A DNA stretch of 64,000 bases. Source: Oscillospiraceae bacterium. Lineage in GTDB: Bacteria > Bacillota > Clostridia > Oscillospirales > CAG-272. Position numbers and translations under genes: made by a program. Under the pieces are notes generated by a model. It saw only the letters and a list, made by a program, of their open reading frames with translations. It was not told the origin of the DNA and did not search any database. Below, piece after piece: positions 1 to 64,000 of the stretch. The stretch is taken from positions 14,198 through 78,197 of the forward strand of contig SVSS01000005.1 in NCBI GenBank assembly GCA_015064185.1. The letters run 5' to 3'. Within the stretch, counting starts at the first letter, position 1. Every line of letters starts with the position of its first letter.

Positions 1-263
1 TATAAATTTCCGCAAACGTTCGGCGTGAGCAGACAAGTGCGCGATCAAAAACGCCCGAAAAATCGCGCCAAAATGTAAACAATTTGTGTACTCGTTGCGG
101 AGAATGTGTTTTTTGTGTGATAAACAAAAGAGAGGACTTTGAACCCCCGAACCCTTGCGGCACAAGGATTTGAGGGAAAACGAGGCGCGCCGCGCCAAGC
201 GCCTTTACCTATTTATAATACACGCACGCGAAGGGGAGAACGCAGAAAAAATTAAAAATCCTA

Positions 264-292
264 TTGACAATTTGCCAAATTTATCATAAAAT
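264..292 (+). promoter_or_regulatory. sigma-A type promoter for the surface-protein operon
   Basis: TTGACA (264-269), 17-bp spacer, TAAAAT (287-292). A 5'-UTR hairpin follows at about 307-348. Confidence 0.7.
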
Positions 293-386
293 TATCATGT
301 GAATTCGTCCTTACTGTACAAAATTGCCTATTTGTTGCAGTAGGATGCTTCCCAAAAAACCAAAAACAAAAAGGAGAAAATTTATC

Positions 387-2102
387 ATGAGAAAACAACT
401 TAAAGTGCTTCTCTTGGTGGCAACCGTTCTTGCATTGTTTGCAATGGCAATGATCGTTGGTTCTGCTACTGAAACAGAAGTAGGTACCGGCCCTGCTTTG
501 GTTGATGCAGTTGCCAACGCCACAGATGAAGACATCATCAAGCTAACCGCAGACGTTACGCTGGATGCACCTCTTGCCATCAACAAGTCGATCACCATTG
601 ACGGTCAAGGCAACACCATCACGCTTGCTGAGTCTGTTACCACTGGTCAGATCTTCGACATTAGCGCAGAGGCATTTACCATCCAAAACGTTACTGTGGA
701 TGCTGACGGCCTCGTCAACACCGGATCAGCTTCCGTTGCTTATTTGTTTAAGTTGAGCGGTGAAGTTGAATTCATGGCTGAAAACGTCATTTCCGAATTT
801 AAGTGCTTTCTGTTTACTCCCGCTGTTGCCGGAGCAACGGTTGACTTCAAGGGCTGCACCCTTACTTACATCGGCAATTACCAGGTAGTGCGCTACGGTA
901 AAGCGCTTGGTCCTGCGTCCATTACATTTGACGATTGCGATATCACCGCAATGACCGTAGATACGGCTGTGTTTAAGGCCGAAACGACCACCATTACCTT
1001 CAACGATTGCGAGATTGACACCAATGGGGCTGTTCATTATTCTGATTCGACGGCTGTCAATCTTATTGTTACCGGCGCCGATACTGTTATCAAGGCTGAC
1101 TATCTTGCCAATTTTAAGCCTAAGGCAGCCGCAAACGTTACCATCGGTACAAATGGCAGCAACGATAATATTCAAATCGAGTGCACTGAGGCTATTGTCA
1201 ACTTTAATAGAGCCTCTTCATACGCTTATACACTTAATGTTTACAGCGGTACCTTTACGGCTCCTGCCTTTGTTGTAAACAATGGCGGCACTGCTACTGT
1301 AGTGAATGTTGCAAATGCTACCGTTAACGGCTCTCTCTTCAAGACTGCTATAGGTAAGATTACCGTTGCAAACAGCACTGTTAACGGCGCTACCGGCGCA
1401 AATATTGCTGAGTTTGATATTGCTACTATGTTCCCTGCAGCCAACATCCTTGTTGTTCCCACTGCTCTTGTTGTAAACAATGTAGCTGTAATTGATTACA
1501 AGGTCTTCGCTGGCACTGTTGTTCTTGCTCCTGTAGGCGTTAAGATGGCTGCAGATCAGGCTAACGACACCTACGTACAGGCTGTAACCTATGGCGGTAA
1601 CAGCTACAAGATGTACGTTGCTGATGCAGGCGACTTTGAAAACGCTGCTGCTGCAGGCGCTTCTATCCGTGAGGATATGAACGGCTTGATGTTTGCAACC
1701 GAGATCGCTAAGGAAGACGTTGAGGCAATTCTTGCTGCTAACAGCGTAACTCTTGCAGATCTTCGCTTCTACACCTTGATCGCTCCCATGGATTACGTTG
1801 CAAAGGCAAACGGCGTATTCACTAAGGCTGCACTTGATGCAACCGATATCGCAGGCACCAAGTACGTTGCAATCCAGGCTCAGAACAGCTTGCTCGGCAT
1901 TACCGACGGCGCATGGGATCAGGATGCTACCGCAGTAGCTTACAGCGGCGTTCTTAGCCAGCTGAAGAGCCAGACTCGCGGTTACGCGGCTGTTGCTATG
2001 ATCGAGTTTACGGTTGGCGGGACCACCACTACTCTTTACGGCGATTTCTGCACTCTTGATAACGTACGTAGCGCAACTCAGGTTGCAGCTTTGGCTCAAT
2101 AA
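387..2102 (+). CDS. Secreted/cell-surface protein, Ala/Thr/Val-rich; beta-helix-like N-terminal region and a GASIR...GLMF...RSATQVA C-terminal domain
   Basis: ORF 324..2102 with ATG at 387 after AGGAG. Signal peptide MRKQLKVLLLVATVLALFAMAMIVGSA. The IKLTADVTLDAPLAINKSITIDGQGNTI segment is typical of pectate-lyase-like/adhesin starts. Confidence 0.7.
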   Translation: MRKQLKVLLLVATVLALFAMAMIVGSATETEVGTGPALVDAVANATDEDIIKLTADVTLDAPLAINKSITIDGQGNTITLAESVTTGQIFDISAEAFTIQNVTVDADGLVNTGSASVAYLFKLSGEVEFMAENVISEFKCFLFTPAVAGATVDFKGCTLTYIGNYQVVRYGKALGPASITFDDCDITAMTVDTAVFKAETTTITFNDCEIDTNGAVHYSDSTAVNLIVTGADTVIKADYLANFKPKAAANVTIGTNGSNDNIQIECTEAIVNFNRASSYAYTLNVYSGTFTAPAFVVNNGGTATVVNVANATVNGSLFKTAIGKITVANSTVNGATGANIAEFDIATMFPAANILVVPTALVVNNVAVIDYKVFAGTVVLAPVGVKMAADQANDTYVQAVTYGGNSYKMYVADAGDFENAAAAGASIREDMNGLMFATEIAKEDVEAILAANSVTLADLRFYTLIAPMDYVAKANGVFTKAALDATDIAGTKYVAIQAQNSLLGITDGAWDQDATAVAYSGVLSQLKSQTRGYAAVAMIEFTVGGTTTTLYGDFCTLDNVRSATQVAALAQ

Positions 2103-2111
2103 AGGAGGAAA

Positions 2112-2249
2112 ATGAATATGAAAAAGATTTATGAAGCACCTACCTCTGAGCTGATTTATATTGCATCTGCTGATATCATTACTACATCTCAGATCGACGC
2201 TATTGCTGATGACTTTGGCGCTGAGATTACCGATATCGTAATTGGCTAA
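2112..2249 (+). CDS. 45-aa small peptide MNMKKIYEAPTSELIYIASADIITTSQIDAIADDFGAEITDIVIG (leader-peptide-like)
   Basis: Below the length cut-off of the ORF track. Strong RBS AAGGAGG (2102-2108) directly after the upstream stop, ATG at 2112, TAA at 2247-2249, followed by a terminator. Confidence 0.8.
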   Translation: MNMKKIYEAPTSELIYIASADIITTSQIDAIADDFGAEITDIVIG

Positions 2250-2283
2250 TTGCAAAACTAGCTTTTTAAAATGAGGTAATGAA

Positions 2284-2324
2284 CCCCCGTGGAACATGAT
2301 CGTTCCACGGGGGCTTTCATTTTT
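2284..2324 (+). terminator. Rho-independent terminator
   Basis: CCCCCGTGGAAC-ATGATC-GTTCCACGGGGG followed by CTTTCATTTTT. Confidence 0.8.
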
Positions 2325-2521
2325 GGGGGAATTTATTGGGTGAGTCAACAAAATGCGGGATGTTTTAATATTGCGTATAGGTGCAAACAAGATGTACTAT
2401 GATATGATACCCTACAAAAAACAACAAGAACGCAATTTGCATTCTTGGGATAGGGCATATGCCCGAAACTGAAATACCCCCCCGCTATGCGAGGGGTATT
2501 GGGCTATTGGTTTGTTTTTTG

Positions 2522-3001
2522 TTATTTGTGATATTTTATGCCCTGCAGGATGGATAGGCTACGATAGACCGTTTCAAGCAGCAGCACGCGCATCATTTGA
2601 TGTGGGAAGGTAAGCTTTGATACCGAAAGACGCAATGCAGCTGCCTTTTTTACGCTGTCAGAGAGACCATGCGAGCTGCCGATGATCAGCGTGAGATGCC
2701 CGCTTTGCTGCATGATAGTGGAAAGCTTGTCGGAAAGCTCCTCTGAGGAGAGCTGACCACCCTCTACGCAAAGCGCCGCCACATAGCTGCGCGAGGGAAT
2801 TGCGGCAAGTATCGCCTGTGCCTCCTTATCCAGCGCTGTTTTGATCTCGGCGGGCGAGGGGTTTTCGGGCAAGCGGTATTCCTTTAGTTCTATAATCTCA
2901 AGCTTTGCCATGGTGGCAAGGCGCTTTTCGTATTCGGCAAGTGCGGCGCGCCAATAGCTTTCCTTTAAATTGCCAAGCGCGATCAAGCGAATATGTAGCA
3001 T
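2522..3001 (-). CDS. rlmH: 23S rRNA (pseudouridine1915-N3)-methyltransferase
   Basis: 159 aa with SPOUT motifs IIGSSHGLS and LTFPHQMMRVLLLETVYRS; ends in YHK. Confidence 0.95.
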   Translation of the reverse strand: MLHIRLIALGNLKESYWRAALAEYEKRLATMAKLEIIELKEYRLPENPSPAEIKTALDKEAQAILAAIPSRSYVAALCVEGGQLSSEELSDKLSTIMQQSGHLTLIIGSSHGLSDSVKKAAALRLSVSKLTFPHQMMRVLLLETVYRSLSILQGIKYHK

Positions 3002-3023
3002 AGCGGTGCTCCTTTGTGGAATT

Positions 3024-3431
3024 TTACATGCGTAAGAAGGTATCTATGATAAAGAGATCAACGGCATCTATCAAAAATGTCACCACAAGCGGGAAAATAA
3101 TGGTGAGCATCCATTTTGAGCGATTTTGTCTATTTTTGGCATCCTCAAGAAAGGCAATCTTTTTTTCGGCGCTCCAATCCTCCGGCAGCTGCTCGTGCGT
3201 AATGCCGTTTCGATAGAAAAAGCGGTTATAAATAAGGTAGGCAAGCGTAAAGCCAAGAAGCAGTGCCAGGTATAATACCATGCAAACAAAGGAATAGAAG
3301 GTCTGCTGCGATTGCTCGCCATAGGAGATCAGTACACGGTATACAATAAAAAAGAGCAGGGTATTGATACATAAAATGAGTAGATGCCGTTTGTTTTTGC
3401 CGTTTTTTTGCGGCTGGGGTGATGTTGCCAT
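3024..3431 (-). CDS. Hypothetical membrane protein (3 TM)
   Basis: ATG at 3431 after AAGGAG; three hydrophobic segments. The upstream part of the track ORF is REP sequence. Confidence 0.7.
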   Translation of the reverse strand: MATSPQPQKNGKNKRHLLILCINTLLFFIVYRVLISYGEQSQQTFYSFVCMVLYLALLLGFTLAYLIYNRFFYRNGITHEQLPEDWSAEKKIAFLEDAKNRQNRSKWMLTIIFPLVVTFLIDAVDLFIIDTFLRM

Positions 3432-3458
3432 AAGAGCTCCTTTTTTTAGGGAATTTTC

Positions 3459-3590
3459 GGGAGGGGGAACCCCTCCCCTACGGGTGTGGGCGGATAAGGC
3501 GCGAAATGTTACGATATCTCGTAGGGACCGGCGTCCTCGACGGTCCGCAATCCGCGATGTATAAAAAGGGAGGGGGAACCCCTCCCCTAC
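3459..3590. repeat. Cluster of three GTAG-type REP-like palindromes
   Basis: GTAGGGGAGGGGTTCCCCCTCCC on the minus strand at 3459-3481 and 3568-3590; GTAGGGACCGGCGTCCTCGACGGTCC on plus at 3521-3546. Confidence 0.75.
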
Positions 3591-3642
3591 GGAGAACAAT
3601 GTGCGAACAAGTCGCGCTTTGGGAAATGCGGTGGGGAAGCGT

Positions 3643-4926
3643 TTATATGACGGCTATGGCGCCCTCGGGGCGAATGGTAAGCGTCATGCAGGCGCCCTTG
3701 CCAAAGAGGTTATCCATGATTGTGGCAAAGCCTTCGGTATGGTTTTCGGGCACAAATGCCTGCACGGTGCCGGCAAAGCCGCCGCCGTGCACGCGCCATG
3801 CGCCTTTTTTATCCTGCAAAAAGCGCTCGGCAAGGCATAGGGCAAGAGAAAGCCCTTGCTCCGATACGTTTTTGGTGGTATACACGTTTTGCAAATAGCA
3901 AAACGAGGATCTGCCCGAGTCACGCACGGTTTCAAAAAACAGATCAATATCCTTTTGGGCAAGTGCCTTTTTGCCTGTCGCGACGCGGCGGTTCTCTCCA
4001 AAAAAGTGCAGTGCGCGCAGAATGGCGCGGTCGCCTACCATCTCGCGGAGCTTGGGGATAGCGGCAATTACCGCTTGCTCGCTTACCTCACTTAAAGCAG
4101 ATTTGCCCATAGCCGTGGCTACCGCCTTCATTTCGGCAGGGACTGCTGCATAATCGGGGGTGAGATCGGCATGGTTGCCGCCTGTGTTGACAATGGCGAG
4201 CGCATAGCCGTTTTTTGCAAGATCAAAGGTGATCTTTTCTATCACAGGGTGCTCTGCATTGGCAAAATCAATGGCAATGATGCCACCCACAGCGCATGCC
4301 ATTTGATCCATTAAGCCACAGGGCTTACCGAAAAACACGTTCTCGGCATATTGCGCGATCGTGGCGATCTCCCTGTTATCGACACTGCCGTTATTGTAGA
4401 GATGATTTTGAATATTGCCGATCATGACCTCAAACGCCGCAGACGAGGAAAGCCCAGAGCCCTTTAGCACGCTTGAGGTGGTATATGCCACAAATCCCCC
4501 TACACGGTGTCCGTTATTTCGGAAGCCCCGACACATGCCCGCGATCAGGGCATCCGACTTTGAAAAGTGTGCCTCGCGTGGGGCAGTAAAGTCGGAAATA
4601 TCCACCACGTCCTCGGGGTAACCCTCGGAGGTGACATGCACAACGGTGTCGTTTGTGGCGGCAGCCACCGCAATGATGTCAAGGTCGATCGATGCGGCTA
4701 TCACACAGCCGTGATTGTGGTCGGTGTGGTTGCCCAAAAGCTCACTGCGCCCCGACACCGAAAACACGCGTACGTCACGCGCTTTTCCGTAAAGATTCTC
4801 AAATGCGGTAAGGGCTTTTTGATAGCGCTCACGCTGGTGGGGCAGTGCTTTTTCGCCGTAAAGCGCAGCAAGGCGCACGTCCATGCCGCCGCCTTGCAAA
4901 AGATCTATTAGTTTGGAGGTATTCAT
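3643..4926 (-). CDS. galK: Galactokinase (GHMP kinase)
   Basis: GRSELLGNHTDHN, GSGLSSSAA, CGLMDQ and GGGFAGT motifs. Confidence 0.9.
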   Translation of the reverse strand: MNTSKLIDLLQGGGMDVRLAALYGEKALPHQRERYQKALTAFENLYGKARDVRVFSVSGRSELLGNHTDHNHGCVIAASIDLDIIAVAAATNDTVVHVTSEGYPEDVVDISDFTAPREAHFSKSDALIAGMCRGFRNNGHRVGGFVAYTTSSVLKGSGLSSSAAFEVMIGNIQNHLYNNGSVDNREIATIAQYAENVFFGKPCGLMDQMACAVGGIIAIDFANAEHPVIEKITFDLAKNGYALAIVNTGGNHADLTPDYAAVPAEMKAVATAMGKSALSEVSEQAVIAAIPKLREMVGDRAILRALHFFGENRRVATGKKALAQKDIDLFFETVRDSGRSSFCYLQNVYTTKNVSEQGLSLALCLAERFLQDKKGAWRVHGGGFAGTVQAFVPENHTEGFATIMDNLFGKGACMTLTIRPEGAIAVI

Positions 4927-4938
4927 CGTTTTTACCTT

Positions 4939-5871
4939 TCATTCAAGCCCCATTTGTCCGAGGAGCTTGCGATTAAATTCCTCTGCTGTATTATAGCCCA
5001 TCTTCTTTTGGCGGTTGTTCATTGCCGCGATCTCAAGAATAATGGCAAGGTTACGTCCCGGCTTTACGGGAATGGTGATAGAGGGCACCTCGTTTCCGAG
5101 GATATCCATGGTGTGCGTGTCAAGCCCCAAGCGGTCGTACATCTTGCCCTGTATCCATTGCTCAAGATTGATCACAAGGTCAATGCCCTGAGAATCCTTA
5201 ACGGCACCCATGCCGAAGATGCGGCGTACGTCAATGATGCCGATGCCACGCAGCTCTACGTAATGGCGGATGATGGGCGGTGCTGTGCCAACCAGCGTTT
5301 TAGCGGAAACGCGCTTGATCTCGACGGCATCGTCAGCGATCAGACGGTGCCCGCGCTTGACAAGTTCAATGGCGGTTTCACTCTTGCCAACGCCGGAATC
5401 ACCCAGCAGCAAAAGGCCCTCGCCGTATACCTCTACCAGCACGCCGTGCCGCGTAATGCGGGGGGCAAGCTGCACGTTGAGGTAGGCGATCAGTGCCGCC
5501 ATAAAGGGGCTTGTCTTTTCCTTGGTCGTCAAAAATGGCACACCGTAGCGCTCCGCTGCCTGCTTCATTGCATCAAAGGGCGCGAGCGAAGAGGTGATAA
5601 CCACTGCTACGGGCTTCTGTGCAAAAAACGATTCTATCTTTTTGTTTCGCGCCGTCTCCTCACATTTTGCAAGGTAGCGATATTCTGCTACGCCCACGAT
5701 TTGAATACGGGTGTGCTCAAATTCATCTAAAAACCCCGTCAGAGCAAGGCCGGGGCGGTCTACCTGAGTGTTGGAAATGATAACGTCTTCGGCATCGCCC
5801 GGCACGAAGATAGGATCAAGGGAGAGCTCCTTTATGAGTGATGCAAGCGAGATGCTGTAAATTTCCTGCAT
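4939..5871 (-). CDS. hprK: HPr(Ser) kinase/phosphorylase
   Basis: Walker A HGVLVEVYGEGLLLLGDSGVGKSETA, LIADDAV, ELRGIGII, PVKPGRNLA. ATG at 5871 with RBS. Confidence 0.97.
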   Translation of the reverse strand: MQEIYSISLASLIKELSLDPIFVPGDAEDVIISNTQVDRPGLALTGFLDEFEHTRIQIVGVAEYRYLAKCEETARNKKIESFFAQKPVAVVITSSLAPFDAMKQAAERYGVPFLTTKEKTSPFMAALIAYLNVQLAPRITRHGVLVEVYGEGLLLLGDSGVGKSETAIELVKRGHRLIADDAVEIKRVSAKTLVGTAPPIIRHYVELRGIGIIDVRRIFGMGAVKDSQGIDLVINLEQWIQGKMYDRLGLDTHTMDILGNEVPSITIPVKPGRNLAIILEIAAMNNRQKKMGYNTAEEFNRKLLGQMGLE

Positions 5872-6118
5872 GATAATTCTCCTTTGCAAAAGTCAAGTGC
5901 CGCCCCAAAACGGTGCATATACCTTGGCGGCTTTTCGCGCAATGTATTCACAGTTACTATCATTATAACACAGTTTTTTGTGATTGCATAGAGGATTTTT
6001 TTGTTTTTTCCAAAAAGGCTTTATGAAGGTGCGGTAAATTCACAAAATCTTCACAACTATAATTTATAATGTTCTTATAATTTTGTTATTGATCCGATGA
6101 TCGGAAAAGGAGTGGATT

Positions 6119-7267
6119 ATGAAACGCATGACCCGCATTCTGGCATTTTTGCTGACAGCAATGCTGTTGCTTGTGAGCTTGACCTCCTGCGCGGCGGCAC
6201 GCCCCATTCATGCTTCCCCACGCGCCACAAGGGCGGTTGCAACGGTGGGTGACGTGGAGATCCTTTATGAGGAGCTGTATTTCATTACCATGCGCTATAT
6301 TGCCGAGCTTAAGCTTGCGCACGGTGAAAACGCTCTTGATGATGAGGCAAACCGTCAAGAGCTTGAGCGCTTTGTGTGGGAGAGCTTTGTTTCACGTGAT
6401 ACGGCACTCATCTCTCTTGGCTACGAGTACGGCATTGACGTGTACAAGGGTGACGTTGCCGATAGCGTGCAGGAGCTTATGGATGGCTTTCTTGCGGATA
6501 ATTTTGACGGCGATCGGAAAGCCTATGTGGAAGAGCTTGCAAAAATGCACATGACCGATCACTATGTCCGCAAGTGCTTTGGCGTAGAAGATTATCTTGC
6601 CACCGATATCGTTGTGGAAATGGCAAAGCGCGGCGAGCTTGTAACTGACGATGCTGCCGTTCTCGAAACGCTGAACAGTGATAAGTTTATTCGTACCGTT
6701 CATGTCTTTATCAACAAATCAAACAGGGTCTATTCCGATGCCGAGCACCGTGCGCACGCAGCCGAAATACAAGCCGCCATTGCGGCTTGTACCGATAACG
6801 ATGCGCGCTATGAAGCGATGTGCGATGCCATTGGCGGCAAATATAACAACGACTTTGGTGATCCGCTCGGAAACGGGTATTATTTCACCCACGGTGAGAT
6901 GGACGAGGCGTACGAAGGTGCGGCGTTTGCACTTGCAGACTATGGCGTGAGTGACGTTGTGGAAACGGATGATGGGTATTATATCATCATGCGCCTGCCC
7001 AAGGATACCGCATATATTAACGAGCATTTTGAAACGTTGCGAGACAAATCTTACTTTGTTACGCTGAACCAAAAGGTTGATGAAAAGCTTGCCACGATGA
7101 CGCTTTCCAAAACCAATTTCGGTGAAAAGCTCGATCTTACCAACCTCGCACCTATCGATCCCGACGGGGGAAATCAAGCTATTGTTATCGTTTCTGTTGC
7201 AGCAGGTGCGGTGCTTGCCGGCGTTTCCGTCATGCTGTTCCTCAGAGCTCGTAAAAAACGCAAGTAA
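6119..7267 (+). CDS. PrsA/parvulin-type peptidyl-prolyl isomerase (foldase), lipoprotein with an additional C-terminal TM segment
   Basis: Lipobox-like LVSLTSC; rotamase motif GYYFTHGEMDEAYEGAAFAL...VSDVVETDDGYYII; C-terminal hydrophobic helix followed by RARKKRK. Confidence 0.8.
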   Translation: MKRMTRILAFLLTAMLLLVSLTSCAAARPIHASPRATRAVATVGDVEILYEELYFITMRYIAELKLAHGENALDDEANRQELERFVWESFVSRDTALISLGYEYGIDVYKGDVADSVQELMDGFLADNFDGDRKAYVEELAKMHMTDHYVRKCFGVEDYLATDIVVEMAKRGELVTDDAAVLETLNSDKFIRTVHVFINKSNRVYSDAEHRAHAAEIQAAIAACTDNDARYEAMCDAIGGKYNNDFGDPLGNGYYFTHGEMDEAYEGAAFALADYGVSDVVETDDGYYIIMRLPKDTAYINEHFETLRDKSYFVTLNQKVDEKLATMTLSKTNFGEKLDLTNLAPIDPDGGNQAIVIVSVAAGAVLAGVSVMLFLRARKKRK

Positions 7268-7319
7268 TATCAAAAGCAAGTAGCGTTTTGGGCTATTTGT
7301 TTGAAAGGAGTTCTCCTTT

Positions 7320-8045
7320 ATGGAAATCTTGCTTGAATATTTGTTTCTGTTTTGCACCTGTGCCACGGCAGGGTGGTGCCTTGAGGTCGTGTATCGCGCG
7401 TTTCGGCACCATAAGGTGGTCAACCCCGGCTTTTTGACGGGCTGCTGCCTGCCGATCTACGGCATGGGCGGTACAATACTTTACTTTCTTTCGGAGATGA
7501 AATTCCGTGCGCTTCCAAATGAATATGTGCGCGTTGCCGTGATACTGCTGATCGCTATGGTGATCATGACGCTCATTGAGCTTGTGGGCGGACTCATTGC
7601 GGTAAAATATTTCCGTGTGCGTCTTTGGGATTACTCGGGTGAGTGGATGAATTTTCAGGGTGTCATTTGTCCTAAGTTTTCAGTGATCTGGGGGCTGGTG
7701 TGCGCCATTTACTATTTCCTCATCTATCCCTTTATGCATAGTATAGCAGTGCGTGTGATCGAGCTGCCGTTGCTGATTCTCGCTGTTGGCGCTTACGTTG
7801 GCATTTTTGCTGTCGATCTTGGGCACTCCTTGCGCATTATGCAGCGCTTGCGTAAGTACGCATCGCAAATGCGTACAAGCATCAATCTCGATCAGCTCAA
7901 GGCAAACGCAAAGGAGCATTTTCGCCGCGAGCTTGGCAAAAAGCGACCGTTTAATTTCTACCGCATGATCAATTTCTATATGGCCGATGTGCATGGCTAC
8001 CGTGAACAGATCAATCGTAAGTGGGGTAGTAAGCATGAAAAATAA
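7320..8045 (+). CDS. Putative ABC transporter permease family membrane protein (CmpB/DUF1113-like)
   Basis: GWCLEV..R, NPGFLTGCCLPIYG and LWDYSGEWMNFQGVICPKFS motifs. Confidence 0.8.
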   Translation: MEILLEYLFLFCTCATAGWCLEVVYRAFRHHKVVNPGFLTGCCLPIYGMGGTILYFLSEMKFRALPNEYVRVAVILLIAMVIMTLIELVGGLIAVKYFRVRLWDYSGEWMNFQGVICPKFSVIWGLVCAIYYFLIYPFMHSIAVRVIELPLLILAVGAYVGIFAVDLGHSLRIMQRLRKYASQMRTSINLDQLKANAKEHFRRELGKKRPFNFYRMINFYMADVHGYREQINRKWGSKHEK

Positions 8046-8517
8046 AGCTGTGGATTATACGCTTTTTGATGAGGTCTGCCGTGAGGTGATCACGGCGGGC
8101 AGATACGAGGAGATGAAGCGTTACATATCTCATTCTGATATCACCGTATACCAGCATTGCCTAAAGGTGGCGCGCCTTGCCTATACCATGGCGGCAAGCA
8201 AAAGGAAAACAAGGTGCGATCTGCGTGCGCTTGTGCGCGGCGCCCTGCTGCATGATTACTATCTTTACGATTGGCACGACCCGAACAAGGGCTTTCGCTG
8301 GCATGGCTTTAAGCATCATCGCTTTGCGCTTGCCAATGCCGAGCGGGATTATGTGCTGAGCAAAAAGGAGAAGCAGATCATCTACACGCACATGTTTCCG
8401 CTTACCTTTTGGTGTGTGCCGCGCTGCCGCGAGGCGTGGTATGTAACGATTGCCGATAAGCGTGTGGCAACCGAGGAGACCATGAAGAAATATCGCGATA
8501 AAAAGAAAAAAGCCTAG
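8035..8517 (+). CDS. HD-domain phosphohydrolase
   Basis: YQHCLKVA, GALLHDYYLYDWH, HMFPLT, IADK. ATG at 8035 overlaps the upstream gene. Confidence 0.85.
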   Translation: MKNKAVDYTLFDEVCREVITAGRYEEMKRYISHSDITVYQHCLKVARLAYTMAASKRKTRCDLRALVRGALLHDYYLYDWHDPNKGFRWHGFKHHRFALANAERDYVLSKKEKQIIYTHMFPLTFWCVPRCREAWYVTIADKRVATEETMKKYRDKKKKA

Positions 8518-8792
8518 GCAAGAGGGAATAATCCGAACTCGGTTTTGGAAGGCAAATATTTGTATATGCTTCGGTAAATTTTCTTGCAATATCCGCATAT
8601 TGCTACAAAAATTTATCTCGCCTATCCTAAAATATTTGCTCTTTCAAAACTCAAAGACCCTCAAGCCTTGATTTTTTGATGATTTTGGTGCTTGGCGCTC
8701 GCCGCCAAGTGTGGACTTTGCAAGAGTGACAAGCTCCGAAGGCGCGAAAAAGCAAGGCTTGAGGGCGGGTTCGGATTATCCCCTCTTGCCTA
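8515..8792. mobile_element. MITE-like non-autonomous element with 22-bp terminal inverted repeats and flanking TA
   Basis: TA-GGCAAGAGGGAATAATCCGAAC (8515-8538) versus GTTCGGATTATCCCCTCTTGCC-TA (8769-8792), 23/24 complementary. Two internal long stems; no ORF. Confidence 0.8.
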
Positions 8793-8799
8793 ACGATCG

Positions 8800-8840
8800 G
8801 CGCCGCCCCAAATTAATTTTGGGGCGGCGCCTTTTTATTT
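8800..8840 (+). terminator. Rho-independent terminator
   Basis: GCGCCGCCCCAAA-TTAAT-TTTGGGGCGGCGC followed by CTTTTTATTT. Confidence 0.75.
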
Positions 8841-8951
8841 GCCGTGCGCAACTTTTTCTTTAAAGTGCAAAAGGGGCGCTTGATTTTCTTTTTTTTATAT
8901 GTTATACTATACTATGTATAATTATCTTTACGTTTGTTAAGGAGAACAATT

Positions 8952-9440
8952 ATGGAACGCGTTTCTAAAACAAATTATTATCTTGATATTGCCCAGACGG
9001 TTGCAGAGCGTGCAACCTGCCTGCGCCGCAAATTCGGCGCTATTATCGTAAAAAATGATGTCATCGTTTCCACGGGCTACAACGGCGCACCGCGCGGTAG
9101 AAAAAACTGCAGTGATCTTGCCTACTGCCAGCGCGAAAAGCTGGGTATCCCGCGCGGTGAGCGCTACGAGCTGTGCCGCTCTGTGCATGCCGAGCAAAAT
9201 GCCATTATCGCAGCACCCCGTGAGCAGATGCTGGGCGCTACTTTGTATATGGCTTGCATTTCGCCTGAGGATGGGTCGCTGTTTGCGGGCTGTAACAGCT
9301 GCATGATGTGCAAGCGCGTGATCCTAAACGCGGGCATCGAAACCGTTGTGGTGCGCGACACTCCTACCGAGTACCGTACCATTCGCGTGGCAGATTGGGT
9401 GGAGGATGACGATTCGCTTTCCGGGAAATTTGGGTACTGA
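8952..9440 (+). CDS. dCMP deaminase (ComEB/cytidine-deoxycytidylate deaminase family)
   Basis: RATCLRR, TGYNG, HAEQNA and CxxC zinc motif. Confidence 0.9.
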   Translation: MERVSKTNYYLDIAQTVAERATCLRRKFGAIIVKNDVIVSTGYNGAPRGRKNCSDLAYCQREKLGIPRGERYELCRSVHAEQNAIIAAPREQMLGATLYMACISPEDGSLFAGCNSCMMCKRVILNAGIETVVVRDTPTEYRTIRVADWVEDDDSLSGKFGY

Positions 9441-9443
9441 TAG

Positions 9444-10070
9444 ATGAAACGCCTGATACTTTTGTTGCTTGCACTTCTTCTTACCTGTACCGCGTGCAAA
9501 GCTAACGAGCATACTGCTTTTTTGCAGGATGCGGATGGCTACGGCTGCACCGATACCGAAACAGGGGTCCATTATACGGCTCTGCCGCTCTACTTTGAGC
9601 CTGCCAAGGTTGGAGGGATCCGCGGGGTGTACACCGAGAAGGGGTCCGAGTACACGCTGACCTATTACGAAATCCCAACGCTTGATCCTTTGCTCTATCT
9701 TGGTGACAGTGAGCGCGGTGTTTGGTGTGCGACACAAACGCTGCCCACCCCTGAGGCGCTTACCCCCACGGCACTTCTTGTTTGTGAGGAGCAGGCTGTC
9801 AGTGTAGAGATCTACCGCTTTTCCGCAGGCACCGACGATGCTGCGATCGCTGAGATCTTGACGCTTTGGTTCGAGGGCGAGGCGACAGAAAAGCCCGAGG
9901 GCGCGCGCAGCTTTACGCGCCGCATCAAGCTGCAATCTGCCGAGCTGCCAAATATCTATTATTGCTTTGATTATTGCATGTGGGGCGAAAGCGCATATTT
10001 TTATGAGATCTTTTCGGGGCGCACCGTGGCTGTGCCCGACGCGCTTGCCGAGAGATTTGTAGAGAAATGA
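9444..10070 (+). CDS. Hypothetical lipoprotein
   Basis: MKRLILLLLALLLTCTAC lipoprotein-type signal; operonic position. Confidence 0.65.
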   Translation: MKRLILLLLALLLTCTACKANEHTAFLQDADGYGCTDTETGVHYTALPLYFEPAKVGGIRGVYTEKGSEYTLTYYEIPTLDPLLYLGDSERGVWCATQTLPTPEALTPTALLVCEEQAVSVEIYRFSAGTDDAAIAEILTLWFEGEATEKPEGARSFTRRIKLQSAELPNIYYCFDYCMWGESAYFYEIFSGRTVAVPDALAERFVEK

Positions 10071-10082
10071 AGGGAGAGGCTT

Positions 10083-10592
10083 ATGCCGAACGTAGCGGAA
10101 TTTGTACTGCAAGCAAAGGATAAGACCGAAGCGCCCCGTGCGCGGCGCGTGCTGTTTGTATGTACGGGAAACACCTGCCGTTCTCCCATGGCTGCCGCCT
10201 TGCTCAATCATATGTCAAGCTTGTACAATGCGGACAAGCCGCAGATCGTGGCTGACTCTGCCGGGCTTTATGCCCCCCAGGGTGCACCGATCTCGCCGCA
10301 CGCCGCTGAGGTGCTTGAGGATGCCGGCGTGGAACGCGCACAGTATGCGGCGCATTGCGCCCGTACCGTAACCGAGGATATGATAAGTGAGGCAGATGAG
10401 GTGATCGGGATCACGGGCGGACATGCGATGGAGCTGATGATGCGCTATCCCCAGCATGCCGTCAAAATTATGACACTCCCGATGGATATTCCCGACCCGT
10501 ACGGCGGCGATAAGGATGCTTACCAAGCGTGTCTTGATATGCTTTCTTACGCCATTACGGTGCGCTACTTTTCGTGTGAGGAAAAAGAATGA
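10083..10592 (+). CDS. Low-molecular-weight protein arginine/tyrosine phosphatase (YwlE-like)
   Basis: VLFVCTGNTCRSPMA P-loop and DIPDPYGG. Confidence 0.9.
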   Translation: MPNVAEFVLQAKDKTEAPRARRVLFVCTGNTCRSPMAAALLNHMSSLYNADKPQIVADSAGLYAPQGAPISPHAAEVLEDAGVERAQYAAHCARTVTEDMISEADEVIGITGGHAMELMMRYPQHAVKIMTLPMDIPDPYGGDKDAYQACLDMLSYAITVRYFSCEEKE

Positions 10593-11023
10593 GAGCTGTG
10601 AGAGTGGAAAAGGAGCATCTTGCGGGCATTGCGGCGCTTGAGGCGCAATGCTTTAAAGAGCCTTGGAGCGAGGGTGCGCTGGCGCTTTTGTTGCGTGAGG
10701 ATGCGTTTGGCTTTGCTTGCCTTGATGATGAGGGCACTCCCGTGGCTTATGCGGGTATGCTCACCGTTCTTGATGAGGGGCAGGTTACCAATGTTGCAAC
10801 CGACCCGGCTTTCCGCCGTCAAGGGCTTGCTGACACGGTGCTGGCTGCCCTGCTTGCTGAGGCGCGCCGGCGCGCGCTTGCTACCGTTTCTCTTGAGGTG
10901 CGCGAGAGCAATCACTCTGCCATTTCACTTTACGAAAAGCACGGCTTTGCGGTGGTTGGCAAGCGCAATCATTTTTATAAGGATCCGCGCGAGCATGCGC
11001 TTATCATGCTTTGTAACTTGTAA
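10589..11023 (+). CDS. rimI: Ribosomal protein S18-alanine N-acetyltransferase (GNAT)
   Basis: PWS, TNVATDPAFRRQGLA, LEVRESN, LYEKHGF, and next to tsaD. Confidence 0.9.
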   Translation: MRAVRVEKEHLAGIAALEAQCFKEPWSEGALALLLREDAFGFACLDDEGTPVAYAGMLTVLDEGQVTNVATDPAFRRQGLADTVLAALLAEARRRALATVSLEVRESNHSAISLYEKHGFAVVGKRNHFYKDPREHALIMLCNL

Positions 11024-11038
11024 ATATAGGTGAATGTA

Positions 11039-12055
11039 ATGTATATTTTGGGAATGGAAACCTCTTGCGACGAAACCTCTGTTGCCGTAGTGCGTGCCGA
11101 GGGAGAGTCGCTTCAAATACAAGCCAATATTGTGGCGTCGCAAATAGAAACACACCGCCTTTACGGTGGAGTTGTGCCCGAGATCGCCAGCCGTGCACAT
11201 ATCGAGGCGATCACAAATATTACCACTGAGGCGCTTGGTGCGGCGGGGATAACGCTTAAGGATATCGGCGCGGTTGCAGTGACCGCATTCCCCGGGCTTA
11301 TCGGTGCACTTCTGGTAGGCGTAAATTTTGCAAAATCCTTTGCGTATGCAAACAATTTGCCCCTTGTGGCTGTCAATCATATTAAGGCGCATGTGGCGGC
11401 CTCTTACCTTGGCGAAAAGCCCCCCAAGCCTCCGTTTCTCGCGCTTGTGGTGTCGGGTGGACACACCTCGCTGTTTGATGTGACCGATTATACCGATTTC
11501 CGTGAGATCGGTGCCACGCGCGACGATGCCGCAGGTGAGGCATTTGATAAGATCGGGCGTGTGATAGGGCTGCCCTATCCCGGCGGCGCGGCGCTTGACC
11601 GCCTTGCGCGCGAGGGCAATGCCGCAGCAATTAAGCTGCCCTCTCCCGCGCTGGGTGGAGAAACGCTGGATCTTTCCTTTAGCGGCCTTAAAACGGCGGC
11701 ACTCAACTATATCAATAACTGTCGGCAGCAGGGCATAGAGGTGCCGCGTGCCGATCTTGCCGCTTCCTTTACCGATGCTGTGGTTGAGGGCATTGCCCGC
11801 AAAACCGAGCAGGCGCTTGACCAAACGGGGCATAGCACCTTGGTTATGGCAGGCGGTGTTGCCGCAAATTCACATTTGCGTGCGCGCCTTGAGGCGCTTT
11901 GCAAAAAGCGCGGCGTAACCTTTACCGTGCCGCCTGTGTCGCTTTGCGGTGACAACGGCGCTATGGTTGCGGCGGCGGGCTATTTTGAATACCGCAAGGG
12001 GAATTTTGCCGACGTATCACTCAATGCCTCGGCGCTTGATCATATTGAGGCGTGA
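11039..12055 (+). CDS. tsaD: tRNA N6-adenosine threonylcarbamoyltransferase
   Basis: ILGMETSCDETS, YGGVVPEIASRAH, VSGGHT, DDAAGEAFDK, DNGAMVA. Confidence 0.97.
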   Translation: MYILGMETSCDETSVAVVRAEGESLQIQANIVASQIETHRLYGGVVPEIASRAHIEAITNITTEALGAAGITLKDIGAVAVTAFPGLIGALLVGVNFAKSFAYANNLPLVAVNHIKAHVAASYLGEKPPKPPFLALVVSGGHTSLFDVTDYTDFREIGATRDDAAGEAFDKIGRVIGLPYPGGAALDRLAREGNAAAIKLPSPALGGETLDLSFSGLKTAALNYINNCRQQGIEVPRADLAASFTDAVVEGIARKTEQALDQTGHSTLVMAGGVAANSHLRARLEALCKKRGVTFTVPPVSLCGDNGAMVAAAGYFEYRKGNFADVSLNASALDHIEA

Positions 12056-12094
12056 ACGGCTGTACCTTTTATCGTGTGTGAGCGCTTGCGGCGG

Positions 12095-12281
12095 TTTTCC
12101 ACAAGAGTTTTCCACAAGGCTGTGGAGAACTGTTTGATTTGAGATTTTATGCAGTCGAATGCAGGCGAATTGTGTAAAAAAATCCCCTTCAAAGCCTTGT
12201 GCTATATGGAAAAATGGGATTTTCTGTGGAAAAGTATGTGGGAAATGTGGATAACTTTTTCCTAGGACAACCTGTGGAAAA
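12095..12281. promoter_or_regulatory. DnaA-box cluster (about 8 boxes)
   Basis: TTTTCCACA at 12095 and 12108 (+). On minus: TTCTCCACA 12121, TTTTACACA 12171, TTTTCCACA 12225, TTTCCCACA 12237, perfect TTATCCACA 12246, TTTTCCACA 12273. Confidence 0.8.
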
Positions 12282-12373
12282 CCCCAAAAATAGGAAAATT
12301 TGGGCGCGGAACAATCGCTTTATGAAGGCACAGGCGCCTGCAAAGCTTGAAATTTGATACTGTGAGGATGATT

Positions 12374-13075
12374 ATGGAAAAGCAAAAAAAATCCAAAATG
12401 CGTGAGATTGGCGTGGGCGAGGTCAGCCCTGCGGTAATTAAAAGATTGCCGCGCTATTTCCGCTATTTGCGCGAGCTTATTCGCAACGGAAAAATGCGCG
12501 TGAGTTCAAGCGAGCTTGCTTCGCTTATGCACGTAACGGCATCTCAAATTCGCCAGGATCTCAATTGCTTTGGCGGCTTTGGTCAGCAGGGCTACGGGTA
12601 TAACGTGAACTATCTGTATGCAAAAATTTGCGAAATTTTGGGTGTTGGAGAGGGCTTCAATGCCATTGTGATCGGCGCGGGTAATCTTGGAAAGGCGCTG
12701 GTGCGTAGTCCGATGTTTGAGAAGCGCGGTGTCAATATTTTGGGGCTTTTTGATGTGGATCCTACGGTCATTGGCAATGTTGTAGGTGATGTAAAGGTCT
12801 ATGATATGTCTGAGCTGGAAGCCTTTTGCGCACATCACGCGGTAGATATTGCGGTTTTGACACTGCCCAAAAATCACGTTGCGGATGTTGCCGAGCGTCT
12901 TTGCGGTATCGGTATTCCCGGCATCTGGAACTTTACGGGTAGCGAATCCGATGCATTCGGCTCGCAGGCTGTGATCGAAAACGTGCATATCGGCGATTCA
13001 CTGATGACGCTTTGCTATGAATTGCGCCGCAGGGAGCTTTCCCCTGAGGAGGATAACAGTAGCCATGAAGCTTGA
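12374..13075 (+). CDS. rex: Redox-sensing transcriptional repressor
   Basis: VIKRLPRYFRYL, SQIRQDLNCFGGFGQQGYGYNV, IGAGNLGKAL, GIWNF. Confidence 0.96.
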   Translation: MEKQKKSKMREIGVGEVSPAVIKRLPRYFRYLRELIRNGKMRVSSSELASLMHVTASQIRQDLNCFGGFGQQGYGYNVNYLYAKICEILGVGEGFNAIVIGAGNLGKALVRSPMFEKRGVNILGLFDVDPTVIGNVVGDVKVYDMSELEAFCAHHAVDIAVLTLPKNHVADVAERLCGIGIPGIWNFTGSESDAFGSQAVIENVHIGDSLMTLCYELRRRELSPEEDNSSHEA

Positions 13076-14036
13076 ATTTGTTTACGGCAATAAGGCCTTG
13101 GTTTTGCCCGCAATCGTCACGGACGTTGCCGCCAACGCAAGTGCCAATGATTTTCGCGTGCTTTGTGCCTTTGCTAAGGATCAAGCGCTGTGCCACGATC
13201 TTTCTTTTGGCGTTGAGGCGGTTGCAAAGGAGCTTTCTCTTACCGCGGCGGCGGTGGAAGCCTCGCTTGCCTTTTGGCGCGGCGCGGGTGTGATCACGCA
13301 AACGGCGGCAGAACAGGGAAAAGAGAACAGAAAGCAGGGCGCCGAAAAGGCGATGAAGCCCACTAAGGCGGCAAAGCCCGTGCCGGATCGTGGATTGCCC
13401 ACGTACAGCACCGAGGAGCTTGCCGATATCGTTGAGGGAAACAAGGACTTTGGCGCACTGATCGCCGCTTGCCAGCAGACCTTTGGTAAGATATTCAACA
13501 CCGCAGAGGTAAATATTATTGCGGGTCTGACCGATTATTTGGGGCTTGAGGGCGATTATATCCTGCTTTTGCTTTTGCACTGCGTGCGTATGGAGAAAAA
13601 ATCGTTACGTTATGCAGAAAAAACAGCCCTGTCGCTGTATGATGACGGTATTACCGATGCCTCTGCTCTTGAGGAGCGCTTGCAGCGCATTGAGATGATG
13701 GCAAGCGCAACGGGTAAGATCCGCACGGTATTTGGTGCCTCGTCACGTGCACTGACAGCCAAGGAAAAGAAAATGATCGAGCAGTGGGTGTGCGTGATGA
13801 AATACGATATTGAGGTGATACGCCTTGCGTACGACGCCACGGTAGATGCTATCCAAAAGCCCTCGTTCTCTTATGCCAATACCATTCTTGAGCGCTGGCA
13901 TGCTGCAGGCTATAAGACCGTAGAGGACGTGAACCGCGCCATGGAAGAATATCGCCGACAAAAGCTTGGTGGCAGCAGCTTTGATGTAGATGATTTCTTT
14001 AGTGCCGCTCTTAAAAATACATACGGAGAAGTATAA
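13065..14036 (+). CDS. DnaD-domain replication/primosome protein
   Basis: Two DnaB_2-like repeats with YAEKTALSLYDDGI and FSYANTILERWHAAG (YxxxILxxW motif). Confidence 0.85.
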   Translation: MKLEFVYGNKALVLPAIVTDVAANASANDFRVLCAFAKDQALCHDLSFGVEAVAKELSLTAAAVEASLAFWRGAGVITQTAAEQGKENRKQGAEKAMKPTKAAKPVPDRGLPTYSTEELADIVEGNKDFGALIAACQQTFGKIFNTAEVNIIAGLTDYLGLEGDYILLLLLHCVRMEKKSLRYAEKTALSLYDDGITDASALEERLQRIEMMASATGKIRTVFGASSRALTAKEKKMIEQWVCVMKYDIEVIRLAYDATVDAIQKPSFSYANTILERWHAAGYKTVEDVNRAMEEYRRQKLGGSSFDVDDFFSAALKNTYGEV

Positions 14037-14038
14037 GA

Positions 14039-15013
14039 ATGGGATATAATCAGGAAAACTACAAGCGTATACGTGAGGAATACCGCACGAAGTATTTGCG
14101 CGCGTATGAGGAAGCCAATCGGCGCATGGCAGAGGTGCATGCAAAATCTCCTGAAATTGCCGCCATTGACCGTGAGCTTTCTATGGCGGGTGCTGAGATC
14201 GCGCTTGCCGTGATCGGAACGGGAGAGGGGTATAAGGAAAAGCTTGCCGCGGCAGAGCAAAAGAACCTTGCCTTGCAGGAAAAACGCGGCGTGTTGCTGC
14301 AAAAGCTGGGATATCCCGCCAACTACACCTTGCCCCCCTATGAGTGTCCCAAATGCAAGGATTTTGGCTTTGTAGATACCAAAATGTGCGATTGCATGCG
14401 CCGCGAGCTGGTGATGGCTGCGTATGAATCCTCAGGGCTTGGCGAGCTGATGCGTACGCAATCCTTTGCCTCCTTTGATCTTTCCTTTTACAGCGCGGAA
14501 AACGGCGATCGTTCCAGAATGCAATATAATCTTGATTTTTTGAAAAGATACGCAGATGAGTTTGATATGCAAGCGGATAATCTGCTGTTCTTCGGGGCTA
14601 CGGGACTTGGGAAAACGCATCTTTCCACCTCTATTGCGCGCCGTGTGATCGAGCGCGGATATGACGTGTATTACACGAGTGCGATCGGCATGTTTTCGGA
14701 TTTTGAGCATGCGCGCTTTGGCAGCGGCGCAGAGCGCGCCGCTGCAGAGCCCACGCGTTATATTGATTGCGATCTTTTGATTCTCGATGACCTTGGCACA
14801 GAGGTGATCAATCAATTTACCACCTCATGCCTTTACATGATTTTAAATAATCGCATCAATTTAAAACGGCCCACAATCATCAATACAAATTTAACAGGCA
14901 AAGAATTGCAGGCAAAATATGCCGATCGTATTGCCAGCCGCCTTTTTGGTGAATTTAAGCCCTTGCAGTTTGTTGGTGTTGATGTGCGTCGACGCAAGCT
15001 AATGGCGAAATAA
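14039..15013 (+). CDS. DnaC/DnaI-like AAA+ helicase loader (IstB-like ATP-binding domain)
   Basis: CPKCKDFG..CDC zinc motif; GATGLGKTHL; LLILDDLGTE; TNL; RIASRL. Coupled to the DnaD gene. Confidence 0.88.
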   Translation: MGYNQENYKRIREEYRTKYLRAYEEANRRMAEVHAKSPEIAAIDRELSMAGAEIALAVIGTGEGYKEKLAAAEQKNLALQEKRGVLLQKLGYPANYTLPPYECPKCKDFGFVDTKMCDCMRRELVMAAYESSGLGELMRTQSFASFDLSFYSAENGDRSRMQYNLDFLKRYADEFDMQADNLLFFGATGLGKTHLSTSIARRVIERGYDVYYTSAIGMFSDFEHARFGSGAERAAAEPTRYIDCDLLILDDLGTEVINQFTTSCLYMILNNRINLKRPTIINTNLTGKELQAKYADRIASRLFGEFKPLQFVGVDVRRRKLMAK

Positions 15014-15030
15014 TTATTGTGATCTATACT

Positions 15031-15081
15031 GCATAAAAAACACGGGATACGCCCAAAATAAGCGTATCCCGTGATTTTTTT
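15031..15081 (+). promoter_or_regulatory. Terminator hairpin overlapping a sigma-G-like promoter
   Basis: Hairpin CACGGGATACGC/GCGTATCCCGTG with T-tract; GCATA-N18-CAAAATA at 15031-15060. Confidence 0.5.
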
Positions 15082-15098
15082 GAAAGGCGGAAGGATTT

Positions 15099-15545
15099 AT
15101 GCAAGCAACCAAGGATACGATCACCGAGGAGAGCTTTCTCGGTGCGATCTATAAGGGTGCCAAAATGGGCGCCGATTCGATCATTAACCTCTTACCTAAG
15201 GTAAAGGATGACGCATTGCGCAGTGCGATGACCATGCAGCTTGACGGCTATGAGAAATATGCCGCACGCGCCGCCAAGGCGCTTGAGTGCCGCGATGTAG
15301 CGCCTAAGGAGGATAATGTTATGGTACGCATGTCAGCCAAGGTTGGTATGGCGATCAATACCATGATCTCCTCTGATACAGGGCATATCGCGGAAATTAT
15401 GATCGGTGGCTCGAATATGGGTATTACCGATATGACCAAGCTTGTCAACAATTATAAGACAACCGACAGCGAGGCAGTACGCCTTGCGCGCGAGATCATT
15501 GCGTTTGAGCAGCACAACATTGAGATCCTCAAGCGCTATCTTTAA
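15099..15545 (+). CDS. Conserved clostridial hypothetical protein (ferritin-like four-helix, possibly spore-associated)
   Basis: 148-aa helical ORF with RBS; IYKGAKMGADSI...SHIAE-like pattern (here GHIAE); forespore-type promoter candidate upstream. Confidence 0.6.
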   Translation: MQATKDTITEESFLGAIYKGAKMGADSIINLLPKVKDDALRSAMTMQLDGYEKYAARAAKALECRDVAPKEDNVMVRMSAKVGMAINTMISSDTGHIAEIMIGGSNMGITDMTKLVNNYKTTDSEAVRLAREIIAFEQHNIEILKRYL

Positions 15546-15548
15546 AAG

Positions 15549-15580
15549 AAAAAATGCTCTGCCGAAGCAGAGCATTTTTT
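15549..15580. terminator. Bidirectional terminator
   Basis: AAAAAATGCTCTGC-CGAA-GCAGAGCATTTTTT between convergent genes. Confidence 0.8.
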
Positions 15581-15588
15581 ATGTTTTT

Positions 15589-17481
15589 TTAAATTTTTTT
15601 GATCAGATTTTGCGCGATCAGATCCTCGGTGGACTGATAGTCGGCAAGGTACTTTTGTGCGGTGAATTTGGGGTTCTTTACAAGCTCGGTCTTCCCGGCG
15701 AGCATTTCGATCAGCTCAAGACCCCACTTTACGCTGCGCTTAGAGGTCAGACGCAGACGGCAGGGAACGGTTTCGTATTTCTTTGCCGAGCCAACATCGG
15801 TAATGTTATACTTGGATTCCTCAAGTTCTGCCGGGTTGATCGCCAGGAACAGGCAAAGCGTTTTACCGCGAATGGCAAACTTAGCAAGCTGTGTACGGCC
15901 GGATTTGAAGGACTCATAGCTCCAGCTGATACGAGCATTGACCTTTTTGTAGGAAAGCAGCGCGTTCTTCAAGATCTCATAGCGCTCCTGTACGTCAGCA
16001 GGTGCTTGGATCATACGTGCGGTGAAGGACTTTTTGTAGGTGGAGTATACGATGTTGCCGGTAGCATCGGTTTCGGCGATCACCAGCTTTTCAGCGCCGG
16101 AGCTATCCTCTACCATGGTATTTACAATAGTGCCGGGAGCTTCCTCAACAACGGGAGCTTCCTCAACAACGGGAGCTTCCTCAACAACGGGAGCCTCTTC
16201 AACAACGGGAGCCTCTTCAACAACAGGAGCTTCCTCAGCAACAGGGGCCTCCTCAGCAACAGGAGCTTCCTCAGCAACAGGAGATTCCTCAGCAACAGGA
16301 GCTTCCTCAGCAACAGGGGCTTCCTCAACAACGGGAGCTTCCTCAGCAACAGGAGCTTCCAGAGCAACAGGAGCTTCTTCAACAACGGGTGCCTCTTCAA
16401 CAACAGGAGCTTCCAGAGCAACAGGAGCCTCTTCAACAACGGGTGCTTCCTTAACAACGGGCGCTGCTACTGCGGGCTTCTTTTTCGCATTTGCTTTTGC
16501 AGCCTTTGCAGCAGCTTCCTTTTTCTTTTGCCTAGAGAGAGTGGAGATGCATACAATAATGGAGAGCAACAACGTGCCTGCAGCAGCGCACAGGAAGATA
16601 AATTGCATGTCGGTAACATAGCCGATATAGGGGAGAACAGGGAGGATCGCGTAGTGCTTCATTCTTGCCTTGTGCTTTGCGGTCTTAACGATCGTGACGA
16701 TCAAAAGCAATGCAGCAATGGCAAACAAGGCACCTGTAACGATCCAGCTGTAATAAGCAATTTTTACAATGCCAAGCGTGCCGTTGTTGAAATTTGAAAC
16801 ATATTTGCTGCTATCGAGATTGGAGATAACGAATTTGCCCTCGGTAGCGTTTACCACAACAGGTGTTTCCTCGGTCACGGTCCAACCGCAAGAAACGCCA
16901 ATAACGTTGCCTGTATAAGCCACAGCATTTTCGGCAGCACCGTCATTGCCGTATACAGTGCCTGCATATGCGGCATAAACGCCACCTGCAATTTCGGGTG
17001 TTCCCGAAAGGTAAAGCTTGCCGGTGCCAAGATTCTGAATGGCATAGGTGTCACCTGAAACGATGCGGCCGCTGTTGACCTTTAAGTTGCCACCCTGCAT
17101 AACAATGGGGGATTTCTGTGCTATGCCCTCTGCTGTTACGATTCCCGTATCAGTCGCGGTGGCTGTGCTGGTGATCGTGATAACACCGGTGGAAAATGTA
17201 AGCGGAGCTTTTACATAAATATAGTAACCGTTGGTATCAAGTGTATAGGTTCCACCCATTTCCAAGCCTTCTTCAACGGTGACGTTGCAGAGTAATTTCA
17301 GCGTTGCGCCCTCGTTTTGCTGTGCCTTGGTTACTGCATCTGCAAAGGTTTCAAACGTGTTTGTTTCTTCACCTACAGTAACCTCTGCTACTTCGGTTGC
17401 GGCTGAAGCCGAAACGCCAAGCAAGGTAAGCATGGTGAAAACCATACACAGTGTTAGGAAACATACAAGAAGCTTTTTCAT
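15589..17481 (-). CDS. Membrane protein: extracellular domain, 2 TM, EEAPV repeat linker, conserved C-terminal globular domain
   Basis: Signal peptide; TM segments; about 18 hexapeptide repeats; C-terminal YKKSFTARMIQA...KNALLSYKKVNARISW...IRGKTLCLFLAINP domain. Confidence 0.8.
   Translation of the reverse strand: MKKLLVCFLTLCMVFTMLTLLGVSASAATEVAEVTVGEETNTFETFADAVTKAQQNEGATLKLLCNVTVEEGLEMGGTYTLDTNGYYIYVKAPLTFSTGVITITSTATATDTGIVTAEGIAQKSPIVMQGGNLKVNSGRIVSGDTYAIQNLGTGKLYLSGTPEIAGGVYAAYAGTVYGNDGAAENAVAYTGNVIGVSCGWTVTEETPVVVNATEGKFVISNLDSSKYVSNFNNGTLGIVKIAYYSWIVTGALFAIAALLLIVTIVKTAKHKARMKHYAILPVLPYIGYVTDMQFIFLCAAAGTLLLSIIVCISTLSRQKKKEAAAKAAKANAKKKPAVAAPVVKEAPVVEEAPVALEAPVVEEAPVVEEAPVALEAPVAEEAPVVEEAPVAEEAPVAEESPVAEEAPVAEEAPVAEEAPVVEEAPVVEEAPVVEEAPVVEEAPVVEEAPGTIVNTMVEDSSGAEKLVIAETDATGNIVYSTYKKSFTARMIQAPADVQERYEILKNALLSYKKVNARISWSYESFKSGRTQLAKFAIRGKTLCLFLAINPAELEESKYNITDVGSAKKYETVPCRLRLTSKRSVKWGLELIEMLAGKTELVKNPKFTAQKYLADYQSTEDLIAQNLIKKI
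16135..16466 (-). repeat. 18-bp coding tandem repeat, about 18 copies (EAPV[V/A][E/L])
   Basis: GGGAGCTTCCTCAACAAC-like units seen directly in the sequence. Confidence 0.9.
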
Positions 17482-17820
17482 TTGGTGATCCTCCTAAATG
17501 TAAATTAACTGTTTAAATGTAAAAAACTGCTTCGTTTGCATCAATATCGCATACCGTTTTCAGCTTTTTTCATTATTAGTTAATTTATTATAGCATAGTT
17601 TTTAAAAAATTGGAAGAGGGTTTTGTGAAAAATATGAAGAAAATCCCTGTTTATCATGAAAAAAAGCTCATTTTTCTTGCATGAAATGCATATTTTTATT
17701 GTTGGAATTCAAAATGTTCAAATACACCGCCAACGGTAGTTGCTTTTTGCTATTTTTGATGTGTTTGAGCGCAAAAATCCCCCGCAACGCTGCTGAATTG
17801 CAACGTGCGGGGGATATGCA

Positions 17821-18300
17821 TTATTTAGAGAAGCCGTGAATAAAGCCGTTTGTATCTGCCGAGCAGATGTCACCGCCGATCACGCGCCCACGGTAAACCA
17901 ATAGGTTGGCAAGAACAGTACCGTCAAAGCCGTCATAATTGGTAACGGTATAGGTGTATCGCTCTACCGTGCGAGAAGCATAGCCTGAGAGATCCAGCCC
18001 CTGTCTTCTTTGCAACTCATTGTAGGATGCAAAAACCTTATCAAACTCGGCGGGAATGGTTACCGTGGTGCTCTCAACAGGAGTGGCATCCACCTCCCAG
18101 CCGAATTGCCCAAGAAACGCCATGCGATCCTCGTTGGTTTTGATCTTATCATAGCAGATCGTTTGTGCTTCACTGTCTGCTTGTGCCGAAACAGGTTGTA
18201 GCTCCGGCACAAACGCAATGAGAGCAATAAGCGTTGCCAGTGAAAGGCAAACCACGCCAAAAAAGCGTATGGTGCCCGCGCGCATCGAATAGATAAACAT
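17821..18300 (-). CDS. DUF4830-like protein
   Basis: FLGQFGWEV, IPAEFDKVFASYNELQRRQGLDL, RYTY and VIGGDI motifs. Sigma-E-like promoter upstream (GTCATATT-N14-CGTATAGT on minus). Confidence 0.75.
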   Translation of the reverse strand: MFIYSMRAGTIRFFGVVCLSLATLIALIAFVPELQPVSAQADSEAQTICYDKIKTNEDRMAFLGQFGWEVDATPVESTTVTIPAEFDKVFASYNELQRRQGLDLSGYASRTVERYTYTVTNYDGFDGTVLANLLVYRGRVIGGDICSADTNGFIHGFSK

Positions 18301-18380
18301 ATATCAAAGCCTCCTTGCCGTATATTCCTATCCGTTACACTATACGTTGGAGGATTTCAAAATATGACTTTCGGCTCGAA

Positions 18381-18701
18381 TGCGAACCTAATTCTGCGTC
18401 GCTTCGCGGGCACTAGGGTATTCGCGCGTTGCGCGAAGATACCCACCGCTTGCCGCTTACGAGCGAGCTCGACGCGCTCTGCGCGGGGGTATGCGAACCT
18501 AATTCTGCGTCGCTTCGCTATGCACTAGGGTATTCACGCTTCGCGTGAAGATTTTTGCTCGCGGCTCTCGTGAGCGAGCTCCCATCGCCTTGCTCGCAAA
18601 ATGCGAACCTAGCTCCACAACGCTTCGCGTTGCGTAGCAACCTTTCGAAGCGTTAGTGCCCCAGCCAACGCAAAAAGGACACCCGAAGGTGTCCTTTGCG
18701 T
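18381..18701 (-). repeat. tRNA-Gln(CTG)-linked repeat array: inverted tRNA 3' end plus about 110-bp units containing split T-arm halves
   Basis: TAGTGCCCCAGCCA inverted copy at 18654-18667; TGCGAACCTA at 18381, 18492 and 18602; GCACTAGGGTATTC at 18410 and 18522. Confidence 0.8.
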
Positions 18702-18777
18702 TGGCTGGGGCACTAGGATTCGAACCTAGGGAATGACGGAGTCAGAGTCCGTTGCCTTACCGCTTGGCGATGCCCCA
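18702..18777 (-). tRNA. tRNA-Gln(CTG)
   Basis: TGGGGCATCGCCAAGCGGTAAGGCAACGGACTCTGACTCCGTCATTCCCTAGGTTCGAATCCTAGTGCCCCAGCCA. Promoter TTGACA-17-TATAAT at 18835-18807. Confidence 0.97.
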
Positions 18778-18974
18778 AAATATAGATGTCTTACAGAACA
18801 AACGTAATTATAACAGAATGGGTTTTGGTTGTCAAGAGCTTTTTACAAAAAAATCCAAAAAGTTGTGCTGCTTATCAGGTAGTGTGCGCTTTGGCGGTTG
18901 CTTTTATACACGCACAAAAGGCAGAATATGTGCATACGATAAAATAAACAAACAAAAAGGAGTGTGATGGTGAT

Positions 18975-19181
18975 ATGACACTTGCTGACATGCGCACGGG
19001 AGATATGGGTGTGATCCTTACCGCCCCTGTCACTCTAACTCGGGTTTTGCCTTGCTTGGGTGAGCGTGTGCGCCTGATCACGGCAAGCGAGGGGCTTGTG
19101 TTAATTGATCTTGGTGGGATGCGCGTTGCGCTTTCTCTTGCAGTGGCACGGCAGATGATACTTACAACATATTATGAATAG
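18975..19181 (+). CDS. FeoA-like small SH3-fold protein
   Basis: MTLADMRTGDMGVI...GERVRLI...LIDLGGMRVALSLAVARQM pattern. No feoB adjacent. Confidence 0.55.
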   Translation: MTLADMRTGDMGVILTAPVTLTRVLPCLGERVRLITASEGLVLIDLGGMRVALSLAVARQMILTTYYE

Positions 19182-19273
19182 TGGCGTTTTCGACAATATA
19201 ATTTAAAAAAAGTTCTTGAAAAGCCACATATGATATGCTATAATGAAACGCAGACATCACACATGTCGCCTTA

Positions 19274-19350
19274 CTACCCATGGCACAGCTGGATAGCGCG
19301 TCAGACTCCGACTCTGAAGGTCCGCGGTTCGAATCCGCGTGGGTAGGCCA
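19274..19350 (+). tRNA. tRNA-Arg(CCG)
   Basis: Acceptor stem CTACCCA/TGGGTAG-G-CCA; anticodon arm TCAGA-CTCCGAC-TCTGA; GGTTCGAATCC. Promoter TTGAAA-17-TATAAT at 19216-19244. Confidence 0.97.
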
Positions 19351-19798
19351 AACAAAAAAGACCCCTCGTGGGTCTTTTTTGTTTGGTCCCTGCATCGGAT
19401 TTGAACCCCACCGCCGCAGGAACAATGGAATTAACACAGTACATATTGCGGTGGGGAAGAACGCCGTTCGCTTGGTGATGGCGGCACATGGCCGCCAAGG
19501 CGCTTCTTCCTACAAAATGCGAAGCGTTTTGTGAACGAATAGGCGGCAATGCCGACGTCCGCGTGGGTAGGCCAAACAAAAAAGACCCCTCGTGGGTCTT
19601 TTTTGTTTGGTCCCTGCATCGGATTTGAACCCCACCGCCGCAGGAACAATGGAATTAACACAGCACATATTGCGGTGGGGAAGAACGCCGTTCGCTTGGT
19701 GATGGCGGCACATGGCCGCCAAGGCGCTTCTTCCTACAAAATGCGAAGCGTTTTGTGAAGGAATAGGCGGCAATGCCGACGTCCGCGTGGGTAGGCCA
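19334..19798 (+). mobile_element. Two tandem 224-bp structured units, each ending in a 17-bp copy of the tRNA-Arg 3' end
   Basis: TCCGCGTGGGTAGGCCA at 19334, 19558 and 19782. The units differ at only 2 positions that I can see. Confidence 0.85.
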
Positions 19799-19956
19799 AA
19801 AAACGGCAAGCATTGGTTTGCCGTTTTTTCGTTCTTGCCGTTCTCTCCTTTTACTATTGAAAATTGAGCAAGTTGTTATTTTAACTTGCAAAAAATGTTA
19901 TAATATGTTATACTATATAAGCTTATGGTATTTGAACAAAACGACGGGAGTCTATT

Positions 19957-21312
19957 ATGGAACAAAAGAGAAGCTCATTTACGGGAAAGATTGGATTTGT
20001 TTTGGCGGCGGCAGGTTCTGCTGTGGGTCTTGGCAATATCTGGCGTTTTCCGTATCTTGCTGCTAAGTATGGCGGCGGTATTTTTTTGCTTGTGTATATT
20101 TTACTGTCGGTCACCTTTGGCTTTTCCTTGATGATCGCAGAGATCGCGATCGGTCGCAAGACCAAATTAAGCCCCATTGGCGCATTTCGTGCGCTTGACA
20201 AGCGTTTTTCCTTTGTTGGCGTGCTTGCTGCCGTGGTGCCCGCTATTATTTTGCCTTACTACTCGGTCATTGGCGGTTGGGTGATGAAATATATCGTCGG
20301 CTTTGTCGGGGGGCAGGGGTCTGCTATGGCAAATGACGCGTATTTTGGCAATTATATCGGTTCTGTTACAGAGCCGCTTGTGTGGTTTGCGACATTTATC
20401 GGTATTACCGCTTTGGTGGTGCTGCTGGGTGTTGACAAGGGCGTTGAGAAGGTAAGTAAGATCATGATGCCCGCACTCATTGTATTGGTGCTCTTTATTG
20501 CGATCTACAGTATGATAGCGGTTGACGGTGCTTGGGAGGGTGTGCTGTATTACATCAAGCCCGATTTTTCTAAATTCTCTATCATGACCGTTGTTGCCGC
20601 CATGGGTCAGCTCTTTTACTCGATGTCGCTTGCTATGGGTATTATGATCACCTTTGGCTCTTACATGAAAAAGGATATCAGCATCGAAAAGTCGGTGCAT
20701 CAAATTGAAATTTTTGATACGGGTGTGGCTTTTCTTGCAGGTCTTATGATCATTCCCGCCGTATTTGCGTTTGGTGGGGAAGCGGCTCTTGGACAAAGCG
20801 GTCCTAGCCTGATGTTTGTGACGCTCCCCAAAATCTTTGATACGATGCCGGGCGGCGCTGTGATTGGTGCGATCTTCTTTATCATGGTCTTTTTCGCCGC
20901 ACTCACCTCATCGATCTCCTTGATGGAAACCGTGGTATCGACGCTGCTTGACAAGGTTAAGATCAACCGCAAGCTGTGCAGCGGCTTGGTGCTTGTTTTT
21001 TGCTTGATCATCGGTTCGCTCTCCTCACTTGGTTACAGTGCTTGGAGCGAGTTTACGCTGATCGGCATGCAGATCCTTGATTTCTTTGATTTTATCAGCA
21101 ACAGCATTATTATGCCGATCGTGGCACTTGCAACCGCTATCTTTGTGGGCTTTTTCCTTAAGCCCCGCGCCGTGATCGAGGAGGTAGAGATTTCGGGCGA
21201 ATTTAAGCAGAAGAAGCTGTTTTCGGTGATGATCCGTTATATAGCACCGATTTGCATTCTTGCCATTCTGGTTTCCTCTGTGCTGAGCGCATTTGGCGTG
21301 ATTAAAATTTAA
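19957..21312 (+). CDS. Sodium-dependent transporter (SNF/NSS family)
   Basis: AAAGSAVGLGNIWRFPY, GGGIFLLVY, GQLFYSMSLAMG, AALTSSISLME. Confidence 0.93.
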   Translation: MEQKRSSFTGKIGFVLAAAGSAVGLGNIWRFPYLAAKYGGGIFLLVYILLSVTFGFSLMIAEIAIGRKTKLSPIGAFRALDKRFSFVGVLAAVVPAIILPYYSVIGGWVMKYIVGFVGGQGSAMANDAYFGNYIGSVTEPLVWFATFIGITALVVLLGVDKGVEKVSKIMMPALIVLVLFIAIYSMIAVDGAWEGVLYYIKPDFSKFSIMTVVAAMGQLFYSMSLAMGIMITFGSYMKKDISIEKSVHQIEIFDTGVAFLAGLMIIPAVFAFGGEAALGQSGPSLMFVTLPKIFDTMPGGAVIGAIFFIMVFFAALTSSISLMETVVSTLLDKVKINRKLCSGLVLVFCLIIGSLSSLGYSAWSEFTLIGMQILDFFDFISNSIIMPIVALATAIFVGFFLKPRAVIEEVEISGEFKQKKLFSVMIRYIAPICILAILVSSVLSAFGVIKI

Positions 21313-21351
21313 TGTAAAAATAAAAAAAGCCCGAAAGGGCTTTTTTTATTT

Positions 21352-22254
21352 TTACGCTTCGACCGTACTTGCCACGGCTTCCTTTTCTGCAAGGCAGGCA
21401 GAGTCAACGGATACCTCGTATTTGGTAACGCCAAGCACCGTTTCACCGTCGATCTGTAAAGCCACGGGTCTGTCAAACTCGACACAGATGTGCTTACCCT
21501 GATGCTCAGCCGCAAGGCTCTTGTGCTTGATGTGTCCGCCCTTCGATACCGAGGGGAATACAAGCAGCGTGTGAATTCTGCCCGCATGGAACATGACACC
21601 AACCGATACGTGATCGGCGCGGTCGCGGCGGTGCTGGTGGGGGGTGGGCATCAGTCCGCCACCGTAGTATCTGCCTACCATGGTGGGCGCGATCCATACC
21701 TTTTTATACTCATAGGTCTTGCCGTCTACCGTCACTTTCGCGTTGGTGGGCTTGTATTTGCCAAGCAGACCCTTAATGGCAATGGCGGAGTAGCTGACGG
21801 GCTTTTCTGAGGTTTTGCGCAGTTCGTCGCCAATTTCACAGCAGTAGCCGTCAAGGCCGTATCCGATGCCGTTGATAAAGCGATAGCTATTGCCGTTTAC
21901 CGTCACAATGGGCAGATTTTTGATCTCCTCGTTGATGCGCATGGGCGCTGAGCCGGAGTCCTTGCCGAAATCGCGCAAGAAATCGTTTCCGCTACCCGTG
22001 GCATAGTAAAGGATATCATTTTCAATACCGAGATCGTAGATCTCGTTGATAAAGCGATTGAGTGTACCGTCGCCGCCACATACGATGATCTTATCTTCGG
22101 GTGCAAGGTCATTTGCAAAATTGTGGTAATCTGTAATTGTGGTCATATCCACATATGTAAGCGGAGAAGTGTATTGTGATTGCAATTCCTCAGCCTTTTG
22201 CTTACCGGTGTTGTGACCTGCATGAGGATTGTATAAAATGTAGATTTTACTCAT
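21352..22254 (-). CDS. Diacylglycerol kinase family lipid kinase
   Basis: NPHAG, GGDGTLNRFIN, TGSGNDF, QIDGE. Confidence 0.9.
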   Translation of the reverse strand: MSKIYILYNPHAGHNTGKQKAEELQSQYTSPLTYVDMTTITDYHNFANDLAPEDKIIVCGGDGTLNRFINEIYDLGIENDILYYATGSGNDFLRDFGKDSGSAPMRINEEIKNLPIVTVNGNSYRFINGIGYGLDGYCCEIGDELRKTSEKPVSYSAIAIKGLLGKYKPTNAKVTVDGKTYEYKKVWIAPTMVGRYYGGGLMPTPHQHRRDRADHVSVGVMFHAGRIHTLLVFPSVSKGGHIKHKSLAAEHQGKHICVEFDRPVALQIDGETVLGVTKYEVSVDSACLAEKEAVASTVEA

Positions 22255-22510
22255 AATGCGATCTCCTTTTTGCAATATTACATCATCATTTTATCATAAA
22301 GAGGCTAGGTTTTCAACAAAGTTTGACACTTTTTTGTTAGACAATTTTCGGAATTTGTTCATTTTTTGGTGGCTTGTACCGCACTTTTTTGACGTATAAT
22401 GCCACTTGTTGCTTTATAAGGTCGAAATTTAAAATCAGTTTTGTGGGGTTTACAAAATGACTGCGTTTTGGTATAATTATTAATAATATGACAATGTAAG
22501 GGGAAAAGAT

Positions 22511-23911
22511 ATGTTTGACAAGATCATTGCGGCCGTTAACGATGCGCTGTATGGGTACATTTTGATCATCATTCTTGTTGCGGGCGGGCTTTATTTTACC
22601 GTTCGCACCAAGGGAGCGCAGTTCCGCTTGCTAGGCGCACAGCTGCATGCCGTCACAGAAAAGCCCAAGGACGGAAAGGGTGTTTCCTCCTTTCAGGCGT
22701 TGATGGTTTCCACTGCATCGCGTGTGGGTACGGGCAATATCATTGGTGTATCCACCGCACTTTGTCTTGGCGGCTTTGGCGCTATGTTTTGGATGTGGGT
22801 GATCGCAGCCATTGGCGGTGCTACGGCACTCATTGAAAGCACGCTTGCGCAGATCTATAAAAGACGTGGCCCTGACGGTGCTTACGGCGGACCTGCCTAC
22901 TATATAGAAAAGGGAATCGGTTCAAAGCCGCTTGCCATACTTTTTTCTGTGGTGCTGATCATCACGTACGGTATCGGCTTTAATATGCTTGCCTCGTACA
23001 ATCTGCAATCCACGTTCTCGGCGTATTCGTTTTACAACGCGCAGCAAACGCCTTGGATCATCGGTGCGGTATTGGCAGTGCTGGTTGGCTATTGCTTGCT
23101 TGGCGGCGGAAAGCGTATGATGAAGGCAACCGGTATTTTAGTGCCGATCATGGGCATTGCGTATATTTTGATTGCAGTTGTGATCGTGTGTATCAATATC
23201 AAGAGTATCCCCACCGTGTTTGCAGAGATCTTCACAAACGCATTTGATTTCAAGGCGATCTTTGGCGGCTTTAGCGGCTCTTGCGTGATGTACGGCATCA
23301 AGCGCGGGCTTTACAGCAACGAGGCGGGTGTTGGCTCAGCTCCGAATGCCTCTGCCTCTGCCGATGTGCAGCACCCCATAAAGCAAGGGCTTGTGCAGGT
23401 GCTTTCGGTATTCATTGATACCATTCTCGTGTGCTCAGCCACGGGCTTTATGTGCATGACCTCGGGCGTTGAGGCAACTGCAGAGCTTTCCGGCGCGCCG
23501 TACGTGCAGGCTGCACTCTCTGCTTCGCTCGGTACCTTTGGACCGATCTTTATTACAGTGGCAATGGTACTCTTTGCCTTTACCACGTTGCTTGGAAATC
23601 TTTACTATGTTGATCAATGTGTGTTTTATATTCTTGGCAAGGTTCCCTCCAAGAAGGTGCAGCATGCATATCACATTGCGGCAGCCTTGATCGTATTGCT
23701 TGGCGCAGGTCTCTCGGCAGATCTTTTGTGGAACATCTCGGATCTTACCATGGGCGTGATGACGCTTATCAATCTGCCCGTCATTGTGATCCTTGGTAAA
23801 TATGCCTTCCGCGCACTCAAGGACTATGAGAAGCAGCGCAAGGCAGGAGAGGATCCCGTATTCCATGCAGCCGATATTGATCTGCCGCATGAGGTGGATT
23901 ATTGGCAGTAA
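22511..23911 (+). CDS. Alanine/glycine:cation symporter (AGCS family)
   Basis: SSFQAL, RVGTGNI, GGPAYYI, GIKRGLYSNEAGVGS. Confidence 0.93.
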   Translation: MFDKIIAAVNDALYGYILIIILVAGGLYFTVRTKGAQFRLLGAQLHAVTEKPKDGKGVSSFQALMVSTASRVGTGNIIGVSTALCLGGFGAMFWMWVIAAIGGATALIESTLAQIYKRRGPDGAYGGPAYYIEKGIGSKPLAILFSVVLIITYGIGFNMLASYNLQSTFSAYSFYNAQQTPWIIGAVLAVLVGYCLLGGGKRMMKATGILVPIMGIAYILIAVVIVCINIKSIPTVFAEIFTNAFDFKAIFGGFSGSCVMYGIKRGLYSNEAGVGSAPNASASADVQHPIKQGLVQVLSVFIDTILVCSATGFMCMTSGVEATAELSGAPYVQAALSASLGTFGPIFITVAMVLFAFTTLLGNLYYVDQCVFYILGKVPSKKVQHAYHIAAALIVLLGAGLSADLLWNISDLTMGVMTLINLPVIVILGKYAFRALKDYEKQRKAGEDPVFHAADIDLPHEVDYWQ

Positions 23912-23968
23912 GTATTTATAAAAAAGGGAAGGCAAACGAAGTTCATTTGCCTTCCTTTTTGAGTTGAA

Positions 23969-24169
23969 GAGAGAGTGGGACGGCACGATGTGCCTATTCG
24001 TTTGGCAAATCCCTGTGGATTTGCCAGGAAAGAGCGCTCGTCGCCTGAACGGCTCCGTTTCCTTTGGAAAACCGCGCTCGTACCTCCCCACGCCGCGCAG
24101 GCGCGGCGCGAGTTTTTACCCACTCTCTCCGCCAAGCAAAAAAGCCCCCATTTCGGGGGCTTTTTTGCT
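23969..24169 (-). mobile_element. tRNA-Ser-linked structured unit (206-bp period)
   Basis: Inverted copy CCCACTCTCTCCGCCA at 24119-24134. Direct copy GAGAGAGTGGGA at 23969-23980 matches tRNA 24175-24186. Body homologous to the Arg unit. Confidence 0.8.
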
Positions 24170-24258
24170 TGGCGGAGAGAGTGGGATTCGAACCCACGGT
24201 CCCTTGCGGGATCACTAGTTTTCAAGACTAGCTCCTTAAACCGCTCGGACATCTCTCC
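24170..24258 (-). tRNA. tRNA-Ser(TGA)
   Basis: GGAGAGATGTCCGAGCGG...CTAGT-CTTGAAA-ACTAG, long variable arm, GGTTCGAATCCCACTCTCTCCGCCA. Confidence 0.97.
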
Positions 24259-24465
24259 ATATTCTGTTAACGCGTAACTAAAAGCAAGGTCAACCCTTTA
24301 AATATGCCTTCCAGCGCGACAACAAGGGTATTGTATCATATTTGGTAGCAGTTGTCAAGGTTTTGGCGGTGGTTTTTATCAGAATTGTAAAATGTGAATG
24401 CTTGGGAAAAATCCCCCCCGATTACACATTGTGCAATCGGGGGGATTTTATTGTTACACGTAGTA

Positions 24466-27400
24466 TTATGTGTTCTGCGAATAAAGCTCGCCCAAACGAA
24501 GCAGGTGCTCATAGCGTGCCTGCGCGGTTTCCTCAGCCTTGCTGAACAGTGTCTCTGCGCGCTCGGGGAAGGAGCGCGTGAGGGACGCATAGCGTGCCTC
24601 GTTCATGATGAAGTCACGGTAGCTAGCGGCAGGTGCCTTGCTGTCCATGGTGAAGGGATTCTTGCCCTCTGCCTTGGCGGCGGGGTTGAAGCGGAACAGG
24701 TTCCAATAGCCGCATTCCACAGCCTTCTTCATTTCAAGCTGGCAGTTCATCATGCCGCCCTTGATAGAGTGCATCTCGCAGGGAGAATAGCCAATGATGA
24801 GGGAGGGACCCGGGTATGCCTCTGCCTCAGCGATCGCCTTGATCGTCTGATTCATATCAGCACCCATAGCAATCTGTGCTACGTAGATATAGCCGTAGCT
24901 CATAGCGATCTCTGCCAGGCTCTTCTTGGCAATTGCCTTACCTGCAGCGGCAAACTGTGCTACCTGACCGATATTGGATGCCTTAGAAGCCTGACCGCCG
25001 GTGTTGGAGTATACTTCGGTGTCAAATACCATTACATTCACATCCTCACCGGATGCCAGCACGTGGTCAAGACCGCCAAAGCCAATATCGTAAGCCCAGC
25101 CGTCGCCGCCAAAGATCCATACCGACTTCTTGGAAAGGAATTCGCGGTTTGCAAGCACATCCTTGCATGCATCACAGTCGCAGTTCAGCGCCTCCAGCTC
25201 AGCCACCAAGGTCTTTACTGCGGCGGTGTTTGCCTCACCGTCATTTACGGTGTTCAGGTAAGCCTCACAAGCAGCCTTAACGGTGTCGGTGGATTTCTCG
25301 CAGTTAAGAATTTCCTTAACGTCCTCGATCAAGCGAGCGCGTACTGCCTTTTGACCCATATACATGCCAAAGCCGTGCTCTGCGTTGTCCTCAAACAGGG
25401 AGTTCGCCCATGCGGGGCCGTGCCCCTTGCTGTTTGTGGTGTAGGGAGAGGTTGCGGCAGGACCGCCCCAAATAGAGGAGCAACCGGTCGCATTGGAAAT
25501 ATACATGCGATCGCCAAACAGCTGGGTAATGAGGCGTGCATACGATGTTTCTGCACATCCTGCACAAGAGCCGGAGAACTCGAGCAGCGGCTTTTTGAAC
25601 TGGCTGCTGATCACAGTTTTGCCAACCGTTTCGGGCTTTTCGCTTACCTTGGCAACGCAGTAATCAAACGCCTCCTGCTGTGCAGCCTGGCTTTCCTGCG
25701 GTACCATCTTCAGGGACTTAGTGGGGCACACGCCAACACATACGCCACAGCCCATGCAGTCCAGGGGAGAAATGGCAAGCGTGAAGGTATAGTTGGTCTT
25801 AACAATAGGCTTGGGATGCTTTTTGAGTGCCTCGGGTGCTGCTGCCAGCTCCTCCTCGTTCATGGCGAAGGGACGGATGGTGGCGTGCGGGCAGACGAAG
25901 GAGCACTTGTTACATTTCGCACACGTGTCAGCATTCCATTCGGGAACCATGACGGCAACACCGCGCTTTTCGTAAGCCGATGCGCCCTGCTCAAAGGTGC
26001 CGTCTGCGTGGTCGATGAAGGCAGAAACAGGCAGGCTGTCACCGTCCATCTTTCCAACGGGCTTCATGATGCCCTCTACCATCTTTACCAGCTTTGCGGC
26101 GCCCTCGCCCTTAGAAGCCTGAACGGCATCCGTGGCATCAGCCCAATGGGCGGGCACATCGATCTTTACAAACGCGGTAGCGCCTGCGTCGATCGCCTTG
26201 TGGTTCATTTCCACAATGTCCATACCCTTCTTGGCGTAGGACTTGGTAGCGGCATCCTTCATGTACTGAATGGCATCCTCTTGGGGCATGACCTTTGCCA
26301 GCGTAAAGAATGCGGATTGCAAAATGGTATTGGTACGCTTGCCCATGCCAATTTGCATAGCCAGATCAATGGCGTTAATGGTATAAACTTGAATGTTGTT
26401 ATTTGCGATATAGCGCTTTGCCTCAGCGGGCATGTGCTTGTCAAGCTCCTCGGCAGTCCATTGGCAGTTGATCATAAAGATACCACCGGGCTTTACGTCG
26501 TTGACCATTTTGTAGCCCTTCAGTACGTAAGAGGGGTTGTGGCAAGCAACGAAATCAGCCTTGTTGATGTAATAAGGGCTCTTGATGGGCTTGTCGCCAA
26601 AACGAAGATGGCTGATGGTGATACCGCCGGTCTTCTTCGAGTCGTACTGGAAGTATGCTTGTACGTATTTATCGGTATGGTCGCCGATGATCTTGATGGA
26701 GTTCTTGTTTGCGCCAACGGTACCGTCGCCGCCAAGACCCCAGAACTTGCACTCGATTGTACCCTCTGCTGCGGTGTTGGGCGCTACCGTTTCAGGCAGT
26801 GACAGGCAGGTCACGTCGTCTACGATGCCGATGGTAAAGCGGTGCTTGGGCGCATCCTTTGCCAGCTCGTCAAATACAGCAAACACGCTGGAGGGAGGGG
26901 TATCCTTAGAGCCAAGACCGTAACGGCCGCCGATCACGCGGATATCGCCGCGTCCCTGCGTTGCAAGGGCGGTGACCACATCCATATAAAGAGGCTCGCC
27001 GAGAGCGCCGGGCTCCTTGGTGCGGTCAAGCACAGCAAGCTTTTTAACGGTGGCAGGGATCGCTGCAGCCAATTTGTCTGCGCAGAAGGGACGGTACAGG
27101 CGGCATTTTACAAGGCCGACCTTTTCGCCCTTTGCGGTGAGGTAGTCAATGACCTCCTCTGCTACGTCACAAATAGAGCCCATAGCAACGATCACGCGCT
27201 CTGCGTCGGGCGCGCCGTAGTAGTTGAAGATCTGATAATCGGTACCAAGCTTTTCGTTGACCTTTTGCATATAGCCTTCCACGATAGCGGGAACAGCATC
27301 GTAATATGTATTGCATGCCTCACGGTGCTGGAAGAAGATATCGCCGTTCTCGTGCGAGCCGCGCATCACAGGGCGCTCGGGGTTAAGCGCGCGCTTACGG

Positions 27401-28008
27401 AATGCCTCAACGGCATCCATGTCGCACATTTCCTTAAGATCTGCATAATCCCAAACCTGGATCTTTTGCAGCTCGTGAGAGGTGCGGAAGCCATCAAAGA
27501 AGTTGATAAACGGAACGCGACCCTTGATCGCAGCCAAATGTGCTACGGCACTCAGATCCATAACCTCTTGGGGATTGGTTTCTGCCAGCATTGCAAAGCC
27601 GGTTTGACGGCACGCATATACGTCGGAGTGATCACCGAAGATGTTGAGAGCGTGCGATGCTACGCAGCGAGCCGACACGTGAAATACGCAGGGCAGCAAT
27701 TCGCCTGCGATCTTATACATGTTGGGGATCATCAGCAACAGACCCTGCGAAGCAGTGTATGTGGTCGTTAACGCACCTGCGTTCAGCGAGCCGTGTACGG
27801 TGCCGGCAGCGCCTGCTTCGGATTCCATCTCAGACACCTTAACAGTGGTGCCGAAAATGTTTTTTTGTCCTGCAGCTGAGCACTGATCGACGTAATCCGC
27901 CATGGGGCTGGACGGAGTGATAGGATAGATGCTTGCAACCTCGGTAAACGCATAGGATACATGCGCTGCCGCAGTGTTGCCGTCCATGGTTTTAAACTTT
28001 CTTTTCAT
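24466..28008 (-). CDS. nifJ: Pyruvate:ferredoxin (flavodoxin) oxidoreductase, single-chain
   Basis: MDGNTAAA, YPITPSS, TASQGLLLMIPN, two CxxCxxCxxxCP clusters, GACAGC-like GSCAGC, GGDGWAYDIG. Confidence 0.97.
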   Translation of the reverse strand: MKRKFKTMDGNTAAAHVSYAFTEVASIYPITPSSPMADYVDQCSAAGQKNIFGTTVKVSEMESEAGAAGTVHGSLNAGALTTTYTASQGLLLMIPNMYKIAGELLPCVFHVSARCVASHALNIFGDHSDVYACRQTGFAMLAETNPQEVMDLSAVAHLAAIKGRVPFINFFDGFRTSHELQKIQVWDYADLKEMCDMDAVEAFRKRALNPERPVMRGSHENGDIFFQHREACNTYYDAVPAIVEGYMQKVNEKLGTDYQIFNYYGAPDAERVIVAMGSICDVAEEVIDYLTAKGEKVGLVKCRLYRPFCADKLAAAIPATVKKLAVLDRTKEPGALGEPLYMDVVTALATQGRGDIRVIGGRYGLGSKDTPPSSVFAVFDELAKDAPKHRFTIGIVDDVTCLSLPETVAPNTAAEGTIECKFWGLGGDGTVGANKNSIKIIGDHTDKYVQAYFQYDSKKTGGITISHLRFGDKPIKSPYYINKADFVACHNPSYVLKGYKMVNDVKPGGIFMINCQWTAEELDKHMPAEAKRYIANNNIQVYTINAIDLAMQIGMGKRTNTILQSAFFTLAKVMPQEDAIQYMKDAATKSYAKKGMDIVEMNHKAIDAGATAFVKIDVPAHWADATDAVQASKGEGAAKLVKMVEGIMKPVGKMDGDSLPVSAFIDHADGTFEQGASAYEKRGVAVMVPEWNADTCAKCNKCSFVCPHATIRPFAMNEEELAAAPEALKKHPKPIVKTNYTFTLAISPLDCMGCGVCVGVCPTKSLKMVPQESQAAQQEAFDYCVAKVSEKPETVGKTVISSQFKKPLLEFSGSCAGCAETSYARLITQLFGDRMYISNATGCSSIWGGPAATSPYTTNSKGHGPAWANSLFEDNAEHGFGMYMGQKAVRARLIEDVKEILNCEKSTDTVKAACEAYLNTVNDGEANTAAVKTLVAELEALNCDCDACKDVLANREFLSKKSVWIFGGDGWAYDIGFGGLDHVLASGEDVNVMVFDTEVYSNTGGQASKASNIGQVAQFAAAGKAIAKKSLAEIAMSYGYIYVAQIAMGADMNQTIKAIAEAEAYPGPSLIIGYSPCEMHSIKGGMMNCQLEMKKAVECGYWNLFRFNPAAKAEGKNPFTMDSKAPAASYRDFIMNEARYASLTRSFPERAETLFSKAEETAQARYEHLLRLGELYSQNT

Positions 28009-28306
28009 GGATATCTCCTCCTTTAAAAGGTTGAAAAATATTGATTTTGTGCAAATGGAATATAGATATCATAGTCCAAATGCACTACATAATTATAATA
28101 ACACAAATATATAGCTTTGTAAAGTGGGAACAATGTATTTTACTGATTTTACAGATAAAAATACGTAAAATTACAAAATGACTATAAAATGAGAAAAAAT
28201 TACAAATAACTCTTGCTTTTTTAAAAAAGTTGTGATACAATAGTAAGGCTATGTATGTTTGCGCCCTGTTTGGCGCTTGATTTTGAATATTTTCGGAGGT
28301 TTGAAA

Positions 28307-28561
28307 ATGAATCCTATTGAACTCGTTCTGGGTATTGTGTTGATGGTTCTTGCACTGTTTTTGATCGTTGCTGTTTTGATGCAACAGGACAAGGACAAAA
28401 AGCTTTCCGGTACGATTACCGGTGGCGCTGATACTTACTACGGTAAGGGCAAGGGCAAAAGCAGAGATAAGATTCTTGTGCGTGCTACAACGGTAGCAGC
28501 TATTCTCTTTGCTATTTTGGTAGTTGCAATGTACGTGATCGTTTCTATGATCAGCGGCTAA
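28307..28561 (+). CDS. secG: Preprotein translocase subunit SecG
   Basis: 84 aa; two TMs flanking LMQQ...LSGTITGGADTYYGKGK. Confidence 0.9.
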   Translation: MNPIELVLGIVLMVLALFLIVAVLMQQDKDKKLSGTITGGADTYYGKGKGKSRDKILVRATTVAAILFAILVVAMYVIVSMISG

Positions 28562-28667
28562 AATCAATATAAGCGGCGGCGGGGTGACCTGCCGCCGCTT
28601 ATATTTTGTAAAAAATCTGCATGATTAAAAAAACTCGCAAGCAGCGCTTGCGAGTTTTTTTGTGCAT

Positions 28668-30086
28668 TTATGATTTGCTTGACAGATACTCGTCAATTGC
28701 TGTGGCAGCGGTCTTGCCTGCGCCCATGGCGAGAATAACGGTGGCAGCGCCCGTTACGGCATCACCGCCCGCATATACGCCCTCAAGGCTGGTCTTGCCC
28801 GTTGCCTCGTTAACTACAATACCGCCCCAACGGTTGATCTCAAGTCCGCTTGTGGTATCCTTAATGAGAGGGTTGGGGGAGGTGCCGATCGACATGACAA
28901 CGGTATCTACGTCAAGCAGGTACTCGCTGCCGGGGATCTCTACAGGACGGCGGCGTCCTTTTTCGTCGGGCTCGCCAAGCTCCATTTTGATGCAGCGCAT
29001 GCCTGTAACAAATCCGTTTTTCGGATCGCGTCTGTCCGCCTCGTTGCGGTAGCCAACGATCTCAACGGGATTGTTCAGCAGCAGGAATTCAATGCCTTCC
29101 TCCATGGCGTGCTCAACCTCCTCGCGGCGTGCGGGGAGCTCCTCCATGGAACGGCGGTATACGATGTAGACCTTTTCTGCGCCAAGACGCAGTGCGGTGC
29201 GCGCGGCATCCATTGCAACGTTACCGCCGCCGACAACGGCAACCTTGCCGCCCTTCATTACGGGTGTTTCGCCGTCATCCATGTAAGCCTTCATCAGATT
29301 TACACGAGTCAGATATTCGTTTGCGGAATACACACCCTTCAGATTTTCGCCGGGGATGTTCATAAAGCGGGGAAGTCCCGCGCCCGAGCCGATAAAGACG
29401 GCCTCGTAGCCTTCTTCCATCAGCTCCTCGACCGATACGGTCTTGCCGATCACCACGTTGGTGGCGATCTCAACGCCAAGCGCCTTTAAGCCCTCGATCT
29501 CGTTGGCAACGATCGCCTTGGGCAAACGGAATTCGGGAATGCCGTAAACCAAAACGCCGCCCGCGATGTGGAACGCCTCAAAAATCGTAACGGCGTAGCC
29601 TTTTTTAGCAAGGTCGCCTGCACAGGTAAGGCCGGAGGGACCGGAGCCTACCACCGCTACGCGATGGCCGTTCTGGGTAGGCTTTACGATCTCCTTATCC
29701 TTTTTGGCATTATGATAGTCCGCAACAAAGCGTTCCACACGGCCAATGCCGACAGGCTCGCCCTTAATGCCGCGCACGCACTTGCCCTCACACTGATTTT
29801 CCTGCGGGCATACGCGTCCGCAAACTGCGGGCAGGGAGCTTTGGAGCGAAATGGTTTCATAAGCGCCCTCAAAATCTCCCGTTGCAGCCTTGGTAAGAAA
29901 AGCGGGAATGTTGATCGAAACGGGGCAACCCGTTACGCAAAGCGGCTTTTTGCAGTTAAGGCATCTTGCAGCCTCATCCATTGCTTGCTCGGCAGTATAG
30001 CCAAGCGCCACCTCTTCAAAATTGTGCGCACGAACCTTAGGGTCCTGCGTGGGCATCTCATTTTTCTTTAACGACATGTTTGGCAT
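28668..30086 (-). CDS. nfnB: NfnB / GltD-like NADP-dependent flavoprotein subunit of electron-bifurcating transhydrogenase
   Basis: RCLNCKKPLCVTGCP, CGRVCPQENQCE, GSGPSGL, GGGNVAMD. Paired with an nfnA-like gene; no gltB in the window. Confidence 0.85.
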   Translation of the reverse strand: MPNMSLKKNEMPTQDPKVRAHNFEEVALGYTAEQAMDEAARCLNCKKPLCVTGCPVSINIPAFLTKAATGDFEGAYETISLQSSLPAVCGRVCPQENQCEGKCVRGIKGEPVGIGRVERFVADYHNAKKDKEIVKPTQNGHRVAVVGSGPSGLTCAGDLAKKGYAVTIFEAFHIAGGVLVYGIPEFRLPKAIVANEIEGLKALGVEIATNVVIGKTVSVEELMEEGYEAVFIGSGAGLPRFMNIPGENLKGVYSANEYLTRVNLMKAYMDDGETPVMKGGKVAVVGGGNVAMDAARTALRLGAEKVYIVYRRSMEELPARREEVEHAMEEGIEFLLLNNPVEIVGYRNEADRRDPKNGFVTGMRCIKMELGEPDEKGRRRPVEIPGSEYLLDVDTVVMSIGTSPNPLIKDTTSGLEINRWGGIVVNEATGKTSLEGVYAGGDAVTGAATVILAMGAGKTAATAIDEYLSSKS

Positions 30087-30929
30087 TTATTTGTCCTCCC
30101 CCCGGAAAAGATTGCAGGCATCCTCATGACGGTGACGCTCGAATGCGTGATACATCGATGAACGCTCGATTGCCTCGTCAAAGTCGATCTCATGCGCGTC
30201 AAATTCGGGACCGTCAACACAAGCAAACTTGGTTTTGCCGCCTACGCTGAGGCGGCAGCCGCCGCACATGCCCGTGCCGTCGATCATGACGGGGTTCATG
30301 CTGGCAACGGTCTTAATACCGTATTGCTTGGTAAGAAGGCTGACAAACTTCATCATAACAAGAGGGCCGATCGTGATGACCTCATCGTATTGCTCACCGC
30401 TGTCGATCAGTTTTTTGAGGGCATCGGTTACAAGACCCTTTTCGCCTGTCGAACCGTCATCGCTCATCAGCACAAAGCGCGAGCTGTTCTCGCGGAACTC
30501 ATCCTCAAGAATAACAAGATCCTTTGTTCTGAAGCCAACAATAGCGTGTACCTCGGCGCCTGCCTCGTGCAGAGCCTTGGCAACGGGGTATGCAATGGCA
30601 GAGCCAACGCCACCGCCAACAACAGCAACCTTTTTCAGTCCCTCGATCTCGGTGGCACGGCCAAGCGGGCCCACAAAGTCGGCGATGTAACCGCCTTCTT
30701 CTACGTGGTTCAGCTTTTCGGTAGTGCCGCCAACGACCTGAAAGATAATGCTTACGGTGCCGGTTTCTTTATTGCTGTCAGCAATAGTAAGAGGAATACG
30801 CTCTCCTTTTTCATCGACGCGCAGGATGATGAATTGCCCGGGCCTTGCCTTTTTGGCAACAAGGGGCGCCTCGATCTCAAGCAGCGTAACAGTGGGATTG
30901 AGTGACTTTCTCTTTACGATACGATACAT
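30087..30929 (-). CDS. nfnA: NfnA / sulfide-dehydrogenase beta-like FAD/2Fe-2S subunit
   Basis: GERIPLTIAD, GPLG, DGTGMCGGCR, CVDGPEF. Confidence 0.88.
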   Translation of the reverse strand: MYRIVKRKSLNPTVTLLEIEAPLVAKKARPGQFIILRVDEKGERIPLTIADSNKETGTVSIIFQVVGGTTEKLNHVEEGGYIADFVGPLGRATEIEGLKKVAVVGGGVGSAIAYPVAKALHEAGAEVHAIVGFRTKDLVILEDEFRENSSRFVLMSDDGSTGEKGLVTDALKKLIDSGEQYDEVITIGPLVMMKFVSLLTKQYGIKTVASMNPVMIDGTGMCGGCRLSVGGKTKFACVDGPEFDAHEIDFDEAIERSSMYHAFERHRHEDACNLFRGEDK

Positions 30930-31003
30930 AACGCTCTCCTTTTCACAACAGAGAATTTTTGTGTATGCCGAAACTTATACGAGAAAAAATTATGCTTTAA
31001 AAA

Positions 31004-32371
31004 TTAGCAAACACCGAATGCAAGCATTGCGCGTGCAACCTTAAGGAAGCCTGCGATATTTGCACCTGCTACAAGGTCATCGCCAAGGTCGTACTCGTGT
31101 GCGGCATCAATGGAAGCCTTGAAGATGTTGTGCATGATCATGTGGAGCTTCTCATCAACCTCTTCAGCAGTCCAGCTGTAGCGCATGGAGTTCTGGGACA
31201 TTTCAAGACCGGAAACAGAAACACCGCCCGCATTTACTGCCTTGGAGGGAGCAACGATAACGCCGTTTGCCTTGAGGTAAGCAATTGCCTCGTTGGTGGT
31301 GGGCATGTTGGCAACCTCAACGTAGTACTTCAGGCCGTTTGCAACCATCTTCTCAGCCTCAGCCATGCCAACCTCGTTCTGGGTAGCACAGGGCATCATG
31401 ATGTCTGCCTTAACGCCCCAGGGCTTTTCTTTGGGGAAGAACGCTACGCCAAACTTGTCTGCGTAATCCTCAACGCGGTTGCGGCAGGAAGCGCGCATCT
31501 CAAGCATAAAGTCGATCTTTTCGTCGGTGGATACACCGTCGGGATCGTAAATGTAGCCGTCGGGACCGGAGATGGTGAGAACCTTACCGCCAAGCTCGTT
31601 GATCTTCTTGACAGCGCCCCAAGCAACGTTGCCGAAGCCCGAGATAGCAAAGGTCTTGCCCTTGATATCGTCGCCGAAGTAGTTGAGCATATCTACTGCG
31701 TAGTAAACCGCACCGAAGCCGGTTGCTTCAGGACGCAGGATAGAGCCGCCGTAGGGCATGCCCTTGCCGGTAAGCACGCCGGTGAACTCGTCACGCAGAC
31801 GCTTGTACTGACCGAAGAGGTAGCCGATCTCACGTGCACCAACGCCGATGTCGCCTGCGGGCACGTCGGTGTTTGCGCCGATGTATTTTTGAAGCTCAGT
31901 CATAAAGCTCTGGCAGAAGCGCATAACCTCTGCGTCGGACTTGCCCTGCGGGTCAAAGTCAGAGCCGCCCTTACCGCCGCCCATGGGCAGGGAGGTGAGG
32001 GAATTCTTAAAGGTCTGCTCGAAGCCAAGGAACTTCATGATGCTCTCGTTTACAGTTGGGTGGAAGCGCAGACCGCCCTTGTAGGGACCGATCGCACTGT
32101 TGAACTGTACGCGGTAGCCGCGGTTTACGCGGGTAACGCCCTGATCGTCAACCCACGGAACACGGAATTTGATCACACGCTCGGGCTCTACGATAAGGTC
32201 GATGATGCCTTTTTCGATAAATTCTGGGCTCTTTGCCAAAACGGGCTCAAGAGACTCCAGCACTTCGCTTACAGTCTGGTGGAATTCAACCTCACCGGGG
32301 TTGCGCTTCTTTACCTGCTCTACAACGCCTTCGATGTAGGCCTTTACTTCGGCACGGGTCATGTTTGCCAT
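31004..32371 (-). CDS. gdhA: NAD(P)-specific glutamate dehydrogenase
   Basis: GPYKGGLRFHP, GGGKGGSDF, DVPAGDIGVG, RPEATG, NAGGVSVSGLEM. Confidence 0.96.
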   Translation of the reverse strand: MANMTRAEVKAYIEGVVEQVKKRNPGEVEFHQTVSEVLESLEPVLAKSPEFIEKGIIDLIVEPERVIKFRVPWVDDQGVTRVNRGYRVQFNSAIGPYKGGLRFHPTVNESIMKFLGFEQTFKNSLTSLPMGGGKGGSDFDPQGKSDAEVMRFCQSFMTELQKYIGANTDVPAGDIGVGAREIGYLFGQYKRLRDEFTGVLTGKGMPYGGSILRPEATGFGAVYYAVDMLNYFGDDIKGKTFAISGFGNVAWGAVKKINELGGKVLTISGPDGYIYDPDGVSTDEKIDFMLEMRASCRNRVEDYADKFGVAFFPKEKPWGVKADIMMPCATQNEVGMAEAEKMVANGLKYYVEVANMPTTNEAIAYLKANGVIVAPSKAVNAGGVSVSGLEMSQNSMRYSWTAEEVDEKLHMIMHNIFKASIDAAHEYDLGDDLVAGANIAGFLKVARAMLAFGVC

Positions 32372-32617
32372 TGATTTTTTCCTCCAAAATTAAGAAAATA
32401 TGAAATTTCTTGTCGAAAACAAGATATCATTGCTATTTTATCATAGATAAAATTACTTTGTCAAGTGGTAGACGCAAGATGAAGGGAGAAAACTTGCAAA
32501 ATATGCTATGCGGCACAGGGCACAATCTTGCTTTTTTGCCGCAATTTAAATAGAGCGTTATAATACGGTCGCGCGGCACATAGGATATAGCGGTAAAAAA
32601 GCATGGAGGGTGCGATA

Positions 32618-33931
32618 ATGAAATTTTTAAATTTGAGCAAAAAAAGAAGAGTGTTGGCGTTTTCGCTTTGCGGTGTGCTTTGCGCAGGCGCATTGGTCGG
32701 TGCATGGGCACTGTGGGGGAAACGGGAGCCCGAAAGCCTTGTGGTAAGTGCGGGACTGCAGCATTTTGCGGATGATGCGTATCTTGCAGCCTCTGCGGTA
32801 TCGGGGCAGCCCGTAACCTTTACGGCCGAGTGGTTTGACGGCACGCTTGGTGGCGGCACGGTGGAGCGCGTGACGATCACGACGCTCCCCCCTGTTACCG
32901 AGGGGGTGCTTAAGCTTGGCTACGGTGAGGTGTCGGTAGGGCAGAGCATTCCGCGCGAAACGCTGTCTTATTTGTGCTTTACCCCCAATGACGGGGTGAA
33001 AAGCAGCAGCTTTTCCTTTGTGCCGGAGAGTGTGGACGGTGCCGCGGGCTATGCGCTAACCTGCCATATGACGGTAACCGATACCGTGAATTGCTGTCCC
33101 GGCGGCACGAAAAGCGCCACGGCGGTTTCCACGCACGAAACGCTCGCGCTTTCGGGTGTGCTGACGGCAAAGGACCCCGAGGGGGATGCCTTGACCTTTG
33201 AAATTTGTGATTACCCCAAAAACGGTACAATTACACTCGATAGTGCCACAGGCGCGTTTACCTATACACCGCAGGACGGTTATTACGGTAGCGATGCGTT
33301 TACCTGGCGCGTGCAGGATCAAAACGGTGCGTTTGCACCCGAGGCGGTGGTAAACATTACGGTGCGTGAGCTTGTAACGGATCACACCTTTACCGATATG
33401 CAAGGCAACGCCAATCACACGCACGCTTTGCGTGTGAGTGAAAAAGGGCTGCTTGGCGGAGAGGAGATCGGCGGAAAGCATTATTTTCATCCGCATAAAG
33501 CACTTACCCGTGCTGCGTTTGTGACGATACTGCTTGATGCCGCTGAAATAAAAGTACCCGAAGCCACCGCCACGGGATATGCAGATGATGCGGATATCCC
33601 CGCACCCATGAAGGGTGCGATCAAATATGCAAAAGACCAAGGTTGGCTTGGCGAAGCGGAGAATTTCCGCCCAAACGATGCCATTACCCGCGCTGAGGCT
33701 GCCGAGATCGCGGCAAAGGTTTTGTCGCTCTCAGCACCCGGATACCATGAAACGGTACAGGATTTTGATGCCATTCCCGTTGATATGGCGGATGCGTTGT
33801 ACGCCATTTATGAGGGCGGATATATCAGCACCATGGCAGACGGAACACTCTCACCTATGGGAGAACTGACGCGGGGCGATGCTGCAAAATTCTTTGCTAA
33901 GATCCTTGACGGCAAAAATACGGATGAATGA
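32618..33931 (+). CDS. Membrane-anchored protein with cadherin/Ig-like (Big_9) domain and C-terminal SLH domains
   Basis: DPEGDALTF..PKNGTI..GAFTYTPQDGYYGSDAFT; SLH motifs FHPHKALTRAAF, FRPNDAITRAEAA, ELTRGDAA. Confidence 0.85.
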   Translation: MKFLNLSKKRRVLAFSLCGVLCAGALVGAWALWGKREPESLVVSAGLQHFADDAYLAASAVSGQPVTFTAEWFDGTLGGGTVERVTITTLPPVTEGVLKLGYGEVSVGQSIPRETLSYLCFTPNDGVKSSSFSFVPESVDGAAGYALTCHMTVTDTVNCCPGGTKSATAVSTHETLALSGVLTAKDPEGDALTFEICDYPKNGTITLDSATGAFTYTPQDGYYGSDAFTWRVQDQNGAFAPEAVVNITVRELVTDHTFTDMQGNANHTHALRVSEKGLLGGEEIGGKHYFHPHKALTRAAFVTILLDAAEIKVPEATATGYADDADIPAPMKGAIKYAKDQGWLGEAENFRPNDAITRAEAAEIAAKVLSLSAPGYHETVQDFDAIPVDMADALYAIYEGGYISTMADGTLSPMGELTRGDAAKFFAKILDGKNTDE

Positions 33932-34076
33932 TCACAAAAGGAGCCGATGCGGAAGCAAAGGCTCCTTTTCTTTGACATAAAAGATCAAAATACAAATATT
34001 CTAAAATATCTATTGCTTTTTTGGTGTGTTTGCGCTATAATCAAAGGCAGTTGTTTTTTAAGGAGTATTTAGACAG

Positions 34077-34796
34077 ATGAGAGAAACAATTGATATGACA
34101 AGAAAAGAACTGGCGGTTTTCTTCCTTATGGCGGTGCTGTCGGGCTTTATGATCGGCATTGGCGGCACGGCATCGTTACTTGCAAACAGTCTGCTTGGCA
34201 ATTGGGGGCGTCTGATCGGCGCGATCCTTTTTTCGCTTGGTATTTATGCTATCGTAACCTATGGCATGAAGCTGTTTACGGGTATGGTAGCAGATATTCC
34301 CAAAATGGGTATGAAGAGCATGTGGCGCTTGCCTCTTTGCTTTTTCGGCAATATCATCGGCGTGGCGATCGTTGCGGTGCTGGTGTATAACTCTCCCCTT
34401 GCCACGCCCGTGGTGGCAAAGGGCAGTGCAACCGTTGCGGCAAAGCTGGCGCAGGAGAGCTGGGCATTAAAATCCTTTTGCTCCGCAATCCTTTGCGGCT
34501 GGCTCATTACCCTTTCTGTTTGGGCATCGAAATATGCACCCAAGAAGAATTTAAGCGCTTCTATTGAGGTCATTTTCCCTGTGGTCGTGTTCGCGTTTTG
34601 CGGCTTTGATCACTCGGTTGCCAATATGCTGTATTTCTATTTCTTAGGTGAGGTTTCCTGGCGCGTTGTTGGGTATATCGTGATGAGTGTGCTTGGCAAC
34701 ATCGTGGGCGGTGTGCTGCTGCCGCTTGTCATCCTTCTTAAGGAAAGAGCAAAAGTGGAGCGCCTTGCTATGGCAGAAAAGGATAACGTAGCGTAA
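34077..34796 (+). CDS. Formate/nitrite transporter family protein
   Basis: LFTG, GNIIG, ILCGWL, GFDHSVANM, GNIVGG. Confidence 0.9.
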   Translation: MRETIDMTRKELAVFFLMAVLSGFMIGIGGTASLLANSLLGNWGRLIGAILFSLGIYAIVTYGMKLFTGMVADIPKMGMKSMWRLPLCFFGNIIGVAIVAVLVYNSPLATPVVAKGSATVAAKLAQESWALKSFCSAILCGWLITLSVWASKYAPKKNLSASIEVIFPVVVFAFCGFDHSVANMLYFYFLGEVSWRVVGYIVMSVLGNIVGGVLLPLVILLKERAKVERLAMAEKDNVA

Positions 34797-34870
34797 ACAG
34801 TAGCATAAAGAGAAGCCCCCCGTGCGGCATTTGCCGCACGGGGGGCTTTGTCTTTGCAAGAATGCACTTC

Positions 34871-35410
34871 TTAGCCTTTGTTATGCATCCAATAATTGTA
34901 CTTTTTCTTGCGGTAGATCAAGAGAAAAATAATGTACACAAGGCAATCACTCACGGCACTTAACAGGTAACCCACAAAAGGGATCTTGATGAAATTAGCG
35001 AACAAGCACATCGGAGCAAAGAAGAAGGCGGGAAACGAAACAATGGTTTTCTTTTCAAACACCAAACGATCAAATGTGTTCAGTACAAAACAGATCAAAA
35101 CGATCGCAGCAACACAAATAAGCGCCTTAGCTTCACGTTTTATTATCAGCTTGAGATCATCTACAAGTGAAGTGTATTTTTTGTCCTTATAATCGGACAT
35201 CACCTCATCTTCACCAACGGATTTTCTGATTTTTGATGTGTACAGTAGGAAAAAACCAAAAGCAACTGTTGTCATGAATGCAATCAAAAACAATTTTAAT
35301 GTGGGATTTTCAAGTTCGCTTAAAATTGCTCCCCATATGGCATATAGCGCTATGTATGCTACTAATGTAATGACCGATGCAAGCGTGATATTCCATAACG
35401 TTCGTTTCAT
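34871..35410 (-). CDS. Hypothetical membrane protein (AT-rich gene)
   Basis: 179-aa ORF with 4-5 TM segments and RBS GGAGG. Confidence 0.7.
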   Translation of the reverse strand: MKRTLWNITLASVITLVAYIALYAIWGAILSELENPTLKLFLIAFMTTVAFGFFLLYTSKIRKSVGEDEVMSDYKDKKYTSLVDDLKLIIKREAKALICVAAIVLICFVLNTFDRLVFEKKTIVSFPAFFFAPMCLFANFIKIPFVGYLLSAVSDCLVYIIFLLIYRKKKYNYWMHNKG

Positions 35411-35503
35411 AAAAGCCTCCCCAAGTTTACTTAGTATTATTATACCATAAATTAGGTAACTGTAAAGGAGATTTGATTGAACTGTTGGTTGAATGAATTG
35501 TCT

Positions 35504-35718
35504 TGGCAGGATTCGCCCCGCTTTCTGCGGCGTTGCCGCAGACGCTTAAAGAATGCCTTGATGCCTAAACGGCATCATTTCGCAGGGCGAAAATCGGCAT
35601 TCTTTCCCGCCGCACCATAGCTTGTTTGATTTTTGCAACATGCGTGGCGGCGGAGATTCGGATCCGCGCCATCCCAGCCGACAATCAAAAAAGCCACCCG
35701 AATGGGTGGCTTGATTGT
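35504..35718 (-). mobile_element. tRNA-Gln(TTG)-linked structured unit (224-bp period)
   Basis: Inverted copy TTCGGATCCGCGCCATCCCAGCC at 35657-35679. Direct copy TGGCAGGATTCG at 35504-35515 equals tRNA 35728-35739. Body homologous to the Arg unit. Confidence 0.8.
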
Positions 35719-35793
35719 TGGCTGGGATGGCAGGATTCGAACCTACGAATACCAGAGTCAAAGTCTGGTGCCTTACCGCTTGGCGACATCCCA
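35719..35793 (-). tRNA. tRNA-Gln(TTG)
   Basis: TGGGATGTCGCCAAGCGGTAAGGCACCAGACTTTGACTCTGGTATTCGTAGGTTCGAATCCTGCCATCCCAGCCA. Confidence 0.97.
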
Positions 35794-35879
35794 TTGTTTT
35801 GAATACGCCATACATTATACCATTTGCAGATAAGGCTGTCAAGAGCAAATTTACAGAATTTGGAGTAATTTTTGGGGTT

Positions 35880-36332
35880 TCACGCGGCAAAAAGGGTACA
35901 GATCCAATAAATGATGCCGTAAAGCGTGCCCGCGGCTGTACCGTAAAGCAGCACGGGGCCCGCTACGGTAAAGATCTTGGCGCCAACGCCAAGCACAAAC
36001 CCCTCTGAGCGAGCGTCGATGGCGGGGGAGGCAACGGCATTGGCAAAGCCTGTGATCGGCACAAGCGTGCCGCCGCCCGCCCGCTTGGCGATACGGTCAA
36101 ACAGTCCAAGCCCCGTGAGTACAACGGCGATCAGCACCAAAATGATGGCAGTGGTGGTGCCAGCGTTTTCCACGGTCATACCACAAAGACGTGTAAAAAT
36201 TTGATTAAGTCCCTCGGCAAACAAGCAGATGCCGCCGCCCACCAAAAACGCCCACAGGCAGTTTTTTAGGATAGGCGAGCGAGGCGCGCGAGCCTCCACG
36301 TATCTTGCGTAACTTTTTTTATCCATGTTCAT
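35880..36332 (-). CDS. spoVAC: Stage V sporulation protein AC
   Basis: NCLWAFLVGGGIC, GGGTLVPITGFANAV, EGFVLGVGAKIFTVAGPV. Confidence 0.9.
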   Translation of the reverse strand: MNMDKKSYARYVEARAPRSPILKNCLWAFLVGGGICLFAEGLNQIFTRLCGMTVENAGTTTAIILVLIAVVLTGLGLFDRIAKRAGGGTLVPITGFANAVASPAIDARSEGFVLGVGAKIFTVAGPVLLYGTAAGTLYGIIYWICTLFAA

Positions 36333-36479
36333 AGCATCATCTCCCGTTTTTCTTTTAGTTTTTCCTAATACCTGTCATTTTATCCTTCGCCTGCCATGAA
36401 TTTCTCAAAAAATGCTTTACATTTTTGCAGGAATGCGCTATACTGTATAAAGAGAATAATCCGAAAGGCAGGTATTGAT

Positions 36480-36824
36480 ATGTCCGTATTTAACCGTTTT
36501 TGCGCAAAGGCGCGCGGCGTTGCTCAAAAGGTTACAGACAAGGCAGAGAATTTGGTTGAGAGCGCTTCGAGATCGATGAAGATCAAGTCGCTTGAGATCA
36601 GGATCGATGAGCAATATGAGAGCCTTGGGCGTCTTATCTACCGAGATCTTCACGTTGATGAGGATCTTGAGGATGAAAAGCTTGAGATCATTGCTGCCAT
36701 TGATGCACTTTATGATGAGCTTGCTGTTTTGAAGGGCGAAAAGGAGCCCCAAGAGGAAGTAAGCGAGGAAAACGTGACTGCTGAGGAATGTGACTGCGCG
36801 GAGCCCGAAGTCGACGCGGAGTGA
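36480..36824 (+). CDS. Hypothetical coiled-coil protein
   Basis: ATG at 36480; helical, acidic tail; terminator follows. Confidence 0.7.
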   Translation: MSVFNRFCAKARGVAQKVTDKAENLVESASRSMKIKSLEIRIDEQYESLGRLIYRDLHVDEDLEDEKLEIIAAIDALYDELAVLKGEKEPQEEVSEENVTAEECDCAEPEVDAE

Positions 36825-36869
36825 TCGAAGAGCTGTAAAAGCCGCGCCTTGGCGCGGCTTTTTGCTTTT

Positions 36870-37148
36870 TTATTTCGTAACTGCGGCGGTGAACTTCTGC
36901 TTAGTTTGATTCACCTTGGTATCCTCTGCCTTTGTCACGGGATACCAGCCGCGCGACTGCATCTCGTTGAAAATGGTTTGCTGCATGCTGTGGGTATCCG
37001 TTAAAAGTGATGAGAAGCAACGCACCATTTCGGGTGTAGCGCTTTCAAGGAGAAAGGAATTGTAATTTCCTGCAAGGAATTTTTCTGCAGATAAAAGGTC
37101 GGTGATCTGTTCCTTCTCGGGGAAGGTGTTGTTTTGTGTGCCGTTCAT
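36870..37148 (-). CDS. Spore coat protein, Coat F family
   Basis: DLLSAEKFLAGNYN...ESATPE...IFNEMQSRGWYP. Confidence 0.8.
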   Translation of the reverse strand: MNGTQNNTFPEKEQITDLLSAEKFLAGNYNSFLLESATPEMVRCFSSLLTDTHSMQQTIFNEMQSRGWYPVTKAEDTKVNQTKQKFTAAVTK

Positions 37149-37160
37149 GCTTGTTCTCCT

Positions 37161-37346
37161 TTATTTTAAATTGCCGTACAGCTCATCAAGGTGTCTTTGG
37201 TGGTGCTGTGCCATTTGCAGGTAGCAGTCTGAAAGTGCCTTATCGGTGGTGTTAGATGCCATATACGCGCATTTTTTGTGGAGGGTCTCTTCCATTGTCA
37301 TCAGATCCCCGATGGCGGAGAGTTCTTTTTCGGTAATTTGAGCCAT
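37161..37346 (-). CDS. Small spore-coat-associated protein (usual Coat F partner)
   Basis: MAQITEKELSAIGD...HQRHLDELYGNL; RBS AAGGAG; directly upstream of the Coat F gene. Confidence 0.7.
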   Translation of the reverse strand: MAQITEKELSAIGDLMTMEETLHKKCAYMASNTTDKALSDCYLQMAQHHQRHLDELYGNLK

Positions 37347-37426
37347 GTTTTGATCTCCTTATTTTGTGGTATACATATTGTTGCCGTAAGGAGAAATTTT
37401 ATGCGTACAGTGTAAGGAGAATTTAT

Positions 37427-38287
37427 ATGAATAAAAGGAAAAAGAGGGCTTCCCGTTGGCAGCCGATCTGGATGCAGATCAAGCAGGATAAAAGGGCATA
37501 TACGGTATATGTGCTGCTGTCGATCGCAATTTTATCGGTAATTGTGAGAAGCGCATTTCTTGGCAGATGGGAGAATGTGTTCACGGGCGTGCTGGCCTCT
37601 GTGCTTTTGCTGATCCCACCCGTTATAGAGCGCAGCTTTCATGTGGAATTGCCCACTACGCTCGAGATCCTTACCTACGTATTTGTGTTTTGTGCGGAGA
37701 TCCTCGGCGAGATCGGTAATTTTTACGTGCATTTTCCGTTTTGGGATACCATGCTGCACACCTTTAACGGCTTTATGTTTGCGGCATTTGGCTTTTGCTT
37801 GGTGGATATTTTCAATAAAACAAAGCGCTTTCGGTTTGAGTTATCCCCCATCTTTCTTACCCTTGTCGCCTTTTGCTTTTCCATGACGATTGGCGTTTTA
37901 TGGGAGTTTTTTGAGTTCGGTGCCGATATGCTACTGCATACCGATATGCAAAAGGATACCTTTCAGACCGTGATCAACAGTGTGTCGCTGCCCAACGACC
38001 TTGGCGAGAAGGTCACGCATATAAAGGACATTGCCACTACCACCATTGTAACGCAGGGCGGTGAGATGATCACCGTGCAGGGATATCTGGATATCGGTCT
38101 TGCCGATACCGTAAAGGATCTGTTTGTGAATTTGATCGGCGCGATCGTTTTTAGTGTGATCGGATTCTTCTACGTGAAGCACCGCGGAAAGGGGCATATT
38201 GCCAATCAGTTTATTCCCGTGTTTAAGGGCGAGGGTGCCTTGACCGAGGATGTTGAGGTACCAAAGACACAAAAGGATGACAAGTAG
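37427..38287 (+). CDS. Conserved membrane protein (DUF2238/YjdF-like)
   Basis: LGEIGNFY..WDTMLH, GVLWEFFEF..D, GLADTVKDLFVN. Confidence 0.75.
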   Translation: MNKRKKRASRWQPIWMQIKQDKRAYTVYVLLSIAILSVIVRSAFLGRWENVFTGVLASVLLLIPPVIERSFHVELPTTLEILTYVFVFCAEILGEIGNFYVHFPFWDTMLHTFNGFMFAAFGFCLVDIFNKTKRFRFELSPIFLTLVAFCFSMTIGVLWEFFEFGADMLLHTDMQKDTFQTVINSVSLPNDLGEKVTHIKDIATTTIVTQGGEMITVQGYLDIGLADTVKDLFVNLIGAIVFSVIGFFYVKHRGKGHIANQFIPVFKGEGALTEDVEVPKTQKDDK

Positions 38288-38290
38288 AGT

Positions 38291-39238
38291 ATGATCAAGG
38301 ATTTTATCATTGGAGAGGGCGCACTGTCCGTTGACGGCGAGGTGCTGCCCGACGAGCGCTTGCAGGATAATCTTTATCTGCTGGATGCCAAGGGCATTAT
38401 TATTTCTTGCCGTGAGGCGCGGCCGCTTTTAAAAATGGGCGACGATTTTTTTGGCCAATTGGGCACGGATGCGGCTGAATTGAACGCGCTGATTCGCACG
38501 TTAGAGGCAGGTGAGGATACCATGTATCTCATGCAGTGCGGTCCCTTGCCGGTGCTGATGATACGCTACTTGTGGCGCGGAAACAGAACGCTGCTTGCCG
38601 TTATTCCGCGAAAGGAATTGGCACAGCCTCTTCGCACGCCCGGTGCGTATGCGGAAATTCTTTTCCCGCGGGAGCTTGCCTTTTCGCCATTTTCCGCATC
38701 TAAAATAATGCCCGCTGATGAGCGGGTGTTCCGCGAGGCACAGGAGTGGATCGGTTCTTATCGGTGTATGCGCGCGGCGAATGAGGAGTACACTGTCGGG
38801 ACGCTGGGCTTACGGCAGTTTTTGACACTCCGTACCGTAAGCATTGCAAAGCTGTGCGGCGTGCGTGCGCTTTACTATTACAGCGGTATAGGATATGTCA
38901 CCGTGCAAAGGGTAAATTATCCGTTACTTATTGCCGATCTGGTTGCCGTTATGATGAGTGTAAGATGTGCGGCACGGGAGCAAACGGTATATCTTTCGAT
39001 CGAGCGCGAGGGAGAGCGTGACCCTATGATCTATGCGCGCTTTTATCTTGATCAAGAGGTGCAGCCGCCCGAGCTTAATTGCTCTCGGCGACCGGCAAGC
39101 CTTAGCGGCGCGAAGCTTTCTTTGTTTGAGGATGCTGTGCAAAAGGGACTTTGGCATGTGCGCCTTCCTATTTGCATGCCCGAGCTTGAAGCAATGGAGC
39201 TGCGGGCAAGCTTGACGCTTAAAAAGTATTTGCCATAA
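38291..39238 (+). CDS. Hypothetical protein
   Basis: 315-aa ORF operonic with the upstream gene; no clear motif. Confidence 0.6.
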   Translation: MIKDFIIGEGALSVDGEVLPDERLQDNLYLLDAKGIIISCREARPLLKMGDDFFGQLGTDAAELNALIRTLEAGEDTMYLMQCGPLPVLMIRYLWRGNRTLLAVIPRKELAQPLRTPGAYAEILFPRELAFSPFSASKIMPADERVFREAQEWIGSYRCMRAANEEYTVGTLGLRQFLTLRTVSIAKLCGVRALYYYSGIGYVTVQRVNYPLLIADLVAVMMSVRCAAREQTVYLSIEREGERDPMIYARFYLDQEVQPPELNCSRRPASLSGAKLSLFEDAVQKGLWHVRLPICMPELEAMELRASLTLKKYLP

Positions 39239-39274
39239 AATTAATTTAAGGAAAAATAAATTTTAAAAAAGGTA

Positions 39275-39303
39275 TTGACAAACCGCCGAAAAAGTGATAT
39301 GAT
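39275..39303 (+). promoter_or_regulatory. sigma-A promoter of the ABC operon
   Basis: TTGACA-17-TATGAT with TG extension. Confidence 0.7.
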
Positions 39304-39364
39304 AAATGGGCTTTAGCATGGTAAAGTGATAAAGCGATAAAAGAGAAATAGGAGAATTTATATC

Positions 39365-40219
39365 ATGAAAAAGATTTTGGCACTTGTGCTCGCAGTTTTG
39401 ATGGTGGCAACTTGCGTTGTTTCTTTTGCTTCCTGCAGCAAGTATGAAATGAAATTTGGCAAGAGCTTTTCCCCCATTGACAGCCAGGTCAACGTATTGC
39501 TTCAGCTGAATTCTAAGATGATCGACGTTGGCGTAATGGATAGCGTTATGGCCGGCTACTACATGAGCCAGGATTCGAATTATGCAAGCAACTTGATGAT
39601 CGTACCCGATCTTGTGCTTGCTACCGAGCAGTACGGCATTGCCGCACGCAAGGGCAGCGCGTTTGCTAAGGCAATTAGCCTTGCGCTTGTTGATCTTGCC
39701 AAGGACGGCACCGTTGCAGAGATCGCAACCAAGTACGGTCTTCAAAATGAGATCTGCATCGACACGACATATACCTGTGATGAGCCCTCTGCCGAGGAGA
39801 TGGCAGACTTTAATGCCATTATGGAGCGCGGTAAGTTTATTGTGGGTTACACCATCTTTGCGCCCATTGCATATGAGAAGGACGGCGAGCTGATTGGCTT
39901 TGATATTGAACTTGCAAAGGCAGTTGCTGAATGGATGGATCTTGAGGTTGAGTTTAAGGTGATCAACTGGAACACCAAGGAGGCAGAGCTTTCGAGCGGT
40001 TCTATCGACTGCATCTGGAACGGCATGACCATTACTCCCGAGCGTCAGGCTAACATGGCGGTTACCATTCCCTACATGAATAACAAGCAGGTTGCTGTTA
40101 TCCGCAAGGCGGACGCTGAAAAGTATAAGACCACCGATGATATGGCTAAGGCTATTATCGGTGCCGAGGACGGTTCCGCAGGCATGAGCTGTGCTGTTGT
40201 TGAGGAGAAGGCTGAATGA
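39365..40219 (+). CDS. Polar amino-acid ABC transporter substrate-binding lipoprotein (SBP family 3), circularly permuted
   Basis: Lipobox FASC. The C-terminal-type motifs (EQYGIAARKG, DGTVAEIATKY) precede the N-terminal-type motifs (GFDIELAKAV, IDCIWNGMTITPER). Confidence 0.9.
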   Translation: MKKILALVLAVLMVATCVVSFASCSKYEMKFGKSFSPIDSQVNVLLQLNSKMIDVGVMDSVMAGYYMSQDSNYASNLMIVPDLVLATEQYGIAARKGSAFAKAISLALVDLAKDGTVAEIATKYGLQNEICIDTTYTCDEPSAEEMADFNAIMERGKFIVGYTIFAPIAYEKDGELIGFDIELAKAVAEWMDLEVEFKVINWNTKEAELSSGSIDCIWNGMTITPERQANMAVTIPYMNNKQVAVIRKADAEKYKTTDDMAKAIIGAEDGSAGMSCAVVEEKAE

Positions 40220-40872
40220 CCTTTTGGCAGATCACAACCGAGCTGCTCGGCGGCTTTGTCTACACACTTGCCATATTCGGCATTACGCTGATCGCGGCCA
40301 TACCCTTAGGGCTTTTGGTCGCGCTCGGCTCAATGTCCCAATTTAAGCCTCTGAACGTTTTGTGCAGAGGCTTTGTCTGGGTTATAAGGGGTACGCCCTT
40401 GATGCTTCAGATCATTGTGTTTGCGTATGGCCCCGGGCTTTGGCTCGGCATTCCCATCCGCACCATCCCGCAGCAGCTGTTGATGGTGTGCATTGCGTTT
40501 GCTATTAACTATGCTTGCTATTTCTCGGAGATCTTCCGCGGTGGTATTGAGAGTATTTCTCAAGGGCAGTACGAGGCGGGGCAGGTGCTGGGTATGACCA
40601 AGCGGCAGATCTTTTTTAAGGTCGTGCTTTTGCAGGTCGTTAAGCGTATTATTCCGCCGATGTCAAATGAAATCATCACCCTTGTCAAGGATACTGCTTT
40701 GGCGAGCGTTGTTGTACACGTTGATCTTTTCACGATCGCCAAGCAGATCGTCAACGTTGAGGTTATTCTTTGGCCGCTCTTCTATGCGGGTCTGTTTTAT
40801 CTTATTTTCAACGGACTTCTCACAGTGCTTCTTGGCAAGCTGGAGAAAAAACTTGAGTATTTTAAGGTGTAA
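40216..40872 (+). CDS. Polar amino-acid ABC transporter permease
   Basis: RGTPLMLQ; EIFRGGIESISQGQYEAG; LVKDTAL. Confidence 0.93.
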   Translation: MTFWQITTELLGGFVYTLAIFGITLIAAIPLGLLVALGSMSQFKPLNVLCRGFVWVIRGTPLMLQIIVFAYGPGLWLGIPIRTIPQQLLMVCIAFAINYACYFSEIFRGGIESISQGQYEAGQVLGMTKRQIFFKVVLLQVVKRIIPPMSNEIITLVKDTALASVVVHVDLFTIAKQIVNVEVILWPLFYAGLFYLIFNGLLTVLLGKLEKKLEYFKV

Positions 40873-40874
40873 GT

Positions 40875-41678
40875 ATGGCTTTTTTGGAAATTAAGAATAT
40901 CAAAAAATCCTTTGGAAGTGCCAAGGTGCTCAAGGGTATTGACTTTGAGGTAGAAAAGGGAAAGGTTCTTGTCATTATCGGCTCGTCGGGTAGCGGTAAA
41001 ACCACGCTTCTTCGTTGCATCAACTTTCTTGAAACGCCCGATGAGGGTGAGATCTTGGTAGGGGGCGATCCTGTGCTGGATGCCGCCTCGCGAGAGGGGC
41101 GCTTGTCCGATGAGGAGCTGCGCCGCAGACGCCTGCATTTCGGACTTGTGTTTCAATCCTTTAATCTGTTTCCGCAGTATACAGCAAAGGGGAACCTTAC
41201 CTTAGCTGCGACCTTGCAAGCCAAGGAGCGTTTAAAGGCAGGGGGGCTTCATAAAAACCGCCAGGCTGTTGCTGAGGAAATGCAGAAAATTTCGGACAAG
41301 GCTGATGCCATATTGGCGCGTATGGGGCTTGCTGAAAAGACAGATTTTTATCCTTGCCAGCTGTCGGGTGGACAGTGTCAGCGTGTGGCGATCGGCCGTG
41401 CCCTGATGCTTGATCCCGAGGTGCTTTGCTTTGATGAGCCTACCTCGGCACTTGACCCAGAGCTGACGGGAGAGGTGCTGCGTGTTATCAAATCTCTGAA
41501 GGATCAAGAGCAGCGCACCATGATCATTGTAACGCACGAGATGGAGTTTGCGCGTAACGTTGCTGACCATGTGATCTTTATGGCGGATGGCATTATTGAG
41601 GAGGAGGGCACGCCCGAAGAGGTGTTTGGCAATCCCCAAAGCGAAAAGACTAAGGCGTTTCTTGCACACGACAAATAA
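40875..41678 (+). CDS. Polar amino-acid ABC transporter ATP-binding protein
   Basis: GSSGSGKTT, LSGGQCQRV, FDEPTSALDPE, VTHEM. Confidence 0.95.
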   Translation: MAFLEIKNIKKSFGSAKVLKGIDFEVEKGKVLVIIGSSGSGKTTLLRCINFLETPDEGEILVGGDPVLDAASREGRLSDEELRRRRLHFGLVFQSFNLFPQYTAKGNLTLAATLQAKERLKAGGLHKNRQAVAEEMQKISDKADAILARMGLAEKTDFYPCQLSGGQCQRVAIGRALMLDPEVLCFDEPTSALDPELTGEVLRVIKSLKDQEQRTMIIVTHEMEFARNVADHVIFMADGIIEEEGTPEEVFGNPQSEKTKAFLAHDK

Positions 41679-41720
41679 GAAAACAAGAAAAAAGCACCCC
41701 GTTCGGGGTGCTTTTTTGTG

Positions 41721-42093
41721 TTAGTGCCTTCAGGCACCCCCGCACGAAGTGCGAAACAGACAACCACCCGCTATGCGGGTGGGGAACAATGGGTTATACC
41801 CCTTTTGTATAGAGTGTATCGTTACATAAGGCTTCTCCTTGAGGAGAGGCTCCCGCGTAGCGGGTGGTGAGGTGTAGCCGCCATAGCGGCGTGTTCGAGT
41901 TTTGCAACGAGCCGCACAAACGCGCTTCGCGCTACACCTCATTCGTCAGCCTTCGGCTGCCACCTTCTCCTCAAGGAGAAGGCATTTTTGCAGACAGCTT
42001 TTGAAAGCAAAAGCCAGCGGCTTGAGCCGCTGGCTGGTACTATTGGGCTTTTAGCTCTAGTGCAAACCACCCGTTTGACGGGTGGTTGTGATT
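41721..42093. mobile_element. Non-coding composite repeat, copy A: IS200/IS605-like terminal hairpins around a palindromic core
   Basis: Near-identical to 60719-61092. Hairpins CCACCCGCTATGCGGGTGG and ACCACCCGTTTGACGGGTGGT; core CTTCTCCTTGAGGAGA...TCTCCTCAAGGAGAAGG. Confidence 0.8.
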
Positions 42094-44231
42094 TAACTGA
42101 TGGTATCTCCGTCAAGCGTGAACATTTTATCAACGGTTGCACGGAGTGCGGGGTGTGCCAAAAGGTCAGGGTCGCGCTCGGCAAGTGCCTTTGCCTCGGC
42201 AAATGCTGCTTGCATCAGGCCCGTGTCGTCGCAAAGTGCGGCAAGGCGGAATTTGACACCGCCGCTTTGACGGATGGTATCGTTACCGGCACCTGACAGA
42301 AAGTCACCGGGGCCGCGCAGAGCAAGATCGCGCTCGGCAATGGCAAATCCGTCGTAGGTGGTGCGCATGGTGGCAAGGCGGCTTGCGGCAGTTGTGGTAG
42401 GATCGCTTATGGCATCGGAAACTAAGATGCAATAGGATTTTCGCATGCCACGTCCAACGCGCCCACGCAGCTGGTGCAGCTGTGAAAGGCCAAACCGTTC
42501 TGCATTTTCCACGACCATGAGCGAGGCATTGGGTACGTTTACACCTACCTCAATGACGGTGGTGGAAACCAAAATCCGGATGTTGCCTGCTGCAAACTCC
42601 TGCATCACGTGCTCTTTATCCTTGCTTTTCATAGAGCCGTGTACAAAGCCAACCGACAGCTCGGGCAGGGCCTGTCGCAATTCCTCGGCATACTGCTTTG
42701 CCGCCTTCATTGGCGGTCTTGTGTCGGTAAGCGGTGCATATTCGCCGATCTCCGATAGCATGACCTCGTCGATTTCCGCATCGCGCTCCTCAACCGCGGG
42801 GCAAACGATATATACCTGTCCGCCCTCGCCGCAGGTCTTGCGGATAAAGCCCATAAGGCGCTCGCGGTAGCTTTCATCTACCACAAAGGTATCCACGCGT
42901 TGCCTGCCGGGGGGCATTTCATCGATGCGTGAAAGATCAAGGTCGCCCCAAAGTGCAAGGGCAAGCGAGCGGGGGATGGGCGTGGCACTCATGACCAGCA
43001 TATGTGCATGCTCATTTTTCTCGGAGAGTATGGCGCGCTGCTTCACACCAAAGCGGTGCTGCTCATCGGTAACGATAAGCCCCGGTGCGGCAAATGCAAC
43101 GCCCTCACACAGCAGTGCTTGGGTGCCGATTACAACATCAAGCCGCTTGGTGGGATCCTCGGCGGCGAGTGCTGCACGAATTTTTTTCTTTTCCGCTGCC
43201 GTTGTAGCACCAATGAGAAGTGCTGTTTTAATGCCCATTGCCTCAAAGAGCGCGGACAGATCCTCATAATGCTGACGGGCAAGGATCTCGGTAGGCGCCA
43301 TCAGCGCTGCCTGCCTGCCGCTTTGCACGGCGATCAGCATCGCGGCGGCGGCACAGATCGTTTTACCGCATCCAACGTCACCCACCACAATGCGGCTCAT
43401 GGGAATATCCTTTGCCATGTCGGCGCGTATTTCATCTATGACGCGCGCTTGCGCGTTTGTTAGACGGTAGGGGAGTGCGGAAAGCAGCCTTGACAGATCT
43501 GCCCTGTCACATAGGGGCGCTCCTGCTTTTTTGGTGCTTTTTCGCGTGAGAGAAAGCCCGAGCGCGAAAACAAAGAATTCATCAAAGATCAAACGGCGCT
43601 TTGCCTTAGCAAGTGAAACATAATCGGTGGGATTATGGATGTTGCGAAGCGCAAAGCCAAGGGTGGAGAGCTTTTGCCCGATGCGGATCTCATCGGGCAG
43701 AGGATCCTCAAGCAGGGCAGCAGCCCCCAGCACCGTTGCCACGTTTCCTGCTACAAGCTTTGGTGTTAACCCTTGCGAAAGACGGTATACGGGCAAGAGA
43801 TCCGGTAGGGGCGTATCCTCACTGTAGGGCTCGCTTTCAGGCGAGGTCATGACATAATTTTTTCGCTTTTTTTGCACCTTGCCCCAAAAACGGAAGGTGG
43901 AGCCGAGCACAAAGCGGTTCTTTAAATAATCTTGATTAAAGAAGGTGATCTCACAAACGCCGCTTTCATCAAAGGCGCGGAACTTCAGAAGCGACATTCT
44001 GCCGCGGATGCGTGCGGATTTTGGCTCTGTGCCAACGGTCAAAACCACTGCGGTGCGACAATCCTCGGGGGCATCGGCAAGCAAATGCACATCGCCGCGA
44101 TTTTCGTAAGAGCGCGGAAAATGATACAGGAGATCGCCAAGCGTGCGCAGTCCAAGCTTTTCATAAGCGGCAATTTTGGCGGGGCCCACCCCGTGCAGTG
44201 TGCCGAGCTTATCCGTAAAATGTGCGGCCAT
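42093..44231 (-). CDS. recG: ATP-dependent DNA helicase RecG
   Basis: GDVGCGKT, MAPTEILARQH, DEQHRFG, SATPIPRS, QLHQLRGRVGRG, DLALRGPG. Confidence 0.97.
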   Translation of the reverse strand: MAAHFTDKLGTLHGVGPAKIAAYEKLGLRTLGDLLYHFPRSYENRGDVHLLADAPEDCRTAVVLTVGTEPKSARIRGRMSLLKFRAFDESGVCEITFFNQDYLKNRFVLGSTFRFWGKVQKKRKNYVMTSPESEPYSEDTPLPDLLPVYRLSQGLTPKLVAGNVATVLGAAALLEDPLPDEIRIGQKLSTLGFALRNIHNPTDYVSLAKAKRRLIFDEFFVFALGLSLTRKSTKKAGAPLCDRADLSRLLSALPYRLTNAQARVIDEIRADMAKDIPMSRIVVGDVGCGKTICAAAAMLIAVQSGRQAALMAPTEILARQHYEDLSALFEAMGIKTALLIGATTAAEKKKIRAALAAEDPTKRLDVVIGTQALLCEGVAFAAPGLIVTDEQHRFGVKQRAILSEKNEHAHMLVMSATPIPRSLALALWGDLDLSRIDEMPPGRQRVDTFVVDESYRERLMGFIRKTCGEGGQVYIVCPAVEERDAEIDEVMLSEIGEYAPLTDTRPPMKAAKQYAEELRQALPELSVGFVHGSMKSKDKEHVMQEFAAGNIRILVSTTVIEVGVNVPNASLMVVENAERFGLSQLHQLRGRVGRGMRKSYCILVSDAISDPTTTAASRLATMRTTYDGFAIAERDLALRGPGDFLSGAGNDTIRQSGGVKFRLAALCDDTGLMQAAFAEAKALAERDPDLLAHPALRATVDKMFTLDGDTIS

Positions 44232-44410
44232 CACGATACCTCCTTTGTGTGTCATTGGCATTATTATAGCAAAACGAGCAAAAGCTTGTCAAGAAAATCG
44301 GAAAAAATCAGTGCTTTGCCTTGTTAATACTTGACATACGATAAAAAATACGCTATAATAATAACATATAAAATACGGCAGTGCTCCGTGTCAAAGAGGA
44401 GAATCGAAAC

Positions 44411-45226
44411 ATGAAAAAAATTTTTGCAATCCTTCTTGCGCTTTTGTTGGTGTGCTCTTTTGTGGCATGCTCGGATGAGGAAGTTGAAAAAGAAGATGGA
44501 ACAAACCTTACCGTTACCGATACAGAACATCATTACAACGCGGGCGGTACATATAACGATCGCTTTGTATACGAGATCATCAACGGCAATCAGGTTGCCA
44601 TCGTTGGCTTTGAGTCTGATTATACGCCTCACGATGTGGTTATTCCCGCCACGATTGAGAACTGCCCTGTAGTAGAGATCTCGGATGCAGCCTTCTACCA
44701 CTGCAGCCAGCTTAAAACGATTACCGTTCCCATCACCGTTACTAAGATCGGTAAGATGGCATTTGCGGGCTGTGTACAGCTCACTGCTGTAAAGTATGTT
44801 GACAATACGGCAAGCAGCATTAGGACTATTGATGAGTATGCCTTTGCATACTGTGAAAGCCTTTCGAGCATCACGCTCCCCGATACGCTGACCGTGCTTG
44901 GTGAGGGTGCATTCTTCCAGTGCAAGGCATTGCCTTCGATCGATATTCCCGCAGTGGTACGCGATGCAGGCGGTAATGTACAAAGCGGCGTTGTAACTAT
45001 TTCCGATATGGCATTTATGGGCTGTGAGAGCCTGACTACCGTTACCGGCGGTGAGGGTGTTGAAACGATCGGCAATTATGCTTTCCGCGGATGCGCTGAG
45101 CTCGCCTCGGTTTCGCTTTCCGCTGTGCTGACTGAGATCGGCGATTATGCTTTCTCCGGCTGCACGGCACTTACCCAGCCTACACTTGGCGAGGGTGTAA
45201 CTGTTGGCGAATATGCTTTTGAATAA
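44411..45226 (+). CDS. BspA-type leucine-rich-repeat lipoprotein
   Basis: Lipobox FVAC; repeated IxxxAFxxCxxLxxIxxP units; promoter TTGACA-17-TATAAT at 44331-44359. Confidence 0.9.
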   Translation: MKKIFAILLALLLVCSFVACSDEEVEKEDGTNLTVTDTEHHYNAGGTYNDRFVYEIINGNQVAIVGFESDYTPHDVVIPATIENCPVVEISDAAFYHCSQLKTITVPITVTKIGKMAFAGCVQLTAVKYVDNTASSIRTIDEYAFAYCESLSSITLPDTLTVLGEGAFFQCKALPSIDIPAVVRDAGGNVQSGVVTISDMAFMGCESLTTVTGGEGVETIGNYAFRGCAELASVSLSAVLTEIGDYAFSGCTALTQPTLGEGVTVGEYAFE

Positions 45227-45371
45227 AATATATTCAGTTTAAAACACCCGCAGGTGCTTTGCACCTGCGGGTGTTTTGTCACACGGTGTATGTAATGGTA
45301 TGACGCACCCTTGACTAAAGGAAGGGTTTGAGGTATAATATAAGTAATGGAAAATATAAACGGAGGATAGC

Positions 45372-46208
45372 ATGAACTTTAAAATCGTATCGGATAGTTC
45401 ATCCAACATACTGTCTTTTGCAGGTGTTCCATATACTGCCGTTCCCCTTAAGATTATTACAAACGAGAGGGAATATGTTGACGATGCCACGCTTGATGTG
45501 GCAGGCATGGTAAAGGATCTGCGAACGGTAAAGGGGCGCACAGGTACCTCTTGCCCCAATATTTATGAATGGAAAACCGCCATGGCGGATGCTGACGCTG
45601 TTTTTGCCATTACCATGACAAGCAATTTGTCGGGCACGCATGCCGCCGCATTGCAGGCAAAGGCAGAGCTTCTTGCTGAATGCCCCGAAAAGAAGATCTG
45701 TGTGCTTGATAGCCTTTCAACAGGGCCTGAGATGCAGTTGGTAATCGAAAAATTGGCGGCGCTCATTTCCTCGGGTAAAAGCTTTGAGGCGATCGAATGT
45801 GAGATCCGTGAGTATATGACGCATACCCATTTGATCTTTTGCCTGGAATCGCTTACTAATCTTGCTAGAAACGGGCGTGTGAATCCTGTGGTGGCAAAGG
45901 TTGCAGGGGTGCTTGGCATCCGTGTGGTGGGTGTTGCTTCAGAGCAGGGTACGCTTGAGCTGCTTCATAAGCCGCGTGGCGGGGAAAAGGCGCTCTCTTG
46001 CATTCTTGATGTGATGAAGCGATACGGCTACCGTGGGGGCGCTGTGCGCTTGGCGCATTGCAACAACGAGGTTTCCGCTACTAAGCTTGCCGCCAAGATA
46101 AGAGCCATATATCCCGCGGCAGAAATTAAGATCATTCCCACAACTGCCCTTTGCAGCTTTTATGCCGAAGAGGGCGGTCTTATGATTGGATACGAGGATA
46201 TAAAATAA
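45372..46208 (+). CDS. DegV family fatty-acid-binding protein
   Basis: IVSDSS, TSCPN, SNLSGT, LARNGR. Confidence 0.9.
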   Translation: MNFKIVSDSSSNILSFAGVPYTAVPLKIITNEREYVDDATLDVAGMVKDLRTVKGRTGTSCPNIYEWKTAMADADAVFAITMTSNLSGTHAAALQAKAELLAECPEKKICVLDSLSTGPEMQLVIEKLAALISSGKSFEAIECEIREYMTHTHLIFCLESLTNLARNGRVNPVVAKVAGVLGIRVVGVASEQGTLELLHKPRGGEKALSCILDVMKRYGYRGGAVRLAHCNNEVSATKLAAKIRAIYPAAEIKIIPTTALCSFYAEEGGLMIGYEDIK

Positions 46209-46261
46209 ATCAAAAGGTGTTGCGTGTTACCGCTTACGATAAGGTACACGCAGCGCCCTTT

Positions 46262-47368
46262 TTATATATTTTCAAGCATTGCCACCTCTGTGAGCGTTTG
46301 CATGCCGCATAGCAGCAGGGTGCGGTCTGCCTCCTTTATATAATCGGAAACGTTTACGGTGGTATAGCGTGGGTCAATGGCAATGATGCGATAGTGACGG
46401 GCGAGAAACGGGATCACGGCATTTGCAAAGCTATCCTTTATGATAAGCAGTGTGGGGCGGGTATCGTTTTCGCCCGCTGTGATCTCTGTAATGCCGTTGT
46501 TACCGCCAAGGAAAACAGCATAGCCATCCCTTGTCGATAGCCTTGAAAAATCGTATAATCCTGTAAACGTAGCAGGATTTCCGTCTTTTGTAACAAGGAG
46601 TGCCTCATCGCCCGTATAGCGCCAAAGCTCTATTTTATCGGGGGCGACATTGAGCAGACCTGCCGCGGCATCTGTTGTACCCCAAAAGGAGCCGCTTACG
46701 GCTTCCCTTGAAAAATCCGTTTCCCGGTAAGGCGTTAGCCCCAACCGTGTGGCAATCGCCCTGTATGCGGCAAAGGCGCCTGCGGTGCTCCAGTGGTGGT
46801 CGGTGCGGTACCATTGCGCATCCTCGGTAATGTGATCGAGCAGCAGTGCTTGCGGCAGCTTTTCGCTTAGCTTTCTGTAAGGCACATTGCTTTCGCTTTG
46901 CCGATAGAGGTAGGGGAGTACATCGTTGCGTGCATCGATACGGCGGGGGGCTATGGCAATCGTGAGATCGGTTCCCGCTTCCTTTGCTTTGGCGTTTAAT
47001 GCGGCGATCGCATTTAGATTTTTTTGATAGATGCGCTCGTTTACTGTAAGACGCTTTGTAAGGCTCCCGTCGCGGCAGAGCAATACGTTGCTTACCTCGC
47101 ACTTGCCGAGCGCCACCTCGGTCGCGGCGTGTACCCCACGCATCAAGCGCCGTCCTACCATGCGCTCCGCGGCATAGTGCTCCCACGCGGCGGTGTAAGA
47201 GCCATCCCGCAGTGCCACCATTGAAAATTGGGGTTTTTCGGCAAGCAGGCGGTTTTCCGCTTCTGAGAAGCGCGCTGTAGGAAAAAACAGCAGCGATAAG
47301 CCGCCGCAAAAAAGAAGCGTGCCCGCGAAAAGCAGTAGCACCGTATCTTTTTTAGTTGATTTTTTCAT
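46262..47368 (-). CDS. DHHW family protein (AlgJ/AlgX-like O-acyltransferase partner)
   Basis: FSEAENRLL, YRTDHHWS, KDSFAN motifs; N-terminal TM. Start codon uncertain (47368-47377). Confidence 0.85.
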   Translation of the reverse strand: MKKSTKKDTVLLLFAGTLLFCGGLSLLFFPTARFSEAENRLLAEKPQFSMVALRDGSYTAAWEHYAAERMVGRRLMRGVHAATEVALGKCEVSNVLLCRDGSLTKRLTVNERIYQKNLNAIAALNAKAKEAGTDLTIAIAPRRIDARNDVLPYLYRQSESNVPYRKLSEKLPQALLLDHITEDAQWYRTDHHWSTAGAFAAYRAIATRLGLTPYRETDFSREAVSGSFWGTTDAAAGLLNVAPDKIELWRYTGDEALLVTKDGNPATFTGLYDFSRLSTRDGYAVFLGGNNGITEITAGENDTRPTLLIIKDSFANAVIPFLARHYRIIAIDPRYTTVNVSDYIKEADRTLLLCGMQTLTEVAMLENI

Positions 47369-47578
47369 ACCCATCACCGCCTTTTTCTTTATTTTTTGCT
47401 TGCAGGTGCGTTATATGAGTGAAAAATTAAGCCAATGCGCACAATGTATTTTTCTTTAAATTGTTTTAAAGGTTTTCGGGAGAGGAAAATGAATTGTTTT
47501 TCACAACTGTGAAAAACAAGAAAAAGGAGAACCCCTTTGCAAAGGGGTTCTCCTTTTTTATAGATCATTGAATTCCAA

Positions 47579-49702
47579 TCAGTCAAGAGCGTCCTTGATG
47601 GAGAATTCCATGCGGTTCTTCTTTTGATCGAAGCCCATGTATTTTACCTTAACGGTGTCACCCATCTTCAGTACGTCCTCAACCTTATCAATGCGGGTCT
47701 TGGCGATCTTGGAAATGTGCACCATGCACTCCTTGCCGGGCAGATATTCTACAAAGCAACCAAACTCCTTGATGCCGGTTACCTTGCCGGTAAATACTGC
47801 ACCAACCTCGGGGTCGTATGCGATAGCGGCAATGGCAGCGCGAGCCTTATCAGCGCTTTCGCCGTTGATGGCTGCGATGCGGATCGTGCCGTCGTCGTCG
47901 ATGTCGATCTTAGCACCGGATTCAGCGGTGATCTTCTGAATCACAGACCCACCCTTGCCAATAACCTCGCGGATCTTGTCGGGGTCGATCTTCATGGTGG
48001 TCATCTTGGGTGCGTACTTGGAAACCTCGGTGCGAGGACCGGGAATTGCCTTAAGAATTACCTCATCAATGATATAATCGCGACCCTTGTGCGTCATAGC
48101 AAGTGCTGCCTTAATGATCTCGGGCGTAAGGCCGTCAACCTTGAGGTCCATCTGAATGGAAGTGATACCCTTGTGCGTGCCTGCTACCTTAAAGTCCATA
48201 TCGCCGTAGAAGTCCTCAAGACCCTGAATGTCCATCATAACGTCCCAAGAGCCATCCTCAGCGGTAATCAGGCCGCAGGAGATACCTGCAACAGGAGCCT
48301 TGATCGGCACACCTGCATCCATCAGAGCAAGGGTGGAGCCGCACACAGAGCCCTGCGAGGTGGAGCCGTTGGAGGAAACCACGTCGGAAACAAGGCGAAT
48401 GGCGTAGGGGAACTCCTCCTCAGAGGGGAGAACGGGAACAAGAGATCTTTCTGCAAGCGCGCCGTGACCGATCTCGCGACGGCCGGGGCTACGGGAGGAT
48501 TTTGCTTCACCCGTAGAGAAGCCGGGCATGTTGTAGTGGTGCATATAGCGCTTGCTGGTTTCGCTGTCGATACCGTCAAGCATCTGAGCTTCGCCAAGCG
48601 TGCCAAGCGTTGCGGCGGTCATAACCTGCGTCTGACCGCGGGTAAAGAGGCCCGAGCCGTGTACACGGGGCAGGAGTCCTACCTCGGCGCCAAGAGGACG
48701 GATCTCGTCCATGCGGCGGCCGTCAACACGCTTTTTGTCAACAAGCAGCCAGCGGCGCACGATCTTTTTCTGCATCTTATAGAGCAGCTCCTCCATCATG
48801 CCGGAAAGCCCCTCGTATTTCTCGGAGAACTTTTCTACAATGGCATCGTAAATGGGAGCAATGCGTGCATCACGTACATTCTTGTCGTCGGTGTCAAGCG
48901 CAACCATAAGGTCCTTTTCACAGAAGGCAAAGATCTCATCGAACATGTTGTGATCAAGCTCGCAGGAGGGGTACTCAAACTTGGGCTTACCGATCTCATC
49001 GATAATGGCATTGATAAATACGAGCAGATCCTTGATCTCGCGGTGTGCAAGCATGATCGCATCGTACATGGTGTCATCGTCAACCTGGTTTGCACCGGCC
49101 TCGATCATAACCACCTTTTTCATGGATGCCGCAACGGTGAGCTGAAGGTCGCTTACCTTCTGCTGCTCCTCGGTGGGGTTGATCACAAGCTTGCCGTCGA
49201 TCAGACCTACGTGAACGCCGCCGATCGGACCGTTCCACGGAATATCGGAAATGGAAAGTGCGATAGAAGCACCGATCATAGCGGTTACCTCGGGTGCGCA
49301 CTCGGGATCAACAGACATAACGGTCAGGGTCAGCGCAACGTCGTTGCGAAGATCCTTGGGGAACAGGGGACGAATGGGACGGTCGATCACACGGGCCGTC
49401 AGAACCGCCTTTTCGGAAGGCTTGCCCTCACGCTTGAGGTAGCCGCCGGGGATCTTACCTGCTGCGTACATTCTCTCCTCGTAGTCAACAGAGAGGGGCA
49501 GAAAATCGATACCGTCACGGGGACGAACCGATGCGGTAGCACAGCAAAGAATTGCGGTTTCACCGTAACGAACCAGGCACGAGCCGTTTGCAAGGCCTGC
49601 CAGCTTGCCGGTTTCTACCACCAGCGGGCGACCTGCCAGCGTGTAGCGGAAGGTCTTGTAATTTTTGAACACCATAGGGGTGCTCACTGCATTTTCGGAC
49701 AT
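47579..49702 (-). CDS. pnp: Polyribonucleotide nucleotidyltransferase
   Basis: DRPIRPLF, HGSGLFTRGQTQ, RREIGHG, GDMDFKVAG; KH and S1 domains. Confidence 0.98.
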   Translation of the reverse strand: MSENAVSTPMVFKNYKTFRYTLAGRPLVVETGKLAGLANGSCLVRYGETAILCCATASVRPRDGIDFLPLSVDYEERMYAAGKIPGGYLKREGKPSEKAVLTARVIDRPIRPLFPKDLRNDVALTLTVMSVDPECAPEVTAMIGASIALSISDIPWNGPIGGVHVGLIDGKLVINPTEEQQKVSDLQLTVAASMKKVVMIEAGANQVDDDTMYDAIMLAHREIKDLLVFINAIIDEIGKPKFEYPSCELDHNMFDEIFAFCEKDLMVALDTDDKNVRDARIAPIYDAIVEKFSEKYEGLSGMMEELLYKMQKKIVRRWLLVDKKRVDGRRMDEIRPLGAEVGLLPRVHGSGLFTRGQTQVMTAATLGTLGEAQMLDGIDSETSKRYMHHYNMPGFSTGEAKSSRSPGRREIGHGALAERSLVPVLPSEEEFPYAIRLVSDVVSSNGSTSQGSVCGSTLALMDAGVPIKAPVAGISCGLITAEDGSWDVMMDIQGLEDFYGDMDFKVAGTHKGITSIQMDLKVDGLTPEIIKAALAMTHKGRDYIIDEVILKAIPGPRTEVSKYAPKMTTMKIDPDKIREVIGKGGSVIQKITAESGAKIDIDDDGTIRIAAINGESADKARAAIAAIAYDPEVGAVFTGKVTGIKEFGCFVEYLPGKECMVHISKIAKTRIDKVEDVLKMGDTVKVKYMGFDQKKNRMEFSIKDALD

Positions 49703-49730
49703 GTTTTATTCCTCCGTTATTATATTTTCG

Positions 49731-49804
49731 CCTGCAGGGGTTTAACAATTAGCTACACGTCCGAGCGTTCGGGCGCATAGCTAACTGTTAAAACGCTCCG
49801 CAGG
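49731..49804 (-). promoter_or_regulatory. Long stem-loop in the pnp leader (candidate RNase III processing site)
   Basis: TTTAACAATTAGCTA pairs with TAGCTAACTGTTAAA (14/15), with outer CCTGC/GCAGG; lies between rpsO and pnp. Confidence 0.55.
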
Positions 49805-49878
49805 GGAATTCCTTTTTTAGAAAAGCGCAAACGGGAGCGCGGAGTGAGGCATAACCCCACTCCTCACTCCCGCAAAGA

Positions 49879-50145
49879 TTACTTTCTCAGGTTCAGCTTC
49901 TCGATGATCGCGCGGTAACGCTCGATATCGTTCTTCTGAAGGTAACCGAGAAGGTTTCTTCTGTGACCGATCATTTTCAACATGCCGCGGCGGCTGTGGT
50001 GGTCCTTGTGGTTAGCCTTGAGGTGCTCGGTAAGAGCGTTGATGCGATGCGTAAGGATCGCGATCTGAACCTCGGGAGAACCGGTATCACCCTCGTGCGT
50101 GGCGTATTGTGCGATAATGGCCTGCTTTTCGTCTTGCTTCAACAT
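49879..50145 (-). CDS. rpsO: 30S ribosomal protein S15
   Basis: [25 protein letters not shown]; ATG at 50145. Confidence 0.98.
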
Positions 50146-50159
50146 GGTATTTTCACCTT

Positions 50160-50245
50160 TCTTTTTATTACAGCGCCAGCCCAGGGGCAGGTTGGTGAAT
50201 GCCGCGTTTGCGGCTGTGTCCTGCGACCGAGAAAGCGTCATGCGG
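50160..50245 (-). promoter_or_regulatory. Candidate S15-responsive mRNA leader
   Basis: Structured 5'-UTR upstream of rpsO containing ATTCACCAAC, which resembles Firmicutes S15 leaders as I recall them; not model-verified. Confidence 0.45.
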
Positions 50246-50316
50246 AAAGTATTATACCATAGTCTTACTTTTTTGTAAAGAGTTTTTTGAAAAAACTTTT
50301 AAAAATAATATAATAT

Positions 50317-50682
50317 TTATTTTTTTGGAGATTTGTGCGTTGAAAAAAGCCCCATGCCACCTGTCAGGATCAGCATGATCCCAAACATGCGGCGCAAAAG
50401 CACCTGTGGCAAAACCGAGGCAAGCGCCACACCGAGAAGGCTGCCCCCGATACCGGTAATCAGCAAAAAGGGAAGTGATTGCCACAATAACGGTGTGCGA
50501 AATACGTGAACGGCAAGTGCCGCGCCCGAAGAAAAAATGAAAAAGATCAGGTTGATGCCTTGCGCGGTCATTTGGGGGACGTGCTCCGCTATAGTCAGCC
50601 ACGTGACAAGCAATCCCGCGCTTCCCACACCAAGCCCCGAGAGAATTGCCACCAAAAAGGTTATAATAACAGTGATCCACAT
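50317..50682 (-). CDS. Half-size TauE/SafE (TSUP) family membrane protein
   Basis: ILSGLGVGSAG, AQGINL, GSLLG, LRRMFG; 4 TM. Confidence 0.75.
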   Translation of the reverse strand: MWITVIITFLVAILSGLGVGSAGLLVTWLTIAEHVPQMTAQGINLIFFIFSSGAALAVHVFRTPLLWQSLPFLLITGIGGSLLGVALASVLPQVLLRRMFGIMLILTGGMGLFSTHKSPKK

Positions 50683-50683
50683 A

Positions 50684-51058
50684 TCATATCACCAAAACAA
50701 TGCCCGAGATCAGCACCGCCGTGGCAAAGATCCGAGCAAGAATATGCGGGGTGATGCGTCGCAGAAAAATAGCACCCGTCGCACCCCCCAGCACAGCGGG
50801 CAGGATAAGCTCACACAGCGAGGCTGTTGGCAGGTGACCGCCCCTGCTGTATTGCCATACAGAAAGCACGGATAAGGGAAGCATAATGGCAATGGCTGTG
50901 GCATAAAAACTATGACCGTTTACGGGTGTTTTTCGAAAAAGCGCGCGTAGACCTATGACCACCGTAATGCCGCCGCCCGCACCCAAAAGCCCGTTTAAAA
51001 ATCCCGCGAGCAACCCTATGCCAAGCAGGGGCAATGCGGTTTTTTGAAGGTTTTTCAT
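50684..51058 (-). CDS. Half-size TauE/SafE (TSUP) family membrane protein
   Basis: GLLAGFLNGLLGAGGG, ATAIAIMLPLS, GGATGA; 4 TM. Confidence 0.8.
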   Translation of the reverse strand: MKNLQKTALPLLGIGLLAGFLNGLLGAGGGITVVIGLRALFRKTPVNGHSFYATAIAIMLPLSVLSVWQYSRGGHLPTASLCELILPAVLGGATGAIFLRRITPHILARIFATAVLISGIVLVI

Positions 51059-51244
51059 ACAGCAACTCCGAAAAAATAATGCAGTCGTTAAAATTAAATT
51101 AAAATTAGTCCTTGTATAATAAAATAAAAAATGTTATACTATATATTGGAATTTTATCCGCCATGTATACCACCGATAGTATAACCGTTGTTGGGGCGGT
51201 ACGATACAGCGTGCGGAAATGCATTTTTTGGAAAGGAAGCAACC

Positions 51245-54200
51245 ATGCGGGAGGAACAGCAAAAGGACCGTGATCGTGTAACGCGCAGGGGCGGCACAAA
51301 AATGTTTGGTAATTCTGCGGCACCCAAAAGTGCGGAGCGTATTCACGTCTTTGATGAGGATAGACAGGATGCACCGCGTGGCGGTCAAGGAAGCTACGAT
51401 TCGCGTCGTGAGCAAGCGTATCGCGACGATGGCCGCGCGTACCGTGAGGAGCGCCGCTACCGTGACGATGATGACCGCGCATACCGCGACAGCCGTCGCT
51501 ACCGTGACGATGATGACCGTGCGTACCGTGAGGAGCGCCGCTACCGCGATGAGGATGATCGCGCGTACCGCGACAGCCGCCGCTATCGCGATGAGGATGA
51601 TCGCGCGTACCGCGAGGAGCGCCGCTACCGTGAGGAGCGTCGCTACCGTGACGATGACCGCGCGTACCGTGAGGAGCGTCGTTACCGCGAGGATGACAGC
51701 CGCCAAGGTCGCCGCTCGGGTGATGAGGGAGGGCGCACCGAGTCGCGCCGCCCGCGCAACGCGGACAAGCCCAATGCCGAGAAAAATAAAAAGCAGATGC
51801 CTGCGGCAAACACAGATCTGTTTGCGCATCAGGTCGTGCCCTATGTGATGTTTTGGGTGGCGCTGTTTGCCGCCGTTAGCTTTGTGCTGCGCGATCTTGC
51901 GGGGCTGAGCGCCTCTGCCGGTGCCTTTGGCAACTGGCTTGCAGATTTCCTTTGCGGCTTGCTTGGCATTGGCGCGTATTTGCTGCCTTTGTTTTTTGTG
52001 GTGCTCTCCCTTCGTTGGAAGCGATTTGTGCGCCAAGGGCTGCTTGGCAAAAAGCTGTTTTTGTCAACCGGCTTTCTCCTGCTGCTTTCCGGTATTATTC
52101 ACGTGTTTCAGGATATTGACCGCGCCCGCAGAATTACCGCACCGGCGATCCTGTTTGCCGAGGGCACCGCACGCAGTGGCGGCGGCTTTTTCGGTGGCTT
52201 TGTAGGTGAGTGGCTTGGCTTTTGTCTGCGCCTGCCCGGTACCTGTCTGCTTGCCATACCGCTGTTGCTGATCATTGGTATTTATCTTGTGGGTCTTACG
52301 CCCAGCGGGCTGTGGCAGCGCATCGAAGCTAAATCTAAAATGATACGGCAGCGCCGCCGTGAGGCGCGGGGGGCCAACGGTGCCAAAATTGCAGCGCCGG
52401 CTGAACGCAAGGCGCTGGGGAAGGGCACCGACGGTCAAGGACCTGCTTGGAAGGAGCCTCGCCCGCTTTCAAGATCAGGTGCTGTGATGTACGATTTTCA
52501 TGAGGATGAGCCGGAGGTTGCCATAGACCTTATAAACGATGAAACTCCTGCCGCAAGTGGCAAGGTCGAGGATGAGGCACGTGTTGCTTCCGCCTTTGAG
52601 CGCAATGCGGGGGACTCTGCCCGTGCGCGCCGCTTTGGTGGTGCGAATGAGATCCTCGATATTCCCGAGGATGAGCCTGAGATCATAGAGCCCGGCCCTG
52701 AGGCGCGCGCCATTCTTTCGCAAGCAGGGCACGTCGACGATACCAAGCGACAGGTTGAGGAGCTCCTTCGTGACATGGAGCGTGCAGCAGAAGAGGAAAA
52801 GCCCCTGTCTGCACCTGTAAGCTCTACTGCTCAGGCAAGCGCCCGTGTCGAAGAGAGTGAGCAGGGGCAATACTATGCGCCCTTTGCGCTTCCCGTTCGC
52901 CCAGAGCCGCGCCGTGAGCGTGCGGGGGAGCAGGATCGCTCTCATATTGTGATCGCTCCTCATGCCAAGGATGACACCATGTCGCAGGCAACTGCGGTGC
53001 CGGATGAGATAGTGTCCGATGTTACTGAAAGCATAGAGGATGAGGAGTGCCTTGGCAACATGCAAGCAACACCCTATCGCCCTGTGCAGCCCCTTACCGC
53101 TGCAGCTGCGTGTGCTTCGGCAGCCCCTGCATATGAGGCACGTGTGACGGCTTCTGATGCCTTTTCTTTGCTGAAAGAGGAAGAGGCTCCTGCGGAAGCG
53201 GTAGAGCCTGCCACACCCAAGCGTGAAGCAGTTGACACTGTAAGCGATTGGCAAAACGAAAGGGATGCGGCACCTGCACCTTCTTTAAGCAGTATAATTG
53301 ACAGCCTGTTTGAGGCGGATGAGGATGAGCAGGAAGAGCCTGCCACGGTAAGCGAGCCTGTCAGCGCGCGCCCCTCGATCGTTTTTGATGAGCCTGCCTC
53401 CTTTATTGAGGATGATGAGGCTGAGGATGATATTGCTATGCCCATGCCCGGTGTTTCTGCCGTGCGTGAGCGCGTAGAGCCGATGTCGGCACCGTCCTTT
53501 GCGCCTGCCTCCTTTACAGCACCCACGCCCGCACGTTATGAGGCGCCTCAGCGAGCTGTGCCTGTTGTCAAGGCGGAGCCTGTGCGTGATGAGAAGCCCC
53601 AAGCACCTGTGGCGGTGAGGAAGGAATATGTAAAGCCGCCCCTCACGCTTCTTAACGAGGACAAAAATCTGCGCAACGATGACTTTTATGAGGAAATAGA
53701 GGAAACCAAGCAGATCCTGCGAGATACGCTTGAGAGCTTTAACATTCATATTCAGGATGAGGTCGCGTATTCGCACGGACCTTCTGTTACGCGCTATGAG
53801 CTGCGCCCCGTTGCGGGCACGAGCGTGCGATCGGTGACCAACCGCATTGAGGATATTTCGCTCAACCTTGCTTCCTTGGTGCGTATTGAGGCGCCTATCC
53901 CCGGCAAGCCCGCCATCGGTATTGAGGTGCCCAACAAGGTGCGCGAAACCGTTTATATGCGCACCATGCTGGAATCCCCCGAATTTAAAAGCTCGACCGA
54001 GCCGCTTGAGGTGCCCTTAGGGCTTGACGTTGGCGGTGCGGTGAAAATGTGCAATCTTGCCAAAATGCCGCACCTTTTGATTGCGGGTACAACGGGCTCG
54101 GGTAAATCGGTCTGCATCAACTCGATCCTTGTGAGCCTTATTTATAAGACCTCGCCCGAGGATCTCAGGCTCATTCTCATCGACCCCAAGCAGATCGAAT

Positions 54201-55144
54201 TTGCGCCTTACGAGCACGTGCCGCATCTTTATATGCCCATTGTTACCGATATGCAGCGCGCCGCAGGTGCGCTAGCCTGTGCGGTACAGGAGATGGAGCG
54301 CCGCTTTAGCCTGATCAGAGATGTTGGCGTGCGTAACATTGAGGCATATAACGAGGCGGTGAAAAATGACCCCGACCGCGAGCATTTGCCGTATATGGTC
54401 ATTGTGATCGACGAGTTTGCCGACCTTAAGATGAGCTGCTCGAACAATGACCCCGAAAACTTTACCTGCCGTATTGCGCAAAAGGCGCGTGCTGCGGGCA
54501 TTCATCTGATCATCGGTACACAGCGCCCCTCTGTTGATGTAATTACGGGTAAGCTGAAGACCAATATTCCTTCCCGTATCGCCTTTATGGTAAAGCAGCA
54601 GGTAGACTCGCGTACCATTCTCGATGCCAACGGCGCGGAATCGCTGACGGGTCGCGGCGATATGCTGTATATGCCCAGCAACTCCTCTGACAAGGCGCCC
54701 AACCGTGTGCAGGGTGCATTTGTTTCGGACGGTGAGCTTGAGCGTGTGATCTCTTATGTGCGTAAGAATAACGATCCCGTGCAGTACAACCAAGCGTTTA
54801 TGGATCAGATCGAAATTGAAATGGCGAAATCGCAAAGCAATGGCAAAAAGAACGATCTTGATGATTTTGCCGATGAGGGTGACGGCAACGAGGATCCCAA
54901 ATTTGTGGAGGCTGTTAAGCTTGCGATCGAAACCCAAAAGGTGGCGACCTCGCTCTTACAGCGCCGCCTTGGCGTTGGCTACGGCCGTGCCGCTAAGATC
55001 ATTGACCGTATGGAGGAGCTTGGCCTTGTCAGTGCCCCTGACGGCAACAAGCCCCGCCAGATCCTGCCTGCCGCGCAAGGGTATCTCAACCATATGGCGG
55101 CTGAGGAGGAGGGCGGCAGTGACGAGTTTAACGATTATCGGTAA
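51245..55144 (+). CDS. ftsK: DNA translocase FtsK/SpoIIIE
   Basis: 4TM domain; RIEAPIPGK, PHLLIAGTTGSGKS, IDEFADL, GTQRPS; gamma domain LLQRRLGVGYGRAAKIID. Confidence 0.96.
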   Translation: MREEQQKDRDRVTRRGGTKMFGNSAAPKSAERIHVFDEDRQDAPRGGQGSYDSRREQAYRDDGRAYREERRYRDDDDRAYRDSRRYRDDDDRAYREERRYRDEDDRAYRDSRRYRDEDDRAYREERRYREERRYRDDDRAYREERRYREDDSRQGRRSGDEGGRTESRRPRNADKPNAEKNKKQMPAANTDLFAHQVVPYVMFWVALFAAVSFVLRDLAGLSASAGAFGNWLADFLCGLLGIGAYLLPLFFVVLSLRWKRFVRQGLLGKKLFLSTGFLLLLSGIIHVFQDIDRARRITAPAILFAEGTARSGGGFFGGFVGEWLGFCLRLPGTCLLAIPLLLIIGIYLVGLTPSGLWQRIEAKSKMIRQRRREARGANGAKIAAPAERKALGKGTDGQGPAWKEPRPLSRSGAVMYDFHEDEPEVAIDLINDETPAASGKVEDEARVASAFERNAGDSARARRFGGANEILDIPEDEPEIIEPGPEARAILSQAGHVDDTKRQVEELLRDMERAAEEEKPLSAPVSSTAQASARVEESEQGQYYAPFALPVRPEPRRERAGEQDRSHIVIAPHAKDDTMSQATAVPDEIVSDVTESIEDEECLGNMQATPYRPVQPLTAAAACASAAPAYEARVTASDAFSLLKEEEAPAEAVEPATPKREAVDTVSDWQNERDAAPAPSLSSIIDSLFEADEDEQEEPATVSEPVSARPSIVFDEPASFIEDDEAEDDIAMPMPGVSAVRERVEPMSAPSFAPASFTAPTPARYEAPQRAVPVVKAEPVRDEKPQAPVAVRKEYVKPPLTLLNEDKNLRNDDFYEEIEETKQILRDTLESFNIHIQDEVAYSHGPSVTRYELRPVAGTSVRSVTNRIEDISLNLASLVRIEAPIPGKPAIGIEVPNKVRETVYMRTMLESPEFKSSTEPLEVPLGLDVGGAVKMCNLAKMPHLLIAGTTGSGKSVCINSILVSLIYKTSPEDLRLILIDPKQIEFAPYEHVPHLYMPIVTDMQRAAGALACAVQEMERRFSLIRDVGVRNIEAYNEAVKNDPDREHLPYMVIVIDEFADLKMSCSNNDPENFTCRIAQKARAAGIHLIIGTQRPSVDVITGKLKTNIPSRIAFMVKQQVDSRTILDANGAESLTGRGDMLYMPSNSSDKAPNRVQGAFVSDGELERVISYVRKNNDPVQYNQAFMDQIEIEMAKSQSNGKKNDLDDFADEGDGNEDPKFVEAVKLAIETQKVATSLLQRRLGVGYGRAAKIIDRMEELGLVSAPDGNKPRQILPAAQGYLNHMAAEEEGGSDEFNDYR
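51419..51700 (+). repeat. About 42-bp coding tandem repeat in the FtsK N-terminus (RAYR[EE/DS]RRYRD[D/E]DD, about 6 copies)
   Basis: Seen directly in both DNA and translation. Confidence 0.9.
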
Positions 55145-55190
55145 TGTAACAAAAAGCACCCGCAAGGCGTTGCCTTGCGGGTGCTTATGA

Positions 55191-55544
55191 GAACTTCACC
55201 GATAAGCCGGGTTCTGTCGTGAACGGCCATCTATCTGCGATCTGCGTCGCCGCAGACCTTCGGGATCGCTCCCGTGCCACCCGGGGGAATATGTCGGGCA
55301 AACATCCCCCATGCGGTGTTGCTTCGGATAGGGTTTACAGCAAACCTATGTTACCATAGGAGTGGGTGAGCTCTTACCTCGCCTTTCCATCCTTACCTCG
55401 CGTGAGCGAGGCGGTTTATTTCTGTTGCACTTTCCCGGCAGTCACCTGCGGCTGACGTTATCAGCTATCCTGCCCTATGAAGCCCGGACTTTCCTCACGG
55501 TAATACCTTTCGGCACCATACCGCGCGGCCGTTTGATGAAGTTC
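55191..55544 (-). ncRNA. rnpB: RNase P RNA
   Basis: On minus: GAGGAAAGTCCGGGC, AGTGCAACAG, ACAGAACCCGGCTTAT; P1 GAACTTCA/TGAAGTTC. Promoter TTGACA-17-TATAAT at 55579-55551. Confidence 0.96.
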
Positions 55545-55602
55545 CGAAATATTATATCACGCACGCCCCTTTTTGTCAAGTGAGGGGCCTTAAAGGAGAA
55601 AT

Positions 55603-56493
55603 ATGACTTTTCTCGAATATTATTTGCAAATTCTGATATTCACCGCCGCCCTGCCGCTTGGCTTTGGGCTTGCCGTGTATTTTTGCTACCGCGCCTTTTG
55701 CGCGCTTGTCGGGTGCGGTCGAGGCAAGCCGATCCTGTTTTTTTTGCACGTGATCCTCACACCCGTTCGTGAGTTTGCGCATTTGGTGGCGTGTATCGTT
55801 TCTTTTCATCGGGTGAGTGATTTTTGCTTGCTGAACCCTTACGACCCCGAGGGAGAGATCGGATTTGTAGAGCATTCCTATAATCGAAAAAATCCCGTTG
55901 CGGTGTTTGGTAATTATCTTTTTGCCATGCTGCCCGCGGTGCTGGGGCTCTTTCTTTCCATGGTAGTGGTAATGGTTTGCTTTCGCGGTGTGTTTGGAGA
56001 TCTTTCGCGTGAGGTGGCAGCACTTGTGGATGCCGAGGCAGGCTTTGGCGAATACGCAAGGGTTGCGCTTGATTTCTTTCCCGCGATGTTTCGTGATGCC
56101 ACAAGCGGTATCTTTGCCAAGATCGTAGGATGCCTCTTGCTGTTGTTGATCAGCCTTGGTGTTTATGTTTCTCTTGATGATCTTTACAGCGCTTTTTCGG
56201 GCATGCTTCTTTACGCGGTGCTTGCCATGGTGTTTGCGGGTGTCACGGCGCTTTTTGATGCGCGCTCCCGCCGCTTGATCCTCACCTGGCTGCGCACCTT
56301 TTCCACAGGCGTGACCGCCCTTTATACCGTGGTGCTTATTTTTGCGCTTGCGGCACTGTTTTTCGGTTTTTTGGTATTTTTGTATCGGACCTTCTTTGGA
56401 GAAGGGAAGGCACAGCTGCCTGTGTACGTGGATCAACGATCCGATACAGAAGATGATGACGATGATGATTACGGCGATGACCGATATCAATAA
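55603..56493 (+). CDS. Membrane protein, metalloprotease-like with a degenerate HExxH (REFAH)
   Basis: TPVREFAHLVAC, GEIGFVEHSYN, GNYLFAMLP; multiple TMs. Confidence 0.65.
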   Translation: MTFLEYYLQILIFTAALPLGFGLAVYFCYRAFCALVGCGRGKPILFFLHVILTPVREFAHLVACIVSFHRVSDFCLLNPYDPEGEIGFVEHSYNRKNPVAVFGNYLFAMLPAVLGLFLSMVVVMVCFRGVFGDLSREVAALVDAEAGFGEYARVALDFFPAMFRDATSGIFAKIVGCLLLLLISLGVYVSLDDLYSAFSGMLLYAVLAMVFAGVTALFDARSRRLILTWLRTFSTGVTALYTVVLIFALAALFFGFLVFLYRTFFGEGKAQLPVYVDQRSDTEDDDDDDYGDDRYQ

Positions 56494-56509
56494 TTAAAAG
56501 GAGGTCTAT

Positions 56510-57214
56510 ATGCAAAAATTAATGAAAAATTGGGTGTTTACCATGATCACCTGCATTTTGCTGTCTGTGCTGACGGTTATCATGCTGCTTGGTGCCTTTG
56601 AGGTAAAGGGCTTTACGCTTGCACAGGATATTTTACATTTGCTGGTGGCAGTGGTGCTTGGTATCTATATTATTTTTACGCTTTTCCCTATGATCGTGCA
56701 TTATCGGGGCGTGCCGCAGCTTTTTGTGGGTGTGGAGATCGTGCTTTTGATCATTGCTATGGTGGCGCTTGTGTTTGCGCAGGTCAACGTGCCGTTCTTT
56801 TCCTCCTTGCAGGTGTGCTCGGTGGTCGGCCTTGCCATTTGGCTGCGCGGTGCGGTAGAGACCATACATGCCTATACGCTGCAGGGCACGCAGGGCAAAA
56901 AGAAGACGCCGCTTTGGGCACTCTGCCTTTACATATTGCTTTCCGCCTTTGGTGTGTGGCAGATGGCCAATCCCACCATTGAGGATAAGCACTTCCTCTT
57001 TGTAATCGGCGGTGTTTCGCTTGTGATGGCAGTGATCTTTGGCTATGCAACGGCGCAAAACCGCAAGGCTGCGTACGGCGGCAAGAAAAAGAAAAAGAAG
57101 GCGAAGAAGGGGAGCGAGGATAGCAAGCCCGTGGCGGCACTCGAGGAGCCCAAGCCTGTTGTGGCAGAAAAAGAGCCCGTGGCGGCTGTTACGGTAACCG
57201 ATGAAAAGCAGTAA
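56510..57214 (+). CDS. Hypothetical membrane protein (6 TM, charged tail)
   Basis: RBS AGGAGG; hydrophobic segments. Confidence 0.75.
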   Translation: MQKLMKNWVFTMITCILLSVLTVIMLLGAFEVKGFTLAQDILHLLVAVVLGIYIIFTLFPMIVHYRGVPQLFVGVEIVLLIIAMVALVFAQVNVPFFSSLQVCSVVGLAIWLRGAVETIHAYTLQGTQGKKKTPLWALCLYILLSAFGVWQMANPTIEDKHFLFVIGGVSLVMAVIFGYATAQNRKAAYGGKKKKKKAKKGSEDSKPVAALEEPKPVVAEKEPVAAVTVTDEKQ

Positions 57215-57890
57215 CCTTCAAGAAATAAGCGTGCGCCGCCAAAATGGCTTTTTTAAGCGATTGGCTGATATTGCGGTGGCGCTGCCGCTGACACTTTTAT
57301 CCCTTCCCGTTGGCGTACTTTTGGGGCTGCTGATCCTGTTGCGTGATCCCGGCAATCCCTTTTACTGTCAGCGCCGTGTGGGGCGCGACGGCAAGGTGCT
57401 TACCATACTCAAATTTCGCACCATGAAGCGACATTCCGATGAGGTGGAGCGTGTGCTCTCGCCAGAGGCGCTTGCGATCTATCGGCGCGAATATAAATTG
57501 ATGGATGATCCGCGCCTGATCGGTTATCGCAAAGAGGGCGATGGCAGTCGTTGCTTTGGTGCGATCTTGCGTCGTACCTCTCTTGATGAGCTGCCTCAGC
57601 TTTGGTGGAACGTGTTGCTGCGCGGCAATATGTCGCTGGTGGGTCCGCGTCCCATCCTAAAAGAAGAATTAGAGCAGCATTATACAAGTGAAGAACAAAA
57701 AGCACTGCTTTCGGTAAAGCCGGGACTTACCGGATACTGGCAGGCGTATGCGCGAAACGCCGCCTGCTATGAGAATGGCGAGCGTCAGCAAATGGAGCTT
57801 TACTATGTCAAAAACCGTTCATTTGGGCTTGACCTTAAGATCCTTTTTCGCACCGTTGTCGCGGTTATCACCAAAGCAGGGGCGAAATAA
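57201..57890 (+). CDS. Sugar transferase (priming undecaprenyl-phosphate glycosylphosphotransferase family)
   Basis: KRLADI, KFRTM, DDPR, LRRTSLDELPQ, GNMSLVGPRP, KPGLTGYWQ. Confidence 0.93.
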   Translation: MKSSNLQEISVRRQNGFFKRLADIAVALPLTLLSLPVGVLLGLLILLRDPGNPFYCQRRVGRDGKVLTILKFRTMKRHSDEVERVLSPEALAIYRREYKLMDDPRLIGYRKEGDGSRCFGAILRRTSLDELPQLWWNVLLRGNMSLVGPRPILKEELEQHYTSEEQKALLSVKPGLTGYWQAYARNAACYENGERQQMELYYVKNRSFGLDLKILFRTVVAVITKAGAK

Positions 57891-57906
57891 GCCTATATTT
57901 GAAGAT

Positions 57907-57939
57907 AAAAAAGAACACCGCCGCGGCGGTGTTCTTTTT
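57907..57939. terminator. 33-bp palindromic terminator, copy 1 (identical to 60682-60714)
   Basis: AAAAAAGAACACCGCCGCGGCGGTGTTCTTTTT. Confidence 0.85.
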
Positions 57940-58807
57940 ATGTGTTTGTAAGCGAAAGCTCATGATCGCATTCATGGTGCAATAGTGTCAAAAAGCTTTT
58001 AATGTGCTCCAAAGCATATACGTTGGAATTTTTATATACGTATGTCGTTCGTTTGTAATTGTCGATCTTTTTTAACACGACTTGATCTGAAAATTGACCG
58101 CGCCAAGATACAGACGGAACAAGGGATATGCCAAGCCCGAGCTCGATGCATTTACGGATATAATACGGATCATCACTGTGTATCACGATACGGGGAGAAA
58201 ATCCCATATCATCACATATTTTTTGCGTAATAGAATAAAGGCTACTGTTTTTATTTGTGCAAATAAAGGGCTTGCCCACAAGGTCTGTCGGATCGATAAC
58301 ATCTTTTTTTGACAGAGGATCGTCTTTGTGTATGGCGAGCAGTATGTCTTCACTCAGCAGCTCCTCGCGGGGCATATCGAGCTTCCACATAGGTGTGTCG
58401 GATATAACAAGGTCCACTTGCTCGGCATCCGGTGAGAGGAGATATTTCGTAACGATCTCTGTGTCGGGATAGAGCTTGCTGAACTTTTCTACCGTTTGCA
58501 TGATGATACGGCGGTTTATGTATATGGACAAATTTATTTTTTTCGCTGCGCTGCGCTCGCCAATGCTTTTTTGCGCCTCGTCGATAAGTGAGAGCGCGGC
58601 TTTTATCCTTTCCTCAAAAAGAATGCCGCTTTCATTCAGTTTTATTTTATTGGCATGTCTTGTGAAAAGAGCTACGCCAAGCTCCTTTTCAAGCCGCTTG
58701 ATGCTCTGCGATACGGCGGAGGGCGGTACGTAAAATTTTTTTGCCGTTTCGGAAAAATTTTGCGTGGCGGCCGCATCCATAAAATATTTTAGCTGTAAAA
58801 GCTCCAT
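57938..58807 (-). CDS. LysR family transcriptional regulator
   Basis: MELLQLKYF..NFSETAKKFYVPPSAVSQSIKRLEKELGVALF; divergent from the AEC gene. Confidence 0.93.
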   Translation of the reverse strand: MELLQLKYFMDAAATQNFSETAKKFYVPPSAVSQSIKRLEKELGVALFTRHANKIKLNESGILFEERIKAALSLIDEAQKSIGERSAAKKINLSIYINRRIIMQTVEKFSKLYPDTEIVTKYLLSPDAEQVDLVISDTPMWKLDMPREELLSEDILLAIHKDDPLSKKDVIDPTDLVGKPFICTNKNSSLYSITQKICDDMGFSPRIVIHSDDPYYIRKCIELGLGISLVPSVSWRGQFSDQVVLKKIDNYKRTTYVYKNSNVYALEHIKSFLTLLHHECDHELSLTNT

Positions 58808-58939
58808 AACGTCACCTTCCTTTCGTATATTCTATCACAATGTACTATAACTTTCAAGTGATAGTACGATAATTTATCTTATTATTTACATTTCAGTAGA
58901 TCCGTGATAAAATGTACGTGCTAAAGGAGGATATCATAG

Positions 58940-59899
58940 ATGGAAGCATTACTTAGTATGTTTAAAAACGTTGTTTTATTTGTGGCTTTGGCGGTACCCG
59001 GGTATTTGCTCGTCAAAACAAAAATGCTGAATTCTGCGCATTCGGGTGTGTTATCAAAGCTTTTGATGTATGTGGGAATGCCGTTTTTGATCCTTTCGGG
59101 AACGGTGAATAACATTTCCTTTGGCAAAGAGCTGATCATAACGGTTGCCCTTGTTGCGGCGATCGGCATCGCGTTTACCTTTGCCATGTTTTTTGTATCA
59201 AAGCCCGTGTCGGCTATGGAAAAGAACGAAAAAACAAACGGCATGATGCGCTTTTGTATGACCTTTTCCAATAATGGGTTTCTTGGTATACCGCTTGCGG
59301 TCGCCGTATTTGGTGCCAACTCTCCCGTTATGACGGTTCTTGTCATTCTGAACATCATCACAAATATTTTGATGTATACCTTAGGGGTATATCTTGTTTC
59401 GGGTGACAAAAGCAAGATAAGCCTGAAAAAAGCCTTCTTAAATCCCGTTTTGATTGCGTTTGTTATAGGCATTATTTTGAATTTGCTGAAGGTGAACACG
59501 TACGTTCCTGAAATATCCACCTTTTCATCGCATTTCAGCGGTCTTGTCACGCCCCTGTCCATGACCATTCTTGGCATGAAAATGGCAGAGATCAAGTTCG
59601 TGTCGCTGTTTAAGTCTTGGCGCATGTATTACGTTTGCGCTTTGAAGCTGATACTCTTTCCCTGTGTTATCGTGGCGCTGCTTCTTGTTGCCAAACGATT
59701 CGGCGCGAGTATGTTTGACGCCAATGTGACACTTGGCTTTTTCATTGCGTTTGCAATGCCAACGGCAGGCCTTGCCTCTACCTTTGCTGATGGCTTTGGC
59801 GGCGATACCGAAAATGCCGTATCGATGACGCTCGGCACGACCGTCCTTTCGATCCTTACGATCCCCGTATTGTATTGGATACTTTCCTATTTACTGTAA
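58940..59899 (+). CDS. AEC (auxin efflux carrier) family transporter
   Basis: FSNNGFLGIPL, LNPVLIA, PLSMTILG, AMPTA, TTVLSILTIP. Confidence 0.9.
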   Translation: MEALLSMFKNVVLFVALAVPGYLLVKTKMLNSAHSGVLSKLLMYVGMPFLILSGTVNNISFGKELIITVALVAAIGIAFTFAMFFVSKPVSAMEKNEKTNGMMRFCMTFSNNGFLGIPLAVAVFGANSPVMTVLVILNIITNILMYTLGVYLVSGDKSKISLKKAFLNPVLIAFVIGIILNLLKVNTYVPEISTFSSHFSGLVTPLSMTILGMKMAEIKFVSLFKSWRMYYVCALKLILFPCVIVALLLVAKRFGASMFDANVTLGFFIAFAMPTAGLASTFADGFGGDTENAVSMTLGTTVLSILTIPVLYWILSYLL

Positions 59900-59911
59900 A
59901 GGAGAATAGTC

Positions 59912-60664
59912 ATGAAATATTTAGAAAATATTTGTTACGCAAAGCGTGAGGATGAGGAGCTGCTGCTTGATATATATTTGCCTGAAGCCACAGAATTCCC
60001 CGTGTTTGTCTTTTTCCACGGCGGTGGGTTAGAAAAGGGAAGTAAGCGGGGGGCAAAGTTTTTTGCACAATATTTGACAGACAGAGGAATTGCCGTGGTA
60101 TCTGCCAATTACCGTATGTATCCGAATGCGAAATATCCCGATTTTATCGTGGATGCGGCCGAGGCCGTGCACTGGGCATCGGAAAACATGAACAACTACG
60201 GCAAGTGTGAAAAGATGTTTGTGGGCGGAAGCTCGGCAGGCGGATACCTTTCTATGATGCTTTGCTTTGACCCCCGTTGGTTATCCGCGTATGAAGCCTG
60301 GAAGATTCCTGTGACGGGATATTTTCATAATGCGGGACAGCCAACCAGTCACTTCAAGGTAGTGAACATGGAAGACGGTGTGTCGGAGAAGCGCTTGATC
60401 ATAGATGAGCGCGCGCCTATGTACCACATTGGCACCGCCGAGGAATATCCGCCGATGCATTTTGTCGTTTCGGATAACGACAGAGCCTGCCGCTATGAGC
60501 AGACGATGCTGCTGCTTTCTACACTCAAGCATTTCAAATATGATCCCGAAAAAATAGGCTTTACGCTGATGCACGGCAAGCATTGCGAGCACGATAAAAC
60601 GTTTGATGAAAATGGGGACAATATCCTTGGCAAACTTTTGGTTGAATTTATCAAGAAGTGGTAA
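59912..60664 (+). CDS. Alpha/beta hydrolase (HSL-like esterase)
   Basis: FFHGGG oxyanion motif, ANYR, nucleophile GGSSAGG. Confidence 0.88.
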   Translation: MKYLENICYAKREDEELLLDIYLPEATEFPVFVFFHGGGLEKGSKRGAKFFAQYLTDRGIAVVSANYRMYPNAKYPDFIVDAAEAVHWASENMNNYGKCEKMFVGGSSAGGYLSMMLCFDPRWLSAYEAWKIPVTGYFHNAGQPTSHFKVVNMEDGVSEKRLIIDERAPMYHIGTAEEYPPMHFVVSDNDRACRYEQTMLLLSTLKHFKYDPEKIGFTLMHGKHCEHDKTFDENGDNILGKLLVEFIKKW

Positions 60665-60681
60665 GGGTAAAAGTTTGACGC

Positions 60682-60714
60682 AAAAAAGAACACCGCCGCG
60701 GCGGTGTTCTTTTT
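60682..60714. terminator. 33-bp palindromic terminator, copy 2
   Basis: Identical to 57907-57939. Confidence 0.85.
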
Positions 60715-60718
60715 TATA

Positions 60719-61092
60719 TTAGCGCCTTCAGGCACCCCCGCACGAAGTGCGAAATGGATAACCACCCGCTATGCGGGTGGGGAACAATGGGTTACACCTC
60801 TTTCGTATAGAGTGTGTCGTTACATAAGGCTTCTCCTTGAGGAGAGGCTCCCGCGTAGCGGGTGGTGAGGTGTAGCCGCCATAGCGGCGTGTTCGAGTTT
60901 TGCAATGAGCCGCACAAACGCGCTTCGCGCTACACCTCATCCGTCAGCCTTCAGCTGCCACCTTCTCCTCAAGGAGAAGGCATTTTTGCAGACAACTTTT
61001 GCAAAGCAAAAGCCAGCGGCTTGAGCCGCTGGCCGGTAGTGTTGGGCTTTTAGACTTAGTGCATACCACCCGTTTGACGGGTGGTTATGATT
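60719..61092. mobile_element. Non-coding composite repeat, copy B
   Basis: Near-identical to 41721-42093, same orientation. Confidence 0.8.
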
Positions 61093-61096
61093 TTGC

Positions 61097-63721
61097 TTAG
61101 TCCTTCAGGGCTGCCTGCGCTGCTGCAAGGCGAGCGATCGGCACACGGAAGGGAGAGCAGGAAACGTAGGTAAGGCCTACCTTGTGGCAGAACTCAACGG
61201 AGGAGGGGTCGCCACCGTGCTCACCGCAGATACCGAGCTTGATGTCGGGGCGGGTCGCGCGGCCAAGGGTCGCTGCCATTTCAACAAGCTTACCAACGCC
61301 GGTCTGGTCGAGCTTAGCGAAGGGATCGTTCTCGTAGATCTTGGTGTCGTAGTAAGCGTCAAGGAACTTACCTGCATCGTCACGGGAGAAGCCGAAGGTC
61401 ATCTGCGTAAGGTCGTTGGTACCGAAGGAGAAGAACTCTGCCTCCTTGGCGATATCGTCAGCGGTAAGTGCTGCACGGGGGATCTCGATCATCGTACCAA
61501 CCTTGTACTTGAGGTCGGAGCCTGCGGCTGCGATCTCAGCATCGGCGGTAGCAACAACGTGGCGCTTCACGAATGCAAGCTCCTTAATCTCGCCAACCAG
61601 CGGGATCATGATCTCGGGCACAATGGTCCATTCGGGGTGAGCCTTCTGTACGTTGAGGGCTGCGCGGATCACTGCCTTGGTCTGCATGACGGCGATCTCG
61701 GGGTAGGTAACTGCAAGACGGCAGCCACGGTGACCCATCATGGGGTTGAACTCGTGAAGACCCGAAATGATGTTCTTAACCTCGGCAACGGTCTTGCCGG
61801 TGTTCTTTGCAAGGAGCGCAATGTCAGCTTCCTCAGTGGGAACAAACTCGTGAAGGGGCGGGTCAAGGAAGCGAATGGTTACGGGGAAGCCCTCCATTGC
61901 CTCGTAGATCTTTTCAAAGTCGCCCTGCTGCATGGGCAGGATCTTGTCAAGTGCCTTCTCGCGACCCTCAACGGTGTCGGAGCAGATCATCTCGCGGATC
62001 GCGGCGATACGGTCAGCCTCAAAGAACATGTGCTCGGTACGGCAAAGACCAATGCCCTCAGCGCCAAGCTCGCGAGCCTTCTTTGCATCGGTGGGGGTAT
62101 CTGCATTGGTGCGTACCTGCAGCTTGCGGTACTTATCAGCCCAGCTCATGATGGTGCCAAAGTTGCCGGAGATCTCTGCGTCAACGGTCTTGATGATGCC
62201 GTCGTAGATCTTACCGGTAGAGCCGTCAATGGAAATATAGTCGCCCTCGGTGTAGGTCTTACCAGCCAAGGTAAACTTCTTATTTTCCTCGTCCATCGCG
62301 ATCTCGCCGCAGCCCGAAACACAGCACTTGCCCATGCCGCGCGCTACAACTGCTGCGTGAGAGGTCATGCCGCCGCGCACGGTAAGGATACCCTGTGCAG
62401 CCTTCATGCCCGTGATATCCTCGGGAGAGGTCTCAAGGCGAACGAGAATAACCTTCTTGCCTGCCTGGTTCCACTTGTCTGCGTCGTCAGCGGAGAATAC
62501 TACTTGACCGCAAGCGGCACCGGGGGATGCACCAAGGCCCTTGCCGATGGGGTTGGCAGCCTTCAGTGCCTTTGCATCGAACTGCGGGTGGAGCAGGGTG
62601 TCAAGGTTGCGGGGGTCGATCATAAGAACAGCCTCTTGCTCGGTCTTGTGACCCTCAGCAACAAGGTCAACGGCGATCTGAAGCGCAGCCTGTGCGGTAC
62701 GCTTGCCGTTACGGGTCTGGAGCATGAAGAGCTTACCGTGCTCAACGGTGAACTCCATATCCTGCATATCGTGATAGTGGTTCTCGAGGATACCGCAAAC
62801 CTTTACGAACTGCTCGTATGCCTCGGGGAACTTCTCAGCCATTTGTGCGATGGGCATGGGGGTACGAACACCCGCAACTACGTCCTCGCCCTGTGCGTTG
62901 GTGAGGAACTCACCCATCATCTTCTTTTCGCCCGTTGCGGGGTCGCGGGTAAAGGCAACACCGGTGCCGCAATCGTCACCCATGTTACCGAATGCCATAG
63001 CCTGTACGTTTACAGCGGTACCCCAGCTGTAGGGAATATCGTTGTCACGGCGGTATACGTTTGCACGGGGGTTGTCCCAAGAACGGAATACTGCCTTAAC
63101 AGCACCCATCAATTGCTCCTTGGGGTCAGAGGGGAAGTCAGAGCCGATCTTTGCCTTGTACTCTGCCTTGAACTGGTTAGCCAGCTCCTTGAGATCCTCA
63201 GCAGTCAGGTCAACGTCAAGCGTTACACCCTTCTCCTCCTTCATCTTGTCGATGAGCTCCTCAAAGTACTTCTTGCCAACCTCCATAACGACGTCGGAGT
63301 ACATCTGGATAAAGCGGCGGTAGCAGTCGTAAGCCCAACGTGCGTTGCCGGACTTTTCTGCCATAACCTCAACGACCTCCTCGTTAAGACCGAGGTTGAG
63401 GATCGTATCCATCATGCCGGGCATGGATGCGCGAGCGCCCGAACGAACCGAAACAAGAAGGGGATTTTCCTTGTCACCGAACTTTTTGCCGGTGATCGCT
63501 TCCATTTTTTCAACGTACTCGTTGATCTCTTTTTGAATACCGTCGTTGATCTGACGGCCATCCTCGTAGTACTGCGTGCAAGCCTCAGTGCTGATGGTGA
63601 AGCCCTGGGGAACGGGAAGACCGATGTTGGTCATTTCCGCAAGGTTTGCACCTTTGCCGCCGAGCAGCTCACGCATGCTTGCATTGCCCTCGGTGAAAAG
63701 GTAACAATACTTCTTTGCCAT
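61097..63721 (-). CDS. ppdK: Pyruvate, phosphate dikinase
   Basis: LLGGKGANLAEM, SVRSGARASMPGMMDT, GGMTSHAAVVARG, SFGTNDLTQ, GICGEHGGDP; ATG at 63721. Confidence 0.98.
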   Translation of the reverse strand: MAKKYCYLFTEGNASMRELLGGKGANLAEMTNIGLPVPQGFTISTEACTQYYEDGRQINDGIQKEINEYVEKMEAITGKKFGDKENPLLVSVRSGARASMPGMMDTILNLGLNEEVVEVMAEKSGNARWAYDCYRRFIQMYSDVVMEVGKKYFEELIDKMKEEKGVTLDVDLTAEDLKELANQFKAEYKAKIGSDFPSDPKEQLMGAVKAVFRSWDNPRANVYRRDNDIPYSWGTAVNVQAMAFGNMGDDCGTGVAFTRDPATGEKKMMGEFLTNAQGEDVVAGVRTPMPIAQMAEKFPEAYEQFVKVCGILENHYHDMQDMEFTVEHGKLFMLQTRNGKRTAQAALQIAVDLVAEGHKTEQEAVLMIDPRNLDTLLHPQFDAKALKAANPIGKGLGASPGAACGQVVFSADDADKWNQAGKKVILVRLETSPEDITGMKAAQGILTVRGGMTSHAAVVARGMGKCCVSGCGEIAMDEENKKFTLAGKTYTEGDYISIDGSTGKIYDGIIKTVDAEISGNFGTIMSWADKYRKLQVRTNADTPTDAKKARELGAEGIGLCRTEHMFFEADRIAAIREMICSDTVEGREKALDKILPMQQGDFEKIYEAMEGFPVTIRFLDPPLHEFVPTEEADIALLAKNTGKTVAEVKNIISGLHEFNPMMGHRGCRLAVTYPEIAVMQTKAVIRAALNVQKAHPEWTIVPEIMIPLVGEIKELAFVKRHVVATADAEIAAAGSDLKYKVGTMIEIPRAALTADDIAKEAEFFSFGTNDLTQMTFGFSRDDAGKFLDAYYDTKIYENDPFAKLDQTGVGKLVEMAATLGRATRPDIKLGICGEHGGDPSSVEFCHKVGLTYVSCSPFRVPIARLAAAQAALKD

Positions 63722-64000
63722 TTGAAATACCTCCAAATATTTATATTTATCTTGAACACAAAAATATGCGGCTCTCCGCATAGCGGCAATTATTATATCA
63801 TATTATTTAAAATATAGCAACAGATTTAGTTATTTTTCAAAACAAAAAAAGTTAATTTTTTTTGAACAACAGTGATTTTTTATCAATAATTTCAAAAAAT
63901 GTGCTTTTGCGGTTGCTTTTGCGGCTTGCTTTGTGTATAATATGTATAATAAAAAAATTAAGAATATCCGTCGGCGCGAGGCTCTCGCGGCGGCGTTTGT

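Follow-up and report, generated by a model that had tools for sequence, protein, structure and literature searches.

Self-matching modules downstream of tRNA genes in an Oscillospiraceae genome and their likeness to the tRNA-linked repeats of Escherichia coli

Introduction

The tRNA-linked repeats (TLRs) of Escherichia coli were first described by Egan and Landy in 1978 and were listed by Rudd in 1999 (cited in passages of PMC8144298). According to the same passages, E. coli has 22 TLRs at 10 loci, with one to five per locus, and each of them closes with 18-19 bp of the preceding tRNA or rRNA gene's 3' end. In the rrn operons, the TLRs (rrA, rrB and rrF) are enclosed by dual terminators and owe their transcription to read-through; the resulting rrnB T1-rrB-T2 RNA undergoes processing and can bind Hfq and CsrA in vitro (PMC8144298). 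The passages of PMC8144298 on these repeats mention the direct copy alone.

Here, we describe modules whose closest known relative in architecture is the E. coli TLR, and which constitute a new and richer variant of that kind. They occur in the 1.53-Mb genome (95% complete) of an uncultured gut bacterium of the Oscillospiraceae. The modules are non-coding, 110-260 bp in length, and located after the last tRNA gene of an operon, on the tRNA strand. Their parts follow in the order of a terminator hairpin (T1), an inverted copy (IC) of the acceptor 3' strand and T-arm, a set of hairpins that often forms a conserved three-way junction, a direct copy (DC) that starts in or beside the T-loop, and usually a second terminator (T2).

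The four tRNA loci of the window

The window, that is, the whole stretch of 64,000 nt that was analysed, contains exactly four tRNA genes as identified by ARAGORN. The features found at them are as follows.

18381-18653, minus strand: split-T-arm repeats after tRNA-Gln(CTG), about 3 x 110 bp (class sorted by eye)
18408-18417, minus strand: DC of Gln(CTG), 10 nt
18654-18667, minus strand: IC of Gln(CTG), TGGCTGGGGCACTA on the tRNA strand, 14 nt, exact complement from TGG
18668-18701, minus strand: T1 of Gln(CTG), terminator-like hairpin abutting CCA (read from the sequence)
18702-18777, minus strand: tRNA-Gln(CTG) (ARAGORN; Rfam tRNA 58.1 bits), CCA encoded
19274-19350, plus strand: tRNA-Arg(CCG) (ARAGORN)
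19351-19574, plus strand: Arg(CCG) unit 1, with T1 hairpin at 19351-19384
19452-19513, plus strand: class A three-way junction of unit 1 (R1, 51.3 bits)
19558-19574, plus strand: DC of unit 1, 17 nt, up to CCA
19575-19798, plus strand: Arg(CCG) unit 2, tandem copy 99% identical to unit 1
19676-19737, plus strand: three-way junction of unit 2
19782-19798, plus strand: DC of unit 2, 17 nt, up to CCA
about 19799-19830, plus strand: second terminator after unit 2
23925-23958: second terminator past the Ser(TGA) DC, common to a convergent gene
23969-23980, minus strand: DC of Ser(TGA), TCCCACTCTCTC, 12 nt, starting after the T-loop
23981-24118, minus strand: Ser(TGA) element body, rich in hairpins, with a diverged class A junction at 24024-24087 (R1, 55.4 bits)
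24119-24185, no strand: perfect palindrome of Ser(TGA) with 31-nt arms (RNA fold z = -10.6), composed of the IC (24119-24134), a terminator of A-tract, GC stem, loop and T-tract (24135-24169) and the tRNA 3' end (24170-24185)
24170-24258, minus strand: tRNA-Ser(TGA) (ARAGORN)
35504-35515, minus strand: DC of Gln(TTG), CGAATCCTGCCA, 12 nt, starting inside the T-loop
35516-35652, minus strand: Gln(TTG) body, composed of stem P0, class A three-way junction and hairpin P4
35653-35718, minus strand: T1 hairpin (35680-35718) and IC of Gln(TTG) (DNA fold z = -11.5)
35719-35793, minus strand: tRNA-Gln(TTG) (ARAGORN)

A preliminary description of this DNA had noted inverted and direct copies of the tRNA ends at these genes. 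Such copies are indeed present, and they extend far beyond the window, to most of the 28 terminal tRNAs of the whole genome. The IC of Gln(CTG) ranks first for its own tRNA among 41 tRNA ends (score 16.5), and so does that of Gln(TTG) at 35653-35679 (score 17.5), which complements the acceptor and T-arm with mismatches and has 12 nt in exact match. The IC of Ser(TGA) at 24119-24134 complements its tRNA 3' end exactly over 16 nt. For Arg(CCG), the inverted T-arm and acceptor sequence around 19384-19413 is degenerate only, and its own tRNA ranks 11 of 41; the tandem repeat there has a period of 224 bp, with 2.1 copies and 99% matches.

The body was thought to be shared by all four loci, which holds in part. 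Class A junctions occur at Arg(CCG), at Gln(TTG), whose junction at 35544-35609 is the top R1 match (79.1 bits), and in more distant form at Ser(TGA), but the body at Gln(CTG) is of the split-T-arm type (class D, assigned by eye like classes B and C), in which each repeat runs from the T-stem 5' strand plus TTCG through a hairpin body to AATACCCTAGTGC. The tRNA-matching parts vary with the tRNA while the body modules recur, and the modules are in this sense a real repeat family, as had been proposed.

Self-matching across the genome

The regions downstream of the 28 terminal tRNAs were scored against 41 tRNA ends, and an IC or DC was called present if its own tRNA ranked first with a score of at least 10. 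By this rule an IC is present at 16 of the 28 terminal tRNAs, a DC at 20 and both at 14; regardless of score, the best match among the 41 ends is the own tRNA for 17 of 28 IC regions and 20 of 28 DC regions. The identical pipeline applied to a congener (G003) gave an IC at 0 of 20 and a DC at 3 of 20 terminal tRNAs. The self-matching of IC and DC exceeds chance.

Modules occupy about half to two thirds of the tRNA operon ends, and one lies after the 5S-tRNA-Asn end of the rRNA operon. There are one to three units per array (2.1 for Arg-CCG, about three for Gln-CTG, and two each for Lys, Val-CAC, Gly-CCC, Leu-CAG, His and Leu-CAA), and the body types at one tRNA sometimes differ. The exact DCs are 10-20 nt in length, and several end right at CCA, for example, those of Arg-CCG (17 nt), Leu-CAG (18 nt), His (17 nt) and Leu-CAA (20 nt); many others are shorter or truncated within the acceptor strand.

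The genome contains 61 long palindromes. Most are A/T-tract terminators away from tRNAs, and their arms measure 18-25 nt. Some 42 of the 61 have no link to a tRNA, and a few reach 6-10 nt past the A/T tract. The longest palindromes are tRNA-linked, with arms of 33, 31 and 28 nt.

At the positions where a DC differs from its tRNA, the IC agrees with the adjacent tRNA end in 41 cases, with its own DC in 2 and with neither in 7, a comparison that is biased because many of the differing positions sit at the edges of the DC. The IC follows the tRNA end and not its own DC; therefore, the maintained stem is that of tRNA end, terminator and IC, rather than the duplex of IC with DC that had been suggested for the window. 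Within the inverted copy, a change from TCGAA to GAGAA is found in 12 of 30 Clostridial cases. The T1 loops are homologous (CCAATCGG or CTYGTG types) at many tRNAs in many species, and so are the bodies.

Three-way junction and turnover among relatives

Covariation of the body, named in the preliminary description as a check, is found in the class A junction, where 12 of 19 pairs show compensatory double changes and the junction nucleotides are invariant. On the tRNA strand, its pairs include 9 G-U as against 5 A-C or C-A. Of the 39 other species of the genus, 33 have the junction, and its copy number per species ranges from 0 to 49; among 150 other genomes of the order it is restricted to 6. 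The class A core is absent from G003 and five other species of the genus. At 20 of 29 loci of the genus, the junction is located downstream of a tRNA on the same strand, and the same holds for 27 of the 28 matches that could be evaluated in public MAG loci; it is inverted at tRNA-Gly(CCC). Structured bodies are common to at least 10 different tRNAs.

Empty and filled alleles as well as copy-number variation, two further checks, were both found in relatives. At tRNA-Val(GAC), G003 has a single terminator followed by a gene, whereas G000, G008 and G182 have the full T1-IC-body-DC-T2 order. Two Lys units in G000 correspond to one in G008, and two Gly(GCC) units in G000 to one in G182. Between close relatives, module bodies are replaced by unrelated hairpins. 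For example, at Gln(TTG) and Met, G000 and G182 have the idiosyncratic IC, the DC and the flanks in common but differ in T1 and in the hairpins of the body; at Gln(TTG), the homology to G182 picks up again at the DC (35504-35515). As genomic repeats, the modules are thus shown to be acquired and lost, to expand in tandem and to be exchanged piecewise at tRNA 3' ends within one genus.

Comparison with the E. coli TLRs

Judged by architecture, the modules share with TLRs the position immediately after the last tRNA or rRNA gene and in its orientation, the tandem units (1-5 for TLRs), the unit end formed by a direct copy of the upstream gene's own 3' end starting in the T-loop, and the dual-terminator layout. 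We compared one E. coli tRNA locus and one rRNA locus. The tyrT-tyrV locus contains three exact 19-nt DCs with a period of 178 bp and, in addition, an inverted T-arm copy matching at 19 of 22 nt, a score reached by 0 of 500 shuffles, which has the same TCGAA-to-GAGAA change as the Clostridial copies. The rrnB TLR has a DC, and an IC of the 5S end is absent. In our own reading, therefore, the inverted-plus-direct layout, which the preliminary description did not know from any described family, already exists in the tyrT TLR that it named. The T-arm in tyrT is also split by a hairpin insert, resembling the split-T-arm (class D) units.

There are differences, however. In the Clostridial modules, the IC sits right against a perfect palindromic terminator and in many cases takes in the complement of CCA, whereas that of tyrT lies 59 nt past CCA and has no hairpin. 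The DC, with its 10-20 nt, is less constant in length than the 18-19 nt of E. coli because many Clostridial DCs are shorter or truncated. The modules have several body types including a three-way junction, unlike TLRs, and about half to two thirds of the operon ends are occupied, compared with 10 loci in E. coli. The Rfam family rtT (RF00391) gave no match at E up to 1 in window positions 18000-36200, and none at E up to 0.1 in another 20 loci with modules (21,620 nt in total).

Possible origin of the modules

That the modules are the Clostridial counterpart of the E. coli TLRs, turned over by recombination or template switching, has in our judgement an even chance of being right. Their anatomy suggests that DNA recombination or template switching would both create them and drive their turnover, with the tRNA end and the two palindromes, T-arm and terminator, serving as short homologies. 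As the outer part of a single long palindrome that forms a hairpin, the IC may be held complementary to the tRNA end, which is under selection, and the hairpin modules could be shuffled by ectopic conversion among the many copies. By analogy with rrA, rrB and rrF, read-through transcription between both terminators is likely. No element-encoded enzyme takes part, and a host enzyme may act in trans. Excision or circle junctions and events between strains were not seen, and recombination or template switching alone leaves the strict strand orientation, the conserved junction nucleotides and the conserved GAGAA change unexplained.

A bolder proposal, which we regard as quite unlikely, is that TLRs and Clostridial modules stem from one conserved, host-driven, structure-guided process at tRNA T-loops. 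The hairpin of tRNA end, terminator and IC, with its two mismatched T-loop positions (GAGAA), would then be a self-matching recombination site at which a trans-acting enzyme inserts, copies or exchanges hairpin cassettes. If so, the modules would represent non-autonomous elements of a new class, which copy their own target, and this would explain a repeat class that has been unexplained since 1978.

Alternatively, the modules may be mainly functional non-coding RNAs, an explanation that we hold to be unlikely. Transcripts would read through T1 and end at T2, the acceptor/T-arm minihelix of IC and DC would attract tRNA-processing enzymes, the junction would be the binding site of a protein or ligand, and the DNA turnover would be secondary. 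The strict same-strand placement (27 of 28 evaluable matches), the covariation and invariant nucleotides of the three-way junction, the surplus of G-U pairs (9 versus 5) and the layout like that of the processed rrnB T1-rrB-T2 RNA (passages of PMC8144298) are consistent with it. However, the IC is situated past T1, a hairpin that is strong, perfect and equipped with a U-tract, the DC often has no acceptor end or CCA, and there is no covariation of the IC with its own DC. The near absence of copies in G003 (IC 0/20, DC 3/20, no class A), the lack of a class A core in five more species, the unrelated hairpins carried as bodies by close relatives and the inverted junction at tRNA-Gly(CCC) argue in the same direction.

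The model of the preliminary description, a non-autonomous mobile family whose folded single strand pairs IC and DC into a mimic of the tRNA target, joined to the T-loop by a trans-acting recombinase (Xer-like or other), appears quite unlikely. Its models were integron attC and CTX phage attP, which like the modules present, in an imperfect long hairpin, a duplex with central mismatches and conserve structure more than sequence. The tRNA end, T1 and IC do form one hairpin of 31-40 bp (z = -10.6 and -11.5), the IC pairs with the T-arm save two central T-loop positions (GAGAA versus TCGAA), as in an unpaired overlap region, DCs begin in the T-loop, and there are empty and filled alleles, with one tRNA slot holding different body types. 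Moreover, the genome has only two tyrosine recombinases, both Xer-like, each at most 2 kb from module-bearing tRNA genes. Against this model, no excised circle or excision junction was seen in Logan contigs of DNA metagenomes; many DCs are truncated in the acceptor strand, and therefore excision would destroy the tRNA. A one-piece cassette is hard to reconcile with the separate swapping of T1, IC and body that distinguishes G000 from G182. Nor do genomes with more class A copies have more tyrosine recombinases, since G010 has 49 copies and 4 recombinases while G003 has 0 copies and 7. The integron-integrase NCBIfam models reached only 76.9 and 62.9 bits against a cut-off of 265, so that the genome has no IntI; unlike integrons, the modules come without such an integrase, and a context resembling a cassette array is found only loosely, at C15:5100-7700.

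The modules could also be mini CIMEs, that is, scars of integrase-borne islands or prophages at tRNA T-loops that were deleted down to their att-flanking ends, which is improbable. Integrases prefer particular parts of tRNA genes, and the att sites of tyrosine-integrase islands and CIMEs resemble the modules in that direct repeats of the tRNA 3' end flank them, the T-loop contains the crossover region, elements accrete in tandem at one tRNA and the original terminator is displaced. Direct repeats from the T-loop with a displaced second terminator are what serial integration leaves, and integrases directly adjoin tRNA genes at 5 of the 12 genus loci examined. However, these 5 true integrase-tRNA junctions have a plain terminator and lack the module features, with no IC, no class A core and no DC within the 2.4-5 kb available. 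The modules differ from CIMEs and islands in being only 110-260 bp long, without an integrase, and in having an inverted copy and a covarying structure. Bodies common to at least 10 tRNAs are not explicable by one integrase specificity, and the class A pattern had no match in IMG/VR.

Finally, that there is no family at all, only chance or mutational terminator extensions and local tandem duplications with no common origin, is scarcely credible despite the long perfect palindromic terminators that are general in the genome (about 42 of 61 not tRNA-linked), as it is already contradicted by the own-tRNA rank tests with G003 as negative control, by the homologous T1 loops and bodies at many tRNAs and in many species, and by the GAGAA signature common to Clostridial modules and E. 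coli.

Candidate enzymes

No recombinase encoded by or linked to the elements was found, and the earlier statement that none is encoded in the window holds for the five families searched. An IS110 bridge-RNA element was rejected, as PF01548 (IS110-type DEDD recombinase) had no match in the genome (95% complete), and so were tRNA-primed retroelement repeats, as PF00078 (reverse transcriptase) had no match in the genome.

The REP/BIME and REPIN repeats are, like the modules, mosaic, hairpin-rich extragenic repeats near terminators, whereas the modules are tied to tRNA ends and match those ends. The genome has one RAYT-like HUH gene (C10:12269-12814; 64.3 bits, cut-off 80), whose neighbours are der and a radical-SAM gene. 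Outside the genus, RAYT-like genes occur in 30 of the 150 other genomes of the order and in 0 of the 6 that have the class A core. This lack of co-occurrence does not fit a REP/REPIN-RAYT system, nor does the fact that the RAYT-like gene is not flanked by modules. The gene is located about 1.4 kb upstream of the window start.

Modules downstream of the tRNA genes

Four tRNA genes were identified in the window by ARAGORN, and, as read from the DNA 3' of each of them, all four are followed by the features that the preliminary description had reported, that is, inverted and direct copies of the tRNA's own 3' end. For tRNA-Ser(TGA), the final 16 nt of the gene and a 16-nt exact inverted copy (IC) form the outer parts of a perfect palindrome with 31-nt arms (24119–24185); between them lie, in order, an A-tract, a GC stem-loop and a T-tract. 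The IC is exact over 14 nt for tRNA-Gln(CTG), longer but imperfect and spanning the T-arm for tRNA-Gln(TTG), and only degenerate for tRNA-Arg(CCG). The direct copies (DCs) in the window are 10–17 nt long, start in or beside the T-loop and lie 190–290 nt downstream, and the Arg(CCG) element forms a 224-bp tandem of 2.1 copies with 99% matches. Folding was much stronger than for shuffled sequences, with z = -10.6 for the Ser stretch (as RNA) and z = -11.5 for the Gln(TTG) stretch (as DNA). Two further repeats in the window, an 18-bp tandem repeat of 17.9 copies (16136–16458) and a 42/84-bp tandem array (51424–51693), are probably coding.

The modules share the following order of parts:
Parts 1–3: CCA, the first terminator hairpin (T1), and the IC, starting at TGG
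Parts 4–6: stem P0, stem P1, which begins GRAAG and carries a variable insert, and hairpin P4
Parts 7–8: a T-loop-like piece with the DC, then in many cases either a second terminator (T2) or a further unit

The bodies were sorted by eye into four types, and the covariance model described below covers class A alone. The T1 loop often reads CCAATCGG or CTYGTG, and such loops are absent from the non-tRNA terminators in the palindrome list of G000, the genome holding the window, where 61 long, mostly perfect palindromic terminators were found, about 42 of them without a tRNA link. Units inside arrays have often lost the left palindrome arm, which comprises the acceptor end, CCA and A-tract, and between paralogous T1 and T2 the hairpin stems remain perfect while the sequences diverge fast. 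The IC agrees with the adjacent tRNA end at 41 positions vs 2 for its own DC, a comparison biased by edge positions, and selection on a closing stem formed by IC and DC is therefore unsupported.

Self-matching and the class A core

The assembly of G000 (1.53 Mb, 16 contigs, 95% complete) contains 41 tRNAs, and the 28 terminal tRNAs, i.e., the last of their operons, that are followed by 150 nt of sequence or more were used as the test set. For the IC, the region from +20 to +110 was aligned to the reverse complements of all 41 tRNA 3' ends, and for the DC, the region from +100 to +400 was aligned to the forward 3' ends. Among the 41 ends, the tRNA's own end ranks first for the IC at 17 of the 28 tRNAs and for the DC at 20; with a score of at least 10 added, the numbers are 16 (IC), 20 (DC) and 14 (both), and neither copy was seen at five tRNAs (Arg-CCT, Ser-CGA, Thr-CGT and two Met). 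The identical script applied to the congener G003 yielded 0/20 for the IC and 3/20 for the DC; therefore, the self-matches are not generated by the method alone. No tmRNA gene, which might be a further target, was found in G000 by ARAGORN or above the Rfam cut-off, and since the assembly is only 95% complete, the gene may simply be unassembled.

The alignment of 17 class A copies (66 columns) describes a three-way junction. Compensatory double changes occur at 12 of its 19 predicted pairs, and several nucleotides of the junction do not vary. Covariation, proposed in the preliminary description as a check on the family, is thus seen in this core. Three elements of the window contain it, i.e., Arg-CCG (two copies), Gln-TTG and, in diverged form, Ser-TGA, and at tRNA-Gly(CCC) it is inverted. 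R1, the covariance model of the core (about 65 nt), has matches in 33 of the 39 other species of the genus, with 0–49 per genome, and, under filters stricter than those of the genus search, in only 6 of the 150 further genomes taken from the order. A same-strand tRNA lies upstream in 20 of 29 genus loci. Among 38 class A matches in public metagenome-assembled genomes (MAGs), 27 are tRNA-linked, 10 are at contig edges and one is unlinked, which amounts to 27 of the 28 evaluable; the core is carried by MAGs of uncultured Clostridia, Oscillospiraceae or Eubacteriales that come from the guts of ruminants and other animals. The observation made in the window is therefore real, statistically strong and genus-wide. 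Besides tRNA, no Rfam family was found above threshold in the tRNA region of the window or in further module-bearing loci.

We also compared 51 class A cores with their nearest neighbours. For the 39 with a tRNA label, the neighbour belongs to the same tRNA in another genome in 20 cases, to another tRNA in the same genome in one and to something else in 18, although a 60-nt core is too short to tell vertical descent from transfer. Some cores lie in other settings. An intergenic class A-like three-way junction with its own closing stem (L097, G024:C74) has no tRNA within 1.5 kb, and on contig C11 of G000 an 18-nt-arm palindrome (aaggggctgtctcaaatt…) occurs twice (26663–26800 and 86062–86199), far from tRNAs and each time followed by a weak R1 match of 33.6 bits. 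Outside the window, at C15:5100–7700 of G000 (L032), three class A modules alternate in a rather cassette-like manner with two small membrane-like ORFs (263 and 152 aa). Here, two of the modules are preceded by an identical 25-nt sequence that ends in GCCA and that ARAGORN does not call as a tRNA, and the DC of one module is the end of tRNA-Leu(AAG), though that tRNA sits on another contig.

Turnover between related genomes

Four congeners carry a module with this layout at their orthologous tRNA-Ser(TGA), with hairpins that have diverged and been compensated. Two of the four share derived changes in the DC, which indicates that this module is old and inherited. Other loci differ in the number of units. 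Compared with the congener G008 (flanks about 85% identical), G000 has 2 vs 1 units at Lys, 2 vs 1 at Val-CAC, where the body in G008 is different, and 1 vs about 1.5 at Ser-GGA. Compared with G182, a closer relative with flanks 86–98% identical, it has 2 vs 1 units at Gly-GCC, about 2 vs a partial unit at Gly-CCC, and 230 nt more at tRNA-Tyr. The body at Gln-TTG is of class A in G000 and of the split-T-arm type (class D) in G182, and T1 is also different, while the idiosyncratic IC (GGCTGGGATGGCGCGGAT) and the flank beyond the DC are conserved. Similarly, at the tRNA-Met on contig C7, T1 and P1 are replaced between these two genomes, with IC, P4, DC and flank retained. Consequently, the parts of the module are exchanged independently, not as a single cassette.

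G003, which is 98% complete, has plain terminators at most tRNAs. For example, its tRNA-Val(GAC) is followed by a single terminator, with the downstream gene starting about 60 nt after, and at the same place G000, G008 and G182 carry T1, IC, body, DC and T2. Empty and filled alleles thus exist within the genus. In G008:C74, 3' of tRNA-Val(GAC) (L126), an insert of about 150 nt, rich in hairpins, lies within a small hairpin that is intact in G000, which suggests other small palindromic insertions in the genus. On contig C14 of G000 (138395–140700; L034, L069), two modules with DCs of the tRNA-Met 3' end lie 1.7–2.1 kb downstream of that tRNA; the intervening insert encodes a protein that by eye looks similar to four-helix-bundle (23S IVS-type) proteins, and the stretch that follows the tRNA is homologous to the one that follows the last DC.

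Twenty sequencing runs match the window, all as Logan contigs from DNA metagenomes of animal gut or faeces, and no RNA run is among those listed. In four of them, placed on 17800–36300 with an organism depth of about 5–10x, contigs end inside modules (e.g., at 18397, 24149 and 35563), and the joints listed have short sides (20–42 nt) and derive from tRNAs or repeats of other organisms. Over this region, these four low-depth runs yielded no junction that could be used as evidence of excision, an empty site or a circle. A 24-nt tandem or circle junction probe for the Ser element had no match in JGI metagenome contigs, where the class A pattern matched three short contigs, at the contig end; in IMG/VR that pattern had none. 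It should be noted that modules break assemblies at tRNA loci.

Comparison with the tRNA-linked repeats of E. coli

The tRNA-linked repeats (TLRs) of Escherichia coli were first described in 1978 and, in the account of PMC8144298, are still without an accepted origin or function. As summarized in the passages of that paper on these repeats, K-12 has 22 TLRs at ten loci, one to five per locus, whose last 18–19 bp match the 3' end of the preceding tRNA or rRNA exactly, and the three TLRs of rrn operons lie between dual terminators, are transcribed by read-through, processed, and bind Hfq and CsrA in vitro; the same passages mention the direct copy alone (PMC8144298). For the tyrT-rttR region, the relevant part of a preprint reports that stress raises coverage in the exonuclease-resistant DNA fraction, with no mechanism given (10.1101/2024.07.17.603846).

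We compared the tyrT-tyrV-rttR and rrnB loci. The former contains three exact 19-nt DCs with a 178-bp period, and its units each hold an inverted T-arm copy matched at 19 of 22 nt, a score reached by 0 of 500 shuffles. After the inverted copy, the T-arm is split by a hairpin insert, as in the Clostridial split-T-arm units. The inverted copy reads GAGAAG, where the true complement is TCGAAC, and in the Clostridial modules GAGAA is the 5-mer that precedes an exactly complementary copy of the T-stem 5' strand in 12 of 30 cases, vs about 3 for the true complement. The rrnB TLR has the DC and no inverted copy of the 5S end. Its body (L234, about 330–370) has an inverted T-arm-like piece (GCGGATTTGAAC) resembling the degenerate IC after the tRNA-Arg(CCG) of the window.

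Since the tyrT TLR has both copies, the inverted-plus-direct layout, which the preliminary description did not know as a described family, is a TLR layout, and the Clostridial modules are not categorically new. They are a new TLR variant from a distant phylum, much richer, with far more copies and more structure than in E. coli, and empty as well as filled alleles occur naturally. In the literature, no description of such repeats in Clostridia was found, and PMC8144298 is the only paper found that treats TLRs as a family. The inverted-copy signature in two distant phyla suggests a general process at tRNA 3' ends, not a quirk of E. coli. As a natural data set the genus is far richer: a genome can hold dozens of units, the bodies are of several types, one of them with a covarying junction, species range from almost empty to nearly saturated, and close relatives have swapped modules. 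Occupancy is low in G003 and G006, for example, and high in G010, G002 and G177. In E. coli, candidate positions for mutation would be those of GAGAA, the palindrome and the point at which the DC starts.

Possible origins

The modules are non-coding repeats tied to tRNA 3' ends, polymorphic in presence or absence, copy number and modules. About half of our confidence goes to reading them as DNA repeats of the TLR type. Intrastrand template switching would keep and extend palindromes, so that the tRNA end would become the outer arm; the DC with T2 would be a duplication or insertion with its junction in the palindromic T-loop, and mosaic exchanges would reflect ectopic conversion among many similar copies. 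Template switching fits the 61 palindromic terminators, the perfect but diverging stems and the way in which the IC follows the tRNA end. The DNA-repeat reading leaves the strict strand orientation, the invariant junction nucleotides and the GAGAA change shared with E. coli unexplained, and these keep two rivals alive. The modules may be read-through RNA with tRNA-like ends, which we regard as rather unlikely, or, with somewhat less probability still, a site of structure-specific recombination on which a host enzyme acts, the folded single-strand att site of the preliminary description.

As for enzymes, G000 has two tyrosine recombinases, both Xer-like (Pfam search; NCBIfam, below equivalog cut-offs), and four serine recombinases clustered at C11:3–11 kb, on a contig other than that of the window (Pfam search); neither an IS110 transposase nor a reverse transcriptase had a Pfam match. 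In the genus, the class A copy number does not track the tyrosine recombinase count per genome. Larger versions bearing an integrase, HUH nuclease or reverse transcriptase, for which a search had been suggested, were found neither in the Pfam searches of G000 nor at 12 integrase loci of the genus, which have no module-like att structure. A single-copy RAYT-like HUH tyrosine transposase homologue of 182 aa (L007, C10:12269–12814) lies about 1.4 kb before the window start, between der and a radical-SAM gene, with a weak Pfam Y1 HUH match and an NCBIfam REP_Tyr_transpos score of 64.3 bits vs a cut-off of 80. As a mobiliser this gene was rejected, for in the order sample RAYT-like genes and class A do not co-occur: of the 150 genomes, 30 have such a gene, and the six with class A all lack it.

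That the modules are scars of islands is improbable. The integrase adjoins a tRNA in 5 of the 12 loci, but at all five junctions a plain terminator follows the tRNA, with no IC and no class A core, which argues that the modules are not simply ends of the ordinary islands of this genus. That there is no family at all is scarcely credible, given how the own-end ranks in G000 compare with those in G003. Genomic-island finders could misread modules as att sites. In G187:C24 (L093, about 1500–1900, minus strand), a gene end that by eye resembles the C-terminal part of a large serine recombinase adjoins one half of a module terminator hairpin (…AATCGGGAGGGC…), as though the conserved terminator loop had been the insertion site of an island.

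Follow-up and report, generated by a model that had tools for sequence, protein, structure and literature searches.

Hairpin-rich non-coding repeats at the 3' ends of tRNA genes in a genus of uncultured Clostridia

In an Oscillospiraceae bacterium (GenBank assembly GCA_015064185.1), the 3' flank of an operon's last tRNA gene can carry hairpin-rich, non-coding units of ~200 bases (190-225 nt), each containing four to six different hairpins. The units were studied in a 64,000-nt stretch of contig SVSS01000005.1, referred to here as the window, and in related genomes. The most likely interpretation is a selfish DNA repeat specific to this lineage, and not an RNA gene. More specifically, we give somewhat better than even chances to the reading that they are lineage-specific, non-autonomous, non-coding DNA repeats of a miniature integrative or MITE/REP-like kind, the fold of which is kept at the DNA level.

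Each unit consists, in order, of a strong bidirectional terminator (T), an inverted and partly decayed copy of the tRNA segment from the T-arm to CCA (IR-L), three or four hairpins, and a direct copy of the tRNA 3' end (IR-R). The folds of the Arg, Ser, and Gln(TTG) units share a common layout, in which the terminator hairpin is followed by a closing stem of IR-L and IR-R that encloses P1, P2/P2a/P2b, and P3; P4 is present in the Arg and Ser units. The family A body includes a conserved three-way junction with a GTTYA loop, and the layout is common to body families B, C, and D despite their different bodies. The features in the window are as follows.

18407 to 18701 (limits approximate), minus strand: family C units, with a different body, behind tRNA-Gln(CTG) (18702-18777)
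19274 to 19350, plus strand: tRNA-Arg(CCG), anchor of the Arg array; near-consensus promoter at 19216-19244
19351 to 19574, plus strand: Arg unit 1, 224 nt, identified by its fold and a covariance model match at 19449-19509; T 19351-19383, IR-L 19384-19400, P1 19411-19454, P2/P2a/P2b 19455-19510, P3 19511-19533, P4 19544-19554, IR-R 19557-19574
19575 to 19798, plus strand: Arg unit 2, a tandem copy 99% identical to unit 1
19799 to 19833, plus strand: terminator hairpin ending the Arg array, unlike the unit terminators, recognized by reading the sequence
23967 to 24169, minus strand: Ser unit, identified by its fold and a model match, with orthologous units in three relatives (G048, G018, and G021); T 24169-24135, IR-L 24130-24119, P1 24112-24087, three-way junction 24085-24026, P3 24025-24004, P4 23994-23982, IR-R 23979-23968
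24170 to 24258, minus strand: tRNA-Ser(TGA); promoter-like site at 24358-24330
35504 to 35718, minus strand: Gln(TTG) unit, identified by its fold and a model match; T 35718-35681, IR-L about 35679-35659, P1 35654-35606, three-way junction 35605-35548, P3 35545-35520, IR-R about 35519-35504
35719 to 35793, minus strand: tRNA-Gln(TTG); promoter-like site at 35842-35814

Behind tRNA-Gln(CTG), the family C units are built like those of family A: a terminator comes first, an inverted tRNA end follows, and after the hairpins stands a copy of the tRNA end. Identity to the tRNA at both unit junctions extends over 11-19 nt for Arg, Leu, His, and Val and over 12 nt for Ser, Gln, and Gly; in the Gln(TTG) unit, IR-R reproduces 12 nt of the tRNA T-loop/stem. 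Both the left flank and the right unit end finish in …CCA, a short target duplication is absent, and the tRNAs next to units are intact (scores of 56-66 bits). Judged from its sequence, the dissimilar hairpin at 19799-19833 is probably the original terminator of tRNA-Arg.

The family is abundant where it occurs, and it occurs narrowly. The covariance model gave 22 matches at E<=0.001 and 23 at E<=1 in the 1.53-Mb genome of the bacterium itself, and 13 of the 22 sit in arrays abutting a tRNA 3' end. Counting this genome, the family is present in 32 of 40 genomes of the genus (31 of the 39 others) and in 3 of 151 genomes sampled from the order. A DNA pattern scan of 185,579 species genomes returned 29 stretches, every one from a metagenome-assembled genome of uncultured Clostridia, Oscillospiraceae, Eubacteriales, or Lachnospiraceae. 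Among the best 30 loci in relatives, 21 have a tRNA gene, and wherever the relatives' sequence was read the tRNA lay just upstream of the unit in the same orientation. No description of such units was found in the literature; one paper (PMC8040213) mentions palindromic candidates in general terms, and its supplementary tables might include the motif.

A preliminary description of this DNA proposed homology, with compensatory substitutions, between the bodies of the Arg, Ser, and Gln(TTG) units. The stems it quoted are all present in the sequence where it had placed them, and both the homology and the compensatory changes hold. The element TTCCT-hairpin-AACGAATAGGC-hairpin, which it assigned to both the Arg and the Ser units, was confirmed there and also occurs at a Ser locus (G021) and an Arg locus (G018) in relatives. 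Folded singly and compared with 200 dinucleotide shuffles each, the units had energies with z-scores of -4.3 for Arg (1 of 200 shuffles as good), -9.2 for Ser (0 of 200), and -6.3 for Gln(TTG) (0 of 200). The consensus of the three bodies (MAFFT and RNAalifold, terminators removed) reached -31.3 kcal/mol against -6.4 +/- 3.3 for 200 dinucleotide shuffles taken through the same pipeline (z = -7.6, none as good), so that the shuffled sequences did not align equally well. A covariance model of the junction core gathered 67 matches, of which 62 were distinct; in these 62 copies, 94.0% of cells are paired and both sides have changed in 19 of 21 pairs, figures that lean towards structure because the alignment was fitted to the model. 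None of 500 shuffles matched this level of pairing, and slid controls were 39-47% paired. The long-range stem P2 covaries across 45 nt. With the window and four further loci searched at the Rfam gathering score, only tRNA and RNase P were found; at E values up to 1-10 the units gave only terminator-like or hairpin-like chance matches far below gathering, and no Rfam family thus matches them. The structured motif proposed at the outset therefore stands as a shared fold without an Rfam match, but as a genus-wide, multi-copy repeat family instead of a set of three members. Its tandem arrays, mosaics, and copies linked to cargo are what one sees with repeated or mobile DNA, and not with an RNA locus that has a single function.

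Such a fold might suggest a functional structured RNA. Transcription from the very strong tRNA promoter would read through the terminator, and the product would be cut back to the CCA-like end. Through IR-L, complementary to a CCA-containing stretch of 11-16 nt at the tRNA 3' end, such an RNA would base-pair with the tRNA or a precursor of it, and might for instance serve in 3' processing, as a sponge, or as a sensor. The strong covariation of the three-way junction, long-range P2 included, agrees with this proposal, as do the excess of G-U/U-G cells (48) over A-C/C-A cells (27) in the core alignment, the orthologous retention of a Ser unit whose stems have diverged yet still pair, the persistence of IR-L complementarity to the tRNA end while IR-R decays, and the near-consensus promoter of each window tRNA. 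We nevertheless consider it unlikely. At the three window loci (Arg, Ser, and Gln(TTG)), the strong terminator stands between the promoter and every unit, and no promoter-like site was found inside the units. The tRNA-sense strand folds more stably in 47 of 64 units, but the advantage of 4.06 kcal/mol is equalled by composition-matched shuffles (4.25 kcal/mol), and strand stability was for that reason dropped as evidence for RNA. Most stems are perfect palindromes closed by 3-nt loops (of 66 P3 hairpins, 49 have such a loop and 58 have six or more contiguous pairs), whole hairpins are exchanged between copies, and two tandem copies differ solely in a loop, AAA in one and TTT in the other. Copy number varies, deletion variants without inner hairpins and mosaics occur, and the family is confined to one genus, in which 8 of 40 genomes lack it. 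Given the palindromes, the swaps, the AAA/TTT loop, and the absence of a strand bias and of an internal promoter, it is at least as likely that the pairing arose or is maintained at the DNA level as through RNA. Selection on a single-stranded structure, which the earlier description deduced from a fold better conserved than the sequence, is hence one reading among others. If the units are DNA repeats, "compensatory substitutions" in hairpin-rich intergenic DNA are not necessarily a sign of RNA.

The loci also differ between relatives. The Arg locus holds two units here, one in the closest relative (G048), no family A unit in G008, and a variant in G018. In mosaic units, P1 and P2 are 93% identical and the ends are unrelated. 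Two nearly identical copies (C11) lie behind two different protein genes, bounded by 19-bp inverted ends. At a tRNA-Met locus, the tRNA is followed by 1.6 kb of low-GC cargo and then by a unit that has the tRNA-Met 3' end as its terminus, and another array (C15) runs gene-unit-gene-unit. Leu(CAA)-type units read in seven species all have the same one-base insertion relative to the tRNA, an indication that the element brings its IR-R along as it is passed on. At the Ser locus, units are kept in four species in which the flanking gene is only 74-77% identical; this persistence looks like long vertical retention and might point to a host function, which counts against the DNA-repeat reading. Several relatives' contigs start or end inside units, which would account for assembly breaks at tRNA genes in these genomes. 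In four metagenome DNA runs compared with positions 18400-36200, contigs likewise end at tRNAs and units, and no joint without a unit is among those listed. These contigs speak neither for nor against mobility; that no insertion or excision event was seen is a further point against the DNA-repeat reading. During the search for empty sites, synteny upstream of a transporter gene was seen to be lost beyond the closest relatives.

Some of these observations might be explained without function or mobility, as by-products of replication errors at terminator palindromes: fold-back and template-switch synthesis would lengthen and "correct" quasi-palindromes and so make IR-L and the perfect hairpins, and unequal crossing-over would make the arrays. 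The tRNA end, T, and IR-L do form one long palindrome, with perfect arms of 31-34 bp at Ser and Ala (31 bp at the Ser locus of the window). Unrelated perfect palindromes replace hairpins at the same position, for example between Gly C5 and Gly C12, and the AAA/TTT loop and the lack of strand asymmetry beyond composition fit as well. Such an origin is very unlikely, because a homologous branched core of 64 nt, its loop and junction sequence conserved, is present downstream of ten or more different tRNAs as well as of protein genes; recurrence at many loci requires copying between loci, not local errors. The covariation of P2 over its long range speaks against it too.

The units might also descend from classical tRNA-integrating elements with a tyrosine integrase, as relics or minimal derivatives about 220 bp long (attP-only or cis-mobilizable remnants). 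The core would be the tRNA 3' end, and the palindromes would be double-stranded sites for the integrase or accessory proteins of visiting phages or elements. In favor of this, each unit is bracketed by direct repeats of the tRNA 3' end while the tRNA stays intact, the right-hand copy extends into the T-arm much as att identity blocks do, the mixed composition of arrays suggests that integration struck one tRNA more than once, versions with cargo exist, and the attP of lambda is close to a unit in length. Against this, the bacterium has only two tyrosine recombinases, both best against Xer models (integron integrase models gave 50-77 bits vs. cut-offs of 265-435). The conserved Xer-like gene was rejected as a mobilizer for being genus-wide, unit-less genomes included, and the 308-aa recombinase for being sporadic (12 of 40 genus genomes) and often interrupted; the latter adjoins tRNA-Val, behind which there is no array. 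In 68 context loci (293 kb) around units, no tyrosine recombinase or integrase was found, the one recombinase-like match being serine-recombinase-like (L037). A scan of 2.9 million viral contigs with the DNA pattern gave no match, and a blast search of the Gln unit against phage and plasmid records returned nothing relevant. A sequence-specific integrase would hardly serve at least ten different tRNAs with one body family, and sites that proteins bind as double strands would not be expected to covary in a branched fold. We therefore regard a tyrosine-integrase origin as improbable, to about the same degree as a functional RNA.

In the DNA-repeat reading that we favor, a unit would enter next to the CCA end through a site-specific event using the 11-19 nt of identity to the tRNA 3' end, so that the tRNA is left intact. 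The unit terminator takes the place of the tRNA's own. Later multiplication may proceed mainly through tandem duplication and recombination between units. The fold would matter, or be kept, as single-stranded DNA, a form that would present the target as a duplex because IR-L pairs with the tRNA end or with IR-R. An enzyme would presumably act in trans. The genome, 95% complete, contains no reverse transcriptase, TnpB, IS110 transposase, or Cas1, and retro-element, omega-RNA, bridge-RNA, and casposon readings were dropped for it on that ground. A weak candidate for the enzyme is the Y1 HUH protein encoded by its only RAYT-like gene, which scores 64.3 bits against the NF047646 model (cut-off 80) and 23.9 bits against PF01797 (cut-off 23). 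The gene has a housekeeping setting, with der on one side and a radical-SAM gene on the other, and it overlaps its neighbors and so has no intergenic flanks. Across the genus it co-occurs loosely with the units: a homologue is present in 25 of 32 unit-bearing vs. 1 of 8 unit-less genomes, this one included, the family model finds a RAYT-like match in 3 of the 8 unit-less genomes, and seven unit-bearing genomes have none, among them G019 (17 units) and G051 (99% completeness). In relatives, the surroundings of 11 RAYT-like loci are free of family A units to a distance of about 1.5 kb, and the model found no family A match in any of the 16 loci that surround RAYT, Xer-like, or serine recombinase genes. 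Two further points weigh against a DNA repeat: the hairpins are too divergent between units to be one protein's recognition site, and the reading does not account for how a single body family came to bear IR-L and IR-R matched to ten or more different tRNAs.

Several known systems share part of these properties. REP sequences and REPINs are imperfect palindromes of 20-40 nt with a conserved flanking tag, single or as an inverted doublet. Like them, the units are high-copy, extragenic, hairpin-forming, non-autonomous, lineage-restricted, and largely vertically inherited, and they share a genome and a loose genus-wide distribution with a RAYT-like gene. Unlike them, the units are 190-225 nt long with several different hairpins of variable sequence and a branched core instead of a short palindrome; reading of the unit alignments revealed no conserved tag such as GTAG; and the units lie at tRNA 3' ends, carry copies of those ends, and were not seen to flank the 11 RAYT-like loci of relatives, the protein itself (64 bits) falling short of the cut-off of 80. 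With tRNA-integrating islands and CIME-like remnants, they share the directly repeated tRNA 3' end that brackets an element and restores an intact tRNA, tandem accretion at one tRNA, and cargo in some copies; they differ in having no integrase within or nearby and no gene inside the unit, in being only as large as an att site, in their extra inverted target copy, and in the many tRNA species served per family.

Integron attC sites and CTX-type phages likewise have a site-like module that keeps its fold while the sequence drifts, inverted repeats that close a variable and sometimes branched middle, and arrays that grow from one fixed site, as in the gene-unit-gene-unit array C15. However, an integron integrase was not found in the units' genome, an attI-like site and conserved core sites were not identified, most units are gene-less, and the target is a tRNA end and not attI or dif. 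PATEs of the IS200/IS605 family resemble the units in their subterminal hairpins at both ends, their fixed orientation to the target, the alike finish of left flank and right end (…CCA) without a short target duplication, and the presence of a Y1 HUH gene in the genome. No TnpA/TnpB partner element was found, however, the sole Y1 protein being that of the RAYT-like gene, which lacks IS ends; the target identity is 11-19 nt in place of 4-5; and the internal inverted target copy is foreign to that family. Classical MITEs are defined by terminal inverted repeats and a target-site duplication of 2-10 bp. In the units, IR-L and IR-R act as inverted repeats but are derived from the target, and the flanking repeat of 11-19 nt is inherited with the element.

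A further, quite unlikely view is that the units are guide-bearing single-stranded DNA elements, in which IR-L pairs with the tRNA 3' end or with the unit's own right end and directs insertion after CCA. A host enzyme would act in trans; it could be an HUH nuclease of the RAYT-like kind that has become domesticated, or else a Xer-type recombinase that works on the folded strand in a manner akin to CTX phage and attC. If so, this would be a nucleic-acid-programmed, integron-like system at tRNA genes, a means not known before by which mobile DNA picks its targets, and small gene cassettes may be captured, as the tRNA-Met and C15 arrays would suggest. If the favored DNA-repeat reading is correct, a genus of uncultured gut Clostridia harbors a copy-rich miniature family that enters at tRNA 3' ends and leaves the tRNA unharmed, which would provide a clean system for studying the spread of gene-less repeats and the adaptation of a single scaffold to many different tRNA targets.

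The four tRNA genes in the window each have a near-consensus promoter. Behind tRNA-Gln(CTG) lie units of another body family, not A; the other three genes are followed by family-A units, non-coding, hairpin-rich repeats of about 200 nt whose body contains a three-way junction:

19274-19350, forward strand, tRNA-Arg(CCG), followed by two tandem units
19351-19574, forward strand, Arg unit 1, 224 nt
19575-19798, forward strand, Arg unit 2, 224 nt, 99% identical to unit 1
23967-24169, reverse strand, Ser unit, single, 3' of tRNA-Ser(TGA)
24170-24258, reverse strand, tRNA-Ser(TGA)
35504-35718, reverse strand, Gln(TTG) unit, single, 3' of tRNA-Gln(TTG)
35719-35793, reverse strand, tRNA-Gln(TTG)

Read in the sense of the tRNA, the order of parts is the same in every unit. 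A G+C-rich terminator hairpin (T), with an A-run and a T-run on its sides, directly follows CCA. It is succeeded by a partly decayed inverted copy of the T-arm-to-CCA segment of the tRNA (IR-L), the hairpin P1, the three-way junction, in which P2 encloses P2a and P2b, the hairpin P3 (with P4 in the Arg and Ser units), and lastly 12-19 nt of the tRNA 3' end repeated in direct orientation (IR-R). Pairing between IR-L and IR-R closes the whole body in single-sequence folds of the Arg, Ser and Gln(TTG) units. When the tRNA is included, IR-L becomes the distal arm of a single long palindrome centered on T, with perfect arms of 31 bp at Ser and 34 bp at a tRNA-Ala elsewhere in the genome. The window also holds two tandem repeats unrelated to the units (16136-16458, 18 nt x 17.9 copies; 51424-51693, 42/84 nt) and a bacterial RNase P RNA of class A (55187-55544, reverse strand, 250 bits).

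The preliminary description held that the Arg, Ser and Gln(TTG) units are homologous and carry compensatory changes. Our analysis confirmed that observation as a whole, both the homology and the shared paired fold. Fold energies of the Arg, Ser and Gln units lay 4.3, 9.2 and 6.3 SD, respectively, below those of dinucleotide shuffles. The consensus energy of the three bodies without terminators was -31.3 kcal/mol, compared to -6.4 +/- 3.3 for re-aligned shuffles, none of which (0/200) was as good. A covariance model of the 64-nt junction core (the core model) gave 67 matches, 62 of them distinct, from 51 sources; standard pairs occupied 94.0% of the cells of their alignment, and both sides had changed at 19 of 21 pairs (178 cells). 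No shuffle among 500 reached this level, and slid partners paired in only 39-47%. These pairing and covariation figures overstate independence, since the alignment was shaped by fitting to the model and the copies share ancestry; even so, the slid controls fall far below them. An Rfam search of the units matched no family.

The same description read the conserved fold as selection on a single-stranded structure and a candidate new motif. This was partly upheld: the fold is kept beyond chance and belongs to no Rfam family, but a stand-alone RNA gene is argued against by several features. At the three window loci, neither strand of the units contains a promoter-like site, and a strong terminator precedes each unit and another follows it. 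The P3 palindrome is perfect or near-perfect, with at least 6 contiguous pairs in 58 of 66 copies and 3-nt loops, mostly C-G closed, in 49 of 66; two tandem copies differ solely in the P3 loop, AAA versus TTT. The tRNA-sense strand folds better than the antisense by 4.06 kcal/mol (47 of 64 units). Since dinucleotide shuffles of these 64 units give the same difference (4.25 kcal/mol), this advantage reflects base composition (52% G+T) rather than structure. The one point favoring a strand preference, and a weak one, is an excess of G-U/U-G over A-C/C-A cells in the core alignment (48 versus 27), counted over related copies and some misaligned cells. That the units act as read-through RNA with a tRNA-related role appears unlikely.

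The units are a repeat family. In the own genome (1.53 Mb), the core model gave 22 matches at E<=0.001 and 23 at E<=1. Of the 22, 13 belong to arrays that immediately follow tRNA genes: Leu-CAG (two), His, Gly-GCC (three, at two loci), Val-CAC (two), Arg-CCG (two), Ser-TGA, Gln-TTG and Leu-CAA. The other nine comprise one behind tRNA-Met, 1.7 kb away and past cargo genes; three in a gene-unit-gene-unit island on contig C15; two inverted copies near tRNA-Gly-CCC; two near-identical copies behind different protein genes on contig C11; and one at the end of a contig. A simple search for the 14-nt 3' tail within 900 nt downstream of 41 tRNAs found a direct copy at 10, an inverted copy at 3 and both at 1, the Gly-TCC match belonging to the adjacent His array. 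Body families B, C and D have hairpins unrelated to those of A and share its architecture (T, IR-L, hairpins, IR-R).

Several copies are unusual. Between tRNA-Met and its Met-type unit lies low-GC cargo (C14:138472-140090; L054 972-2590) encoding a four-helix-bundle protein of the 23S rRNA intervening-sequence family and a 235-aa protein with no family assignment; CTTCAC-like repeats run after the tRNA-Met terminator and recur in the C15 island. That island (C15:1100-7800, L052), also behind tRNA-Met, encodes a NERD nuclease-domain protein, a zinc-ribbon protein and small membrane proteins, with a family-A unit after each. Cargo-linked units have in common a motif, GCATCTA..., just before their terminator. 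In the C11 pair (26560-26930 and 85960-86330), the 3' arm of a terminator hairpin takes the place of a tRNA end as the repeated sequence, giving 19-bp inverted ends. In the closest relative, G048, a foreign segment beginning with a helix-turn-helix gene apparently sits within the loop of the terminator hairpin after the single Arg unit; CTTG occurs at both joints, which are on separate contigs (L174 on C5, after tRNA-Arg, and L060 on C40, before a transporter gene). Past the last unit at L061 (G008:C53 1-540) and L025 (G049), further arrays of short perfect hairpins with AT-rich spacers represent a different hairpin-repeat family in the genus.

Close relatives differ in how many copies they carry. 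The Arg locus carries two units in the own genome versus one in G048, with flanks 88-96% identical; G008 has none of family A at this locus, and the variant in G018 lacks both IR-L and IR-R. The Ser unit is retained in G048, G018 and G021 with diverged stems and preserved pairing, and identity of the adjoining gene falls to 74-77% in the latter two. The ends of all Leu(CAA)-type units read (7 species) share a one-base insertion relative to the tRNA; IR-R is therefore passed on as part of the element and does not arise anew by duplication of the target. Many arrays are mixed, with differing terminators and bodies behind one tRNA, and some copies lack P2a/P2b or the entire junction. Two C15 units are 93% identical over P1 and P2 with unrelated ends; a second mosaic pair has T and IR-L in common, not the body. 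Hairpins may also be exchanged wholesale, unrelated perfect palindromes occupying the same position, for example P1 of two Gly-GCC loci. It is very unlikely that the units are pure mutational by-products.

Family-A matches occur in 32 of 40 genus genomes (own included), at 2-24 per genome. In a sample of the order, 3 of 151 genomes matched: the own genome, G153 (weakly) and G036. The last is assigned to a different family; at the edge of one of its contigs (C40:1-167; L013/L124) lies a stretch matching part of the Arg unit at 95% identity, which may stem from horizontal transfer or from mis-binning of that contig. Scanning one genome per species (185,579 species) with a pattern returned 29 stretches. 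Each lies in a MAG of uncultured Clostridia, Oscillospiraceae, Eubacteriales or Lachnospiraceae; the guts sampled include those of goat, roe deer, sheep and water deer. Searches of viral contigs, phage records and plasmid records yielded nothing.

Candidate mobilizing enzymes were sought in the own genome (95% complete), where reverse transcriptase, TnpB, IS110 transposase and Cas1 gave no match. It has two tyrosine recombinases, each scoring highest with Xer models; one is present in nearly all genus genomes, unit-less ones included, and the other occurs sporadically, in 12 of 40, and is frequently interrupted. Three or four clustered large serine recombinase genes (C11:3060-11144), with no units found beside them, are probably on a mobile element. 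Across 68 loci (293 kb), no recombinase adjoined the units except one serine-recombinase-like match. We consider it improbable that the units are attP-only relics of integrase-driven elements. A single RAYT-like (REP-associated tyrosine transposase, Y1 HUH) gene of 182 aa lies about 1.4 kb before the window start (C10:12269-12814, reverse strand), overlapping both neighbors, a radical-SAM gene and der, in an apparent operon. Within the genus, its homologues are diverse, exist in multiple copies and frequently carry internal stop codons. They occur in 25 of 32 unit-bearing versus 1 of 8 unit-less genomes (25 of 32 versus 3 of 8 with the NCBIfam model), counts that ignore relatedness. Seven unit-bearing genomes have no match; one of them carries 17 units and another is 99% complete. 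No units were found next to RAYT-like genes. The association is loose.

On balance, we lean toward the units being a family of non-autonomous DNA elements that is specific to this genus and resides at tRNA 3' ends. Such elements would do no harm, since each supplies a terminator of its own and the tRNA end is either spared or restored. That they multiply by tandem duplication and recombination between units is suggested by the 99% identity of the tandem pair, the two-versus-one difference from G048 and the mosaics; occasional site-specific insertion next to CCA may also occur. Pairing might be kept in single-stranded DNA, made by palindrome-correcting replication errors, or both. The existence of three tRNA-end copies (target, inverted and direct) leads us to conjecture that the target is recognized via pairing, or via a duplex presented by the folded strand. 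In way of working, the closest systems are REP/REPIN or miniature integrative elements, and in architecture, folded recombination sites (attC, CTX attP); the units do not show the full set of defining features of any of these. A literature search, with supplementary tables of motif catalogues outside its scope, found no description of such units. The units are structured intergenic repeats whose association with tRNA 3' ends is unusual.
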